A stretch of DNA of 47,598 bases from Anaerolineales bacterium (GTDB lineage: Bacteria > Chloroflexota > Anaerolineae > Anaerolineales > Villigracilaceae). Below are positions 1-47,598 of this stretch, piece after piece; position 1 is the first letter of the stretch, and the number at the start of each line of letters is the position of its first letter. The position numbers were made by a program, and so were the translations under genes. The stretch is from NCBI GenBank assembly GCA_046707185.1, contig JBJKOR010000567.1, positions 1-47,598 of the forward strand. Reading direction: 5' to 3'. The notes below the pieces were generated by a model. It worked only from the letters and a program-made list of their open reading frames with translations, had not been told where the DNA came from and made no database searches.

Positions 1-130
1 CGTGCGGCTCGGCTACTCCCAGAAGATACACCAGTCTTCTGTTTTTTGACGTTCCAAATGTTATACAGATCAGCTGTATTGAGATTGATTTTTTAAGGTT
101 CTATGCTAACTTTTGGCGAAAGTACAGCTG

Positions 131-709
131 CTAATCATAGCGGGCGTAGCTGATATTCTTGTTCTGATGCATCATTTCCCGGCTTTGATGGAAGATTTTG
201 TGGAAGATACGCCGATCCATAAAGAAATGTAACAGGTCCGCTCCTGCCAGACCTAAAACTGCCACACGGAAATATGGAAGCGTAACCAGCCAAAGTGTAT
301 TTTGCCAAAGCCAGTCAAACCAAAAAGGTGAAACAACATAAGTAACCGCCAGGCCAAGCCAATACGGAATGCTGATGTAAAGCAACCGCCCCATCGTTCC
401 GACGACAGGCCAATGGCTGAGTGGCGAACGATGAGGAAGGATCACACGATATGGAAACCAATAAATCCACCAGAGATTCTCTCCAAGCGGTGAAATCTCC
501 CGAATTTCTTCTTCACTGATGCTGCCGGCATTTACATCCAGGTCGGGCGTAAGGATCAAACCAAGCATCGCACCGCCAGCCAGCGCCGCAGAGTAAAGAA
601 GCGTCGGCACAAAGGGGAAACCATTGATCTTTCCATTGGTTACCTCGGCTGCAAATAGCAGCACGGCTAAAGTTTGAGTCCCAAGCGCATGCGTTTTTCC
701 ATCTGCCAT
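131..709 (-). CDS. integral membrane protein, DUF2227-like (putative metal-binding; family recalled from memory)
   Basis: 192-aa ORF. GGAGA lies 7 nt upstream of the ATG on the - strand. Several hydrophobic helices. Motif HRSPLSHWPVVGT. Confidence 0.55.
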   Translation of the reverse strand: MADGKTHALGTQTLAVLLFAAEVTNGKINGFPFVPTLLYSAALAGGAMLGLILTPDLDVNAGSISEEEIREISPLGENLWWIYWFPYRVILPHRSPLSHWPVVGTMGRLLYISIPYWLGLAVTYVVSPFWFDWLWQNTLWLVTLPYFRVAVLGLAGADLLHFFMDRRIFHKIFHQSREMMHQNKNISYARYD

Positions 710-813
710 GATTTTTTCTCCATTAGGAATAAAGAATTCGGCCTATTGTATACTATTCCGAACAATTGTGCTATAATTCCCGCCGTTGAATTTATTCTTG
801 CGGAGATGATGCT

Positions 814-1098
814 ATGCGCTACTACAGGAGAAGCAGTTACCGGGGTGGTTATCAATGGGGCTCGACGCGTCTAATCGTCAAGTTGGAACATTTGCTTTTT
901 GCTGGAACGTTGGTGGTTATCGTAAGCATCATTCTCTTGTTCATCAGCAGTATGATCCAATTGGGGTACGCGGATGCTGTCCTGGCGGGATTCCAATCCT
1001 TGATGAGCGTCCTGGCAGCCATCCCGTGGTATGTCTTTCTAGCTACTTTCCTTGTTGGAGCCATGTTCTTGTGGCTGGCCGGTGGAAAAGGCGAATAG
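814..1098 (+). CDS. small hypothetical membrane protein
   Basis: 94-aa ORF with GGAGA ~9 nt upstream. Two long hydrophobic segments (LLFAGTLVVIVSIILLFISSMI, IPWYVFLATFLVGAMFLWLAG). The overlapping ORFs 855..1115 and 852..1064 lack such features. Confidence 0.4.
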   Translation: MRYYRRSSYRGGYQWGSTRLIVKLEHLLFAGTLVVIVSIILLFISSMIQLGYADAVLAGFQSLMSVLAAIPWYVFLATFLVGAMFLWLAGGKGE

Positions 1099-1124
1099 GA
1101 TTTGCTTTGGTATAATCCCGCTCC

Positions 1125-1538
1125 ATGTCACGAATCATCAATCCCGATTCTGTCGGTAAACAACGTACACACTTGAGCAAGGCCATCGTTCTTGCGGTGC
1201 GGGAGCTGGTCCGGCAAAAAGATATAACGGATCAAACCCGCGATCTCGCTGCGTTCATTGCCATTGCCCTGCAACTTATTGCGGATGGTATCGACGTCAG
1301 TGTAACGGCGTGGGAGAAGCGCGATTACTGGCTCAAGGCCGACAAGTTCCGTATGGAATGGGCTTGGGCCGGCCAGCTTGCAGAGAAGATGCGGACGGCT
1401 GTATTGAGTAATGATTGGGGAACTGTTGCACTTTTATCGGCACAAATTGTGCAGAAATTGGCGAAAGTCAAAGTGAGCGAGCATCATCGGTTGGGAAAAC
1501 CGTGGGTTGGAGCATATAAGGAATTAATCAGAAAATAA
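1125..1538 (+). CDS. hypothetical protein (helical, no family recognised)
   Basis: 137-aa ORF filling the gap between neighbouring genes. Composition matches the flank. No motif recognised. Confidence 0.55.
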   Translation: MSRIINPDSVGKQRTHLSKAIVLAVRELVRQKDITDQTRDLAAFIAIALQLIADGIDVSVTAWEKRDYWLKADKFRMEWAWAGQLAEKMRTAVLSNDWGTVALLSAQIVQKLAKVKVSEHHRLGKPWVGAYKELIRK

Positions 1539-1686
1539 TCAATGATGCTTTCCAGTGCAGATAAAACAAAATGACCTAGCCGTTTGGGCGGGTCGTTTTC
1601 TATTCGAATATCTGATGTTCATTAACAAAGGTTGCATTAAACTCTGATTGCATTTCACTTCATGATAAGATGCAAAAGGAGAAACA

Positions 1687-2583
1687 ATGACAACCCTTAA
1701 CGATTTTTCCAACGAGCTTGCGGCGGCGGTAGAACGGGGCGGAGCCGGTACATTATTGGTAGATGCCCGCAATCGTTACCCGGCCAGCGGAATTGCTTAC
1801 GCGTCCGACCTTGTATTGACGGCTGATCACGTAGTGACGCGCGACGAGAACCTGCGCATCGGCACAGCCGATAACAAATCTTTTTCCGTGACCGTTGCCG
1901 GACGCGATCCAAGTTCCGATCTTGCGCTGCTGCGTCTCTCTGAAAAAGCTTTGACGCCCGCTAAAACCTCGGAGGCCGCGCCGAAAGTCGGTCAGCTTGT
2001 TTTGGCGCTTGGACGGCCAAGTGATGAAGGCGTGCAAGCTTCGTGGGGGATCATCGCAGCCATTGGCGGGCCAGCGCGCACTGGCCGAGGCGGATTGCTC
2101 GATGAATATATCCAAACTGAAACAACCTCCTATCCTGGCTTTTCCGGTGGGCCGCTGATCGATACCGATGGCAATATCTTGGGATTGAACACATCGGGGC
2201 TGACGCGCGGCATGGCGCTCACCATCCCGGTTAAATTCGCCTGGCGAATTGCCGAGGCACTTGCCAAGCACGGCGCGGTCAAGCGCGGTTATCTCGGAGT
2301 GCGAACGCAATCAGTGGATTTAACCGATTCAATGCGCGAGGCTTTGAAGCGCCAACAACGGCACGGCTTGCTGGTAATGTGGTTGGAAAAGAAGGGTCCA
2401 GTGGAAAATGGTGGCTTGTTGGTCGGCGATATCATCGTTGCGATTAGCGGCCAGGCAGTCGGCGATCCCGATGATCTCTTTGCGGCGCTCGATAGCGACG
2501 TGGTCGGAAAAACAATCGCGGTTGAAATTCTACGCGGCGGGCAGCCAGAGACCCTCCAAGTGACGGTGGGTGAGAGGAAGTAG
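1687..2583 (+). CDS. trypsin-like serine protease with C-terminal PDZ domain (HtrA/DegP-like, S1C)
   Basis: AAAGGAGA RBS. Catalytic-triad contexts are TADHVV (His), DLALLRL (Asp) and GFSGGPLID (Ser). PDZ-like segment GLLVGDIIVAISGQAV. Confidence 0.85.
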   Translation: MTTLNDFSNELAAAVERGGAGTLLVDARNRYPASGIAYASDLVLTADHVVTRDENLRIGTADNKSFSVTVAGRDPSSDLALLRLSEKALTPAKTSEAAPKVGQLVLALGRPSDEGVQASWGIIAAIGGPARTGRGGLLDEYIQTETTSYPGFSGGPLIDTDGNILGLNTSGLTRGMALTIPVKFAWRIAEALAKHGAVKRGYLGVRTQSVDLTDSMREALKRQQRHGLLVMWLEKKGPVENGGLLVGDIIVAISGQAVGDPDDLFAALDSDVVGKTIAVEILRGGQPETLQVTVGERK

Positions 2584-3153
2584 TTGATCCGTGTTGTGAT
2601 TGCTGTTGCTTCACCGGCATTGCGTGCGGGTCTGCGCGCTTTACTTGCGTCGGATGATGAGATTCAACTTATTGCCGAGGACGAAATCAACGAAGCTGAT
2701 GTAATCATTACATCGGCTTCGTTCGCTTCTTTTCTCGACGATGAAACGGTCGCGTCCTCATCGGCTTCGATTCTCTTCCTAAACGATGACCCGCTCGACG
2801 TCCGCGAAATGAGGCGCTTAAATCGCTCGTGGGGAATCCTGCCAATCGATTCGTCTGCTGACGAATTATGTGTGGCTATCCGCGCTTTATCGCAAGGACT
2901 GATCGTCGGAGATCCGTCACTGTTATTTGCGTTGGAGGAAGAAAGGCTTGCGAACAGCCCCTTGACCGAGCGTGAAACAGAAGTATTGAATCTGCTTGCC
3001 AAAGGCCTGGCAAATAAACAGATTGCTGTCGCGCTCGGCATTAGCGAGCACACGGTCAAATTTCACGTATCTTCGATTTATGCAAAGCTGAACGTAACCA
3101 ACCGAACTGAGGCAGTGCGTGCCGGGTTAAGCGGCGGGTGGATTGCCTTGTGA
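2584..3153 (+). CDS. LuxR/NarL-family DNA-binding regulator with degenerate (pseudo-)receiver domain
   Basis: TTG start immediately after the protease stop, with GAGGAAG upstream. C-terminal LuxR HTH reads LTERETEVLNLLAKGLANKQIAVALGISEHTVKFHVSSIYAKLNV. The N-terminal REC-like fold lacks the acidic pocket and the phospho-acceptor Asp by eye. Confidence 0.8.
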   Translation: MIRVVIAVASPALRAGLRALLASDDEIQLIAEDEINEADVIITSASFASFLDDETVASSSASILFLNDDPLDVREMRRLNRSWGILPIDSSADELCVAIRALSQGLIVGDPSLLFALEEERLANSPLTERETEVLNLLAKGLANKQIAVALGISEHTVKFHVSSIYAKLNVTNRTEAVRAGLSGGWIAL

Positions 3154-3654
3154 AATCTCGCTATAGATACGGTCGCGCTCGATGTTGACAAGATGTAGTT
3201 CGGTATCATTCAATGATTCGATCATCAGCTCGCGGATGTGGCGGTTGAGGAAATGATTCTCGAGGATGGAAAGCGGGAGGAAGCGCGCGCCTGCCACCAC
3301 ATGAATGCAATTCGGCGCGCCGCACAGACAAATGAACGGCGATGCCATTTCCCATTCCGTCGATGGATAAAAGAAGGTCAGCTCCTCGCCTGCCGCAATA
3401 TCGCGCGCAACAAAGACCAACATGCGGGTCGTATCCAAGAAAGTATTGGGATCGCATGAGTGATTCATGGAAGACAATTCCTTGACTTCCACGTGTCGAT
3501 CGCGTCCAATTTGAACAGTAAAACGATTGGGTTTATCGTACACGTTCGCAGTTGGGATTGGGCAAATGATCTCGCCTTTTTTATAAGCGCGCTTGGTTGT
3601 TAAACTTCGAACCTTATCTTGCGTCTTGATAACAAGTGATGTTGGGGTACTCAT
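3127..3654 (-). CDS. SET-domain protein (putative protein lysine methyltransferase)
   Basis: NHSCDPN motif, ELTFFY motif and Cys-rich post-SET CLCGAPNC. I place the start at the internal ATG 3654 (MSTPTSL...), preceded by AAGGAAGAGAG, rather than at the long-ORF start 3795. Confidence 0.8.
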   Translation of the reverse strand: MSTPTSLVIKTQDKVRSLTTKRAYKKGEIICPIPTANVYDKPNRFTVQIGRDRHVEVKELSSMNHSCDPNTFLDTTRMLVFVARDIAAGEELTFFYPSTEWEMASPFICLCGAPNCIHVVAGARFLPLSILENHFLNRHIRELMIESLNDTELHLVNIERDRIYSEISQGNPPAA

Positions 3655-3759
3655 GACAACTCTCTTCCTTTCATTCAACGATCTCCAATGATTCGTAATA
3701 TATAATGAAGTGCGAGGAATGACAAGGTTTTTTGCCCTTATAAATAAAACTTTAAGGTA

Positions 3760-3797
3760 TAAAAAAGTGACGGTTACTTTCAAGGGAATCGCCACTT
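3760..3797 (-). terminator. hairpin plus T-run downstream of the orphan gene fragment
   Basis: On the - strand: AAGTGGCG-(17 nt)-CGTCACTT followed by TTTTTAT. Stem pairs 7 of 8. Confidence 0.4.
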
Positions 3798-3886
3798 TCA
3801 GAACAAGGATAACTGCTGTGCAGCTTTTCTTCCGCCCATCAAAATATGTGGCGCAGCGCGCGAAACATAAATGCCAGGTTTTTGAA
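3798..3886 (-). pseudogene. orphan 3'-terminal fragment of a radical-SAM DNA-repair-type gene (left copy of the 94-bp direct repeat 3793..3886)
   Basis: 85 of 94 nt identical, ungapped, to 34385..34478. The frame and stop are retained (FQKPGIYVSRAAPHILMGGRKAAQQLSLF*). The reading frame closes at a stop at 3966-3968 and no radical-SAM core lies upstream. Confidence 0.7.
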
Positions 3887-4488
3887 AGGTGTGTTTGTTG
3901 GTGGCATGGCTTCTCCCGTTTCTTGCAGCATTTGGAGCGGTCGAGTAAAAGACCGATTTATGCTTTCAGGTCGTCCAGAAGGATTTACCCTGTTCCCTTT
4001 CCTGGCAGCGCTTTCGATAACGTTTTCGAACTACCAGTGGTGTAGTAGAAGACCCCATCGTGAGTGCAGCACGGAAGACGGGCAGCCTTGATTTTCCCAA
4101 TCAGGCGTTTGGTTTACGCGGTTCTTAATGAGATCGGGAAGGATTGTTTAGTAGGTAAAACGTATCTATCGTTGAAGCCGTATAACTCGGCTCTTAACAA
4201 GGATAACAACAGAAAGCATTTTGTACTATCTGTAAATCATACAGAATCTCACTGGTGGGACACTCTGCATGAGAAAGCCAAACTTTCTAACATTGCAGCG
4301 CGCTTAGGTCTAGCCCGCAAGTGGCGCGCTTGCATGGCGCCATGGCAACAGCAATCAAGCAACTTTGTGCTTTAATGCCAAGAATGCAAGAAAAACCAAC
4401 TGATAGCGACCTAATACACTTTATTTAGATAAGCACTATCATATTACTTTTGTTGCCTTAATACATGATTTTAGTAACTATAAACCGG

Positions 4489-4533
4489 CCTTACAAAATT
4501 GTAAACTAAATCTAAATTTACAAATTTGTAAGG
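4489..4533. promoter_or_regulatory. two 14-bp palindromic boxes (TTACAAAATTGTAA and TTACAAATTTGTAA), candidate operator
   Basis: Read directly. Box centres are 27 bp apart. Together they form a 17-bp inverted repeat with one mismatch and an 11-bp spacer. They sit in an AT-rich gene-free tract 200 bp upstream of the small HTH-like gene. Confidence 0.35.
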
Positions 4534-4733
4534 CTGTAGAGTGTTTAGTGGGTTTCAAAACTAACTTAGGAACAGATTTCTAAAGGTGAACATGGAAGCA
4601 TATATTCCGTGAATATGGCAATCTTATTGGAAATAACTCTTTACAAATATTTCTAAGGCACTTTCCAAAAATCGCAAGAAAAATTCCGGCGCATCACAAA
4701 AATGCCATCTCTCCCCGGCTGTGAGGAGCAAGT

Positions 4734-4958
4734 ATGAGCAACAGAGTTCAAAAATTGGCAATGAACATTGGTATGTCATATGATGAATTCATTGGCGAAA
4801 TGAGGAAGCGAGGGTGCAGCGAACCCACTGCATCGAAAATATGGCGTGGTATTTATGATGAGTTTCATGAGTTCGGTGAAAACGATATGTTTTTGAGCAA
4901 TCTCAGAAAAGCTGCAGATGTTTTAAAAGTTGCAACAGGGAACCTTTTATCAAAATGA
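4734..4958 (+). CDS. small putative HTH (XRE-like) regulator at the head of the glycan cluster
   Basis: 74-aa ORF with GAGGAG 6 nt upstream. Helix-rich, with a weak XRE-like pattern (MSYDEFIGEM..., SNLRKAADVLKVATGNLL). Confidence 0.5.
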   Translation: MSNRVQKLAMNIGMSYDEFIGEMRKRGCSEPTASKIWRGIYDEFHEFGENDMFLSNLRKAADVLKVATGNLLSK

Positions 4959-5041
4959 GAAAAGAATGTTTCTTACCAGATTTGCATTTCATTTTCTCTA
5001 AGTCGAAACGCGTATCGTTCAATTAATAGAAGGAGATACCT

Positions 5042-6550
5042 ATGGAGCTCAGACCCTACGTCAATATACTATGGCGAAGAAAATGGGTGATTCTCATCAC
5101 GGCCATAGTCACAATTGTTGTTGTTGGGATAGGCACACGCCAGACGACGCCCACTTATCAGGCTTCCACAACGTTGCGAATCGCTGCAACTGCGGATGCG
5201 TCTTCGAATTTTTACATCATGTCCACCTACAACGATCAGCTTATGAATACCTATGTCGAGATTGCAACCAGCAAACCGGTCCTTGACGAACTTAGCAAAC
5301 GCCTCAATTTAAACGCGTCACCCGTCATCGCGGCCGAGGTTGTCCCGAATACAGAGCTGATCAAGGTCACTGCAACAAGCACAGATCCAAAAATGGCAGC
5401 GAGAGAAGCCAATACCCTTGCTGCCATCCTGATTACCCAAAGTAACTCGTTGTATACGGGCGGCGGGAAAACCTCGCAGGATGTTTTATCAACCCAATTG
5501 GCTCAGGCCCAATCAGACCTAAATCAAGCACAACGGCAATACGAAAACCTGATTGTTCAAACGCCCCCCGCCTCAGGGCAGATTGATGTAGCCAGACAGC
5601 AGTTACAGCTAAAAGAAGATGTCTATGTCTCCATCCTCACACAATACCAGCAGGCAACACTTCAGGCAGAGATCAAGACAAGTATGATCACTGTTGTTGA
5701 TCCTGCGACTGTTCCGCAGGCCCCATCGCAGCCACGTGTGGTTTTAAACTATGTCCTTGGGTTGCTGGCAGGACTTATGGGAGGCGTGGTGATTGGCTTT
5801 GTCGTCGAGAATCTGGACAACAGACTCCACGATGCACAAGAAATTCAAACGGCTGCCAAATTAAATTTAATTGCCAAAATTCCGAGGGCCAATAAAGGGC
5901 AGGTCAACATTTCCCAATTGGCGCTTTCTCCAATAGCAGAGGCTTACAGGGGGTTGGCGGCAAAACTCTTATGTCAGGATCATCAAAAGGCTCCGAAAAC
6001 AATTCTGATCATGAGCGCCGAACCCAAACAAGGTGCCACAACCATATTGTCAAATCTGGCATTTTCGTTGGCGGAATATGGCAAAAGCGTAGTAGCTATT
6101 GATTGCAATTTGCGGATGCCCAATTTGCATAAAGTATTCGACGTACCAAACGACCGTGGCTTGACAGACGTATTGGAACAAAAGACGGACGTCAATAAGG
6201 TCCTGCAAAAGGATGCCAACGGACAAATCAGCGTGCTTACTAGCGGGCCGGTTCCAGCTCATCCCCTCCAGCTTCTGAATTCACCTGAGATGACTAAGCT
6301 CATCAACGAACTGGCACAAAAATTCGAATACGTGTTAATAGATGTCCCGGCTTTGCTGGCTGTAGCTGATGTAACTGCACTTGCCAAAAATGTCGATGGT
6401 TTCCTGCTTGTTACCCCGGAACAAAAAGCGACCCAACGCGCGGTCCAGGCGGCTGGCGAATTTCTGGCTGGTTTTCACGAAAAGTATGCTGGCTTGGTCA
6501 TCAATCAAGCAAAAGACGATAACAGCCAATATTTTTACCAATATCAGTGA
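5042..6550 (+). CDS. polysaccharide co-polymerase (Wzz domain) fused to a BY-kinase-like P-loop domain with a Tyr-rich tail
   Basis: AGGAGA RBS. N-terminal TM, periplasmic-type coiled region and a second TM. C-terminal CapB/Wzc-like domain (ILIMSAEPKQGATTILSNLA, VVAIDCNLRMP, YVLIDVPAL). Tail is NSQYFYQYQ. Confidence 0.85.
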   Translation: MELRPYVNILWRRKWVILITAIVTIVVVGIGTRQTTPTYQASTTLRIAATADASSNFYIMSTYNDQLMNTYVEIATSKPVLDELSKRLNLNASPVIAAEVVPNTELIKVTATSTDPKMAAREANTLAAILITQSNSLYTGGGKTSQDVLSTQLAQAQSDLNQAQRQYENLIVQTPPASGQIDVARQQLQLKEDVYVSILTQYQQATLQAEIKTSMITVVDPATVPQAPSQPRVVLNYVLGLLAGLMGGVVIGFVVENLDNRLHDAQEIQTAAKLNLIAKIPRANKGQVNISQLALSPIAEAYRGLAAKLLCQDHQKAPKTILIMSAEPKQGATTILSNLAFSLAEYGKSVVAIDCNLRMPNLHKVFDVPNDRGLTDVLEQKTDVNKVLQKDANGQISVLTSGPVPAHPLQLLNSPEMTKLINELAQKFEYVLIDVPALLAVADVTALAKNVDGFLLVTPEQKATQRAVQAAGEFLAGFHEKYAGLVINQAKDDNSQYFYQYQ

Positions 6551-6602
6551 TCACTCAAATGTAACTCGATAGACAACCTTGGTAATAGTCGGAGAATAAT
6601 CC

Positions 6603-7352
6603 ATGTATGATGATATAAGCGTAACCACGTTTGTCCAATGTGAGCCGGGCATCATGAGCAGAGCGGACGAGCAAAAAAAAGAATATTACGCTCTCAAGCG
6701 CGTCATTGATTTTATGATTGCCATCATGCTTTTGGCTGTTGCATTGCCGGTCATGCTTCTAATCGCTATCGCAATTTTTATATACTCACCAGGGCCGATT
6801 TTCTTCAAACAAGAACGGGTGGGAGCCAAGCGACAGCGTTATGGCCAATACGCCTATTGGAAGAAAGTTCATTTCACCTGTTATAAATTTCGGACAATGA
6901 AGCTCAACGCGGATTCGACTTCTCACCGGGAGTATGTAAAAGCGTTGATTGAAAATGACCATGAAAAGATGCAAACCTTGCAAGGAGGAACAACAGGAAT
7001 ACGCAAGTTGGTTGACGATCCGAGGGTTATCCGACCCGGCAAGTTCCTCCGCAAGCTAAGCCTGGACGAATTGCCGCAATTTTGGAACGTAGTTCTAGGC
7101 GATATGAGCCTGGTAGGTCCACGGCCGGCGATTCCATATGAAGTGGATATGTATAAGCCCTGGCACCTTAAACGTCTGGAGGCTCAACCTGGGATTACCG
7201 GTCTTCAACAGGTTACCGCACGATGTACGGTTGATTTTGATCAGCAAGTTCAGTTCGATATCGAATATATAGAAAAACAATCTCTTTGGCTTGATGTTCA
7301 AATCTTGTTGAAAACCCCCTTGGCAGTAATTTCGAGCAAAGGGGCATTCTAA
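6603..7352 (+). CDS. priming phosphoglycosyl (bacterial sugar) transferase, WbaP/EpsL-type small PGT
   Basis: KRVIDF...TM helix...[16 protein letters not shown], and [21 protein letters not shown] motifs. Confidence 0.9.
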
Positions 7353-7361
7353 GGAGGTCGA

Positions 7362-8501
7362 ATGGACAGAATAAAAGTAGGAGTTATAGGCTATGGCTAT
7401 TGGGGGCCTAATCTGGCGCGAAATTTCTTTGGCCTTCCCTCTGCGCAACTGGCTATGATTTCCGATTTAAGAGAGGAACGCCTGAAACATGCCCAATCAT
7501 TGTATCCGGATGTAAAGCTGACAAAGCAATACCAGGATTTCTTTGATGCGGGAGTTGGCGCTGTGGTTATTTCCACACCGCCAGCAACTCATTTTTCCAT
7601 TGCTAAAGACTGCATGGAGCATGGTCTGCATGTTCTCGTTGAAAAACCCATTACGCTTAACAGCCGGGACGCGTCTGAGTTAATTGAACTCGCCAATCAA
7701 AAGGGGTTGACACTTATGGTGGGTCACACCTTTGAGTATAACTCGGCTGTACTAGCGCTCAAGCAATATATCCAAAATGGCGCGATAGGACAAATCTACT
7801 ACCTCGATACAGCCCGTCTTAATCTTGGTCTCTTCCAAAGTGACTCAAACGTTTTGTGGGACCTGGCCCCCCACGATATCTCAGTCTTGCTGTATCTGCT
7901 CGAAGAAACTCCAATTTCCGTTAGTGCCCAAGGCTCGTCGTGTGTTTTCAAGGGTATTTTCGATGTTGCACATCTAAACCTGATTTTCCCGAACAACGTC
8001 CGAGCTCACGTTCATGTTAGCTGGCTTGATCCCTGCAAGGTGCGTCGGGTTACGGTCGTTGGCAGTAAAAAGATGATGGTCTGCAATGATGTGGAGGCGG
8101 AACAAAAGATCCGAATTTACGACAAGGGAGTTGAAGCGCCAGATTATACCGATGGTTTCGGTGAATTCCAATGTAGTTATCGGACAGGCGATATTACTAT
8201 TCCGCGCATCCACTTCGTTGAGCCTCTGCAACAGGAATGCAAGACTTTTATCGATCGATGCATTCAAACTCAGGAAAAAATCAAAGTTGGTATAGGGCCA
8301 CTGGATGAACGCGCTTTGGAAAATACAAGTGTCTCGAAGAATGGAAACCATTGCTCCGTTAATCCTAAATGCACCAATTGCCAAATCAATGATTTGGAAC
8401 ATTATAGCTGCGGATACGATGGCTTGCGGGTGGTCAAAATCCTGGAGGCCGCTCAAAGGTCCATGATGAACGGATCCACTCACGAGGCGATCACATGGTA
8501 A
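7362..8501 (+). CDS. Gfo/Idh/MocA-family oxidoreductase (WbpB-like nucleotide-sugar 3-dehydrogenase)
   Basis: AAGGAGG RBS. N-terminal Rossmann segment IKVGVIGYGYWGPN, plus the EKP motif. Context with the following acetyltransferase and aminotransferase. Confidence 0.8.
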   Translation: MDRIKVGVIGYGYWGPNLARNFFGLPSAQLAMISDLREERLKHAQSLYPDVKLTKQYQDFFDAGVGAVVISTPPATHFSIAKDCMEHGLHVLVEKPITLNSRDASELIELANQKGLTLMVGHTFEYNSAVLALKQYIQNGAIGQIYYLDTARLNLGLFQSDSNVLWDLAPHDISVLLYLLEETPISVSAQGSSCVFKGIFDVAHLNLIFPNNVRAHVHVSWLDPCKVRRVTVVGSKKMMVCNDVEAEQKIRIYDKGVEAPDYTDGFGEFQCSYRTGDITIPRIHFVEPLQQECKTFIDRCIQTQEKIKVGIGPLDERALENTSVSKNGNHCSVNPKCTNCQINDLEHYSCGYDGLRVVKILEAAQRSMMNGSTHEAITW

Positions 8502-9013
8502 ATGCTGATTTCGCCCGTATTGCACCCGATGTGAAGCTGGGCCGCGCTGTCAAAATCTACGCTTTTGTCAATCTATATGGATGTGAGATTGGCGACGAAA
8601 GCAGGGTAGGCACGTTTGTTGAAGTCCAAAAGGGCGCGAGGATTGGAAGGCGCGTGAAGATATCCAGTCATACGTTTATTTGCGAAGGGGTGACCATCGA
8701 AGATGAAGTCTTCATCGGCCACGGTGTGATGTTCATCAACGACAAATATCCGCGCGCCACAACCGCCGATGGAGATCTACAGTCTGAGGCAGATTGGGTT
8801 TGCGTACCAACATTGGTTGAACGTGGCGCTTCGATTGGCAGCAACGCAACGATTTTGTGCGGCGTGACCATCGGAGAGCGCTCCATTATCGGTGCGGGCA
8901 GTGTCGTTACGCACGATGTACCGGCTGGCGCTGTGTTCGCAGGGAATCCTGCTCATTTCATCCGGCTTGTCGAGCCTACAAAGGAAACGAATCATGAACA
9001 TTCCATTAATTGA
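8495..9013 (+). CDS. hexapeptide-repeat N-acetyltransferase (WbpD-like)
   Basis: Left-handed beta-helix repeats ([40 protein letters not shown]). Overlaps the upstream gene by 7 nt. Confidence 0.8.
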
Positions 9014-10103
9014 TCTAACCATCCAGCATAAGAATCTGCGCGCCGAGATCAATCAGGCCATTCAGAACGTTTTGGATCACGCCGATTTTATTCTTGGTGA
9101 AGATGTCGAAAAGTTCGAAGAGGAGTTTGCGGACTATTGCGGCACGAAGTATGCAGTCGGTGTGAGCAGTGGACTTTCTGCGCTTGAGCTGGGCCTGCGC
9201 GCATTGGGTATTGGGCCCGGCGATGAAGTGATTGTTCCCGCACATACCTTTACAGCCACCGCGGCCGCAGTAACGTTTTCCGGCGCCAGACCAGTATTTG
9301 TGGATGTGGACCCCGTTACATGGAATATTGACTCAATCAAGATCGAAGATGCAGTCACTGCGCAGACAAAGGCGCTTCTCCCCGTCCATCTTTACGGATT
9401 ACCAGCAAACATGCAAATGATTCGTAAGATTGCTGAAAAGCATCACCTTGCGGTCGTGGAGGATGCCTGCCAAGCCCACGGTGCAGAATTCAGCGGGCAG
9501 CGCGTGGGGAGCTTTGGAAATGCGGCTGGCTTCAGCTTTTACCCAACCAAGAATCTTGGCGCGTGTGGCGATGCCGGTATGGTGACTACCAATGATGAAC
9601 GAATCGCTGAAACCGTCCGCGCGTTGCGTAATTGTGGGCAGAGGGCTAAAAACGTACACAGTCTTCCGCCTTTCAATTATCGCCTTGATAACTTGCAAGC
9701 CGCGATTCTGCGCGTAAAGCTAAAATATTTGAATGAGTGGATTGCCTCACGCCGCAAGCTGGCTCAACTATATACTAGATTATTAGGGGGGATCAATGTC
9801 GTTCCCCAAACAGAACCAACTCTCTACAAGCACGTTTATCATTTATATGTTGTCCGCACACAAAACCGCGATGTGCTACAAGCCCGCCTAAAGGAACGCG
9901 GCATTGGCACAGCAATTCACTACCCCAAGCCTGTTCACTTGCAGCCTTTCTATGCACAAACGGAAGATCAACAAGGCAAATTCGCTGTTGCCGAAAGACT
10001 CTGCAACGAAATACTTTCCCTGCCCATGTATCCGGAAATGACCGAAGAACAAGTAGAGATCGTCGTTGCGGAAATAAGTGAAATGTTGATGCCGGCACAT
10101 TAG
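8994..10103 (+). CDS. DegT/DnrJ/EryC1/StrS-family aminotransferase (WbpE-like)
   Basis: Start chosen at ATG 8994 (MNIPLIDL...) behind AAGGAA. Family pattern includes [29 protein letters not shown] and [15 protein letters not shown] (PLP Lys). Confidence 0.85.
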
Positions 10104-10145
10104 GGACAAATTTCGGTTATTGAAGGAAGGTATTAACAAAATAGA

Positions 10146-11606
10146 ATGAAACAAAAAAATTCGAGAGTTGTGACGAATATAACAAGAGCCCGAAAATTTT
10201 TGCCTCTGCCCATAAGAAGAGGAGTTGGATGGGTAAAACGCCAACTGTCGCCACATTGGCTTTGGGAGACAAAGGAATTTAAGGAGTACTTTGCCTTTCT
10301 ACAGAAAAGTCAATGGTGGTCCCTCGAAGAACTTCGGTCTTATCAAGAAGAACGCTTGAAAGAACTGGTTAAATTTGCTTTCGAGAAAGTTCCCTATTAC
10401 CAACGCACCTTTAAGGAAAAACACTTGTGCCCTTCTGATATCAAAACTCTGGACGACATTCAATTGCTCCCGCTGATTACAAAACAAGAAGTCCGCGCAC
10501 ATCTCGAAGAATTTATTCCTGTCGATATTGATCAGTCCAAGTTGAGAATTTGGACAACAGGAGGCTCTTCAGGCATCCCCTTAAAAATTTATCTGGACAA
10601 TTTTTACAGCTCAATGATAGAAGAAGCTTTCAGTCTGCGTCAAAGATTGTGGGCAGGGTACCAATTCTACGATCCTAAGGCGACACTCACGCGGGCCTCC
10701 CTAGACAAATGGCCGACTCGGCGATGCTGGGATTACAACAATATCGAAAATGAAATCGTCTTAAAATCGCACGACATGACCGAAAGGAACTTGTTTGAAT
10801 TTGTCAATGTAATTCAAAAATTCAGGCCTAAATTTATAGTTGGATATCCCTCTTCCCTGGAAATCTTTGCGAGATTCATCAAAAGAAATAACCCTTGCCT
10901 ACCGCCTCTAAAAGCGATCTTCAGTGGCTCAGAGGCGCTTTTCCCAGGACAACGATACTTAATTGAGTCGGCTTTCAATTGCAAAGTTTATTCAGGGTAT
11001 GGAATGTCGGAGCGAATAGCCGATGCCATCGAATGCGAACAACACACCGGATATCACATCAACATGGAGTACGGAATATTTGAGCTGGTGGACAAAAATA
11101 ATGAGGCAATTGACAAGGCGGGGGTTTCCGGGTGTGTAGTTGGAACCGGCTTTCACAATAACGTGATGCCGTTAATTCGGTATCAGATGTTCGATATTGC
11201 CGTATATGCTGGGGAAAAATGTGCCTGCGGAAGAGCCGCTCCCTTAGTAAAGGATTTCAAAGGGCGGTTCAGCGAATATTTTGTTGGACGAACCGGAAAA
11301 TTAATCCCGTTGCAGTTGGTTTGGTCCGGCAGGCATGTCGTTTGGTCTAAAATTCGCGAGATGAAATTCGAGCAGAAATGCAAAGGCACAGTCGTAGCGA
11401 AGATCGTACCGGCTGACAATTGTTCAAACGAAGAGATCATATGCGAACTTAGGAACGAGGTTCAAAAAGTTCTTACAGAGGACGAATTTGATCTTCAATT
11501 TAATTTCGTTGACAGTCTCTCGCTAACGCATAGAGGCAAACTAAATTTTCTCGATCAAAAGATCCCGTTAAGTTTTGAAGATCTTGTAAATGTAGGTTAT
11601 GAATGA
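10146..11606 (+). CDS. CapK / phenylacetate-CoA-ligase (F390-synthetase)-family adenylate-forming enzyme
   Basis: TTGGSSGIPLKIY nucleotide-binding loop. Size and YPSSL, SGYGMSE motifs are typical of the PaaK/CapK family. Confidence 0.7.
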   Translation: MKQKNSRVVTNITRARKFLPLPIRRGVGWVKRQLSPHWLWETKEFKEYFAFLQKSQWWSLEELRSYQEERLKELVKFAFEKVPYYQRTFKEKHLCPSDIKTLDDIQLLPLITKQEVRAHLEEFIPVDIDQSKLRIWTTGGSSGIPLKIYLDNFYSSMIEEAFSLRQRLWAGYQFYDPKATLTRASLDKWPTRRCWDYNNIENEIVLKSHDMTERNLFEFVNVIQKFRPKFIVGYPSSLEIFARFIKRNNPCLPPLKAIFSGSEALFPGQRYLIESAFNCKVYSGYGMSERIADAIECEQHTGYHINMEYGIFELVDKNNEAIDKAGVSGCVVGTGFHNNVMPLIRYQMFDIAVYAGEKCACGRAAPLVKDFKGRFSEYFVGRTGKLIPLQLVWSGRHVVWSKIREMKFEQKCKGTVVAKIVPADNCSNEEIICELRNEVQKVLTEDEFDLQFNFVDSLSLTHRGKLNFLDQKIPLSFEDLVNVGYE

Positions 11607-12406
11607 CCAACCAGGCTGATGTTAGGCGCGTGACAAAAAACGCCATTTTATATTTTCAAAAAAACTTCAGATTGCTGCCCGCGAAATTCTGCCTGATTTC
11701 GGGATCACCGCGCTCAGGAACGACCGCACTATCGGAGTGGCTCGGCAATCATCCGGATGTGGCAGCGTTCTACGAGTCGCGTATCTTGATAAGTACACAT
11801 CGTTTTGTGGAGGAAGCACTTCGATTCAACGCTCTCGAAAAAGACACGGCCACGATTCTTGATTTGGCGCGGCAAGCGGCTCTTGGATATTATTCCTCAA
11901 CGAGAATCCTTATTGGAAAAAAAATGTTACTGGACAAAGAACCGCTCGAAGCAATTGCCTTTCCCGCCAAAGATTACGAATCGTTCATCACGGATTTTAT
12001 GAGAGTATTTCCAAGCTCTAAACTTCTCCTTGTAATCCGCGACCCCATCGCAACAGTTTGGTCAATGGCAAGGCGAACATGGGGAAATTCTCTGACCGAC
12101 GCCAAGAATATGAGATTTTCAATCGACGAATATATAGAGAATTGGCGTTCGTGCGCCCGCCTCGTTTTGGAATATCGTTCCTGTGCAAATATATATATTG
12201 TCCAGTTTGGAAAACTCGTCCGTGAGCCAGAAAAAGAATCGCAAAAAATATTGGATTTCCTTGACCTCCAAAAGGTACAAGCCTTTCAACCGCGGGACAC
12301 CAGCGAGATTGGCTTTAACGAGGAAGAAAGGTTAAATATATTCAAAAAAGTCCGGCCCCAACTTGAGGCGTTAAAAAGCCAAGGAATACGAGACCTAACA
12401 TGTTAA
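11603..12406 (+). CDS. sulfotransferase-family protein (PAPS-dependent)
   Basis: 5'-PSB loop GSPRSGTTALSEWL and 3'-PB-type VIRDPIATVWS. ATGA overlap with the upstream gene. Confidence 0.75.
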   Translation: MTNQADVRRVTKNAILYFQKNFRLLPAKFCLISGSPRSGTTALSEWLGNHPDVAAFYESRILISTHRFVEEALRFNALEKDTATILDLARQAALGYYSSTRILIGKKMLLDKEPLEAIAFPAKDYESFITDFMRVFPSSKLLLVIRDPIATVWSMARRTWGNSLTDAKNMRFSIDEYIENWRSCARLVLEYRSCANIYIVQFGKLVREPEKESQKILDFLDLQKVQAFQPRDTSEIGFNEEERLNIFKKVRPQLEALKSQGIRDLTC

Positions 12407-13872
12407 AACAAACTATCAGGCTTTCTTTCTCGCAGCATGGTTTACTTCTCCAAATAATCTTAGGCGTTGGGCTTGGGGGTTTATTAGGTTTGCTTTGTAT
12501 AAGTTTTTCGCCTTTCCTGGCGCTGGGAGTATTGTTGTCTTTTGTTTTGGTTTATATCGTATTGAAGCGGCCCGAAGTAGGGCTATTGATGATCTTGGTC
12601 GCCACATCAAGCATCGTATTCGAGGGTGAATTACCTTTGATCCCGATAGGCAATATAAGCTTGAACATTCCAGATATTTTCCTTTTGTTACTGTTTGGAT
12701 TGATATTGTTGCGATGGTGGATCGAACCAGAATTTAGAATTATCCGAACGCCGCTCGATTGGCCAATATTATTGTTCTATGGGATGATGATTCTATCGAC
12801 CTCTATAGCGGTGTTTCAATCTTCTATGCAAATTGAGCCGGCTAGAAGAGAAATCCGGATTGTAACCTATTATTTAACGTTCTTTATCGTTACTAATTTA
12901 ATCCGGGAACGCCGCCAACTCAATTTGTTGCTAAATGGCTTTTTCCTTCTCGCCGCGGTTGTTGCCGCTGCAATTATAGTGCAATTCGCGTTGGGCACCT
13001 CGATGCAAATCTTACCGGGAAGAGTGGAAAACTTGGGAACAATGGGTGCCGTTTATTCTGATGTTACCAGGATACTCCCTCCGGGTTGGTCAATCATTCT
13101 GGTTTCATTTGTGACAACTGTCTGTATACTTTCTCTAGAAAAATTGAAGCCGGCAGGGCTATTAAAATATCTCCTTTTTGGTCTGTTTGGATTTGCACTC
13201 CTAGTCACATTTCTTCGCAGTTATTGGGCAGCTCTTATTATCGCGCTCGGTTTACTGGCTTTCATCTTAAGGGAGAATGATAGACAACGCTTCATTGTTT
13301 TGGGAATCGTAACCATATCCACGGTAGCGATGCTTGTATTACTCGCGTTCATTGCCAGAAATTCAAAGGCGCAGAGTTTGGTGAACGCTTCCATTGATAG
13401 ATTGGGCACGCTCTTCAATGGCGGAACCTACCAAGGACAGGATAATTCCATAAACACAAGAATGATCGAGAATACATACGCGATTTCTGCTTTTGTTTCG
13501 CATCCATGGGTAGGTATTGGAATGGGTGCTGTGTACAGGCCCTTAGATTGGAGGCTGGATAGTCCGTCCTCTAGCCTACAAACACTGATCGAAAATGGTC
13601 ATCTAGAACTCCTAACAGATACTGGTGTTTTAGGGTATCTCACTTTTCTATCATTGTCATTTATATTTCTATATCGAGGATTACGAAACTGGAGAGGCAT
13701 CGCTGACCCTTGGTTAAAGGGCATTGTGTTGGGTTTCAGCCTCGTTTATTTGATAGTCTTGATCGCTGCGGTTACTAACTCGAGCTTTACTCAATGGCGT
13801 TGGACGCCCGTTTTGGGGGTCATTATGGGCGTCAACGAAGTAATTTTAAGATTAGAGAAACAAAAGGTTTGA
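12400..13872 (+). CDS. O-antigen polymerase/ligase-family membrane protein (Wzy-like)
   Basis: 490 aa, about 10-12 TM helices with a large late loop. Position is next to the flippase. Confidence 0.7.
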   Translation: MLKQTIRLSFSQHGLLLQIILGVGLGGLLGLLCISFSPFLALGVLLSFVLVYIVLKRPEVGLLMILVATSSIVFEGELPLIPIGNISLNIPDIFLLLLFGLILLRWWIEPEFRIIRTPLDWPILLFYGMMILSTSIAVFQSSMQIEPARREIRIVTYYLTFFIVTNLIRERRQLNLLLNGFFLLAAVVAAAIIVQFALGTSMQILPGRVENLGTMGAVYSDVTRILPPGWSIILVSFVTTVCILSLEKLKPAGLLKYLLFGLFGFALLVTFLRSYWAALIIALGLLAFILRENDRQRFIVLGIVTISTVAMLVLLAFIARNSKAQSLVNASIDRLGTLFNGGTYQGQDNSINTRMIENTYAISAFVSHPWVGIGMGAVYRPLDWRLDSPSSSLQTLIENGHLELLTDTGVLGYLTFLSLSFIFLYRGLRNWRGIADPWLKGIVLGFSLVYLIVLIAAVTNSSFTQWRWTPVLGVIMGVNEVILRLEKQKV

Positions 13873-13943
13873 TCCGCTCGAACAAAATACTTGTTGTTAA
13901 TCTCCTGTAAGTTTCCGCTTAGAAGATTAGGATAATCCAAGAG

Positions 13944-15434
13944 ATGCTAAAAAGATTCGTCGAAGACCTAGCAAAATACTCCTTATCGCAGTTCCTGCCC
14001 GCAATTACTGCCTTTATCACAACTCCGATTCTAACCAGGCTGTTTCTTCCAGTGGAATATGGGTACTGGGCATTAGCCGCAAATATATCTGCCTTTCTCG
14101 TTGCTTTGGCAGCTTCAGGCTATGGCAGTGCCATTCTTCGCTACTATCCGATCTACAAAGCCAACTCCAGTTTAGATGTATTCTACGGCACATTAACAGC
14201 ATCCGTGTTCGTCATTATCTGCCTTTCGACCATTATGAGTATATTGATTCTTTCTCTTTTCAAAACATTTATACCCTTGACGCTTTACCAGCTTCTACCT
14301 CTCGCTGTTGCCATCTTTGTTGCCCAAAGTATCTTTACAATTTTCATGTCTTTATTGAGGGCCCAGCAGCGAAGCGGATCCTTCACAACCTTTCAACTGA
14401 CTACTAACTATGCCGGACTTGGAATTGGTCTTTTATTAGTAATAGCCTTTGGTTTTCGAATCGAGGGTTTGTTGTGGGGAACTCTTGTCACAACTGTAAT
14501 TTTATTGCCCTTAATAATTTACCTGGCAGTAAGAGGAATAGGAATTAAGGTGCGACGCTTCCACTTGGCAGACGCCTGGCAAATATGGGACTTTGCCTGG
14601 CCATTAACATTAGGAAATGTGGCTATGTGGGGATTGCGCGTCTCGGACCTATATATCATCAGAATATTCCGCTCGGAACAGGATGTGGGCCTGTATTCGG
14701 TATCATATAACATTTCTGCAAAAAGCATTGAGTTGTTGGTTGCTTTGTTTTTACTAAGTGTTTCACCGCTGATTTTTGGTACTTGGGAAAATAAGGGATT
14801 GGAATCCACAGAGCAGGCGTTGACGATGGTGACACGTATATATTTTCTTTTATGTCTTCCGGCTGCGATAGGATTAAGCGTTTTAGCGTTTCCCTTTGTG
14901 GAATTGCTCACCACACCAAATTATTACGAGGGATATCATATCGTTGGATTTATTGTGTTTTCCAGTTTTGTTTGGGGATTATCAAACATTGCCATGATGG
15001 GCATAGCAATCAAGAAAAAGGCCCAGAGACTTGCGGTTAATCAAATTGTTGCCGCTTCGACCCATATAGTCTTGCAATTGATCTTCGTACCAAAATTTGG
15101 CTACATTGCTTCTGCCGTTTCAACCTTAATTGGTTATTCAGTGTTACTAACTCTCCAAGCATTATCCTCACGCCCATATATAACCTGGCGATTGCCCTTC
15201 GATACCATTGGCAAAGTAATTGCTTCCTCCGCCATTATGGGTGTCACTGCTTGGGTGGCTTTTCGATTATGTAATCTGATTACGACAAGCTTGATAGCGT
15301 CATTATTTCTAAGCATTGTTGCTGCCATAGTCATTTATATCAGTTGCTTGTTGGTATTGGGAGAAGTCAGGGCAAATGAAAGACAAGCTGTACTACAAAT
15401 ATGGCAAAATTCAGTGAGGGGGTTGCATGGATAA
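13944..15434 (+). CDS. oligosaccharide flippase (Wzx, MOP superfamily)
   Basis: 496 aa, polytopic. N-terminal pattern (SLSQFLPAITAFITTPILTRLFLPVEYG) is typical of polysaccharide biosynthesis (PST) proteins. Confidence 0.8.
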   Translation: MLKRFVEDLAKYSLSQFLPAITAFITTPILTRLFLPVEYGYWALAANISAFLVALAASGYGSAILRYYPIYKANSSLDVFYGTLTASVFVIICLSTIMSILILSLFKTFIPLTLYQLLPLAVAIFVAQSIFTIFMSLLRAQQRSGSFTTFQLTTNYAGLGIGLLLVIAFGFRIEGLLWGTLVTTVILLPLIIYLAVRGIGIKVRRFHLADAWQIWDFAWPLTLGNVAMWGLRVSDLYIIRIFRSEQDVGLYSVSYNISAKSIELLVALFLLSVSPLIFGTWENKGLESTEQALTMVTRIYFLLCLPAAIGLSVLAFPFVELLTTPNYYEGYHIVGFIVFSSFVWGLSNIAMMGIAIKKKAQRLAVNQIVAASTHIVLQLIFVPKFGYIASAVSTLIGYSVLLTLQALSSRPYITWRLPFDTIGKVIASSAIMGVTAWVAFRLCNLITTSLIASLFLSIVAAIVIYISCLLVLGEVRANERQAVLQIWQNSVRGLHG

Positions 15435-17499
15435 ATCTGTAAATCATTATCTTAGGCGCAGTCGTGAGCTGGGAACTGGGGGCGTTTTCCATCATACTTG
15501 GACCAAGATCAAAAGCGAAATGATTGCTTTCTGTCAATTGGCATGGTGGAAATGGGTGCCGAACAGTCAAATGAGTGACCGTGTATTTCTAACGCACGTG
15601 AATTGCGTTTGGCCCTCTATCGATTCCCTCCTTGACCATCTGGCGGCTCGTCCAGCCTCATCATTCATATTGCCGCACGAGTCTTCCAGGGAAATCCTTG
15701 CGATTCTGACCAGCCAATATCCAGAACATGTTTCGGCTATTCTTGCTGCTGCTGATGCCGCATGCCGAAATGAACTTTCGTTACTGGGTCAAGAATTCAA
15801 ATTCGGAGGAGAAATTGATTGGAACAAAGATCCGGTCACAGGGTGGAAATTTCCGAAGTTGCCTCAAAATCAGATGAGTCAATATATAGGTGCTGAGCGT
15901 CCGGTTGATCTCATATTTTTCTGGGAAATGAATCGACAACAGCATTTCATCACTCTTGGGATTGCCTATTGGTTGACAGACAATCCAAAATATATTAACG
16001 CATTCTGCCGCCAGATCCAGAATTGGATAGACACCAATCCGCCTCGACAGAGCATTAATTGGTATTATGGCTTAGAAATATCCATTCGCCTGATCGCGTG
16101 GACAGTTGCATTCCAGTTCTTCCGTAATTCACCGAAATTTCGAGAAGAGATCGGCAGTAAGTTCTTAAAGAGTTTGTGGCAACAGGCCAGTTTTCTGAGA
16201 AATCATCTTCAGATTTTTAGAACCAAAGATGATATTCCCAATAATCATCTAATTGCGGAACTTACAGGCCTGACACTCGTTGGGCTCACTTTCTCCGAAT
16301 TTCGTGATGCACATACCTGGCGCGAAACAGGGCTTCATCTTCTGAAACAATATGCACCTGTACAAAACCACGCGTATGGCGTCAATAAAGAACAAGCAAT
16401 GGGCTATCATCGTTTCATAGCTGAGTTGCTTCTTTTAATCGTTACGCTAAGTCATCGAAACGCGTTACCACTCCAGCCCGATTTAGAGCAAATGCTCATG
16501 CGTATGCTTGATTATTTGTCATATACATTGGAACCAATTGGAACAGTTCCCATGTGGGGCGACTCAGATTATGGTCGCGTACTCGGTTTAGGCAAAAACA
16601 AAAACTTTTGGGATATTCGTTGGCTTCTGTCCGCGGGCGCAGCACTATTTGGCCGAGTTGACTGGAAGTTTACTGCTGGCCGATTCGATGAAGAGGCATT
16701 TTGGTTACTCGGTATGGAAGGGCTAGAAGCTTGGGAAAAGCTCGATGCTCATGCGCCAACGCAGACATCAAACGCATTTCCACAAGGAGGAGTTTATATT
16801 ATCCGCGATGATTGGACGGCAAACACCGATGTAGCCTTTTTCCGTTGCGGCCCATTCGGATTGGGGGGGGCAGGCCATTGTGCTCATGCACACTGTGACC
16901 TGCTCAGCTTCACCTTGTGGGTAAATGGGCAACCACTGCTAGTCGATTCGGGTACTTACACATACCATGGATCGTTTAGGAATTACTTCCGCCTCGCGTC
17001 CGCCCACAACACAGCCATGATCGACGGCCATGAACAAGCTATTCCCTTACCCAATTTTAATTGGGAGCAGACTCCCAATGCCGAGAATATGGAATGGGAT
17101 GGCAAACGCGTAAAAGGCTTATTGGCTTTTCCAGGACAATTAAGTTTTATGCGTGAATTGATCCATCCAAAGCACGGTGTATGGAACTCAATCGATACGT
17201 TTACAGGAAAGGATGAACACAACATAGAATGGTTTTTCCATTTTAATCCTAGCTTGGATTTGGAATTGGATGATAAGCGGTGCAAGCTTATAGTGAAACA
17301 GCAAGGACAGCCCTTTGTGATCTTGTCTATGCCTGATAATCACGTGCATTTTCAGTTGAGAGATTCTTGGTATTCAGAAAAATACGGTATCAAACAATGC
17401 AATCGGGAACTCTATGGGCATTGGCAAGGGATATTAAAACCCAATGGCGTGACGTTCAATTGGCAGTTTCAACTTATCAATCAAAGCTCTTCTCAATAA
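15427..17499 (+). CDS. heparinase II/III-family (alginate-lyase-fold) protein, no signal peptide
   Basis: DIPNNHLIAELTGL (N-H motif) and GHCAHAHCDLLSFTLWVNGQPLLVDSGTYTY (Hepar_II_III signature). No N-terminal signal or TM segment seen by eye. Confidence 0.8.
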   Translation: MDKSVNHYLRRSRELGTGGVFHHTWTKIKSEMIAFCQLAWWKWVPNSQMSDRVFLTHVNCVWPSIDSLLDHLAARPASSFILPHESSREILAILTSQYPEHVSAILAAADAACRNELSLLGQEFKFGGEIDWNKDPVTGWKFPKLPQNQMSQYIGAERPVDLIFFWEMNRQQHFITLGIAYWLTDNPKYINAFCRQIQNWIDTNPPRQSINWYYGLEISIRLIAWTVAFQFFRNSPKFREEIGSKFLKSLWQQASFLRNHLQIFRTKDDIPNNHLIAELTGLTLVGLTFSEFRDAHTWRETGLHLLKQYAPVQNHAYGVNKEQAMGYHRFIAELLLLIVTLSHRNALPLQPDLEQMLMRMLDYLSYTLEPIGTVPMWGDSDYGRVLGLGKNKNFWDIRWLLSAGAALFGRVDWKFTAGRFDEEAFWLLGMEGLEAWEKLDAHAPTQTSNAFPQGGVYIIRDDWTANTDVAFFRCGPFGLGGAGHCAHAHCDLLSFTLWVNGQPLLVDSGTYTYHGSFRNYFRLASAHNTAMIDGHEQAIPLPNFNWEQTPNAENMEWDGKRVKGLLAFPGQLSFMRELIHPKHGVWNSIDTFTGKDEHNIEWFFHFNPSLDLELDDKRCKLIVKQQGQPFVILSMPDNHVHFQLRDSWYSEKYGIKQCNRELYGHWQGILKPNGVTFNWQFQLINQSSSQ

Positions 17500-17530
17500 G
17501 AAGATTATTTTGAAGCTTGAGGATAACAGA

Positions 17531-18874
17531 ATGAAAAAAGTGCTGATCATTGCCCGTGCTTTTCCACCTTTTTTCCCCGTGGGACACTCTATTCGGGCGA
17601 TCAAATTTATCAAATATTTGCCAACATTTGGCTGGCAGCCAGCAGTTCTCACAATCAACGATCAAAAAGAATATGAAAGCTCGTTAAAAGTTGGAAGCAA
17701 GGCCTTATTATCGGAAATCCAATCAGATGTTAATATTTATAGAACCATTGCAGGCGAACCTTCGTTGGAATTTTTGGAAGAGGCAAAAAGATTGAGCCAA
17801 CGAAATTGGTTGATTGGCTTAATTCTGAAAGTGTTCGGAAAGGGACGTCGTTGGATATTCCGTAACCTCCTATTACCGGATCGGTCCATTACATGGCTAC
17901 CCTTTGCTCTAAAACGCGGACGACAGATTATCAACAATGAAGGAATTAATATTATATTTGCTACCTGTCCTCCACACTCTTCTGCGTTGATTGGCGCTCT
18001 CCTAAAACTTTTCACCAACAAATACCTGGTTTTGGATTATCGGGACGATTGGATAGATACGCCTTGGTTCAACTCCAAGCCTGCATTATTTCGACACGTA
18101 GAACGACGAATGGAGTATTGGGCTGTTAAGGCAGCCGATAAAATAGTTCTGGTCACAGAATGGAGTAGGAACGCATTCCTGAAGCGCTATCCGAAAGAAC
18201 CAGTTGATAAGTTCATTTTGATTCCCAATGGTTGCGATCTCAACGATTTTACAAGCTTAATCCCTAGTCCGAGTAAGCTTGATCCCAACTCAAGATTCAC
18301 CATCCTACACGCAGGTTCCCTAAATGAGTCAAAAAACTGGGGGCGTAATGTATCAGGACTATTTCAAGCTATTCATAACCTTCTCGACCAACAACCGGAG
18401 ATGAGAAAAGTTCTTGGCTTGGTATTTGCCGGGGATTTGCCGGATGATTATCTTAGTTTAGCTAAGCAAATGGGAATCTCCGACATAATAACATGGGTTG
18501 GACATTTGCCCCACGATAAAGTCCTTGCCCTTATCAAATCTTCTGACCTCCTTTTAGCTATTAACTATGATGGTTGGTCAACATTGATTCCGGGAAAAAT
18601 CTACGAGTATTGGGCGGCAGGGGGGGCACCCATCCTTTTACTCAGCTGTCCTGGCGTTGCTGCAGAATTTGTAAATCAGCATCATCTGGGGCTTTCGGTC
18701 GAACCTTTCGATATATCCGGGATACAACAAGCTATCCAAACGGTGTTCTTTCAAAGCCAAACTTTGGAACCGATGCGAATTGAATCTAACGGCGTCGAGG
18801 TTTATGACAGGAAAGCGTTGACTTGCCAACTCGCACAGATTTTCTCTGATCTGTGCGACAATAAAATATTTTGA
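17531..18874 (+). CDS. GT-B glycosyltransferase (GT4-like)
   Basis: Start at ATG 17531 behind GAGGA. KKVLIIARAFPP N-terminus. C-terminal IPGKIYEYWAAGGAPILLL motif. Confidence 0.75.
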   Translation: MKKVLIIARAFPPFFPVGHSIRAIKFIKYLPTFGWQPAVLTINDQKEYESSLKVGSKALLSEIQSDVNIYRTIAGEPSLEFLEEAKRLSQRNWLIGLILKVFGKGRRWIFRNLLLPDRSITWLPFALKRGRQIINNEGINIIFATCPPHSSALIGALLKLFTNKYLVLDYRDDWIDTPWFNSKPALFRHVERRMEYWAVKAADKIVLVTEWSRNAFLKRYPKEPVDKFILIPNGCDLNDFTSLIPSPSKLDPNSRFTILHAGSLNESKNWGRNVSGLFQAIHNLLDQQPEMRKVLGLVFAGDLPDDYLSLAKQMGISDIITWVGHLPHDKVLALIKSSDLLLAINYDGWSTLIPGKIYEYWAAGGAPILLLSCPGVAAEFVNQHHLGLSVEPFDISGIQQAIQTVFFQSQTLEPMRIESNGVEVYDRKALTCQLAQIFSDLCDNKIF

Positions 18875-18891
18875 TGTGTTCTTGAGACGAT

Positions 18892-20109
18892 ATGAGAATT
18901 TTGGTGATTACTGATTACTTGCCCTACCCACTAATTGGAGGAGATCGAATCCGAATCTATAATCTCCTTCTTCGAGTTGCTTATCGCCACGAAGTGTCTC
19001 TGGTTGGATTCTTAGAAAAACCAGATGACGTTGAAGGAATAGCGTATTTAAGAGAGTTCTGCGCTAGAGTCGAAGCGATCAACCCTCCGCAACGGAGTTA
19101 CTTGACACGCCTACTAGGTATGATCTGGTATGCTCTAACAGCCAAACCTATGGAACTATATCTTCTTCATTCTAAAGAGCTCTTTAACAAGATCCAACAG
19201 CTTGCTTCAACTTCAGATTTTGACATTATACAAGTCGAACACTCGCGCATGGGCTTATATCTGAAAGCATTCCCACCCAATAGGCGCTGTAAGAGTCTTT
19301 TAATGTTCCACAACTTTACTTATCAACAATATGATCGAGTTGCGCACATCGAACGAAATTGGTATCGAAAATTGAGATCATTCCTAAATGGCATAGCCAT
19401 GCTTAAATGGGAACCGCGTTATGCAGAAAGATTTGATCGTTGCGTTACTGTTTCCGAAGCGGATAAGAGTTTGTTGTTGAAAGCGAACCCCCGGTTAAAT
19501 GTAAATGTAATTCCAAATGGAGTAGATGTCCATAAGTATCAACCGTTGCCTTTGCTGATCGGGAACGTGTTACCGTCTGCTCTGTTATTCGTTGGCAATA
19601 TGGGATATCCACCTTGTGTTGATGCCGTGCTCTATTTTTGCGGTGAAATCTTCCCCCGGATTCTCCAGAAGATACCTGCAACTGAACTGTGGATTGTTGG
19701 AAGAGACCCGCAACGAGAAGTTTTACGGCTCAACAGCGATAAGGTCCATGTCACAGGACAGGTGAGCGATGTAGTTCCATATTATCGGCAGGCACATGTC
19801 TGTGTTGTGCCGCTTCGCGCTGGAGGAGGAACACGGCTCAAGATCTTGGAAGCAATGGCACTTGGTAGGCCGGTTGTCTCCACTACTGTAGGATGTGAGG
19901 GGTTAGATGTGATGGATGGCGAACATCTTGTGATCGCGGATAGCCCGGAGCTTTTTGCCGAGAAAACAGTTAGCCTGTTTACTAACATACAACTGTATCG
20001 CCGTATTTCGATGAATGGTAGGAAGTTTGTAGAGACCCAATGCGATTGGAACAAGATCGCTGACAAGCTGACGAACGTTTATAAGGATGTTGTTCGCAGT
20101 GGTTACTAA
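18892..20109 (+). CDS. glycosyltransferase family 4
   Basis: MRILVITDYLPYP...GGDRIR N-terminus. GGGTRLKILEAMALGRPVVST motif. Confidence 0.85.
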   Translation: MRILVITDYLPYPLIGGDRIRIYNLLLRVAYRHEVSLVGFLEKPDDVEGIAYLREFCARVEAINPPQRSYLTRLLGMIWYALTAKPMELYLLHSKELFNKIQQLASTSDFDIIQVEHSRMGLYLKAFPPNRRCKSLLMFHNFTYQQYDRVAHIERNWYRKLRSFLNGIAMLKWEPRYAERFDRCVTVSEADKSLLLKANPRLNVNVIPNGVDVHKYQPLPLLIGNVLPSALLFVGNMGYPPCVDAVLYFCGEIFPRILQKIPATELWIVGRDPQREVLRLNSDKVHVTGQVSDVVPYYRQAHVCVVPLRAGGGTRLKILEAMALGRPVVSTTVGCEGLDVMDGEHLVIADSPELFAEKTVSLFTNIQLYRRISMNGRKFVETQCDWNKIADKLTNVYKDVVRSGY

Positions 20110-20141
20110 ATCTGAAATGAATTGTGTAAGCATGTATGTGA

Positions 20142-20939
20142 ATGTCGAGGTATCAAACGATGTTTCTCATTAACGTTCCTATTCTGGAGTATCATCAGAT
20201 CAATCCAACAGATCCACGTAAGGATCTTATTCACGCTTTATCCGTAAATAAATTCAAAGCCCAAATGCGTTATTTGTATAAAAAAGGCTATACATGCCTG
20301 TCTCTGGTAGAGCTTTTGCAGAAAACTCCTCATCAACAATCAAAACTAAAAAAATCGTTTGCGTTGACCTTTGATGACGGCTATAAAAATTTTTTTACTC
20401 AGGCTTTTCCGGTCCTTCGCAGTTACGGTTTCACCGCCACCGTATTCCTGATAACCGACAGGATACACCAGCAGGATGGTTTGGAACACCAAAGAGACGG
20501 TAAATATTTAAATTGGGAACAGATCGAAACGCTGCAACGCTTGGGAATCTCTTTTGGAAGCCACACCTGCACCCATCCAAATTTACTAGATCTATCACGC
20601 GAGGAAATTTGGCGCGAATTGGCTGTCTCTAAAAGTCATTTAGAAACTAGGTTGGGCAAAGAAGTCCAATGGCTGGCTTACCCGCACGGAGCTACATCGG
20701 ATGAAATTCAAAAAATAGCAGAGGCTGTTGGTTACAAAGCTGCACTTGGTACGCATTGCGGGAGGAGGAATCTCTTTAACATATGGCGATGTGAGTGTTT
20801 CAGAGACGATGCTCTCATTTCATTTGCTTTTAAATTGTTCCCTTGGTATCTATATCCGCGAATCCTTCGAGAAGAAACCAATGTTGGGCGAACGCTTGGC
20901 AACTTAAAATCTAGAATCGCTTGGAAAGGGTTGACATGA
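20142..20939 (+). CDS. polysaccharide deacetylase (CE4)
   Basis: LTFDDGY (Asp-Asp motif), SHTCTHPNL (His motif) and LAYPHG. Confidence 0.8.
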   Translation: MSRYQTMFLINVPILEYHQINPTDPRKDLIHALSVNKFKAQMRYLYKKGYTCLSLVELLQKTPHQQSKLKKSFALTFDDGYKNFFTQAFPVLRSYGFTATVFLITDRIHQQDGLEHQRDGKYLNWEQIETLQRLGISFGSHTCTHPNLLDLSREEIWRELAVSKSHLETRLGKEVQWLAYPHGATSDEIQKIAEAVGYKAALGTHCGRRNLFNIWRCECFRDDALISFAFKLFPWYLYPRILREETNVGRTLGNLKSRIAWKGLT

Positions 20940-21946
20940 GCGTGCGGTTAGTCAGTATTATTGTTTGTACCCATAATCGTGCAGATTTGTTGTCTTGCAT
21001 CATTGACCAGTTGCGTGCTCAAAACTATCCTGCCGATTCCTTTGAGATTATCATAATAGACAACAATTCAACCGACCAAACACGGCAAGTTGTTGAGGAA
21101 TATATCACCAAGCCTGGAGCGCCCGTACGTTATGTGTTTGAAGGCCGATCTGGCATAACTTTTGTTCGGAATCGAGGAGCCGAAGAATCTCATTATCCTT
21201 ACCTCGCCTATGTCGATGACGATTGCCGCGTTGGATCGGATTGGCTTTCTCAGCTTGTCCGTGGATTCGATCTGCAAGAAAATGTTGGAGCGATAGGAGG
21301 AAGGGTAACGCTTGATTGGGGTCAACAGGAGCGGCCGAAATGGTTAGGTTCCGGGTTCGAACCCTGGCTAGCTGAAAACAGTCGTCTGGGTTATCAACCA
21401 CGATTGCTGGATAAAAAAAACCAGATAATGGAAGGCAATATGGCAATATCCCGCGAGGCTTGGCACCTCGCTGGAGGTTTTTTGGGCATGGAGCAATTTG
21501 GCAGTCGGAACATGTCTGCCGGAGAGGTTCTATACATGCTCTATCAACTTCGTAAAAGCGGATATCAGGTTGCTTTTGTTCCCCAGGCTGTAGCTATGCA
21601 CCGTATGGGCATATATACTCGTTGTAGATTTCTTCATCGAGCTTACTGGCAGGGAGTGTCTGATGGCATCCTCGACTATCTTATTTATAGACGTTCATGG
21701 CTGGCAACAATCGCCCGCATCATTCTCGATTTTGCTGCCATGATTGTCTTGTTCGGATGCGCAAGCCTCTTCTATTTAGCTGCCAGAGAGGATAGAGGCA
21801 TGATATACCTGGTGCGCGCTGTCAGAAGATTCAGCCTGATATTATCCGAAGCGCGTTTGGCAGGCAACTGGCATTGCGTCCGGACATGGATTTCAGCACA
21901 TGATTCAATCGAGCAAAGCCAAGCTGGATTGCCCGCAAAAATTTAA
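20936..21946 (+). CDS. glycosyltransferase family 2 with C-terminal membrane segment
   Basis: ATGA overlap start (MSVRLVSIIVCTHNRADLL). IIIDNNSTDQT. YVDDDC (DXD). Confidence 0.85.
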   Translation: MSVRLVSIIVCTHNRADLLSCIIDQLRAQNYPADSFEIIIIDNNSTDQTRQVVEEYITKPGAPVRYVFEGRSGITFVRNRGAEESHYPYLAYVDDDCRVGSDWLSQLVRGFDLQENVGAIGGRVTLDWGQQERPKWLGSGFEPWLAENSRLGYQPRLLDKKNQIMEGNMAISREAWHLAGGFLGMEQFGSRNMSAGEVLYMLYQLRKSGYQVAFVPQAVAMHRMGIYTRCRFLHRAYWQGVSDGILDYLIYRRSWLATIARIILDFAAMIVLFGCASLFYLAAREDRGMIYLVRAVRRFSLILSEARLAGNWHCVRTWISAHDSIEQSQAGLPAKI

Positions 21947-21958
21947 GGAGAAACTGCA

Positions 21959-23005
21959 ATGAACAAGATCCCAAGTACTTCATCGGAATCCACAAATTCA
22001 TTTAAGAATTCGCCGCGTCTCGCGCTGATTGGATGTGGTGCGATTGCCGAAAGTTATTACCTGCCTGCTTTGGCGAAGTTCCCACACATCATGGATAACC
22101 TGATTCTTGTGGATCAAGACTTAAACAGAGCGCAAAAGCTGGCAGCGAATTTCAAAGTAAAAAAATATCTTGCCAACTACCGTGAAATTTTACTGGAAGC
22201 CGATGGCGTAATCGTTGCCGTACCCATCCATCTTCATCACCCAATTGCTATGGAGTTTCTTTCAAGGGGTATACCTGTTCTGTGCGAGAAACCACTGGCA
22301 GAAAATGCCGGTAAAGCACGGGAGATGGTTGATGAAGCTCAGCGGACCGTTGCAGGATTGGCAACGAATTATTCCCAGCGACTCTGGCCCCAGTTTGCAA
22401 AAGTGAAGGAGTTGACTAGGACCAAAGAACTCGGCGAACCATTATCCATTAAATATTTCGCGGGTGAGATTTTTAAATGGCCGACTGTTTCCGGATTTTA
22501 TTTCAACTCAGCGACGTCCGGGCGCGGCATATTGCGCGATCGAGGCGCTCATGTCCTAGATCATGTCTGTTGGTGGTTGGGAGGCAAACCAAAAGTTGTG
22601 TGTTCCAAGAACGACTCTTTTGGTGGCAGTGAAGCGGTAGCATATGTTCAATTTGAATATGAGAAGTGCAAGGGCGAGGTCAAACTCAGTTGGTTAGGCA
22701 GTTTTCCATGCAAGTTCTTTGTTGAATTTGAACATGGCTCCATCGAAGGCGATGTCTCTTATCCGCAAAGCGTTTTGTTGAAAATAGGATCAAAGCCTCA
22801 GGAGCGTGTAAATCTGAATTTCGAATCCTATACGGCGCTTGGCAACAAGATAATCACCAACTTCCTTCAAGTCGTTGCTGGTGACGAAAAGCCCTTAATC
22901 CCCGCGAGCGATGTGCTGGCTTCGGTCCTTTTCACTGACGAATGCTATGCAGCCGCCACACAGTTCGATATGCCGTGGTATGAAACCCCGGAGGTGATAC
23001 GATGA
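21959..23005 (+). CDS. Gfo/Idh/MocA-family oxidoreductase
   Basis: GGAGA RBS. LALIGCGAIAESYYLPAL Rossmann segment. CEKP motif. Confidence 0.75.
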   Translation: MNKIPSTSSESTNSFKNSPRLALIGCGAIAESYYLPALAKFPHIMDNLILVDQDLNRAQKLAANFKVKKYLANYREILLEADGVIVAVPIHLHHPIAMEFLSRGIPVLCEKPLAENAGKAREMVDEAQRTVAGLATNYSQRLWPQFAKVKELTRTKELGEPLSIKYFAGEIFKWPTVSGFYFNSATSGRGILRDRGAHVLDHVCWWLGGKPKVVCSKNDSFGGSEAVAYVQFEYEKCKGEVKLSWLGSFPCKFFVEFEHGSIEGDVSYPQSVLLKIGSKPQERVNLNFESYTALGNKIITNFLQVVAGDEKPLIPASDVLASVLFTDECYAAATQFDMPWYETPEVIR

Positions 23006-24057
23006 CTAGCAAAGAGACAATCTTGGTAACAGGAGGCGGCGGATTTATCGGGGGCTGGATCGTAGAGGTGCTTCATCTGAGCGGTTCAAACAATGTCCGA
23101 GCCGGGATCAGAAATTGGTCAAGTGCAGCGCGCTTGGCGCGATTCCCGGTTGAAATCGTTCTTTGCGATGTAATGGACAAGGAATGCATCTCTCAAGCGA
23201 TGTCAGGCGTCAGCTGCGTAATCCACTGCGTTTCCGGCTCCACCGAAGCCATCATTCAAGGAACGAAAAATATGCTGGATGCCGCTCTACAACAAGGCGT
23301 AAGGCGTTTTGTCCATCTGAGCACAGCAGAAGTTTACGGAAATGTGAAAGGCGATGTCAATGAGGCTTTCCTGCTTCAGCCTACTGGCAACCCGTATGGG
23401 GATGCAAAGATCGAAGCGGAGAAATTGTGCTGGAAATATTGCAAAATGGGGCTGCCAGTTACTGTGATCAGGCCATCCATAGTTTATGGTCCCTTTAGCA
23501 GAGATTGGACCGTTCGATTCGCTCAAAGGCTTCAATCGGGAAACTGGGGAATATTCAAAGGATATGGAGAAGGGTTTTGTAATTTGATCTACGTGACCGA
23601 TTTGGTTTCTGGTATTTTGTTGTCTGCTCATAAGGAATGCGCAGTGGGTAAAGCTTTCAACTTAGTTGGTCCAGATTTGATAACATGGAACCAGTATTTT
23701 GAAAGACTCAACGCTGCCTTGAACTTTCCGGGGCTGAAAGTAATCGACTCATCTCAAGCCAGATTAAAAAGTGCCGCCATGGATCCTATACGATCTTTGG
23801 GAAAGTTCGTCTTGAAACACTTTAGCACGCCTCTCAGAAAATTATCTCAAGGCAACAGGCAAGCAAGAGAACTGTTGCAATATGCAGATAAGTCGCTTAA
23901 AACGTTTCCGAGTCTTGATGAATTATCTTTATACAACCGAGAGGCTGTTTATCTCACAAACCAAGCACGTGACTTGCTTGGATATCAGCCTGCAATTGGT
24001 ATAGATCAAGGCTTGGATTTAAGCGTGCAGTGGATGAGAGATACTTGGATTGTGTAA
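23002..24057 (+). CDS. NAD-dependent epimerase/dehydratase (extended SDR)
   Basis: VTGGGGFIGGWIV glycine-rich loop. YGDAK (YxxxK). ATGA overlap. Confidence 0.85.
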   Translation: MTSKETILVTGGGGFIGGWIVEVLHLSGSNNVRAGIRNWSSAARLARFPVEIVLCDVMDKECISQAMSGVSCVIHCVSGSTEAIIQGTKNMLDAALQQGVRRFVHLSTAEVYGNVKGDVNEAFLLQPTGNPYGDAKIEAEKLCWKYCKMGLPVTVIRPSIVYGPFSRDWTVRFAQRLQSGNWGIFKGYGEGFCNLIYVTDLVSGILLSAHKECAVGKAFNLVGPDLITWNQYFERLNAALNFPGLKVIDSSQARLKSAAMDPIRSLGKFVLKHFSTPLRKLSQGNRQARELLQYADKSLKTFPSLDELSLYNREAVYLTNQARDLLGYQPAIGIDQGLDLSVQWMRDTWIV

Positions 24058-24086
24058 CTGCACATCGCTCTTCAGGAGATAATTTT

Positions 24087-25088
24087 ATGACCCCCAAACA
24101 AGGGAAAGGTGCTTTTATCGTATGGAGAAAGTTTCAAAGACGAGTGGAGGTTCTTGCTCCCTTTCTGGGCTTGGAGATCTATTATTTTAGTTATTCATGG
24201 GAGGAGAAATCTAAGATCTTCAAAGCTTATTCATATGTTCTGAAGATGATTGCCACACTTAAATGCCTTTTTCAAAGAAGACCGTCTTTGGTTTTCATCC
24301 AATTTCCTCCTCCTCCAGCCCTTTACTGTGTCGCTTTCTATGCATGGCTAACAAATACAAGGTATATCGTAGATTGTCATATGGAGATTGCTAATGACCA
24401 TTGGATCAAATGGATTTATGTTAAGCAATTGCTCGTTAAGGGAAAATTAATCGTTCATAATGAGCATCTCATTGAACCTGTAATCAGAAGTGTGAATACA
24501 AAGCCCATTGTACTTAGAGATGGGATTGCCAATAGATACTCAAGAGCTCATCATGAAAGTGCACTAGTGAAAAATCTGAATCTCCGCTCAAAAAGTTATG
24601 TGATCGTCCCCTGTAGCTTTTCTCTTGACGAGCCTATTATCGAGATCATTGAAGCCGCAAAAATGTTACCCGAAATCCCATTCATCATGACATGGAATTC
24701 AGAAAGGCTCTTAGCCACAATTCGCAATAATCTACCGCCTAACGTAGTATTGACCGGCTATTTGCCGGTCGATGATTTCGATTCTCTTTTTGCCAATTCG
24801 GGCATTGCCCTAGTGCTAACAAAACACGAGAATGTCCAATTGAGCGGTATGCAAGAAGCAATGGCATTCGAGGTGCCTGCAGTAGTAACCGATCTAAGAA
24901 CAACAAGATACCTTTACAAAGACTGTCCCGTTTTCGTGGAGAATGACCCGCGATCAATCGCAGTTGGAATCAAGCGGGCTCTCGAGAACAAGCAAGGATT
25001 TGCAGAAAGGATGAAGAAACTCCGAATGGAAACGGAGAAGGAGTTCCTCGAACAGCTAACGAATCTCAAGGCATCACTGGATTTGTAA
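24087..25088 (+). CDS. putative GT-B-fold glycosyltransferase
   Basis: Start at ATG 24087 behind AGGAGA. C-terminal LSGMQEAMAFEVPAVVTD resembles the GT4 EAMA..P.V motif. The rest is divergent. Confidence 0.55.
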   Translation: MTPKQGKGAFIVWRKFQRRVEVLAPFLGLEIYYFSYSWEEKSKIFKAYSYVLKMIATLKCLFQRRPSLVFIQFPPPPALYCVAFYAWLTNTRYIVDCHMEIANDHWIKWIYVKQLLVKGKLIVHNEHLIEPVIRSVNTKPIVLRDGIANRYSRAHHESALVKNLNLRSKSYVIVPCSFSLDEPIIEIIEAAKMLPEIPFIMTWNSERLLATIRNNLPPNVVLTGYLPVDDFDSLFANSGIALVLTKHENVQLSGMQEAMAFEVPAVVTDLRTTRYLYKDCPVFVENDPRSIAVGIKRALENKQGFAERMKKLRMETEKEFLEQLTNLKASLDL

Positions 25089-25138
25089 ATTTCCGGAGTT
25101 TGCCATTGCCAGCTCTTAAATTCTGATGGTATGGAGCT

Positions 25139-25330
25139 ATGATCTTATCGGGCGTGCAGATCGGCCGTGGAGCGATCATCGCAACTGGTTCGGTTGTCAC
25201 CAAATCGGTGGAGCCTTATGCCATTGTCGTTGGCGTACCCGCAAAACTCATTGGCATGCGATTCTTTCCGGATGAAATTGCGAGGCACGAACAGGAGTTG
25301 TTGAAACTTGAGCAGAATTCAACCAAATGA
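25139..25330 (+). pseudogene. C-terminal remnant of a hexapeptide-repeat acetyltransferase
   Basis: Only 63 aa ([41 protein letters not shown]...). An in-frame TGA lies 5 codons upstream. No N-terminal half in any frame by eye. Confidence 0.6.
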
Positions 25331-25439
25331 TCCGGTACTTTGACCTTTGATGCAGATAACGGTTAAGCATTCTGTTCTTGGCAATATTGGATATTTCGAC
25401 AGGCGTGAAAAACTTTGAAAGACGCGGAGTAGATTTCCA

Positions 25440-26633
25440 GTGAAAAGCTTGAACATCCTCATGATCACTCACCACCGGCGACATAAGGCCTTTGGGCGCT
25501 CTTTTGCAATGGCAAAAAATCTGGTGTTAAGGGGACATAAAGTCACTCTTCTTGTGATCTCCGAACAACGCAGGCTAGGCATAGAAGAGACGCGATGGGA
25601 TGGAATTCGTGTCATTGAGACACCTGATATGCTATGGGGAAGATTGCGTTCCGGATGGGATATTTGGGATACTCTCAACCGAATCATTTTTCTCAAGAAA
25701 GAAGAAGAACATTACGACCTCGTCCATTGTTTTGAAACTCGACCAGCCACAATCTATCCGGCGTTATTCTATTTAAGGCATCACCAGATTCCTCTTATCA
25801 CTGATTGGAATGATTGGTTCGGAAGGGAAGGAGTCATCACAGTACTTCGTCCAAAATGGTATCGCATCCTGTTCGGGGGCATGGAAACCTATTATGAAGA
25901 GGCTTTTCGCAAGGCTGGTAAGGGGATTACGGTTATATCCACCGCGCTGGCTAAGCGCGCTGCCGCTCTAGGAATCGACAATGACAGAATCTGCTGCATT
26001 TCCGGAGGTACCTTTCCAGATCTGTACCAAGCACATTCAAAAGAAGAATGCCGTCGGAGAATGGGAATACCAGATACTATCCCTATTATTTGCTTTTCCA
26101 GCGGCGATACGTATCTGGATTTGGAATTAGTCCTAGAAGCAATTGCAGAAGTTGCAAAGAAATATCCAATGGTTAAATTGATGATAACAGGCCAAATTAG
26201 AAAACATATATTAAAGCAGGCTAGGAATTATGGTGTCGAAAACAGTCTCTTCTTAACAGGATTTGTCCCTTACGATGAGCTAATTTGGTATATGGGGTGT
26301 GCTGATATATTCATTCTCCCATACCCTGAAACAATTTATAACATAGGGAGATGGCCAAATAAATTGGGAGATTACTTGTGCCTAGGACGCCCTACTATTG
26401 CAAACCCGGTTGGCGATATCAAAAGTCTTTTTGAAAACAACGAGATAGGTCTCTTAGCTAATTATGATAAGGAAGATTTTTGTAAAAAGATTAATTTCTT
26501 GATCGAGAATCCTGAGATAAGAAGAAGGTTAGGAGAAAATTCCAGAAGAATCGCAGTAGATGTATTAGATTGGAGAATCAAAATAAAAACGTTGGAAGAC
26601 TTTTACTACAAAATTTTGAATGGTAATTCATAG
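25440..26633 (+). CDS. glycosyltransferase family 4-like
   Basis: GTG start. LNILMITHH...GHKVTLLV N-terminus. C-terminal WPNKLGDYLCLGRPTIANPVGD motif. Confidence 0.75.
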   Translation: MKSLNILMITHHRRHKAFGRSFAMAKNLVLRGHKVTLLVISEQRRLGIEETRWDGIRVIETPDMLWGRLRSGWDIWDTLNRIIFLKKEEEHYDLVHCFETRPATIYPALFYLRHHQIPLITDWNDWFGREGVITVLRPKWYRILFGGMETYYEEAFRKAGKGITVISTALAKRAAALGIDNDRICCISGGTFPDLYQAHSKEECRRRMGIPDTIPIICFSSGDTYLDLELVLEAIAEVAKKYPMVKLMITGQIRKHILKQARNYGVENSLFLTGFVPYDELIWYMGCADIFILPYPETIYNIGRWPNKLGDYLCLGRPTIANPVGDIKSLFENNEIGLLANYDKEDFCKKINFLIENPEIRRRLGENSRRIAVDVLDWRIKIKTLEDFYYKILNGNS

Positions 26634-26685
26634 CATAATCAAAAGATGTGCGGACATTATGAGGCCTTTAAGGAGTATGCATAAG

Positions 26686-27879
26686 ATGAAACTTTATGCT
26701 CTCGCCAATCTTATCCCCAGAAACAACTGGGATTATGGATGGAAAGCATTATTCCATGCTCTCGCGAGTACAGGCAAAAAGTTCATTAAGGCGCCAAATA
26801 TGGAAAATATCTTCCAGCAACGTCCTGTTTGGACGACGTCTGGCCGCGCTTCGCTCTATGCGATTCTTAAATCTCTGGAACTGCCAGCAGGCTCAAAGGT
26901 GGGCGTTCCCCTTTTCTGTTGCTCGGTAGTGTTCAATGCCATTTGCCAGGCGGGTTTGACTCCCTGCTTCATCGACTCGGGAATAAGCGATTACAACATC
27001 TTTGTTGAAGATCTTCGCAGAAAACGTGCCGATCTGGCAGCGATCATTGTCGTGCACATGTTCGGCAATCCGTGCGACATGGGCGCAATCAATAATGTCG
27101 CTGGCGACATACCGGTGATTGAGGATTGTGCCCAATCCCTTTTCAGCGTCTACAAGGGCAAACAAACAGGATTCCTATCTACAGTCTCGTTTTTCTCATT
27201 TCGCTGCGGCAAATACATTTCTGCCGGAGAAGGTAGCGCCATTTTTTGCAGGGACCTGGAACTTCAAAAAAAGATTGAACAGATCGCAAACACATTTGAC
27301 GACTGGCTCGCTTCCCAAAAATTGCTCGATGCGCTCTCAACCTTTGTCAAAGCGACTTTGTACAAGCGCCCCTGGTACGGACTCATCGGTTACCCAGTTG
27401 GAATGCGCCTCGACAAAAAAATGAATCTGACTGCCAAAGATGGTTTTGAAACCGGGAAGATCGCGTCCACTCACCTTGCCCTGATCGACGCGCGCATAAC
27501 GTACTTTCAGGAAAAGATTGCTATCCAACGCGAACATGCGCATATGCTTCTCAACGCCGTAAAGCCTGTCAATTTCTCCCTACCATCTGAAAGCGACAAT
27601 GGCTCGACCGGCAACTGGTTCCAGTTCGCCCTCAAATTTCAAAGCACACGCCAGCGGGATGCGATGGCCGATTATCTATTCAGTCGGGGAATCGACACAT
27701 CCAAATATCTCGATGACATTGCAGAGGAAGCCGGTTCACGCTACGGCTATAAGGGAAATTGCCCGAACGCGGAACGACTTTCCAAAATCGTTCTGCTGGT
27801 GCCGATCCATTACACATTACGCGCTCGCGATATCGACTACATTGCCCGTTCCATCAATGCCGGCTCTCAGACACTGTGA
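26686..27879 (+). CDS. divergent DegT/DnrJ/EryC1-family (PLP) aminotransferase-like protein
   Basis: Start preferred at ATG 26686 (AAGGAG 11 nt upstream); the long ORF begins at 26620. SGRASLYAILKSLELPAGSKVGVP, VIEDCAQSL and FRCGKYISAGEGSAIF (putative PLP Lys). Confidence 0.6.
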   Translation: MKLYALANLIPRNNWDYGWKALFHALASTGKKFIKAPNMENIFQQRPVWTTSGRASLYAILKSLELPAGSKVGVPLFCCSVVFNAICQAGLTPCFIDSGISDYNIFVEDLRRKRADLAAIIVVHMFGNPCDMGAINNVAGDIPVIEDCAQSLFSVYKGKQTGFLSTVSFFSFRCGKYISAGEGSAIFCRDLELQKKIEQIANTFDDWLASQKLLDALSTFVKATLYKRPWYGLIGYPVGMRLDKKMNLTAKDGFETGKIASTHLALIDARITYFQEKIAIQREHAHMLLNAVKPVNFSLPSESDNGSTGNWFQFALKFQSTRQRDAMADYLFSRGIDTSKYLDDIAEEAGSRYGYKGNCPNAERLSKIVLLVPIHYTLRARDIDYIARSINAGSQTL

Positions 27880-27890
27880 AATAGGGACGA

Positions 27891-28370
27891 ATGCTCATGG
27901 CAAAGGTCAAGAAAAAATTATTGAAACTGATCGCAAAGCAACTACCTGGAGTCGGGCTGCGAATCGGGCTGCTGCGCATGTGCGGATATATGATCGGAAA
28001 GGATGTTTACATTGGAGAAGATTTCATCATCATTGACGATCTTGGCGACGGGCAATTCAACCTGAGCATTGGTGACCGGGCCGCGGTCTCGCCGCGCGTC
28101 ACCTTCGTTTTGCACTCCCAGCCCAACGAATCGCGGACCGTCCCTTACGTTAACTCCCACAGGGGTTCCATTGTCATCGGACCGGACGCGTGGATTGGAA
28201 CCGGCGCAGTGATCTTGCCAAATGTGACCATCGGCGAAGGGGCAGTTGTCGGTGCTAACTCGGTCGTCACGAAAGATGTGCCTCCGTACACCGTGGTCGG
28301 CGGCGTGCCCGCGCACAAGATCAAGGATGTGGCCGTCCCTTGGTACCATCCAGAAACCCTAATAAAGTGA
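27891..28370 (+). CDS. hexapeptide-repeat acetyltransferase (WbbJ/maltose O-acetyltransferase-like)
   Basis: [44 protein letters not shown]. Confidence 0.85.
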
Positions 28371-28377
28371 GGCACAC

Positions 28378-29442
28378 ATGACAACCCGCTGCGTTCGTTG
28401 TTTATTGCCCAGCACATACCCAGGCATTATTTTCAATGATGAGGGTGTCTGCAATCATTGTCTTGATTATAAAAAAGTGGAACCAATCGGCGAGGAACAA
28501 TTCCTTCAAGAAATACTTTCCAAGCGCGGCGAGCAATATGACTGCGTGCTGGGCATCAGTGGCGGCAAGGACAGTTCCTACGTCGCTTATCTCGCCAAGA
28601 AAAGACTCCGACTACGTACGTTGGCTGTCTCGTACGACTTCCCTTTCCTGGTTGATCTGGCGCGACAAAACATCAAGGCCGTGTGCGAGAGTCTTGATAT
28701 CGAGTTGTTGGTCGTGAAATCCCGCAACAACTTCGAATACAACTTACTACGCAATCACTTGATGTCCCTAGCTGCGACCGGCACCACATGGGGACAGTGC
28801 ATGTTCTGTCATTACGGCATCGAAGCGGTGCTTTATCAAACAGCGACAAGCCGCGGGATTCCGTTCATCCTCAGCGGTGTGACCAGCAGTGAGGTCTGGT
28901 GGAATCCTGGCAGCCGTTTTGGATTTCTCGCCAAACGGTTGAAGGAAATCCCGCTTTCTGAAAAGATCCGTTTTGGGTTTTATCAAAGCCAGGCGTATCT
29001 CGGTCTGGTTGACCAGCGCATTCAGTTCCCCATTCCGGGCAATAGCAGTCTCAACGCTTACAGGAAGGCGCGTTTACCTGTGTACGGTCCTGAAATCATC
29101 AAAGTATTTGACTACATCGAGTGGGATCAGGATATTATCGAGAAGACGCTGCAGGAAGAGACTGGCTGGCGGAAACCGTCCAAGGCGTTGACCTGGCGCT
29201 ATGATTGCATCCTCGAACCGCTCCTTGATTACACATTTAAAAAGGAATACGGCATTTCCTCCGCGGGACTTTATATCTGCGACCTCATCCGTTCAGGGTT
29301 GGTCAGCCGCGAAGAGGCGTTGGAATTGGTGGAAGAGAATGAAGATCAAGCGCGGTTGGACGAGAACCTAAGAACAGTGCTGGATTTTCTGAGCGTCCCT
29401 GTCCAAATACAGCAAAAGTTCTTCGAGCCATCCGGGGGGTAA
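28378..29442 (+). CDS. N-acetyl-sugar amidotransferase (WbpG/LfnA-type PP-loop enzyme)
   Basis: N-terminal Cys knuckle CVRCLLPSTYPGIIFNDEGVCNHC. PP-loop LGISGGKDSSYVAYL. Confidence 0.8.
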   Translation: MTTRCVRCLLPSTYPGIIFNDEGVCNHCLDYKKVEPIGEEQFLQEILSKRGEQYDCVLGISGGKDSSYVAYLAKKRLRLRTLAVSYDFPFLVDLARQNIKAVCESLDIELLVVKSRNNFEYNLLRNHLMSLAATGTTWGQCMFCHYGIEAVLYQTATSRGIPFILSGVTSSEVWWNPGSRFGFLAKRLKEIPLSEKIRFGFYQSQAYLGLVDQRIQFPIPGNSSLNAYRKARLPVYGPEIIKVFDYIEWDQDIIEKTLQEETGWRKPSKALTWRYDCILEPLLDYTFKKEYGISSAGLYICDLIRSGLVSREEALELVEENEDQARLDENLRTVLDFLSVPVQIQQKFFEPSGG

Positions 29443-29448
29443 ATTGCC

Positions 29449-30525
29449 ATGACGGTTTTGCTGAGCAATGGGCGAAAGAATTTAAAAGAGGCGTTTCACC
29501 ACATCCTGGATATCTTCAAGGACAATATCGATCCCACGCGCGGCCTGTTTATCAAGCCCAACATCGTGTTCCCCGTCCGATCCGAAAGCGGCGAAATTAC
29601 TCCTCCCGAGTTTGTGTGGGTTTTGGTTTCAGCATTTCGGGAACATTATGAGAACATCGATATTATTTTCGGCGAGGGCGTCGCGGCAGGTTGTAACCCA
29701 TATGAAAACTTTCAGGTTTCTGGTTACGCCGAGCTAGCTCGTGAATTGAAAATTCCACTTTTGGATCTTCACAACGTGGATCGTATAGCGGTGCCATGGA
29801 AATTCGGCAAGCTGAAACTTCCAAAAGTTGCGTTGGAACGCACTTATATCAATTTGCCGCTGCTCAAGCCGAGTAACGCGTGCATCATCTCAGGCGCATT
29901 AAAAAACCAGAAGGGCCTGTTGGAGCCTGCGATGAAAAAGCACTTTCACCGACTCGGCTTACATGAGCAGATCGCAGAACTGAACAATGTAGTGAAACCT
30001 TCATTGACCATTATGGATGGCAGCCTCTTCTTTGGTAACAATGTGCTTCTATCCGGTAATAACTGCGGAGAAATCGATGCAACCGCTTGTAAATTATTGG
30101 GCATCGAAGAACCGGAACATGTCCGGTTGGCTAGAAGTGCTCACGTATTTGAAACAGAATACTCCGTTCAAGGAGAAATTGACATCAAACGCATGACTGT
30201 GCGTCCCGAGGTCAAGGAATTCAAACGCATCGGACAGTTGCGCTTGTGGTCGAATCCGCAAGCCTGTACCATGTGTCGGTATCTTTTCCGCAAGATTCAA
30301 GCCAATATATTCAAGCGCCAGAATTTACTGGCGGGTGCCAAATTGATTCCTCATTCGATCAAGGGCGCTGAAATCATCATGGGATCGAATCCCAAATGGC
30401 GGAAGGAATATGGCACAGTGATCTGTGTGGGCGCGTGCACGTACCGTATCGCAAAACAAGGCGGCTACACATATATTCCTGGATGTCCGCCCACGCCGGA
30501 AGACCTTTATAAAAATCTTCCGTAA
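29449..30525 (+). CDS. DUF362-domain protein (function unknown, Cys-rich C-terminus)
   Basis: LFIKPNIVFP...GEITPPEFV...IIFGEG pattern of DUF362. C-terminal cysteines CTMC...CVGAC...GCPP. Confidence 0.65.
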   Translation: MTVLLSNGRKNLKEAFHHILDIFKDNIDPTRGLFIKPNIVFPVRSESGEITPPEFVWVLVSAFREHYENIDIIFGEGVAAGCNPYENFQVSGYAELARELKIPLLDLHNVDRIAVPWKFGKLKLPKVALERTYINLPLLKPSNACIISGALKNQKGLLEPAMKKHFHRLGLHEQIAELNNVVKPSLTIMDGSLFFGNNVLLSGNNCGEIDATACKLLGIEEPEHVRLARSAHVFETEYSVQGEIDIKRMTVRPEVKEFKRIGQLRLWSNPQACTMCRYLFRKIQANIFKRQNLLAGAKLIPHSIKGAEIIMGSNPKWRKEYGTVICVGACTYRIAKQGGYTYIPGCPPTPEDLYKNLP

Positions 30526-30557
30526 ATCTGAAAGATTGACGAGTAGGATGCGAAGCC

Positions 30558-31598
30558 ATGCAAAAAGAGGACCAACCTATCCTGATCGAACCGTCAGACC
30601 CGCGCTGGATGAATTTTATCCAGAACTGCCCTGAAGCGAATATTTTTCATCATCCGGCCTGGATGGCGTTGATGCTTGACTGTTATGGTTACCCGGCTTC
30701 TATCCTTGCTGTACTCGATGCGAATGATGATATCCGGGCTGGCCTGCCATTCATGAAAGTGAGCAGTCCGCTGACCGGCCGTAGGTGGGTTTCGCTGCCA
30801 TTCTCCGATTACTGCAATCCCCTCTATCGGGACGAAACTGCTCTCGAGGCCTTGACCGCTGAATTGGTCAAGACGTTTCGAGCCAACGCGATCAAGAAAA
30901 TGGAGATTCGTTGGCGCCTGCCGCAACGGTCGGAGATCCAGCAAATCTCGGAATTTGTTTTGCACACCATTTCTCTCGATCTTGATCCGGCCAAGGTTTC
31001 AAAACATTTCAAACGCACACACTTGCAAAATATTCGTACTGCCGAAGAAAGGGGAGTTACGGTTGAATTCGGCAATCAGATGGAGCATTTGAGGACATTT
31101 TATGGCCTGCAATTGGAAACGCGCAGGCGGCATGGCGTCCCTGCACAACCCTGGAAATACTTTGAATTGCTTTGGCAGCATATCGTAAGAGCCGGCTTGG
31201 GATTTGTCCTCCTTGCTCATAAGGACAACGAAACAATTGCAGGAATGGTGTATTTGGGTTGGGGGAAAACTCTGATTGCAAAATATGCCGCTTCGCGTGA
31301 AGATCGTTTTAACCTGCGTCCCAACAACCTGCTGTTCTGGGAAGGCATTCGCTGGGGATGTTTGAATGGATTCAGTGTTTTCGATATGGGACGTACTGAA
31401 GTGGAAAATACTGGATTGAGGAACTTCAAGTGCCGCTGGGGAGCGGTGGAAGAACCTCTTTGCTATTCGATCCTATCGCCACAAAAAGTTCAGCCATCGA
31501 ACGACAAACTGGAGCGTATGCTTAATGCCGTAATTCAACATTCACCCCTCTGGGTTTGTAGAGTTTCAGGCGAGCTGCTCTATCGGCACGTTGGATAA
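30558..31598 (+). CDS. FemAB-like / GNAT-fold acyl- or aminoacyl-transferase (resembles the EPS-locus-associated FemAB family)
   Basis: DPRWMNFIQNCPEANIFHHPAWMALM...LPFMKVSSPLTGRRWVSLPFSDYCNPL N-terminal pattern. About 345 aa. Confidence 0.7.
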   Translation: MQKEDQPILIEPSDPRWMNFIQNCPEANIFHHPAWMALMLDCYGYPASILAVLDANDDIRAGLPFMKVSSPLTGRRWVSLPFSDYCNPLYRDETALEALTAELVKTFRANAIKKMEIRWRLPQRSEIQQISEFVLHTISLDLDPAKVSKHFKRTHLQNIRTAEERGVTVEFGNQMEHLRTFYGLQLETRRRHGVPAQPWKYFELLWQHIVRAGLGFVLLAHKDNETIAGMVYLGWGKTLIAKYAASREDRFNLRPNNLLFWEGIRWGCLNGFSVFDMGRTEVENTGLRNFKCRWGAVEEPLCYSILSPQKVQPSNDKLERMLNAVIQHSPLWVCRVSGELLYRHVG

Positions 31599-32836
31599 TG
31601 AAAAATCTTTGGACGTTCAACCACCCCCGTAACTTTTGGCAGATCCAGCCAGACCTCAGCGACGATGTTTGGCAGAATGCTATCGCTGGGGCTTTTCCAT
31701 CTCTTGGGTTGAATATCGAACGACCCGATGTGGACACTATTTTGGCGCTTACTCTTGGCGAGGCCCGCTTCGGTCCCGACCATTGGCGGCTCAGCCTCCC
31801 CAAACGGATTTATTACATCCTCAAGCCGCTTTTGCCAAGTGCATTCACGTGTGCGCTGCGTCAGCTTTATCATCCTGTGGGGAAAATGGATTGCAAGTTT
31901 CATTGGCCTGTAGAACCACATTATGCAGAATTTCTTTGGGCAATCATCGAAAATATTTTATACACGACTCCTAGTCATAAACTCTGCATGAAGTCTTTAT
32001 GGCCTCAAGGACTCCGTTATGCGCTTGTGCTTACGCATGATATCGAAACGGCTGATGGTCAAAAATTTGTGCGTGCCGTTGCGGATATGGAAGAGAACCT
32101 TGGATTCCATTCTTCTTTTAATTTCATTCCTGAGAGATATGCTGTGGATATGAATTTAATAGATGAGTTAAGAAAACGCGGCTTTGAGGTCGGGGTTCAT
32201 GACCTCAAGCATGACGGAAAGTTGTTCGGTTCGCACAAAGTCTTCGAGCAGAGAGTCGGGCGTATTAATCGATATCTAAAGGAGTGGCAAGCCACGGGTT
32301 TTCGAGCAGGTCTTACGCACCGTCAGCCCGAATGGATGCAGCAATTGGATATCGAATACGATCTTTCTTTCTTTGATACCGATCCATTTGAACCCATACC
32401 GGGCGGAGTCATGAGTATTTGGCCATTTTTCATCGGCCGCTTTGTGGAACTGCCATATACGCTCGTTCAAGACTGCACCCTGACATCGATCATGCAAGAG
32501 AAGTCTCCCCGAATATGGTTGGAGAAAGTGAATTTTATAGAAAAGTATCACGGCATGGCCTTGGTCAACTCGCACCCCGATTATTTGAGAGACGATCATG
32601 TATGGAAGGTTTACAAGGAATTCCTGGATGCGATGAAGCAGCGTAATTCCTACTGGCACGGATTACCCAGCGAAATAGCAAAATGGTGGAAAAAGCGCCT
32701 ATCCTCGACAGAAGATGTCAATGAAGCCAAAATCGCGCTGAGCGAAGTATCGCTTGATGGCGACGGCGTGAAATTGAGTCCTGATTCAACTTGGAAATCC
32801 AAGCCTCAGTATCAGAATAAGCCTGCCAGAGTCTAA
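31598..32836 (+). CDS. divergent polysaccharide-deacetylase-like (CE4-related) protein
   Basis: TAATG overlap. ALVLTHDIETADG, VGVHDLKHDG and NSHPDY resemble a D-x-E variant of CE4 motifs. Weak call. Confidence 0.5.
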   Translation: MKNLWTFNHPRNFWQIQPDLSDDVWQNAIAGAFPSLGLNIERPDVDTILALTLGEARFGPDHWRLSLPKRIYYILKPLLPSAFTCALRQLYHPVGKMDCKFHWPVEPHYAEFLWAIIENILYTTPSHKLCMKSLWPQGLRYALVLTHDIETADGQKFVRAVADMEENLGFHSSFNFIPERYAVDMNLIDELRKRGFEVGVHDLKHDGKLFGSHKVFEQRVGRINRYLKEWQATGFRAGLTHRQPEWMQQLDIEYDLSFFDTDPFEPIPGGVMSIWPFFIGRFVELPYTLVQDCTLTSIMQEKSPRIWLEKVNFIEKYHGMALVNSHPDYLRDDHVWKVYKEFLDAMKQRNSYWHGLPSEIAKWWKKRLSSTEDVNEAKIALSEVSLDGDGVKLSPDSTWKSKPQYQNKPARV

Positions 32837-32855
32837 AAAGCCATGACTGTGGTTG

Positions 32856-34157
32856 TCATCGAACGATATTGTTCTCAATTATATTACTCGTATCTACAAC
32901 GGGATACATCGTAATTGCTTTGGGGAACCCGGAGATCGTGTTCCCGAGAATTCGATTATCCTGTGAATGGCAATTATGCGGGTTGGATAAATATGGATAG
33001 TCTTCATCGTTTGGATTTGTAATCGGGACATCATTGCATGGCCATCCGGTATGACCGTTATCGTACGAAGTGATGCTAATGCCCGGTCCGTTTGTGCCGG
33101 CAGCTGCAATGATAACGTTATTCAAAATCGAGTTATTATCACCGCCTGCAAAGCTGATTCCCTCGGGAACATCGTAGATCACATTTTGCTCAACAGTATT
33201 TTGGTCAGACAAATCCCATTCAAACAAGATGCCAATACACCATGCCGTGCTTCCCAATCGGCTGATCTTGTTCCCACTTACTTCATTCCCATGCCCCAGC
33301 AGGTTCAACATTTGACAGTTGTACGGTGTATCCAATTCATCGCTGACCTTGTAAATCTCATTGCCGATAATGGTATTGTTATTGCCGTTGAATTGCATCC
33401 CTGATTCGCGATAATAATTGTATACCCGATTGTCGTGAACGTACCAACCATCTGGACTGGCATCCCCCTTGATGGTAAAGATCGCACCTGCCGTTTCCAC
33501 AAAGTCCACCCCCGCTACTTCCCAATGACTACATCCTCCCCAGATGGAGATGCCGGTGGATTGCTCACCCTGTACTCCTTGAATAACGATCCCTTTTCGA
33601 CTCGCTACGCCATCCGATAAAGTTGTTGGTGTTACGTCACTCCCTAGAATTCGAATATACTGTGCATCGGGCGTTTGCCAACTCGGAGGCTTATTGGAAA
33701 CTCTCAAGCAGCGGAAGGCAGCATAATTGTTGTCTGATACTTGATTCATCGTAAAGACTACCTGCTCGCCCGGGTAGTTTGACAAAGTTATAGGGGAAGA
33801 AGGTGTGCCTGAATTGTGAAAACTCCAGCCGCCAAACGGAATGGCGTATTCACCTCCTCGCACCTCGATCTCATCACCGGGAACCGCCTCTTCGACCGCC
33901 CGCTGGATGGTTTGCCAGGGCTTGGATCGGGATCCAGGATTCGAGTCAGATCCAAGTTCGCCATCTACAAAGTAAATATTGGTGACTGCATATGTAGCGG
34001 TTGAAGTAACTGTGCTTATTGGACGGACGGTAGCAGTGGCTGGAGGCGCAGTGGTAGGGTAAAGACCACAGGCAGATAGAACTAGAAAACTTATGAGAGC
34101 CAGTTTTGAGATTCGGCGTATAAGGCGAGTCGGGATTTTGGAATCGAATCGTTGCAT
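32856..34157 (-). CDS. secreted lipoprotein with right-handed parallel beta-helix (pectate-lyase-fold; candidate glycanase)
   Basis: Lipobox-like FLVLSACG. NIYFVDGELGSDSNPGSRSKPWQTIQRAVEEAVPGDEIEVRGGEY, typical of a beta-helix N-cap. Repeated N-x-I/V-x-G-N strands. Confidence 0.75.
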   Translation of the reverse strand: MQRFDSKIPTRLIRRISKLALISFLVLSACGLYPTTAPPATATVRPISTVTSTATYAVTNIYFVDGELGSDSNPGSRSKPWQTIQRAVEEAVPGDEIEVRGGEYAIPFGGWSFHNSGTPSSPITLSNYPGEQVVFTMNQVSDNNYAAFRCLRVSNKPPSWQTPDAQYIRILGSDVTPTTLSDGVASRKGIVIQGVQGEQSTGISIWGGCSHWEVAGVDFVETAGAIFTIKGDASPDGWYVHDNRVYNYYRESGMQFNGNNNTIIGNEIYKVSDELDTPYNCQMLNLLGHGNEVSGNKISRLGSTAWCIGILFEWDLSDQNTVEQNVIYDVPEGISFAGGDNNSILNNVIIAAAGTNGPGISITSYDNGHTGWPCNDVPITNPNDEDYPYLSNPHNCHSQDNRILGNTISGFPKAITMYPVVDTSNIIENNIVR

Positions 34158-34384
34158 CTATTTGCAAGGGAAGACATCAGCCTCGGTGCCTTCCCTCCGG
34201 CAGAACAAGCAAGAGAAGGTGAACCTAAATACAGGTCCACAGGCAAATCGACGAGTAAAAAATTACCGGCAGTGCCCGGAATCTGCCCGCAACCTGATGG
34301 ATGTCAGTATTGGTATTATAAAAGGTATTATGGTCGATTACAAGCCCACGCGTTCTGTCGAATATGATGTTACCGAAGTGACGT

Positions 34385-34478
34385 CACTTTCAGAACAATG
34401 ATAACTGCTGCACAGCTTTTCTTCCGTCCATCAAAATATAGGGTGCGGCGCGCGAAACATAAATGCCAAGTTTTTGAA
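34385..34478. repeat. right copy of the 94-bp direct repeat (3' end of the intact radical-SAM gene)
   Basis: 85 of 94 nt identical to 3793..3886, same orientation. Confidence 0.85.
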
Positions 34479-35589
34479 GTGAAGATAAATCCTTTAATTT
34501 ACTTATTCTTCGTGCACGCAAAATTGCTTCTGCGCCTTTTAACCCAATTCCTGGAATTCGAATCAAATCCCGCTTTTCAGCGCGATTGATCTCGAGGGGT
34601 CTTTCTCTCAAGTTCAATTGTGCCCAAGCCAGCTTTGGATCCGATTGGAGCGGGAGAAAACCGTCTTGCGTAAAGGGCATATCTTCCAAATCAAAGTCGT
34701 AGTCACGCAACAGAAACGATGCCTGATATAAACGATGTTCGCGTAATGGATCGGTGGCGGTTTTGTTTTCAAGGGGAGTATCGCAGATGGGACTGAATGC
34801 TGAAAAGTAGGCGCGTTTGAGGCGTACATTTTTATTGAGCCATGCCGTTGTAGTCAATAGTTCAAGATCGCTTTCATCCGAACCGCCAACTACAAATTGT
34901 GTCGTGGTCGAAGGCCAGCGGCGGTTCCAACCTTTATACGCCGGCTGGCTTCTGCGAATTTCTTCCACCCAGCGGAGTGGCTGCAATAACTCATCCAAAA
35001 ATTGTTTGTGGGGCGCAAGTTTCGCAAGCCGATTCGTGTTTGGCGCTTCGAGATTGACCGAGACGCGGTCGGCTAATTGCATGGCGCGTTCGACTTGTGC
35101 TTTCTCCGCACCTGGCATGATCTTCAAATGAATGTATCCACGGAAGCCAAATTTGTTTCGGAGAATATCCGCTGTATCCAAAAGTTGGTCTTGTGTTCGT
35201 ATTCCACCGCCTGCGACACCGGAACTGAGAAATGTCCCCTCGGCGATGTCCCGGCGATTCAATTCCATGAATACGTTCGCGAATTCCTGCGGCTTGAAAG
35301 TCGCACGACGAAAATCGCGTCCAGCGCGGAACGGACAGTAATAGCAATCCCATTCACAAGCGGACGTAAGCAGTGTCTTCAACAATTTGATGTTCTGACC
35401 ATTGGGGAGTTGCGCCGGATGAACAAAAATAGCCTCGCGTTGTTTGGGCGTGAAGCAAGATGGTCTCGATGCGCGCTCCGTGTTACTCGGCCCGCGGTAG
35501 GCGAGAGTGTCTTCGGCTGGTTCGAGTTCCATCTGTTCGGATAACAACTGCAAGCGATCCATTAAAGTCATGCTTGCATTATAGAACAT
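34390..35589 (-). CDS. putative DNA modification/repair radical-SAM protein with C-terminal helix-hairpin-helix
   Basis: CEWDCYYCPF (CxxxCxxC). C-terminal IRIPGIGLKGAEAILRAR HhH. About 400 aa, as in the family I recall as TIGR03916. Confidence 0.75.
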   Translation of the reverse strand: MFYNASMTLMDRLQLLSEQMELEPAEDTLAYRGPSNTERASRPSCFTPKQREAIFVHPAQLPNGQNIKLLKTLLTSACEWDCYYCPFRAGRDFRRATFKPQEFANVFMELNRRDIAEGTFLSSGVAGGGIRTQDQLLDTADILRNKFGFRGYIHLKIMPGAEKAQVERAMQLADRVSVNLEAPNTNRLAKLAPHKQFLDELLQPLRWVEEIRRSQPAYKGWNRRWPSTTTQFVVGGSDESDLELLTTTAWLNKNVRLKRAYFSAFSPICDTPLENKTATDPLREHRLYQASFLLRDYDFDLEDMPFTQDGFLPLQSDPKLAWAQLNLRERPLEINRAEKRDLIRIPGIGLKGAEAILRARRISKLKDLSSLQKLGIYVSRAAPYILMDGRKAVQQLSLF

Positions 35590-35660
35590 TTATTCTGTTC
35601 GTCAATACGTGTAGCAATTTAGATTCTGTAAATTCGCGTAGCCAATATTACACCTACATT

Positions 35661-37130
35661 TCACACAAGCAGAAGCAAAACTTCAAACACCACTCCCGCA
35701 TCCACTTTACCTTCCACATTGATCTTCCCACCATGAGACTGAACAATCCACGCCACAATAGAAAGGCCAAGCCCGCTGCCAGAGGGGGAAAAGGAGTCGT
35801 CATCGTGAGTCCGCGCCTGGTCGACGCGATAGAAGCGGTCGAAGAGATGCGGCAAATGCTCGGGCGGGATGCCCGGCCCGGTGTCCGAGACACGCAGCAA
35901 AGCCCAACCAGACTTGTTCATCGAAGTTTCGACGCGTACCGTTTGCCCCGAACCCGCATACTTGATGCCGTTCTCCACAAGGTTGCTGATCATTTGAATC
36001 AGGTATTGACGATCTCCATTGACGATCAGCTCCGGTAGTTCGCCCGTTTCCAGCTTGACCCCACGACCCTCAGCCAGAGCCGTCATACGTTCCACCGCTT
36101 CGAGTGCCACATCACTCAAATCCAAATTCTCGAATTGCAGAATCGCCTGGCCAGAATCCATACGCGCCAGGGTCATCAGGTCGTTGACCATGCGCATCAT
36201 GCGCTCGTTCTCGAGGTCGATGGTTTGCAAAGCACGCCGATAATCCTTCGATGAACGATTCTTTTCAAGCGCCTGATTGATTTCAAGGTTGGTAATGGTC
36301 AGCGGCGTGCGCAGTTCGTGACTGGCGTCCGCGACAAAACGGCGTTGGCGGTCAAAGGCGGCCTGTAGGCGGGAGAGCATATTGTCGAAGGTGTTTGCCA
36401 ATTCCGCGAGTTCATCGCGTCCCTTCAAGTTGATGCGGCGGCTCAAATCGCTCTCCTCGATGCTCTGCGCGGTGTGTGCGATCGTTTTGACAGGCCGCAT
36501 GGCGCGGTCCGCCAGCCATAAGCCGCCGATAAAGGCGATCAACAACATCAACAGACTTCCAAGCAAAAGTGAGATTCTCAAACGCTCAAGCTCGGAAGTC
36601 AGGTTGGTCGGGCTGCCGATGATCAATGCGCCCACCGGTGTTCCATCGCGAATAACCGGCGTCACAATGAAAAGATAATCGGACTTGGAAGTTTCGCCAT
36701 TTGCATCCGTCACCGAAATGGTTTCTTCGTAAACATTCAAAACTCGCTGCTGGCTGGCCGCCGAAATCAGATTGGTGACAAGCTGGGTGCTGGGTTTGAT
36801 GCCCCATGTCTGGGCGATCTGCCCATTCAGGTCCACCAGCGCCAGCATATCTCCTTGCTGAAGCGGCGGCGTGTCGTTTGGGACATCAGAAAGGCCCAAG
36901 CTTGAGTTCAACCATGCCGCACTGCGAAAATATCCAAGCATGCGCGCATATTTGCTTTGTATATTCCCAGCCGAATCTCCCCGGAGGTCACGCGCTTCAT
37001 TGAAATAGATGAAACCGCTGAACACCGTCAGGACGAGTGCCAGGATAACGATGAACCATAACGTGATGCGAAGGCGGATGCTGTGCAAAAAATCGATCCA
37101 CCAATTCCAAGCCGACTTGACGAATTTCAT
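35661..37130 (-). CDS. sensor histidine kinase (2 TM, HAMP, HisKA, HATPase_c)
   Basis: H-box ADASHELRTPLT. N, G1 and G2 boxes (NLVENGIKY, DTGPGI, GSGLGLSIV). Confidence 0.9.
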   Translation of the reverse strand: MKFVKSAWNWWIDFLHSIRLRITLWFIVILALVLTVFSGFIYFNEARDLRGDSAGNIQSKYARMLGYFRSAAWLNSSLGLSDVPNDTPPLQQGDMLALVDLNGQIAQTWGIKPSTQLVTNLISAASQQRVLNVYEETISVTDANGETSKSDYLFIVTPVIRDGTPVGALIIGSPTNLTSELERLRISLLLGSLLMLLIAFIGGLWLADRAMRPVKTIAHTAQSIEESDLSRRINLKGRDELAELANTFDNMLSRLQAAFDRQRRFVADASHELRTPLTITNLEINQALEKNRSSKDYRRALQTIDLENERMMRMVNDLMTLARMDSGQAILQFENLDLSDVALEAVERMTALAEGRGVKLETGELPELIVNGDRQYLIQMISNLVENGIKYAGSGQTVRVETSMNKSGWALLRVSDTGPGIPPEHLPHLFDRFYRVDQARTHDDDSFSPSGSGLGLSIVAWIVQSHGGKINVEGKVDAGVVFEVLLLLV

Positions 37131-37134
37131 CGAA

Positions 37135-37812
37135 TCATCGCTCCGGATCGTGCAGGCGATAGCCAGCGCCGCGTAACGTTTCGATCAACTTGACTTCGTG
37201 CGGATCGTCCACCTTGCGGCGCAGGCGGCGGATGTACACATCCACCACATTCGATGTGATGGTTTTATCGTAGCTCCACAAATTTTGGATGACCATCTCG
37301 CGTGTGATGAGTCGATTGGGATTCCGTATGAGGTATTCGAGCAGGGAATATTCGCGGGCAGTGAGGTCGATGGGGGCATCGGCGCGCGAAACGTAATGGG
37401 TGGCAGGATCGAGCTTCAAGTCCGCGATTTGGAGCAAACTGCTCTTGTTGTCGGATTCGCGGCGAAGCAGGGCGCGCAAGCGGGCGCGCAGCTCGGCGAC
37501 TTCGAATGGCTTGACTAAATAGTCATCTGCGCCGCTGTCCAGGCCGGTGACGCGGTCGTCCAGTGAGTCGCGGGCGGTCAACATCAAGATCGGCGCGGCC
37601 AAACGCTGGTCGCGCAAAGACCGGCAGACTTCGATGCCGTCGCGTTTGGGAAGCATCACATCCAATATGATCAGGCTGTAGGAAGTCAGCAGCGCCAAGT
37701 CTTCGCCCTCGACGCCGTCGTAGGCGGTGTCTACGACATAGCCATCTTCCTCGAGCGTGCGGCGCAAGGCATCGCTCAGCCGGCGATTATCTTCGATTAA
37801 TAGGATTCTCAT
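37135..37812 (-). CDS. OmpR/PhoB-family response regulator
   Basis: MRILLIEDN, DVMLPKRDG and KPF motifs. Winged-helix C-terminus (LTAREYSLLEYL...VDVYIRRLRRKV...RGAGYRL). Confidence 0.95.
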   Translation of the reverse strand: MRILLIEDNRRLSDALRRTLEEDGYVVDTAYDGVEGEDLALLTSYSLIILDVMLPKRDGIEVCRSLRDQRLAAPILMLTARDSLDDRVTGLDSGADDYLVKPFEVAELRARLRALLRRESDNKSSLLQIADLKLDPATHYVSRADAPIDLTAREYSLLEYLIRNPNRLITREMVIQNLWSYDKTITSNVVDVYIRRLRRKVDDPHEVKLIETLRGAGYRLHDPER

Positions 37813-37838
37813 AGTTGCTTATTTTAACACTTCAAAAT

Positions 37839-37909
37839 GATTAGAAGATGACAGGATTCTTCTAATCTTCAGATGAAAAAGTGACAGTATGGGTTCATCT
37901 GCCTGTCAT
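37839..37909. promoter_or_regulatory. repeat set in the divergent promoter region (candidate response-regulator sites)
   Basis: 9-bp inverted repeat GATTAGAAG-N11-CTTCTAATC (37839-37867). TGACAG at 37849 and 37882 (33 bp apart), inverted CTGTCA at 37903. Confidence 0.3.
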
Positions 37910-37967
37910 CTTGATTCTGTATACTCGTGTCCTATACTGACTTTACAGTGAATTCAAGGAGAATACC

Positions 37968-38375
37968 ATGAAAAAACAATTGACCGCTTTCCTGGCTGCC
38001 GTGTTCATTACCTCGTGCATTGCATTGGGCATCTTTGCCGTCAGCGGCGTGGCGTATGCCAATGCGAACGGTGTACAGGCCTCCAATACGCCGGGGCAGT
38101 CGACCAATGTCAACGCCAGCAATGCTGTCAGTCAGGTTCAGGTCCAGCAGCAACAACAGATTCAGCAATTACAGAATCTGGTGGTGCAATATCAGCAGCG
38201 CGATCAGCAATACCAACAACGTGAGCAGCAATACCAGAATCAACTGAATCAAGCAAATGCACAATTGGCCCAGGCCCAACAGCAATTGGGGCAATTTCAA
38301 ACGCTGGTGAACTTCCTGCAGCAGCGCGGCATCATTACGATCACCAGCAATGGACAGGTTTACGTCGATCGCTAG
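37968..38375 (+). CDS. secreted Gln-rich coiled-coil protein
   Basis: AAGGAGA RBS. Signal peptide MKKQLTAFLAAVFITSCIALGIFAVSGVAYA. The following ~80 aa are dominated by Q (VQVQQQQQIQQLQNLVVQYQQRDQQYQQREQQYQNQLNQ...). Confidence 0.7.
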   Translation: MKKQLTAFLAAVFITSCIALGIFAVSGVAYANANGVQASNTPGQSTNVNASNAVSQVQVQQQQQIQQLQNLVVQYQQRDQQYQQREQQYQNQLNQANAQLAQAQQQLGQFQTLVNFLQQRGIITITSNGQVYVDR

Positions 38376-38409
38376 TCACAGCTCGGCACGATGAGTTACG
38401 AGGTATCTT

Positions 38410-38715
38410 ATGAGATTCTTTAAAGCTACTTTACGGGCATTGATTATGTTGGTCAGTATGTTCAGCTTTTTAGGCGGCTGGATTTTGCTGGCGCATTCGC
38501 TGAAGCCGGTTTCAAACTCGTCTTCATCATCTTCCACTACTTCGACTTCGGTCATTGCGGTGACGCCGCTGCCAACCCTGGCCCCGCTGGCGCCTATCGG
38601 TTCGCAGCAATCCCAGATCACGCAGCCGATTCAACAGAATTCGTTCAGCTTCATTTCACCGCCGCCTCAGCCCCAGGTGCAGGCCATGCCGATGTTCTCG
38701 ACCAGCGGTTCGTAG
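38410..38715 (+). CDS. single-pass membrane ORF with Ser/Thr/Pro-rich tail (possibly the detached N-terminal anchor of ApbE)
   Basis: TM segment LIMLVSMFSFLGGWILLAH, then a low-complexity linker. Same frame as the ApbE ORF. Only TAG plus one codon separate them. Confidence 0.5.
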   Translation: MRFFKATLRALIMLVSMFSFLGGWILLAHSLKPVSNSSSSSSTTSTSVIAVTPLPTLAPLAPIGSQQSQITQPIQQNSFSFISPPPQPQVQAMPMFSTSGS

Positions 38716-38718
38716 TTC

Positions 38719-39657
38719 ATGGAATGGATCGAGTTTCGAGCGATGAACACCGATGTGCTCATCGCCGCGCAGGGCTTGTCGGCGCAGGATGGAATGCGCG
38801 CCGCACGGGAATATATCGAGGCGGGCGAACGCCGCTTCAGCAGGTTCAAGCAGGAAAGTGAACTTTCACAACTAAATCGCTCGGCAGGGCAGTGGTTCGA
38901 TGCCTCACCGGAGATGATGACCCTTTTGCAGACCGCCCGGCAATTTTTCCAGTTGACCGATGGAATCTTCGACCCGACGATTTTGCCGGATTTGATGCGC
39001 ATGGGCTATGACCGCAGCATGGACGAAATCCGAGCTGGGAATAGCGTGGTTCCAACTTCCGCGTCCGCCCGGACGCCGAAAGCGGACTTCAACGAAATGG
39101 AGCTTGATCTTAACTCGAGCCGCGTCCGTTTGCCGCAGAATATGCAATTGGATTTTGGCGGCATCGGCAAAAGCTGGATTGTGGATCATGCGGCAATCTT
39201 GTTGAGTCGTTATTCCGAGGCGTGCGCCGTCAACGCGGGCGGCGACATGCGCTTCATCGGTCGCTCACCGATTGGGCTGGGCTGGCCGGTCGGATTGGAA
39301 GATCCGCGCGACCCCGCACAGGCCCTCGCGCATATGACCATAAGTCACGGCGCAGTCGCGACTTCATCGATCACCAAACGCACATGGAGACAAGGCGACG
39401 CGATCCGTCACCATTTGATCGACCCGCGCACCGGCGCACCGGCGCAATCCGATTGGTCCTGCGTCACTGTCATTGCCGATGAGGCGGTGACAGCCGAGGT
39501 GTTTGCCAAAGCCATCTTGATCGGTGGTCCGGCGGAGGCCGGGAAATTGAGCGCCAAAACGGAACTTGTTTATCTTGTGGTGGACCGCGAGGGAGCCTTG
39601 CATGGTTCGCCCAATAGTCAGGAGTATGTCAGTGAGCACGCATTTATCCACCAATAA
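38719..39657 (+). CDS. apbE: FAD:protein FMN transferase (ApbE family)
   Basis: FRAMNTDVLIA (F.AMGT-type start) and IRHHLIDPRTGAP signature. About 310 aa. Confidence 0.9.
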   Translation: MEWIEFRAMNTDVLIAAQGLSAQDGMRAAREYIEAGERRFSRFKQESELSQLNRSAGQWFDASPEMMTLLQTARQFFQLTDGIFDPTILPDLMRMGYDRSMDEIRAGNSVVPTSASARTPKADFNEMELDLNSSRVRLPQNMQLDFGGIGKSWIVDHAAILLSRYSEACAVNAGGDMRFIGRSPIGLGWPVGLEDPRDPAQALAHMTISHGAVATSSITKRTWRQGDAIRHHLIDPRTGAPAQSDWSCVTVIADEAVTAEVFAKAILIGGPAEAGKLSAKTELVYLVVDREGALHGSPNSQEYVSEHAFIHQ

Positions 39658-40423
39658 TTCGAAATCAGAATCTGTAGTGGACAAAATCATCCGAGGGGTA
39701 TTTCTGGTTGCCTTGTTGTTTTTCTTCGGCGCTTTGATGATGGCCTTTGTGGTGGTACTTCAAACGCCGACAGGTTCGTCACTTTCGCAAGCCTTGAATT
39801 CCCTGTTTGCGCTGGATAGCGTGCAGATGTGGTGGTACGTGACGCGTGCGGCGGGGCTGACGGGATATTTTCTATTGTGGCTTTCCATGGCGTGGGGCCT
39901 GGCGATTGCGAACAAGATTTTATCGCCAGCGCTCGAAGGCTCGTTCACGTACGACTTTCACGAATTTCTCTCTCTTTTGGGAATCGGTTTTGTGTTTTTG
40001 CACGTGTTCGTTTTGTATTTCGACCGCTTCCTGCCGTTCAATGTCTTTCAAACCTTGATTCCCTTCATCGACAGCTATCGCCCGTTCTGGGTTGGGCTTG
40101 GAATCATCGGCTTTTACTTGTTCCTGTTGGTGGCGGTCACGTTCTACATGCGCAAGACACTCGGATCAAAGACCTTCCGCGCCATCCATACTTTGAGCCT
40201 GGTCGGCTACGTAGGCGCGACGCTGCACGGTTTGTACGCCGGAACCGATTCGGCGCTGTGGATGACGAAGGCGATGTACGCCCTAACCTTCATCGTGATC
40301 GTTTTCCTGACTGTTTATTGGCTGGCTATCGTCAACCTTAACAAGCGTGAGAAGGCGCAAATTGCGGCCAGGGCCGCCGCGGCGCAACGCAGAAATCAGC
40401 GGCTAAGAGCAAATCAAAGATGA
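39626..40423 (+). CDS. ferric-reductase-like (FRD/MsrQ-like) di-heme transmembrane protein
   Basis: 6 predicted TM helices. His pairs FHEFLSLLGIGFVFLH (H-x14-H) and IHTLSLVGYVGATLH (H-x12-H). Start uncertain (39566, 39626 or 39632). Confidence 0.7.
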   Translation: MSVSTHLSTNNSKSESVVDKIIRGVFLVALLFFFGALMMAFVVVLQTPTGSSLSQALNSLFALDSVQMWWYVTRAAGLTGYFLLWLSMAWGLAIANKILSPALEGSFTYDFHEFLSLLGIGFVFLHVFVLYFDRFLPFNVFQTLIPFIDSYRPFWVGLGIIGFYLFLLVAVTFYMRKTLGSKTFRAIHTLSLVGYVGATLHGLYAGTDSALWMTKAMYALTFIVIVFLTVYWLAIVNLNKREKAQIAARAAAAQRRNQRLRANQR

Positions 40424-40495
40424 TTGAATCGTCGTCGCGCTGAGCGGAGGTCGAGTATCGAGACCGGCGTCGAAGCGCCACGACTTTCCCTACGA

Positions 40496-40548
40496 GACTT
40501 CCGAGATTTTTGAAATCTCGGAAGTCTTTGTATTTCTCTTGCTTTTTT
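40496..40548 (+). terminator. rho-independent terminator of the ApbE/FRD operon
   Basis: Perfect 14-bp stem GACTTCCGAGATTT/AAATCTCGGAAGTC with a 3-nt loop, followed by a T-rich tract ending TTTTTT. Confidence 0.75.
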
Positions 40549-40749
40549 AAGCCAAACTCCCTACAATAAAGCAATCCCGCTAGCGGTGTGGATGAGTTCT
40601 GTTTTGGCTTCGGCGGGATTGAAATCCCTTCTCAGCGCATGAAAATCCCTGCGGGATTCCGATAGCCCGTGAGGGCTTCAATGAACTGAGGCAGGACTTC
40701 AGTCCGCCGGAGATCATTGACCATCTGCTGGAGCAGGGGAGGAAGAAGT

Positions 40750-42717
40750 ATGGCGAAAAAGACAAAACTACAAAACGGAAAACACAAAACGCAAGCGGAT
40801 GGAAAACGTAAAGCGCAAACAGCCAGCAATTCCATTGGAGTTGACGGGAATGTCGGCGGCTCTGTCATTCAAGGGGATAACAATACCATCATCGAGAACG
40901 CAACCTTCAATTTATCGCCAGAGAAAGTCCAACTCATAAAGCTTCGTCAACTGCCTCCCATGCCTGCGGAGTTCACCGGGCGCGAAGAGCAACTCCAACA
41001 AGTCCTGGACACATTGGCGGAACACAAAGGCGCGGCGATCAGCGGCTTGACCGGCATGGGCGGCATCGGCAAGACGGCGCTGGGATTGGTGGCAGCGTAT
41101 GAAATCGCAGGCCAGTATCCCGAGGCGCAAATCTTCCTTGACTTGAAAGGCGTGACCGAGCCGCTGACTCCAGTGGACGCGCTGCGGCAAGTGATTTTAT
41201 CCTTCGAGCCGACCGCGGATTTACGCCAGGCAAACGAAGAGCAGCTTGCAGGGTTGTATCGCAGCCTGCTGGCGGATAAAAAAGCGCTGGTATTCATGGA
41301 TAACGCGCGGGATGCGGCCCAGATTCAAGCCTTGATTCCGCCGCCATCCTGCGCCTTGATCGTGACCTCGCGCTGGCGTTTCAAAGTGGGTAACGTGGAC
41401 CCGTTGCGCCTGGATGTTTTGCCCGAAGACGAAGCCATCGACCTTTTGCATGAAATCTGCGAGCGCATTGGCGAGACGGCCAAAGACATCGCCAGGTTAT
41501 GCGCCTATCTTCCGCTGGCCTTACACATCGCCGGGACGTTTCTCGCGGAACATACCGATTGGAATCCAAACGAATACGTCGAAAGTTTGAAGGTTAAAGG
41601 TTTAAAGGTATTGAAGGATGAAGATGATCCAAAGTTAAACCTTGAATTGATTCTTGGCTATAGTTACGAGCAACTCGCTCAAGACGAGGGTAGATATTGG
41701 CGTATGTTGGCCGTCTTCCCGGCTTCCTTCAAACGCGGGGCTGCCGCGGCGGTGTGGGGACTCGAGGAAAACGCGGCGCGTGATTTGCTCAGCAAATTCA
41801 ACCGCATGAGTTTGCTGGATTACGATGAAAAGGTGGAGCGATATTCTTTGCATGATTTGCTGGTTGAGTTTGCGCGCACGAAATCGGACGATGAAGAAAC
41901 CTTCAATGCCAGCTTACGCCATGCAGGACATTACATGCAAATCTTGCAAATTGCCGATAATCTTTATTTGCAAGGCAATGAAAATATTTTGAAAGGCTTG
42001 GCGCTGTTTGATTCTGAATGGACGCATGTCCAGGCCGGGCAGAAATGGGCAATCTCGAATTCAGATGAAGTTTGCAATGAATTTCCAAATGCGGGGTCTA
42101 TGATTTTGGATCTTCGGTTAAATCCGCGGGAACGAATTGCCTGGCTTGAAGCTGGATTGACTGCGGCAAAGACTTTGAAAAATAAGCAATATCAAAGCTA
42201 TCATCTCGGCAACTTGGGAAATGCGTATTATGCCTTAGGCGATGCGCACAAAGCCATCGAGTTCTATGAGCAACAGTTGGGCATCGTTCGTGAAATCGGC
42301 GACCGGCGCGGCGAAGGAGCTGCCCTCGGCAACTTGGGGCTGGCGTATGCGGCCTTGGGCGATGCCCGCAAAGCCATCGAGTTCTATGAGCAAGCTTTAG
42401 CCATTGACCGTGAAATCGGCGACCGGCGCGGCGAAGGTGCAGACCTCGGCAACTTGGGGAATGCGTATGCGGATTTGGGCGAGGCGCACAAAGCCATCGA
42501 GTTCTATGAGCAATATTTGTCCATTGATCGTGAAATCGGCGACCGGCGCGGTGAAGGTAATGCACTTTGGGGATTGGGTATTTGCAAAAAGAATGATGGC
42601 AATACAGAAGAAGCTCGAAAGTATATCGCCAGTGCTTTGAAGATTTTTCAAGAGATTGAAAGCCCAAGCGCAGCTACGATGCAAAAAATGCTCGACGATC
42701 TTGATAAAAAGAAATAG
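40750..42717 (+). CDS. STAND NTPase: NB-ARC domain plus C-terminal TPR array (bacterial NLR-like)
   Basis: Start at ATG 40750 behind GGGGAGGAAG. FTGREEQL. Walker A GMGGIGKTALG. Walker B ALVFMDNARD. ALIVTSR motif. At least 5 TPR units at the C-terminus. Confidence 0.9.
   Translation: MAKKTKLQNGKHKTQADGKRKAQTASNSIGVDGNVGGSVIQGDNNTIIENATFNLSPEKVQLIKLRQLPPMPAEFTGREEQLQQVLDTLAEHKGAAISGLTGMGGIGKTALGLVAAYEIAGQYPEAQIFLDLKGVTEPLTPVDALRQVILSFEPTADLRQANEEQLAGLYRSLLADKKALVFMDNARDAAQIQALIPPPSCALIVTSRWRFKVGNVDPLRLDVLPEDEAIDLLHEICERIGETAKDIARLCAYLPLALHIAGTFLAEHTDWNPNEYVESLKVKGLKVLKDEDDPKLNLELILGYSYEQLAQDEGRYWRMLAVFPASFKRGAAAAVWGLEENAARDLLSKFNRMSLLDYDEKVERYSLHDLLVEFARTKSDDEETFNASLRHAGHYMQILQIADNLYLQGNENILKGLALFDSEWTHVQAGQKWAISNSDEVCNEFPNAGSMILDLRLNPRERIAWLEAGLTAAKTLKNKQYQSYHLGNLGNAYYALGDAHKAIEFYEQQLGIVREIGDRRGEGAALGNLGLAYAALGDARKAIEFYEQALAIDREIGDRRGEGADLGNLGNAYADLGEAHKAIEFYEQYLSIDREIGDRRGEGNALWGLGICKKNDGNTEEARKYIASALKIFQEIESPSAATMQKMLDDLDKKK
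42205..42564 (+). repeat. 3 x 120-bp tandem repeat inside the TPR-coding region
   Basis: Period is exactly 120 bp. The blocks AAAGCCATCGAGTTCTATGAGCAA and CGTGAAATCGGCGACCGGCGCGG are identical in all three units. Units 2 and 3 are ~84% identical by my hand count. Confidence 0.9.
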
Positions 42718-42806
42718 GGCAGGGGAGAATGAACAAGCGTGTCAAGTGTTTAGTGCCACGTGTCAGGTGTGTTGGCTACAGAGAGTTGCCCGGTCTAAGA
42801 TAAAAA

Positions 42807-42846
42807 GAAGACAGTCACTTTGCTTCCTTCGGAAGTGACTGTCTTC
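42807..42846. terminator. bidirectional hairpin terminator between convergent genes
   Basis: Perfect 14-bp stem GAAGACAGTCACTT/AAGTGACTGTCTTC with a 12-nt loop. A-run on the + side, which reads as TTTTTA after the hairpin on the - strand. Confidence 0.75.
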
Positions 42847-42886
42847 TGAATGATGAAAAAATTTCTTGCAATTTTATTCGCCGCCC

Positions 42887-43342
42887 TTAATCTCCCACTG
42901 CTTCTTGTTCTTGTTTTTTTACGATGATCGTCACGATGTGCATGCCGTCGAAGGTCGCCTTGCAGCGCCGGATCACATCCATGGCATTGAAGCCGCCGCG
43001 TTTCTGCTTCTTGACGAACATCTTTTGCTCCTCCGTTCCGTAATCGGTAAAGAAACGGTCGCCGACATTCAAGTTGCCGAAATCCACCTGCTCGACTTTG
43101 GGACGGCCCGCGCCCTGGCGTTTTCCACCCCATTTCACCGTCTTGCCCAAACGCGCCCGCTGCAAATAGCGCGTCCAGACCGCACGCGCGGTCTCACGAT
43201 GACACTTGCCGCGCTGTTCGATCTCGGCGATGTAGGCGTGGGATTCGGCTGGAGGATTCGCCGGGTCAATGTGTTCCTTTGCCACGATCTCCGCGGCAAA
43301 GGACATCAGGAATTGAGAACGTGCTTTTGTATTTTTCGCCAT
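42887..43342 (-). CDS. hypothetical protein (basic; KWGGKRQGAGRPK AT-hook-like segment)
   Basis: 151-aa ORF. It is the second gene of a - strand pair and ends at the hairpin terminator. No family recognised. Confidence 0.6.
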   Translation of the reverse strand: MAKNTKARSQFLMSFAAEIVAKEHIDPANPPAESHAYIAEIEQRGKCHRETARAVWTRYLQRARLGKTVKWGGKRQGAGRPKVEQVDFGNLNVGDRFFTDYGTEEQKMFVKKQKRGGFNAMDVIRRCKATFDGMHIVTIIVKKQEQEAVGD

Positions 43343-43467
43343 ATTAGATCGACTCCTTTACGGTTTCAAATATTTCTCTCGCACCTCGATCGCGGTGGCC
43401 TTTCGCACTGCCCATTTGCTTCATTTAGGAACCCCGCTGTGATCTAAAGCAGAAACGCCGGCCCTTA

Positions 43468-43776
43468 CTACGCCCAGCCTTTCTGCACCACGACAACGGC
43501 ATCACCGTTGTTGATGTTCCACGCACAAAATCCGTCCTTGGATTCATGAAGCCCTCTGCTGGTTTCATATTTTTGCATCGCCAGTTTCATTTCCTTGGGC
43601 ACCAGGGTGGGTTTGGCTTCCAGTTTCCCGCCTAACCCAATCAGTTCGCCTGAACCGAAGTTCATGACCCTGGGCAGACCTTCGATGCCCGACCAATTTC
43701 CGATCAATATCTGACCGTCTGAATACATCACCGCCCCCGCTTCGTGACCTGTAATAGTTTCTAAACTTGTTGACAT
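43468..43776 (-). CDS. hypothetical protein
   Basis: 102-aa ORF about 40 nt downstream of a near-consensus promoter. No family recognised. Confidence 0.6.
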   Translation of the reverse strand: MSTSLETITGHEAGAVMYSDGQILIGNWSGIEGLPRVMNFGSGELIGLGGKLEAKPTLVPKEMKLAMQKYETSRGLHESKDGFCAWNINNGDAVVVVQKGWA

Positions 43777-43824
43777 TTTTTCTCTTTAAGTTTTTAAGAT
43801 TTCCGCTTTAATGCAGTGGGCGGG

Positions 43825-43854
43825 ATTATAAATCAAGTAACTTGAATATGTCAA
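43825..43854 (-). promoter_or_regulatory. sigma70-type promoter (TTGACA-N18-TATAAT) for the - strand pair
   Basis: Read on the - strand: TTGACA (43854-43849), an 18-nt spacer, then TATAAT (43830-43825). A second TTGACA lies ~20 nt further upstream. Confidence 0.5.
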
Positions 43855-43956
43855 TAGGGATTTTCGCAATGTCAAGACAAATCTGTTTTACCGTTCGCGG
43901 ATGCTACACAGCGGTGCGTAAGCGGGTGTTTTAAAAATCAAAATTTTCGTTTCAAC

Positions 43957-44041
43957 ATGTCATTCTGAGCGACCGAAGGGAGCGAAGAATCTCACTTTTT
44001 CAGCAAAGTCCTCCTCGAACATCCCAGATTCAGAATAACAT
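43957..44041. repeat. palindromic REP/MITE-like element, copy 1 (degenerate right arm)
   Basis: Left arm is ATGTCATTCTGAGCGACCGAAGGGAGCGAAGAATCTC. Right end is TTCAGAATAACAT (11 of 12 complementary to the terminus). Confidence 0.65.
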
Positions 44042-44100
44042 GGAGGAATTTGTTAAGCTGAGTTGTTCAGTATGCTAATTGAATAGAACTCATCTCAAAA

Positions 44101-44184
44101 ATGTCACCCTGAGCGAAGCGAAGGGTCTCGGGTTCGCAAATAGGAGACTCTTCGGTCGCAAAGAGCGCTTCCTCAGAGTGACAT
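44101..44184. repeat. palindromic REP/MITE-like element, copy 2 (complete, 84 bp)
   Basis: ATGTCACCCTGAGCGAAGCGAAGGGTCTC...GAGACTCTTCGG...CCTCAGAGTGACAT. Termini and inner arms are both inverted repeats. Confidence 0.75.
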
Positions 44185-44396
44185 GGTATTTTTGAGATAG
44201 CTTCCGGATACATAATCCTGGTAGGGCAGGGGAGGCAGCTAACCGCGCAGCGTCAAAGAACATCTTCAAGGATTACCAAGCACGAAGAGCGAAGAACACG
44301 CTGAGACGCCGGGCTGCTGACCTTGCCTTGTTGTGTTCAAGTTTCCGGATGGGGCGGGGGCAACGCAGGCATCCAATCAAGTAACTGTCTCCTTTT

Positions 44397-44585
44397 ATGT
44401 CATTCTCCCGAAAGACACACTTGCACTCCCCGGCACTTGCGCCCGGGGCAAGTGCCGGGACGATGTGAGCGACCGCTTCGCCTGCGCTCAGCGCAGGCTC
44501 CGGGAGCGAAGAATCTCGAAAGTTCAAGAAAACTTTTCTATAAAAAAAACGAGATTCTTCGCCGCTTTGCGGCTCAGAATGACAT
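44397..44585. repeat. palindromic REP/MITE-like element, copy 3, interrupted by a nested GC-rich hairpin element
   Basis: ATGTCATTCT | ~57-bp insert containing CCCGGCACTTGC-GCCCGGG-GCAAGTGCCGGG (44429-44459) | GTGAGCGACCG...GCGAAGAATCTCG-(31 nt)-CGAGATTCTTCGC...GGCTCAGAATGACAT. Confidence 0.75.
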
Positions 44586-44615
44586 GTACTGGAAATGGAC
44601 TTTGAGAAAATGTAG

Positions 44616-44736
44616 GCTTTCATAAATATTGAGCCAAAGTCACGGCTAGAAGCATCCGTATTTCAAATATATTGAGCCGGTTATTTCACAAATATTGAGC
44701 CGAAGCTGATTTTATTATGGGATATATTGAGCCAAA
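44616..44736 (+). repeat. four iteron-like direct repeats, core ATATTGAGCC
   Basis: Cores at 44626, 44669, 44692 and 44724. Extended consensus in copies 1-3 is TTTCA(N1-3)AATATTGAGCC(A/G)AAG. Confidence 0.7.
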
Positions 44737-44909
44737 GCAATATACTGCTCACCAAGGTACTGCGTATAGTCATTATAATACAAACACCCATTCTTCAACC
44801 AAACAAGAAAAGCTCCCCACCAGCTGTAAACCAAAATTTCACGTTTCATTGTGCGAAGTCAAAGTGGTTTACCTCTTAGCTACCCACATTCACATAGAAG
44901 CAGTCAGAT

Positions 44910-45176
44910 TTAAGCGTTAATCGTTTCGGCGATCTTTCGAGCAACCTGTTCTGAATGGACTTGGATTTGCTCTTTGGGAAGTTCATCCACCCTGAAGAAA
45001 TCTCCTTCCAACTCATAGAGGCTGTCCGTCACAATCCACTCCGGTTTGAGATCATTCAGAACCACCTGTGTCATCAGAGTCGCAACAACGCGTTGGGCAT
45101 TTCTAACGAGGCTCCTCTGGCCTGTGTCTTTCGTGAACGTTTCCCCCAGGCAGATGCAAACCGTCTTTTCGGGCAT
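44910..45176 (-). CDS. hypothetical protein
   Basis: 88-aa ORF with no recognised motif. Isolated between the repeat region and arsC. Confidence 0.4.
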   Translation of the reverse strand: MPEKTVCICLGETFTKDTGQRSLVRNAQRVVATLMTQVVLNDLKPEWIVTDSLYELEGDFFRVDELPKEQIQVHSEQVARKIAETINA

Positions 45177-45407
45177 GAGATGATGGCAAATCCGATTCGC
45201 AGGAGAGTTTGGCAGCCAAAAGCCCGAACCAATGTAACGTTGGTCGGTGTACTTTATTACTTGAATTTGGATTCAATATGAATTACCGATTCCTCTCGCG
45301 ATTCGAAACAGCAAGCCGGACTCTTTACACCAGCATAACCTGCCTTTAACTGCTTGTTAACTGTTTCAGATTAAGATATAGTGGAAAAGTCCATTTCGGA
45401 GAGACCA

Positions 45408-45854
45408 ATGTTCGCGACAAAACGCGTATTATTTCTTTGCACAGGGAACTCAGCTCGCAGCCAGATGGCCGAGGCGTTTTTACGGAAATACGGCGGCGAT
45501 AAGTTTGAAGCGCATAGCGCTGGTTTGGAACCGAAAGAGCTAAATCCGCTCACCGTTAAGGTGATGAATGAAGTTGGCATAGATGTTTCCAAGCAGCGTT
45601 CCAAAGGCGTCGGGGAATATCTCGGCAAAGTTCTATTTCAGTACCTGATTACCGTCTGCGACGATGCTGACAAAAACTGCCCCACCACTTGGCCCGGGGC
45701 ATCCAAGCGTATGCACTGGTCATTCGAGGATCCTGCCGCGTTCATTGGAACGGATGAAGAGAAACTCGCCAAGTTTCGCCAAATACGTGACCAAATCGAA
45801 AGAAGAGTCCAAGACTGGCTGGCGGAACCGGCATCGAGTTCCAAAATAGAATAA
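45408..45854 (+). CDS. arsC: arsenate reductase, thioredoxin-coupled LMW-PTP family
   Basis: CX5R P-loop LFLCTGNSARSQMAE. Downstream Cys pair in ITVCDDADKNCP. Start preferred at ATG 45408 (GGAGAGA upstream) over GTG 45381. Confidence 0.9.
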   Translation: MFATKRVLFLCTGNSARSQMAEAFLRKYGGDKFEAHSAGLEPKELNPLTVKVMNEVGIDVSKQRSKGVGEYLGKVLFQYLITVCDDADKNCPTTWPGASKRMHWSFEDPAAFIGTDEEKLAKFRQIRDQIERRVQDWLAEPASSSKIE

Positions 45855-46029
45855 GGATCTTTTGCTGTTGATAGATGGGGTACCCAACATTATACCCAAA
45901 GCATCAGCTGTCGGTTTGTTCACCGCTAGTAGTTGCTGCGATTTTTATCTTTTCTTCTTGGTTTTGATTTCGTTATTGAATGAAGGTAACAGCCCGCTTT
46001 CAGCGGCGGGCTGATTGCTGGGCAGAGAG

Positions 46030-46266
46030 TTACTTTTGTTCAGCACTCACCTTTTCGATTTCGGCATTGATCTCATCCAGGCGAGCTTCAAGCCGCGTTT
46101 TGATGGCCTCCAACCAGGATTTGCGTTCCTTGGGCGTTGACTGCGACTCATCATCCCAATCCCCGTATCGCGCCCACGGCGGACCAAAATCCCGCCTGCC
46201 TGAATGGCAGCCCCGACCGCGTCCCTGCCCACAACCACAGTCATTCTGATAGAAACGTCCGTGCAT
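46030..46266 (-). CDS. DUF5320-like small protein (Cys/Gly/Arg-rich N-terminus, coiled-coil C-terminus)
   Basis: GGAGGTG RBS. MHGRFYQNDCGCGQGRGRGCHSGRR... followed by a helical ERKSWLEAIKTRLEARLDEINAEIEKV segment. Family recalled from memory. Confidence 0.65.
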   Translation of the reverse strand: MHGRFYQNDCGCGQGRGRGCHSGRRDFGPPWARYGDWDDESQSTPKERKSWLEAIKTRLEARLDEINAEIEKVSAEQK

Positions 46267-46290
46267 GGTTCACCTCCGTTTGTGAACTGG

Positions 46291-46312
46291 TTTATTCGAT
46301 ATATCGAATAAA
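46291..46312. promoter_or_regulatory. perfect 22-bp palindrome TTTATTCGATATATCGAATAAA, candidate ArsR-family operator
   Basis: Read directly. Lies 25 nt upstream of the DUF5320 ATG, between a TTGAGT -35-like hexamer and the RBS. Confidence 0.55.
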
Positions 46313-46326
46313 CTCAAATAAAAAAT

Positions 46327-46716
46327 TTAAGGCTGACAACGCGGACAGTGACAGCCACCTCGACCACGTCGCCCACGATGACGTCCCCAATGCTGCGGGA
46401 ATTCTGCTTCGAGTGCTACGCGATCTCCAACGCCATACAATGAATCCATCAGCGATGTCAAACCGGAAGCGCTCAAACGATAGAACACTGTCATCCCCTC
46501 CCGCTCTGCCTGCACCAAGCCGGCCTCGCGCAACACCATCAAATGCTGTGAGAGGTTCGCTTGAGGTCGGCCCAGCATATTGGCAATGTGCATGAAATAA
46601 GCGCCGTTCTTGCCGAGAACTTCCAAGATTTGCAGGCGCACCGGATGCGCCAATGCTTGCGCGATCAGCGCGGCGCGGTCTGCTACTTCGGGATGGTCAA
46701 AAAAGGAGGATGTCAT
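46327..46716 (-). CDS. ArsR/SmtB-family metalloregulator with Cys/His/Arg-rich C-terminal tail
   Basis: HPVRLQILEVL...IANMLGRPQANLSQHLMVLREAGLV winged HTH. Tail is RHRGRRGRGGCHCPRCQP. Confidence 0.9.
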   Translation of the reverse strand: MTSSFFDHPEVADRAALIAQALAHPVRLQILEVLGKNGAYFMHIANMLGRPQANLSQHLMVLREAGLVQAEREGMTVFYRLSASGLTSLMDSLYGVGDRVALEAEFPQHWGRHRGRRGRGGCHCPRCQP

Positions 46717-46726
46717 CGTGTGACCT

Positions 46727-46744
46727 TATTCGATATAGCGAATA
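46727..46744. promoter_or_regulatory. second copy of the operator-like palindrome (TATTCGATATAGCGAATA)
   Basis: Same TATTCG-N6-CGAATA arms as 46291-46312. Lies 11 nt upstream of the arsR ATG. Confidence 0.5.
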
Positions 46745-46819
46745 TACTACGACGCTTACTACTTGTCAAGGATAGGGGTTCAATCCTGCAAACCATAACG
46801 CGCGGATGAGTGTGATATT

Positions 46820-47598
46820 TCAAGCCCGAGCAGTTGAAAGATTTGCGCCCTGCCCGCAAGCTTCACACTCAAATTGGATGGTAGTGTGTTCGATGCCAAA
46901 TTTCGAAAGACAGCTTTTCAGTTCCGCCATGATGCGATTGCCATCATTCAGGGTCTGATTCATAGTGACGACATGCGCGCTGAGCGCGATGTTCCCTGAA
47001 CACAGACTCCACACATGCAGGTCATGCACATTCAATACCCCGGCAACACTTGCCATGCTGTGATTGACCTTCTCCATGGAAAGCCCTTCGGGAAAACCTT
47101 CCACCAGGATGTGCAGAGAACTCTTTAGCACACGCCAGGAACTAACCAGAATCAGAACGCCGATGAAAACGCTCATTAGCGGATCCACCCACTGCCAGCC
47201 GGTGAGCCAGATCACGCCCGCGGCTACAATCACACCAAGTGTTGCGACCACATCGCCGAGTACGTGTAAAAATGCACTGTGGATGTTTAAGTCCTCGCGC
47301 TCGTTTTCATCTTTGCCTTCTTCGTGCTCATGACCGTGTCTGCCGAGAACGAAGGTGATGATCAGATTGACAACCAAGCCGATAGAAGCGATGGCCATGG
47401 TCTCCACGCTTTTGATAACCTGTGGATTCTGCCAACGCTGCCAGGATTCGGTGAAGATCTCGATTGCGATGATAACTAGAGAGACACCATTGACCAGCGC
47501 AGCCAGCACTTCCATGCGATGATAGCCATAACTATGGCGGTCATTCGGAGGGAGAGCGGAGAGGCGCAGGGCAAGATAACTCAAACCGAGGGCAAGGA
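46820..47598 (-). CDS. cation diffusion facilitator (CzcD/ZitB-like) transporter, N-terminus outside the window
   Basis: SYGYHRMEVLAAL and HVLGDVVATLGVIVAAGVIW motifs. His/acid-rich loop GRHGHEHEEGKDENERED. The reading frame stays open to the window edge. Confidence 0.9.
   Translation of the reverse strand, partial: LALGLSYLALRLSALPPNDRHSYGYHRMEVLAALVNGVSLVIIAIEIFTESWQRWQNPQVIKSVETMAIASIGLVVNLIITFVLGRHGHEHEEGKDENEREDLNIHSAFLHVLGDVVATLGVIVAAGVIWLTGWQWVDPLMSVFIGVLILVSSWRVLKSSLHILVEGFPEGLSMEKVNHSMASVAGVLNVHDLHVWSLCSGNIALSAHVVTMNQTLNDGNRIMAELKSCLSKFGIEHTTIQFECEACGQGANLSTARA

Follow-up and report, generated by a model that had tools for sequence, protein, structure and literature searches.

A 30.6-kb surface-polysaccharide cluster between two copies of a radical-SAM gene end in an uncultured Anaerolineales bacterium

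ICESt1/ICESt3 relics reportedly sit at the 3′ end of fda in Streptococcus thermophilus, and Hill et al. (1989) and Wang et al. (1997) are said to have described a substitute 3′ end of about 165 bp at icd. This isocitrate dehydrogenase gene of E. coli is the site in which the lambdoid phage 21 and e14 integrate (PMC12803456). Islands that have no integrase and are flanked by repeats of the target gene are known as CIMEs (PMC5704250), and in Dehalococcoides (Chloroflexi) 15 of 31 ssrA islands are without an integration module (PMC3146451). Here we describe a 30.6-kb surface-polysaccharide cluster that sits between two genes which are directly adjacent in relatives. The window, meaning the whole stretch of 47,598 nt that was analysed, is apparently an entire metagenomic contig of an uncultured Anaerolineales bacterium, whose species is represented by one genome only in the searched data.

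The locus resembles CIMEs and the ssrA islands of Dehalococcoides, a member of the same phylum, Chloroflexota: direct repeats flank it, one of them being the 3′ end of a conserved target gene, there are no integration or transfer genes, synteny is broken, the GC content is lower and the cargo is accessory. The repeat, however, measures 94 nt at 90% identity, compared with exact cores of 20–27 nt in those islands, and, unlike there, no cognate integrase-bearing element was found for the site in relatives and no tandem accretion was seen. With phage 21 and e14 it appears to share integration within the 3′ part of a protein-coding gene, where a similar, non-identical incoming 3′ end keeps the gene intact and the displaced native end lies at the far junction. 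Those two are prophages with an integrase beside att, whereas here we find polysaccharide cargo without phage or recombination genes.

The two repeat copies, at 3793–3886 and 34385–34478, align in the same orientation and without gaps at 85 of 94 nt (87 of 97 when extended from 3790 and 34382; E = 6e-29 in a self-BLAST of the window), establishing the duplication that the first-pass annotation had noticed. The pair is the sole dispersed direct repeat in the window, the remaining self-BLAST matches being tandem TPR-coding repeats at 42.2–42.6 kb and short palindromes. Its ends are sharp on both sides, with neighbouring 20-nt blocks matching at chance (1–8 of 20).

The right, proximal copy (34385–34478, minus strand) comprises the final 29 codons, the stop codon and 5 nt of the target gene and is its functional 3′ end, continuous with the intact 399-aa reading frame (34390–35589, minus strand) as first proposed. 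This gene encodes a radical-SAM/helix-hairpin-helix protein (Pfam Radical_SAM, HHH_3), which is TIGR03916-like at 290.8 bits, under the NCBIfam cut-off of 343.5, and has 6983 homologues, the nearest 86% identical. To our knowledge, a radical-SAM/HhH gene has not been reported as an att site. When the substitutions in both copies were polarised against seven outgroups, the right copy was found to retain the residues on which the relatives agree; of its derived changes, those clearly polarised are one synonymous change and an A>V. Past it lies island DNA. The repeat terminates inside a perfect palindrome, AAGTGACGTCACTT (34376–34389), which looks like both arms of the native terminator minus the loop and matches the left-hand terminator in its 3′ arm over 8 nt with a gap (CGTCACTT).

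The left, distal copy (3793–3886, minus strand) is a pseudogene fragment of 29 codons plus stop. Its frame and stop are kept (QKPGIYVSRAAPHILMGGRKAAQQLSLF*), and an in-frame stop upstream at 3966–3968 leaves it without a gene body, as the first-pass annotation had stated; tblastn gave no further radical-SAM similarity beyond the copy, upstream of about 3911. It carries L>P, Y>H and D/N>G, all radical and all at columns invariant in the seven outgroups. The hairpin and T-run that had been seen behind this copy proved to be the native intrinsic terminator of the radical-SAM gene (3759–3799, minus strand; AAAGUGGCG...CGUCACUUU plus U-run), for which RNA folding predicts a 10-bp stem from 3799 to 3763, a T-run to 3759 and a dG of -10.4 kcal/mol. 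With its 5′ arm it reaches into the end of the left copy, and a hairpin occupies the equivalent place in relatives, directly past the radical-SAM stop. Beyond it follows the ancestral intergenic region (3697–3760, minus strand), which can be aligned to its counterpart between the radical-SAM and SET genes of L081, L002–L006 and L011 and holds a conserved box, ATACCTTAAAGTTTT, at 3746–3760 as well as a SET promoter called by a promoter scan (-35 TTGTCA at 3725–3720, -10 TATATT at 3702–3697). The SET-domain gene itself (3127–3657, minus strand; Pfam SET, E = 5e-11) came next downstream of the radical-SAM gene in the ancestral order. Because the left copy joins the native terminator and the SET promoter and bears three radical substitutions, it can be identified as the displaced, decaying gene end. 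Judged from these features, the left copy is thus a decaying relic and the right copy the working gene end.

The empty site is established by 24 related Anaerolineales loci in which the SET gene directly follows the radical-SAM gene, 159–515 nt downstream, in keeping with the ancestral order postulated before. In the closest of these loci (L081/L082, L002–L006 and L011) synteny is kept on both flanks; the order RR-HK-rSAM|SET-LuxR-HtrA-hyp137-DUF2227 is found in the closest relatives, with both flanks at 74–94% aa identity. Given 24 empty-site loci with conserved flanking order, we read the 30.6 kb between the copies as a true lineage-specific insertion of attL/attR-type geometry. Among 82 related radical-SAM loci, none has a glycan cluster at the site or any glycan gene within 10 kb, and none has a second gene-end copy or any element there. 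The two copies are 90% identical to each other versus about 75–80% at the nucleotide level to any relative, and lineage-specific codons (GIYVS) are common to both. Since they are only 0.10 substitutions per site apart, compared with a four-fold-site divergence of 0.97 to the nearest relative, the event is young relative to that split, and this accounts for its absence from all relatives.

The base composition of the island is shifted as well, and the tetranucleotide distance changes at both of its ends. The island (3887–34384) has a GC of 0.456, against 0.498 in the left flank and 0.513 in the right, where every 1-kb window of either flank stays at or below 0.585; the lower GC of the island seen at first reading therefore stands, while flanks of 60–70% do not (0.50–0.51). 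GC3 is 0.37–0.53 in the island genes at 4.7–26.6 kb versus 0.49–0.73 in flank genes, and a 5-kb block inside the island (genes at 26.6–31.6 kb) is host-like at 0.52–0.66.

We then have the cargo. Its left edge (3887–4486) is AT-rich and without detectable coding potential or homologue (Pfam, blastn, tblastx). An inverted repeat, GCCTTACAAAATTGTAAA / TTTACAAATTTGTAAGGC (4489–4534; read from the sequence), lies 200–245 nt upstream of a conserved 74-aa gene (4734–4958, plus strand), and similar CCTTACA...TGTAAGG repeats precede the homologous gene of L088/L094 and L092, at about -180 to -210. A role as operator or promoter element of the glycan locus is conceivable. The 74-aa gene heads the polysaccharide locus and has 1442 homologues at 70–80% identity and no Pfam or NCBIfam match. 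Behind it, 5042–32836 (plus strand; Pfam, NCBIfam) holds genes of Wzx/Wzy-dependent polysaccharide biosynthesis: Wzz/tyrosine-kinase, an initiating sugar transferase, two GFO/hexapeptide-acetyltransferase/DegT sets, an acyl-CoA-ligase-like protein, a sulfotransferase, Wzy, Wzx, a heparinase II/III-like protein, six glycosyltransferases, a deacetylase, an epimerase, a WbuX-like amidotransferase, DUF362, a FemAB/GNAT protein and one protein without assigned family. The last island gene (32856–34157, minus strand; Pfam, NCBIfam) encodes a right-handed beta-helix protein, pectate-lyase/DUF1565-like, with only two distant relatives (58–61%) in the metagenome collection. It now lies downstream of the radical-SAM gene in the same direction, with a promoter-like site at 34343–34315 between it and the right junction.

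The cluster, a low-GC mosaic with a conserved head and a variable glycosyltransferase tail, is in this respect like O-antigen and capsule loci, which are replaced by homologous recombination between conserved flanking genes such as galF-gnd in E. coli and dexB-aliA in the pneumococcus. Those loci occupy one fixed site per species and have no duplicated gene end at their borders; here, by contrast, the site is empty in relatives and the locus type occurs at different sites in different genomes. The head region at 4.7–17.5 kb has the gene order of L085 and L086 (53–79% aa identity), and the homologous clusters of other Anaerolineales lie at unrelated chromosomal sites. The 74-aa gene is immediately upstream of Wzz-type genes in L086, L088–L090 and L093–L095, and it also heads polysaccharide loci in L092 and L096, where a transposase or NusG-like gene intervenes. 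The locus head often adjoins mobile-element relics: it comes after tRNA-Gln plus a C-terminal tyrosine-integrase remnant in L088/L090/L093–L095, lies between a peptidase-M42 3′ fragment before and a DDE transposase behind in L091/L092, and comes after an IS3-type transposase in L096. In L089, a genome of the same order, an integrase element lies beside such a locus, and its repeats likewise represent the 3′ end of the target. It differs in its target, tRNA-Gln, its size of 8.4 kb, its perfect 43-bp repeat and its intact tyrosine integrase gene, which adjoins attL together with an excisionase-like HTH_17 gene.

In our window, no integrase, excisionase, recombinase, transposase or remnant of one was detected anywhere, nor a tRNA or Rfam family, which establishes the lack of a recombinase gene already remarked upon at first reading. 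At the left edge, a six-frame Pfam scan of 3880–4740 gave nothing at E <= 1, covering the 3.9–4.7 kb stretch in which a recombinase remnant had been thought conceivable, and 3887–4486 matched neither the related loci included in each search, phage or plasmid collections (blastn, tblastx) nor Anaerolineales integrases. Additionally, neither a cognate integrase nor an attP nor a second island at the same site was found, and no viral contig carries the radical-SAM gene or its tail motif. With the site empty of elements in 82 loci and absent from viral contigs, there is no sign of repeated recombinase use.

The best reading, to which we give a probability of about 0.6, is a Campbell-type (attL/attR) integration at the 3′ end of the radical-SAM gene that is now fixed. 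A circular DNA that itself carried a version of the final ~29 codons would have recombined with the chromosomal copy; circular intermediate and reciprocal crossover are both inferred. The gene body would thereby have been joined to the copy at 34385–34478, which remains under selection, while the copy at 3793–3886 would have stayed beside the native terminator and the SET promoter, at a distance of 30.6 kb, and is decaying. The catalyst, which the window no longer encodes, may have been an integrase of the tyrosine or serine type that was since lost or was provided in trans, or else RecA working on ~100 bp of homology. In its present state the element behaves as a fixed integrase-less island, like a cis-mobilizable element (CIME). 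Campbell-type integration routinely yields such geometry. Against it speak the missing recombinase gene, the lack of any recurrent use of the site, and a repeat that is long and no more than 90% identical, compared with the perfect 43-bp repeat of L089. The codons shared by both copies fit a duplication in situ equally well, and their 90% identity, set against about 75–80% to relatives, favours this second route, in which no att site is involved. Illegitimate or replication-based insertion would have begun with a break or a switch of template inside the terminator hairpin, immediately after the stop, through which foreign or relocated DNA was taken up by copying; synthesis resuming ~94–130 nt upstream would then have copied the gene end twice. 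Hairpins are known slippage and breakage sites; one repeat boundary falls within the terminator hairpin, the right junction retains collapsed hairpin arms, and neither a recombinase nor recurrent use of the site was found. We nevertheless hold this route to be rather unlikely, as we know of no well-documented bacterial route to 30-kb insertions with a ~100-bp target duplication, and the same locus type adjoins a tRNA gene and integrase remnant in another lineage, which points to recombinase-driven mobility.

The first-pass annotation had offered two readings of its own. A decayed or trans-mobilised island agrees with the relic distal copy, the missing recombinase gene and the occurrence of the locus type elsewhere, while a site-specific recombinase as maker of the junctions is only putative. 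A hotspot in which the radical-SAM/SET interval swaps glycan cassettes by flank homology, leaving the 94-mer behind, is not supported by the comparison and seems to us very improbable. In its favour, flank-mediated replacement is classically seen at polysaccharide loci, the interval is not wholly inert (one patatin/DUF3376 gene in L010; 1.5–4.5 kb or rearranged LuxR-HtrA in several more distant relatives), and the contigs of L001 and L008 end about 165 nt or less past the radical-SAM gene. Yet the 82 loci hold no glycan cluster, 24 of them show plain adjacency, homologous clusters occupy unrelated sites, and double-crossover replacement yields no duplicated gene end. A join of DNA from related strains at or near shared sequence has to be considered as well, because the window is apparently a whole metagenomic contig, its proteins being recorded on a contig of 47,598 nt, and its joins are known from the assembly. 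A chimeric join would, however, collapse the repeat to one copy, whereas two diverged copies lie 30.6 kb apart, each with a sharp, different junction within one contig. Both flanks are moreover collinear with L081 and about equally distant from it, at 74–94% aa identity, and pseudogene-type decay of the relic copy is not expected from a misjoin, making such an artefact scarcely credible.

In summary, the insertion of a glycan island is an ordinary kind of event, of which this locus is a well-documented case. Together with the homologous clusters of other Anaerolineales, it demonstrates that such glycan loci are mobile between genomes.

Self-BLAST of the window returned a single dispersed direct repeat (E = 6e-29), whose copies at 3793–3886 and 34385–34478 align without gaps, are identical at 85 of 94 nt (87 of 97 when three extra bases are included) and lie 30,592 bp apart. 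The repeat boundaries are sharp: the first 20-nt block beyond each end already shows only chance-level identity. The right copy spans the final 29 codons and the stop of an intact 399-aa gene on the minus strand (34390–35589), plus 5 nt. This gene encodes a radical-SAM domain and a C-terminal helix-hairpin-helix (HhH), and its open reading frame is completed by the right copy. The left copy retains the frame and the stop, an in-frame stop at 3966–3968 cuts off the gene body, and no further radical-SAM similarity was found upstream of it. It is followed by a 10-bp hairpin with a U-run (3799–3759, dG -10.4 kcal/mol). The first-pass annotation had described the repeat pair, the gene end supplied by the right copy, the left copy lacking a gene body and the hairpin with its T-run, and all of this holds. 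The other self-BLAST matches were tandem TPR-coding repeats at 42.2–42.6 kb and a few short palindromes. The tandem repeats (42205–42558, period ~120 nt, 85–87% identity) lie inside an NB-ARC/TPR gene (40717–42717) and are presumably recently duplicated TPR units.

A scan with the radical-SAM protein against one genome per species gave 80 loci, all but one labelled as Anaerolineales, Anaerolineae or Chloroflexota MAGs, against which we then compared every protein of the window. In the closest relatives (L002–L006, L011, L013, L016, L034, L064 and L079 among others) the gene order is RR-HK-rSAM-SET-LuxR-HtrA-hyp137(-DUF2227), which corresponds to the two flanks of the window joined together. 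This order also occurs in the JGI contig L081 and in L082, a shorter twin of it. L081 matches the window gene for gene, from DUF2227 to a 285-aa gene beyond ApbE, with 74–94% amino acid identity on both sides; complete flank synteny was found in L081 and in two of the scan loci, L004 and L006. The SET gene (3127–3657 in the window) begins 159–515 nt after the radical-SAM stop in 24 loci, more distant relatives included, and none of the 82 loci contains island genes within 10 kb of the site, apart from two weak glycosyltransferase or epimerase matches. The predicted empty site thus exists: the adjacency of the radical-SAM and SET genes in 24 related loci is the ancestral state, and the 30,592 bp are a lineage-specific insertion. 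Both inferences made from the window alone, this ancestral order and an island-like insertion at the radical-SAM gene's 3' end, are confirmed. Among 5.8 billion proteins, the radical-SAM homologue closest to that of the window is only 86% identical, and an exact-protein lookup found neither the same species nor the same island elsewhere. We also compared the gene tail (final 200 nt plus 60 nt) of every one of the 80 genome-scan loci with its own locus and saw terminator hairpins only, no second copy.

The neighbourhood holds several further observations. The radical-SAM protein resembles TIGR03916, "putative DNA modification/repair radical SAM protein", at 290.8 bits, which is below the cut-off of 343.5. 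This family owes its name to linkage with a UDG-like gene; in the present case, a SET-domain gene is instead the conserved neighbour, which the radical-SAM/HhH gene adjoins across Anaerolineales at 65–86% identity in the 24 related loci. We know of no functional link between the two genes. In the related locus L010, a single 964-aa patatin-like phospholipase/DUF3376 gene (11169–14063) sits between them, a different and small insertion at the same intergenic site. Two MAG contigs, L001 and L008, stop 165 and 151 nt after the radical-SAM gene, respectively, which could reflect strain variation or a repeat at that position in those populations. The neighbourhood has a second variable point: in L081, the nearest relative with an empty site, a tyrosine recombinase gene (3932–4912, Phage_integrase and Phage_int_SAM_1) adjoins the homologue of the 285-aa gene, and at this position the window has the NB-ARC/TPR gene instead.

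To decide which of the two copies is native, we aligned the two junctions to the radical-SAM/SET intergenic sequences from seven relatives. The stop of the left copy leads into a terminator hairpin, at a position where each relative also has one. On its 3' side follow a conserved box, ATACCTTAAAGTTTT (3746–3760), and downstream of it the SET promoter (-35 TTGTCA, -10 TATATT); hairpin, box and promoter are common to the left side of the window and the relatives. The stop of the right copy leads into unrelated island DNA. The nine differences between the copies were polarised with seven outgroups. In the left copy, L>P, Y>H and D/N>G fall at columns that are invariant in these outgroups; a third-position change at position 68 is also clearly derived, and another at position 32 probably so. 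In the right copy, a synonymous change and a conservative A>V are clearly derived; two of the nine positions are ambiguous. The flank shared with the relatives and the derived changes at invariant columns indicate that the left copy is the displaced native gene end, decaying without selection, and that the right copy is the working end. With four nonsynonymous differences and five at synonymous positions, the numbers are too small to decide whether one copy came with the element or was duplicated in situ. The two copies have diverged by 0.10 substitutions per site, and four-fold degenerate sites of six flanking genes by 0.97 from the nearest relative. If the copies began identical, the insertion would date to about the final tenth to seventh of the period after the split from that relative. 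Such a recent event is consistent with the fact that no sampled relative shares the insertion.

The island begins with an AT-rich edge of ~600 nt that has no homologue and no coding signal, followed by an inverted repeat (4489–4534) and by a 74-aa gene on the plus strand (4734–4958) without family assignment. Behind it lie 24 co-directional polysaccharide genes (5042–32836), which Pfam and NCBIfam assign to a heteropolysaccharide locus of the Wzx/Wzy-dependent type. They encode a Wzz/tyrosine-kinase, an initiating sugar transferase, Wzy and Wzx, two sets of GFO-oxidoreductase, hexapeptide-acetyltransferase and DegT-aminotransferase, an acyl-CoA-ligase-like enzyme, a sulfotransferase, a heparinase II/III-like protein, six glycosyltransferases, a deacetylase, an epimerase, a WbuX-like amidotransferase, a DUF362 protein, a FemAB/GNAT protein and one unknown. 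With Pfam matches to Bac_transf, Polysacc_synt, Wzy_C, Wzz+GNVR+AAA_31, GT4/GT2, DegT, GFO and Hexapep, the cargo has the predicted make-up of a Wzx/Wzy-dependent polysaccharide cluster. The last island gene (32856–34157) lies on the strand opposite to the cluster, downstream of the radical-SAM gene, and encodes a right-handed beta-helix protein with two metagenome relatives (58–61% identity) that have different neighbours. A low-molecular-weight phosphotyrosine phosphatase gene (45381–45854) is found 11 kb outside the island; its product could be a partner of the Wzz/tyrosine-kinase or an unrelated arsenate-reductase-type enzyme.

Regarding composition, the GC content is 0.456 in the island and 0.498 and 0.513 in the flanks. 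The first-pass annotation was hence right that GC is lower inside, but it overstated the contrast: it gave ~60–70% for the flanks, where no 1-kb window exceeds 0.585. GC3 is 0.37–0.53 in the genes at 4.7–26.6 kb and 0.49–0.73 in the flanks, and the tetranucleotide profile shifts in the island. The genes at 26.6–31.6 kb are host-like (GC3 0.52–0.66). The GC contrast is consequently modest in size and the interval is a mosaic. A homologous cluster in the related contig L085 also lies below its own flank (0.433 versus 0.474), so that low GC is a property of such clusters and by itself no proof of foreign origin.

The best homologues of Wzz are only 52–54% identical, unlike the relatives of the flanking housekeeping genes (74–94%), and its organism-labelled matches are nearly all from Anaerolineae or Chloroflexi. 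The gene order at the head of the locus, namely the 74-aa gene, Wzz, sugar transferase, GFO, acetyltransferase, DegT, Wzy, Wzx and the heparinase-like gene, is shared with the related contigs L085 and L086 at 53–79% amino acid identity, and the glycosyltransferase tail differs from theirs. Similarity to other clusters begins ~10 nt (blastn) or 5 nt (tblastx) upstream of the 74-aa start codon. The 850-nt left edge has no homology to any related locus, a short inverted-repeat motif aside, and no match in phage and plasmid collections. Inverted repeats of the form CCTTACA...TGTAAGG occur upstream of the 74-aa gene in three lineages, at ~180 nt in L088 and L094 and at ~210 nt in L092. The window carries two tandem palindromes, TTACAAAATTGTAA and TTACAAATTTGTAA, at 4489–4534; repeats of this type are absent in L086 and L096. 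They may represent a putative operator or promoter element.

The 74-aa protein has 1442 homologues at 70–80% identity, is highly conserved across Anaerolineales and far more so than Wzz, and belongs to no Pfam or NCBIfam family. It may regulate the polysaccharide loci. The gene (4734–4958 in the window, 1008–1232 in L086, 10001–10225 in both L088 and L092, 7001–7225 in L096) heads polysaccharide loci at differing chromosomal places, and relics repeatedly border those heads. In L096, it is directly followed by a NusG paralogue and has an IS3-type transposase upstream. L088, L090 and L093–L095 have the order tRNA-Gln, a 103-aa ORF, 74-aa gene. This ORF (9506–9817, minus strand in L088) contains LGHTDITLTLNAYSH and is the C-terminal, catalytic end of a tyrosine integrase, 41% identical (E = 2e-10) to the integrase of L089. 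There, an intact 8.4-kb integrative element occupies the tRNA-Gln (L089 930–9401 versus L088 9329–9400); copies of the tRNA 3' end, a perfect 43-bp repeat, bound it on both sides, and it carries genes for a tyrosine integrase and an HTH_17 excisionase-like protein as well as a Rep_trans fragment. This element is absent from L088 and L090, in which the 74-aa protein is identical and the flanking sequence >99% identical. In L091 (9237–9644) and L092 (9258–9644), the 74-aa gene is closely preceded by a peptidase-M42 3' fragment (Pfam profile positions 212–291 of 292) and closely followed by a DDE_5 transposase (10399–11814). The M42 fragment is a second gene 3' fragment at the head of such a locus. 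Given the differing sites and the bordering relics, loci of this type are island-like in their behaviour across the order, or at the least occupy places prone to recombination.

The first reading of the window had reported no integrase, recombinase, tRNA or transposase, and our searches agree. Nowhere in the 47.6 kb did we detect an integrase, resolvase, transposase, excisionase, tRNA or Rfam family: Pfam on every window ORF of at least 100 aa gave no integrase, resolvase or transposase match, the tRNA, tmRNA and Rfam scans gave none, and tblastn of the window with the L089 integrase and the L088 integrase remnant gave no match. The left edge had been suggested as a place for recombinase remnants; HMM and tblastn searches found none in 3880–4740, where Pfam on six frames returned no match even at E <= 1. 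Neither a cognate element nor a second gene-end copy was present in the 82 related radical-SAM loci or in viral contigs, the latter searched in IMG/VR with the radical-SAM protein and a degenerate tail motif. An IS or composite-transposon insertion was rejected: there are no transposase genes and no other terminal repeats, and the duplication measures 94 nt, where such insertions leave 2–14 bp.

To our knowledge, a radical-SAM/HhH gene has not been reported as an integration target. The arrangement nevertheless belongs to a familiar class of events, as an integrase-less genomic island with a polysaccharide locus in a poorly studied phylum. According to Hill (1989) and Wang (1997), phage 21 and e14 reportedly supply a substitute 3' end to icd. 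Their integration site in icd (PMC12803456) is a close precedent for the geometry, and the Dehalococcoides ssrA islands, 15 of 31 of which have no integration module (PMC3146451), are a precedent within the Chloroflexi. As in attL/attR islands, direct repeats are found at both ends, one of them the 3' end of the intact target gene, and relatives have the empty site with the flanks joined; the recombinase gene expected inside the element, beside the att site, is absent. As in cis-mobilizable elements (CIMEs), which are defined as integrase-less relics (PMC5704250), att-like repeats are kept and genes for integration or transfer are missing; neither the 82 loci nor viral contigs yielded an integrative element of matching site specificity that could act in trans.

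We favor Campbell-type integration, with a probability of about 0.6 for its site-specific and homologous variants together. A circular DNA with a copy of the gene's last ~29 codons would recombine with the chromosomal copy, and a single reciprocal crossover would create the order gene body, copy, cargo, copy, native terminator. This would be the attL/attR arrangement of elements that target a gene 3' end and restore the gene; Campbell integration mediated by RecA would yield this product too, given ~100 bp of homology. Against a dedicated integrase as the catalyst of the exchange speak the missing remnant in the window, a site that no relative uses, the lack of an attP-like copy in viral contigs, and a repeat that is long and imperfect compared with that of the true integrase element in L089. 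The repeat could instead have been duplicated in situ, during an illegitimate or template-switch insertion. We regard this as unlikely; in its favor, lineage-specific codons are common to both copies and one repeat boundary falls within the hairpin of the terminator, the right junction being a perfect palindrome, AAGTGACGTCACTT (34376–34389), which resembles the two terminator arms with the loop removed.

A hotspot at which polysaccharide cassettes are exchanged through flank homology, the other option raised initially, would predict alternative glycan cassettes at the site, but these occur in 0 of the 82 radical-SAM loci and the homologous loci sit elsewhere; we consider it highly improbable. 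The same grade applies to an assembly artefact, since two diverged copies lie within one contig, both flanks are equally divergent from L081, and the left copy decays in the manner of a pseudogene. Rather doubtful is the idea that the 74-aa-headed locus is itself a mobile cassette in Anaerolineales, which would move between sites and genomes by recombination at the 3' ends of conserved or tRNA genes, with the recombinase acting in trans or lost soon after. This would explain why the locus has a different site in each lineage examined, why gene 3' fragments border it (radical-SAM here, peptidase M42 in L091 and L092), and why integrase or transposase relics lie at its borders. Only if this were true would the finding point to a new mechanism.

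Filamentous Anaerolineales are abundant in soils and sludge, and their surface glycans shape aggregation, sheath and biofilm formation, and phage susceptibility. The island cleanly documents the gain of a complete surface-polysaccharide pathway by an uncultured lineage of this order, with an insertion site known to the nucleotide, many empty sites, and a displaced gene end that provides rough relative timing. The conserved, unannotated 74-aa gene can serve as a marker for the head of such loci, and the island-like relocation of whole glycan loci helps to interpret strain variation in MAGs.
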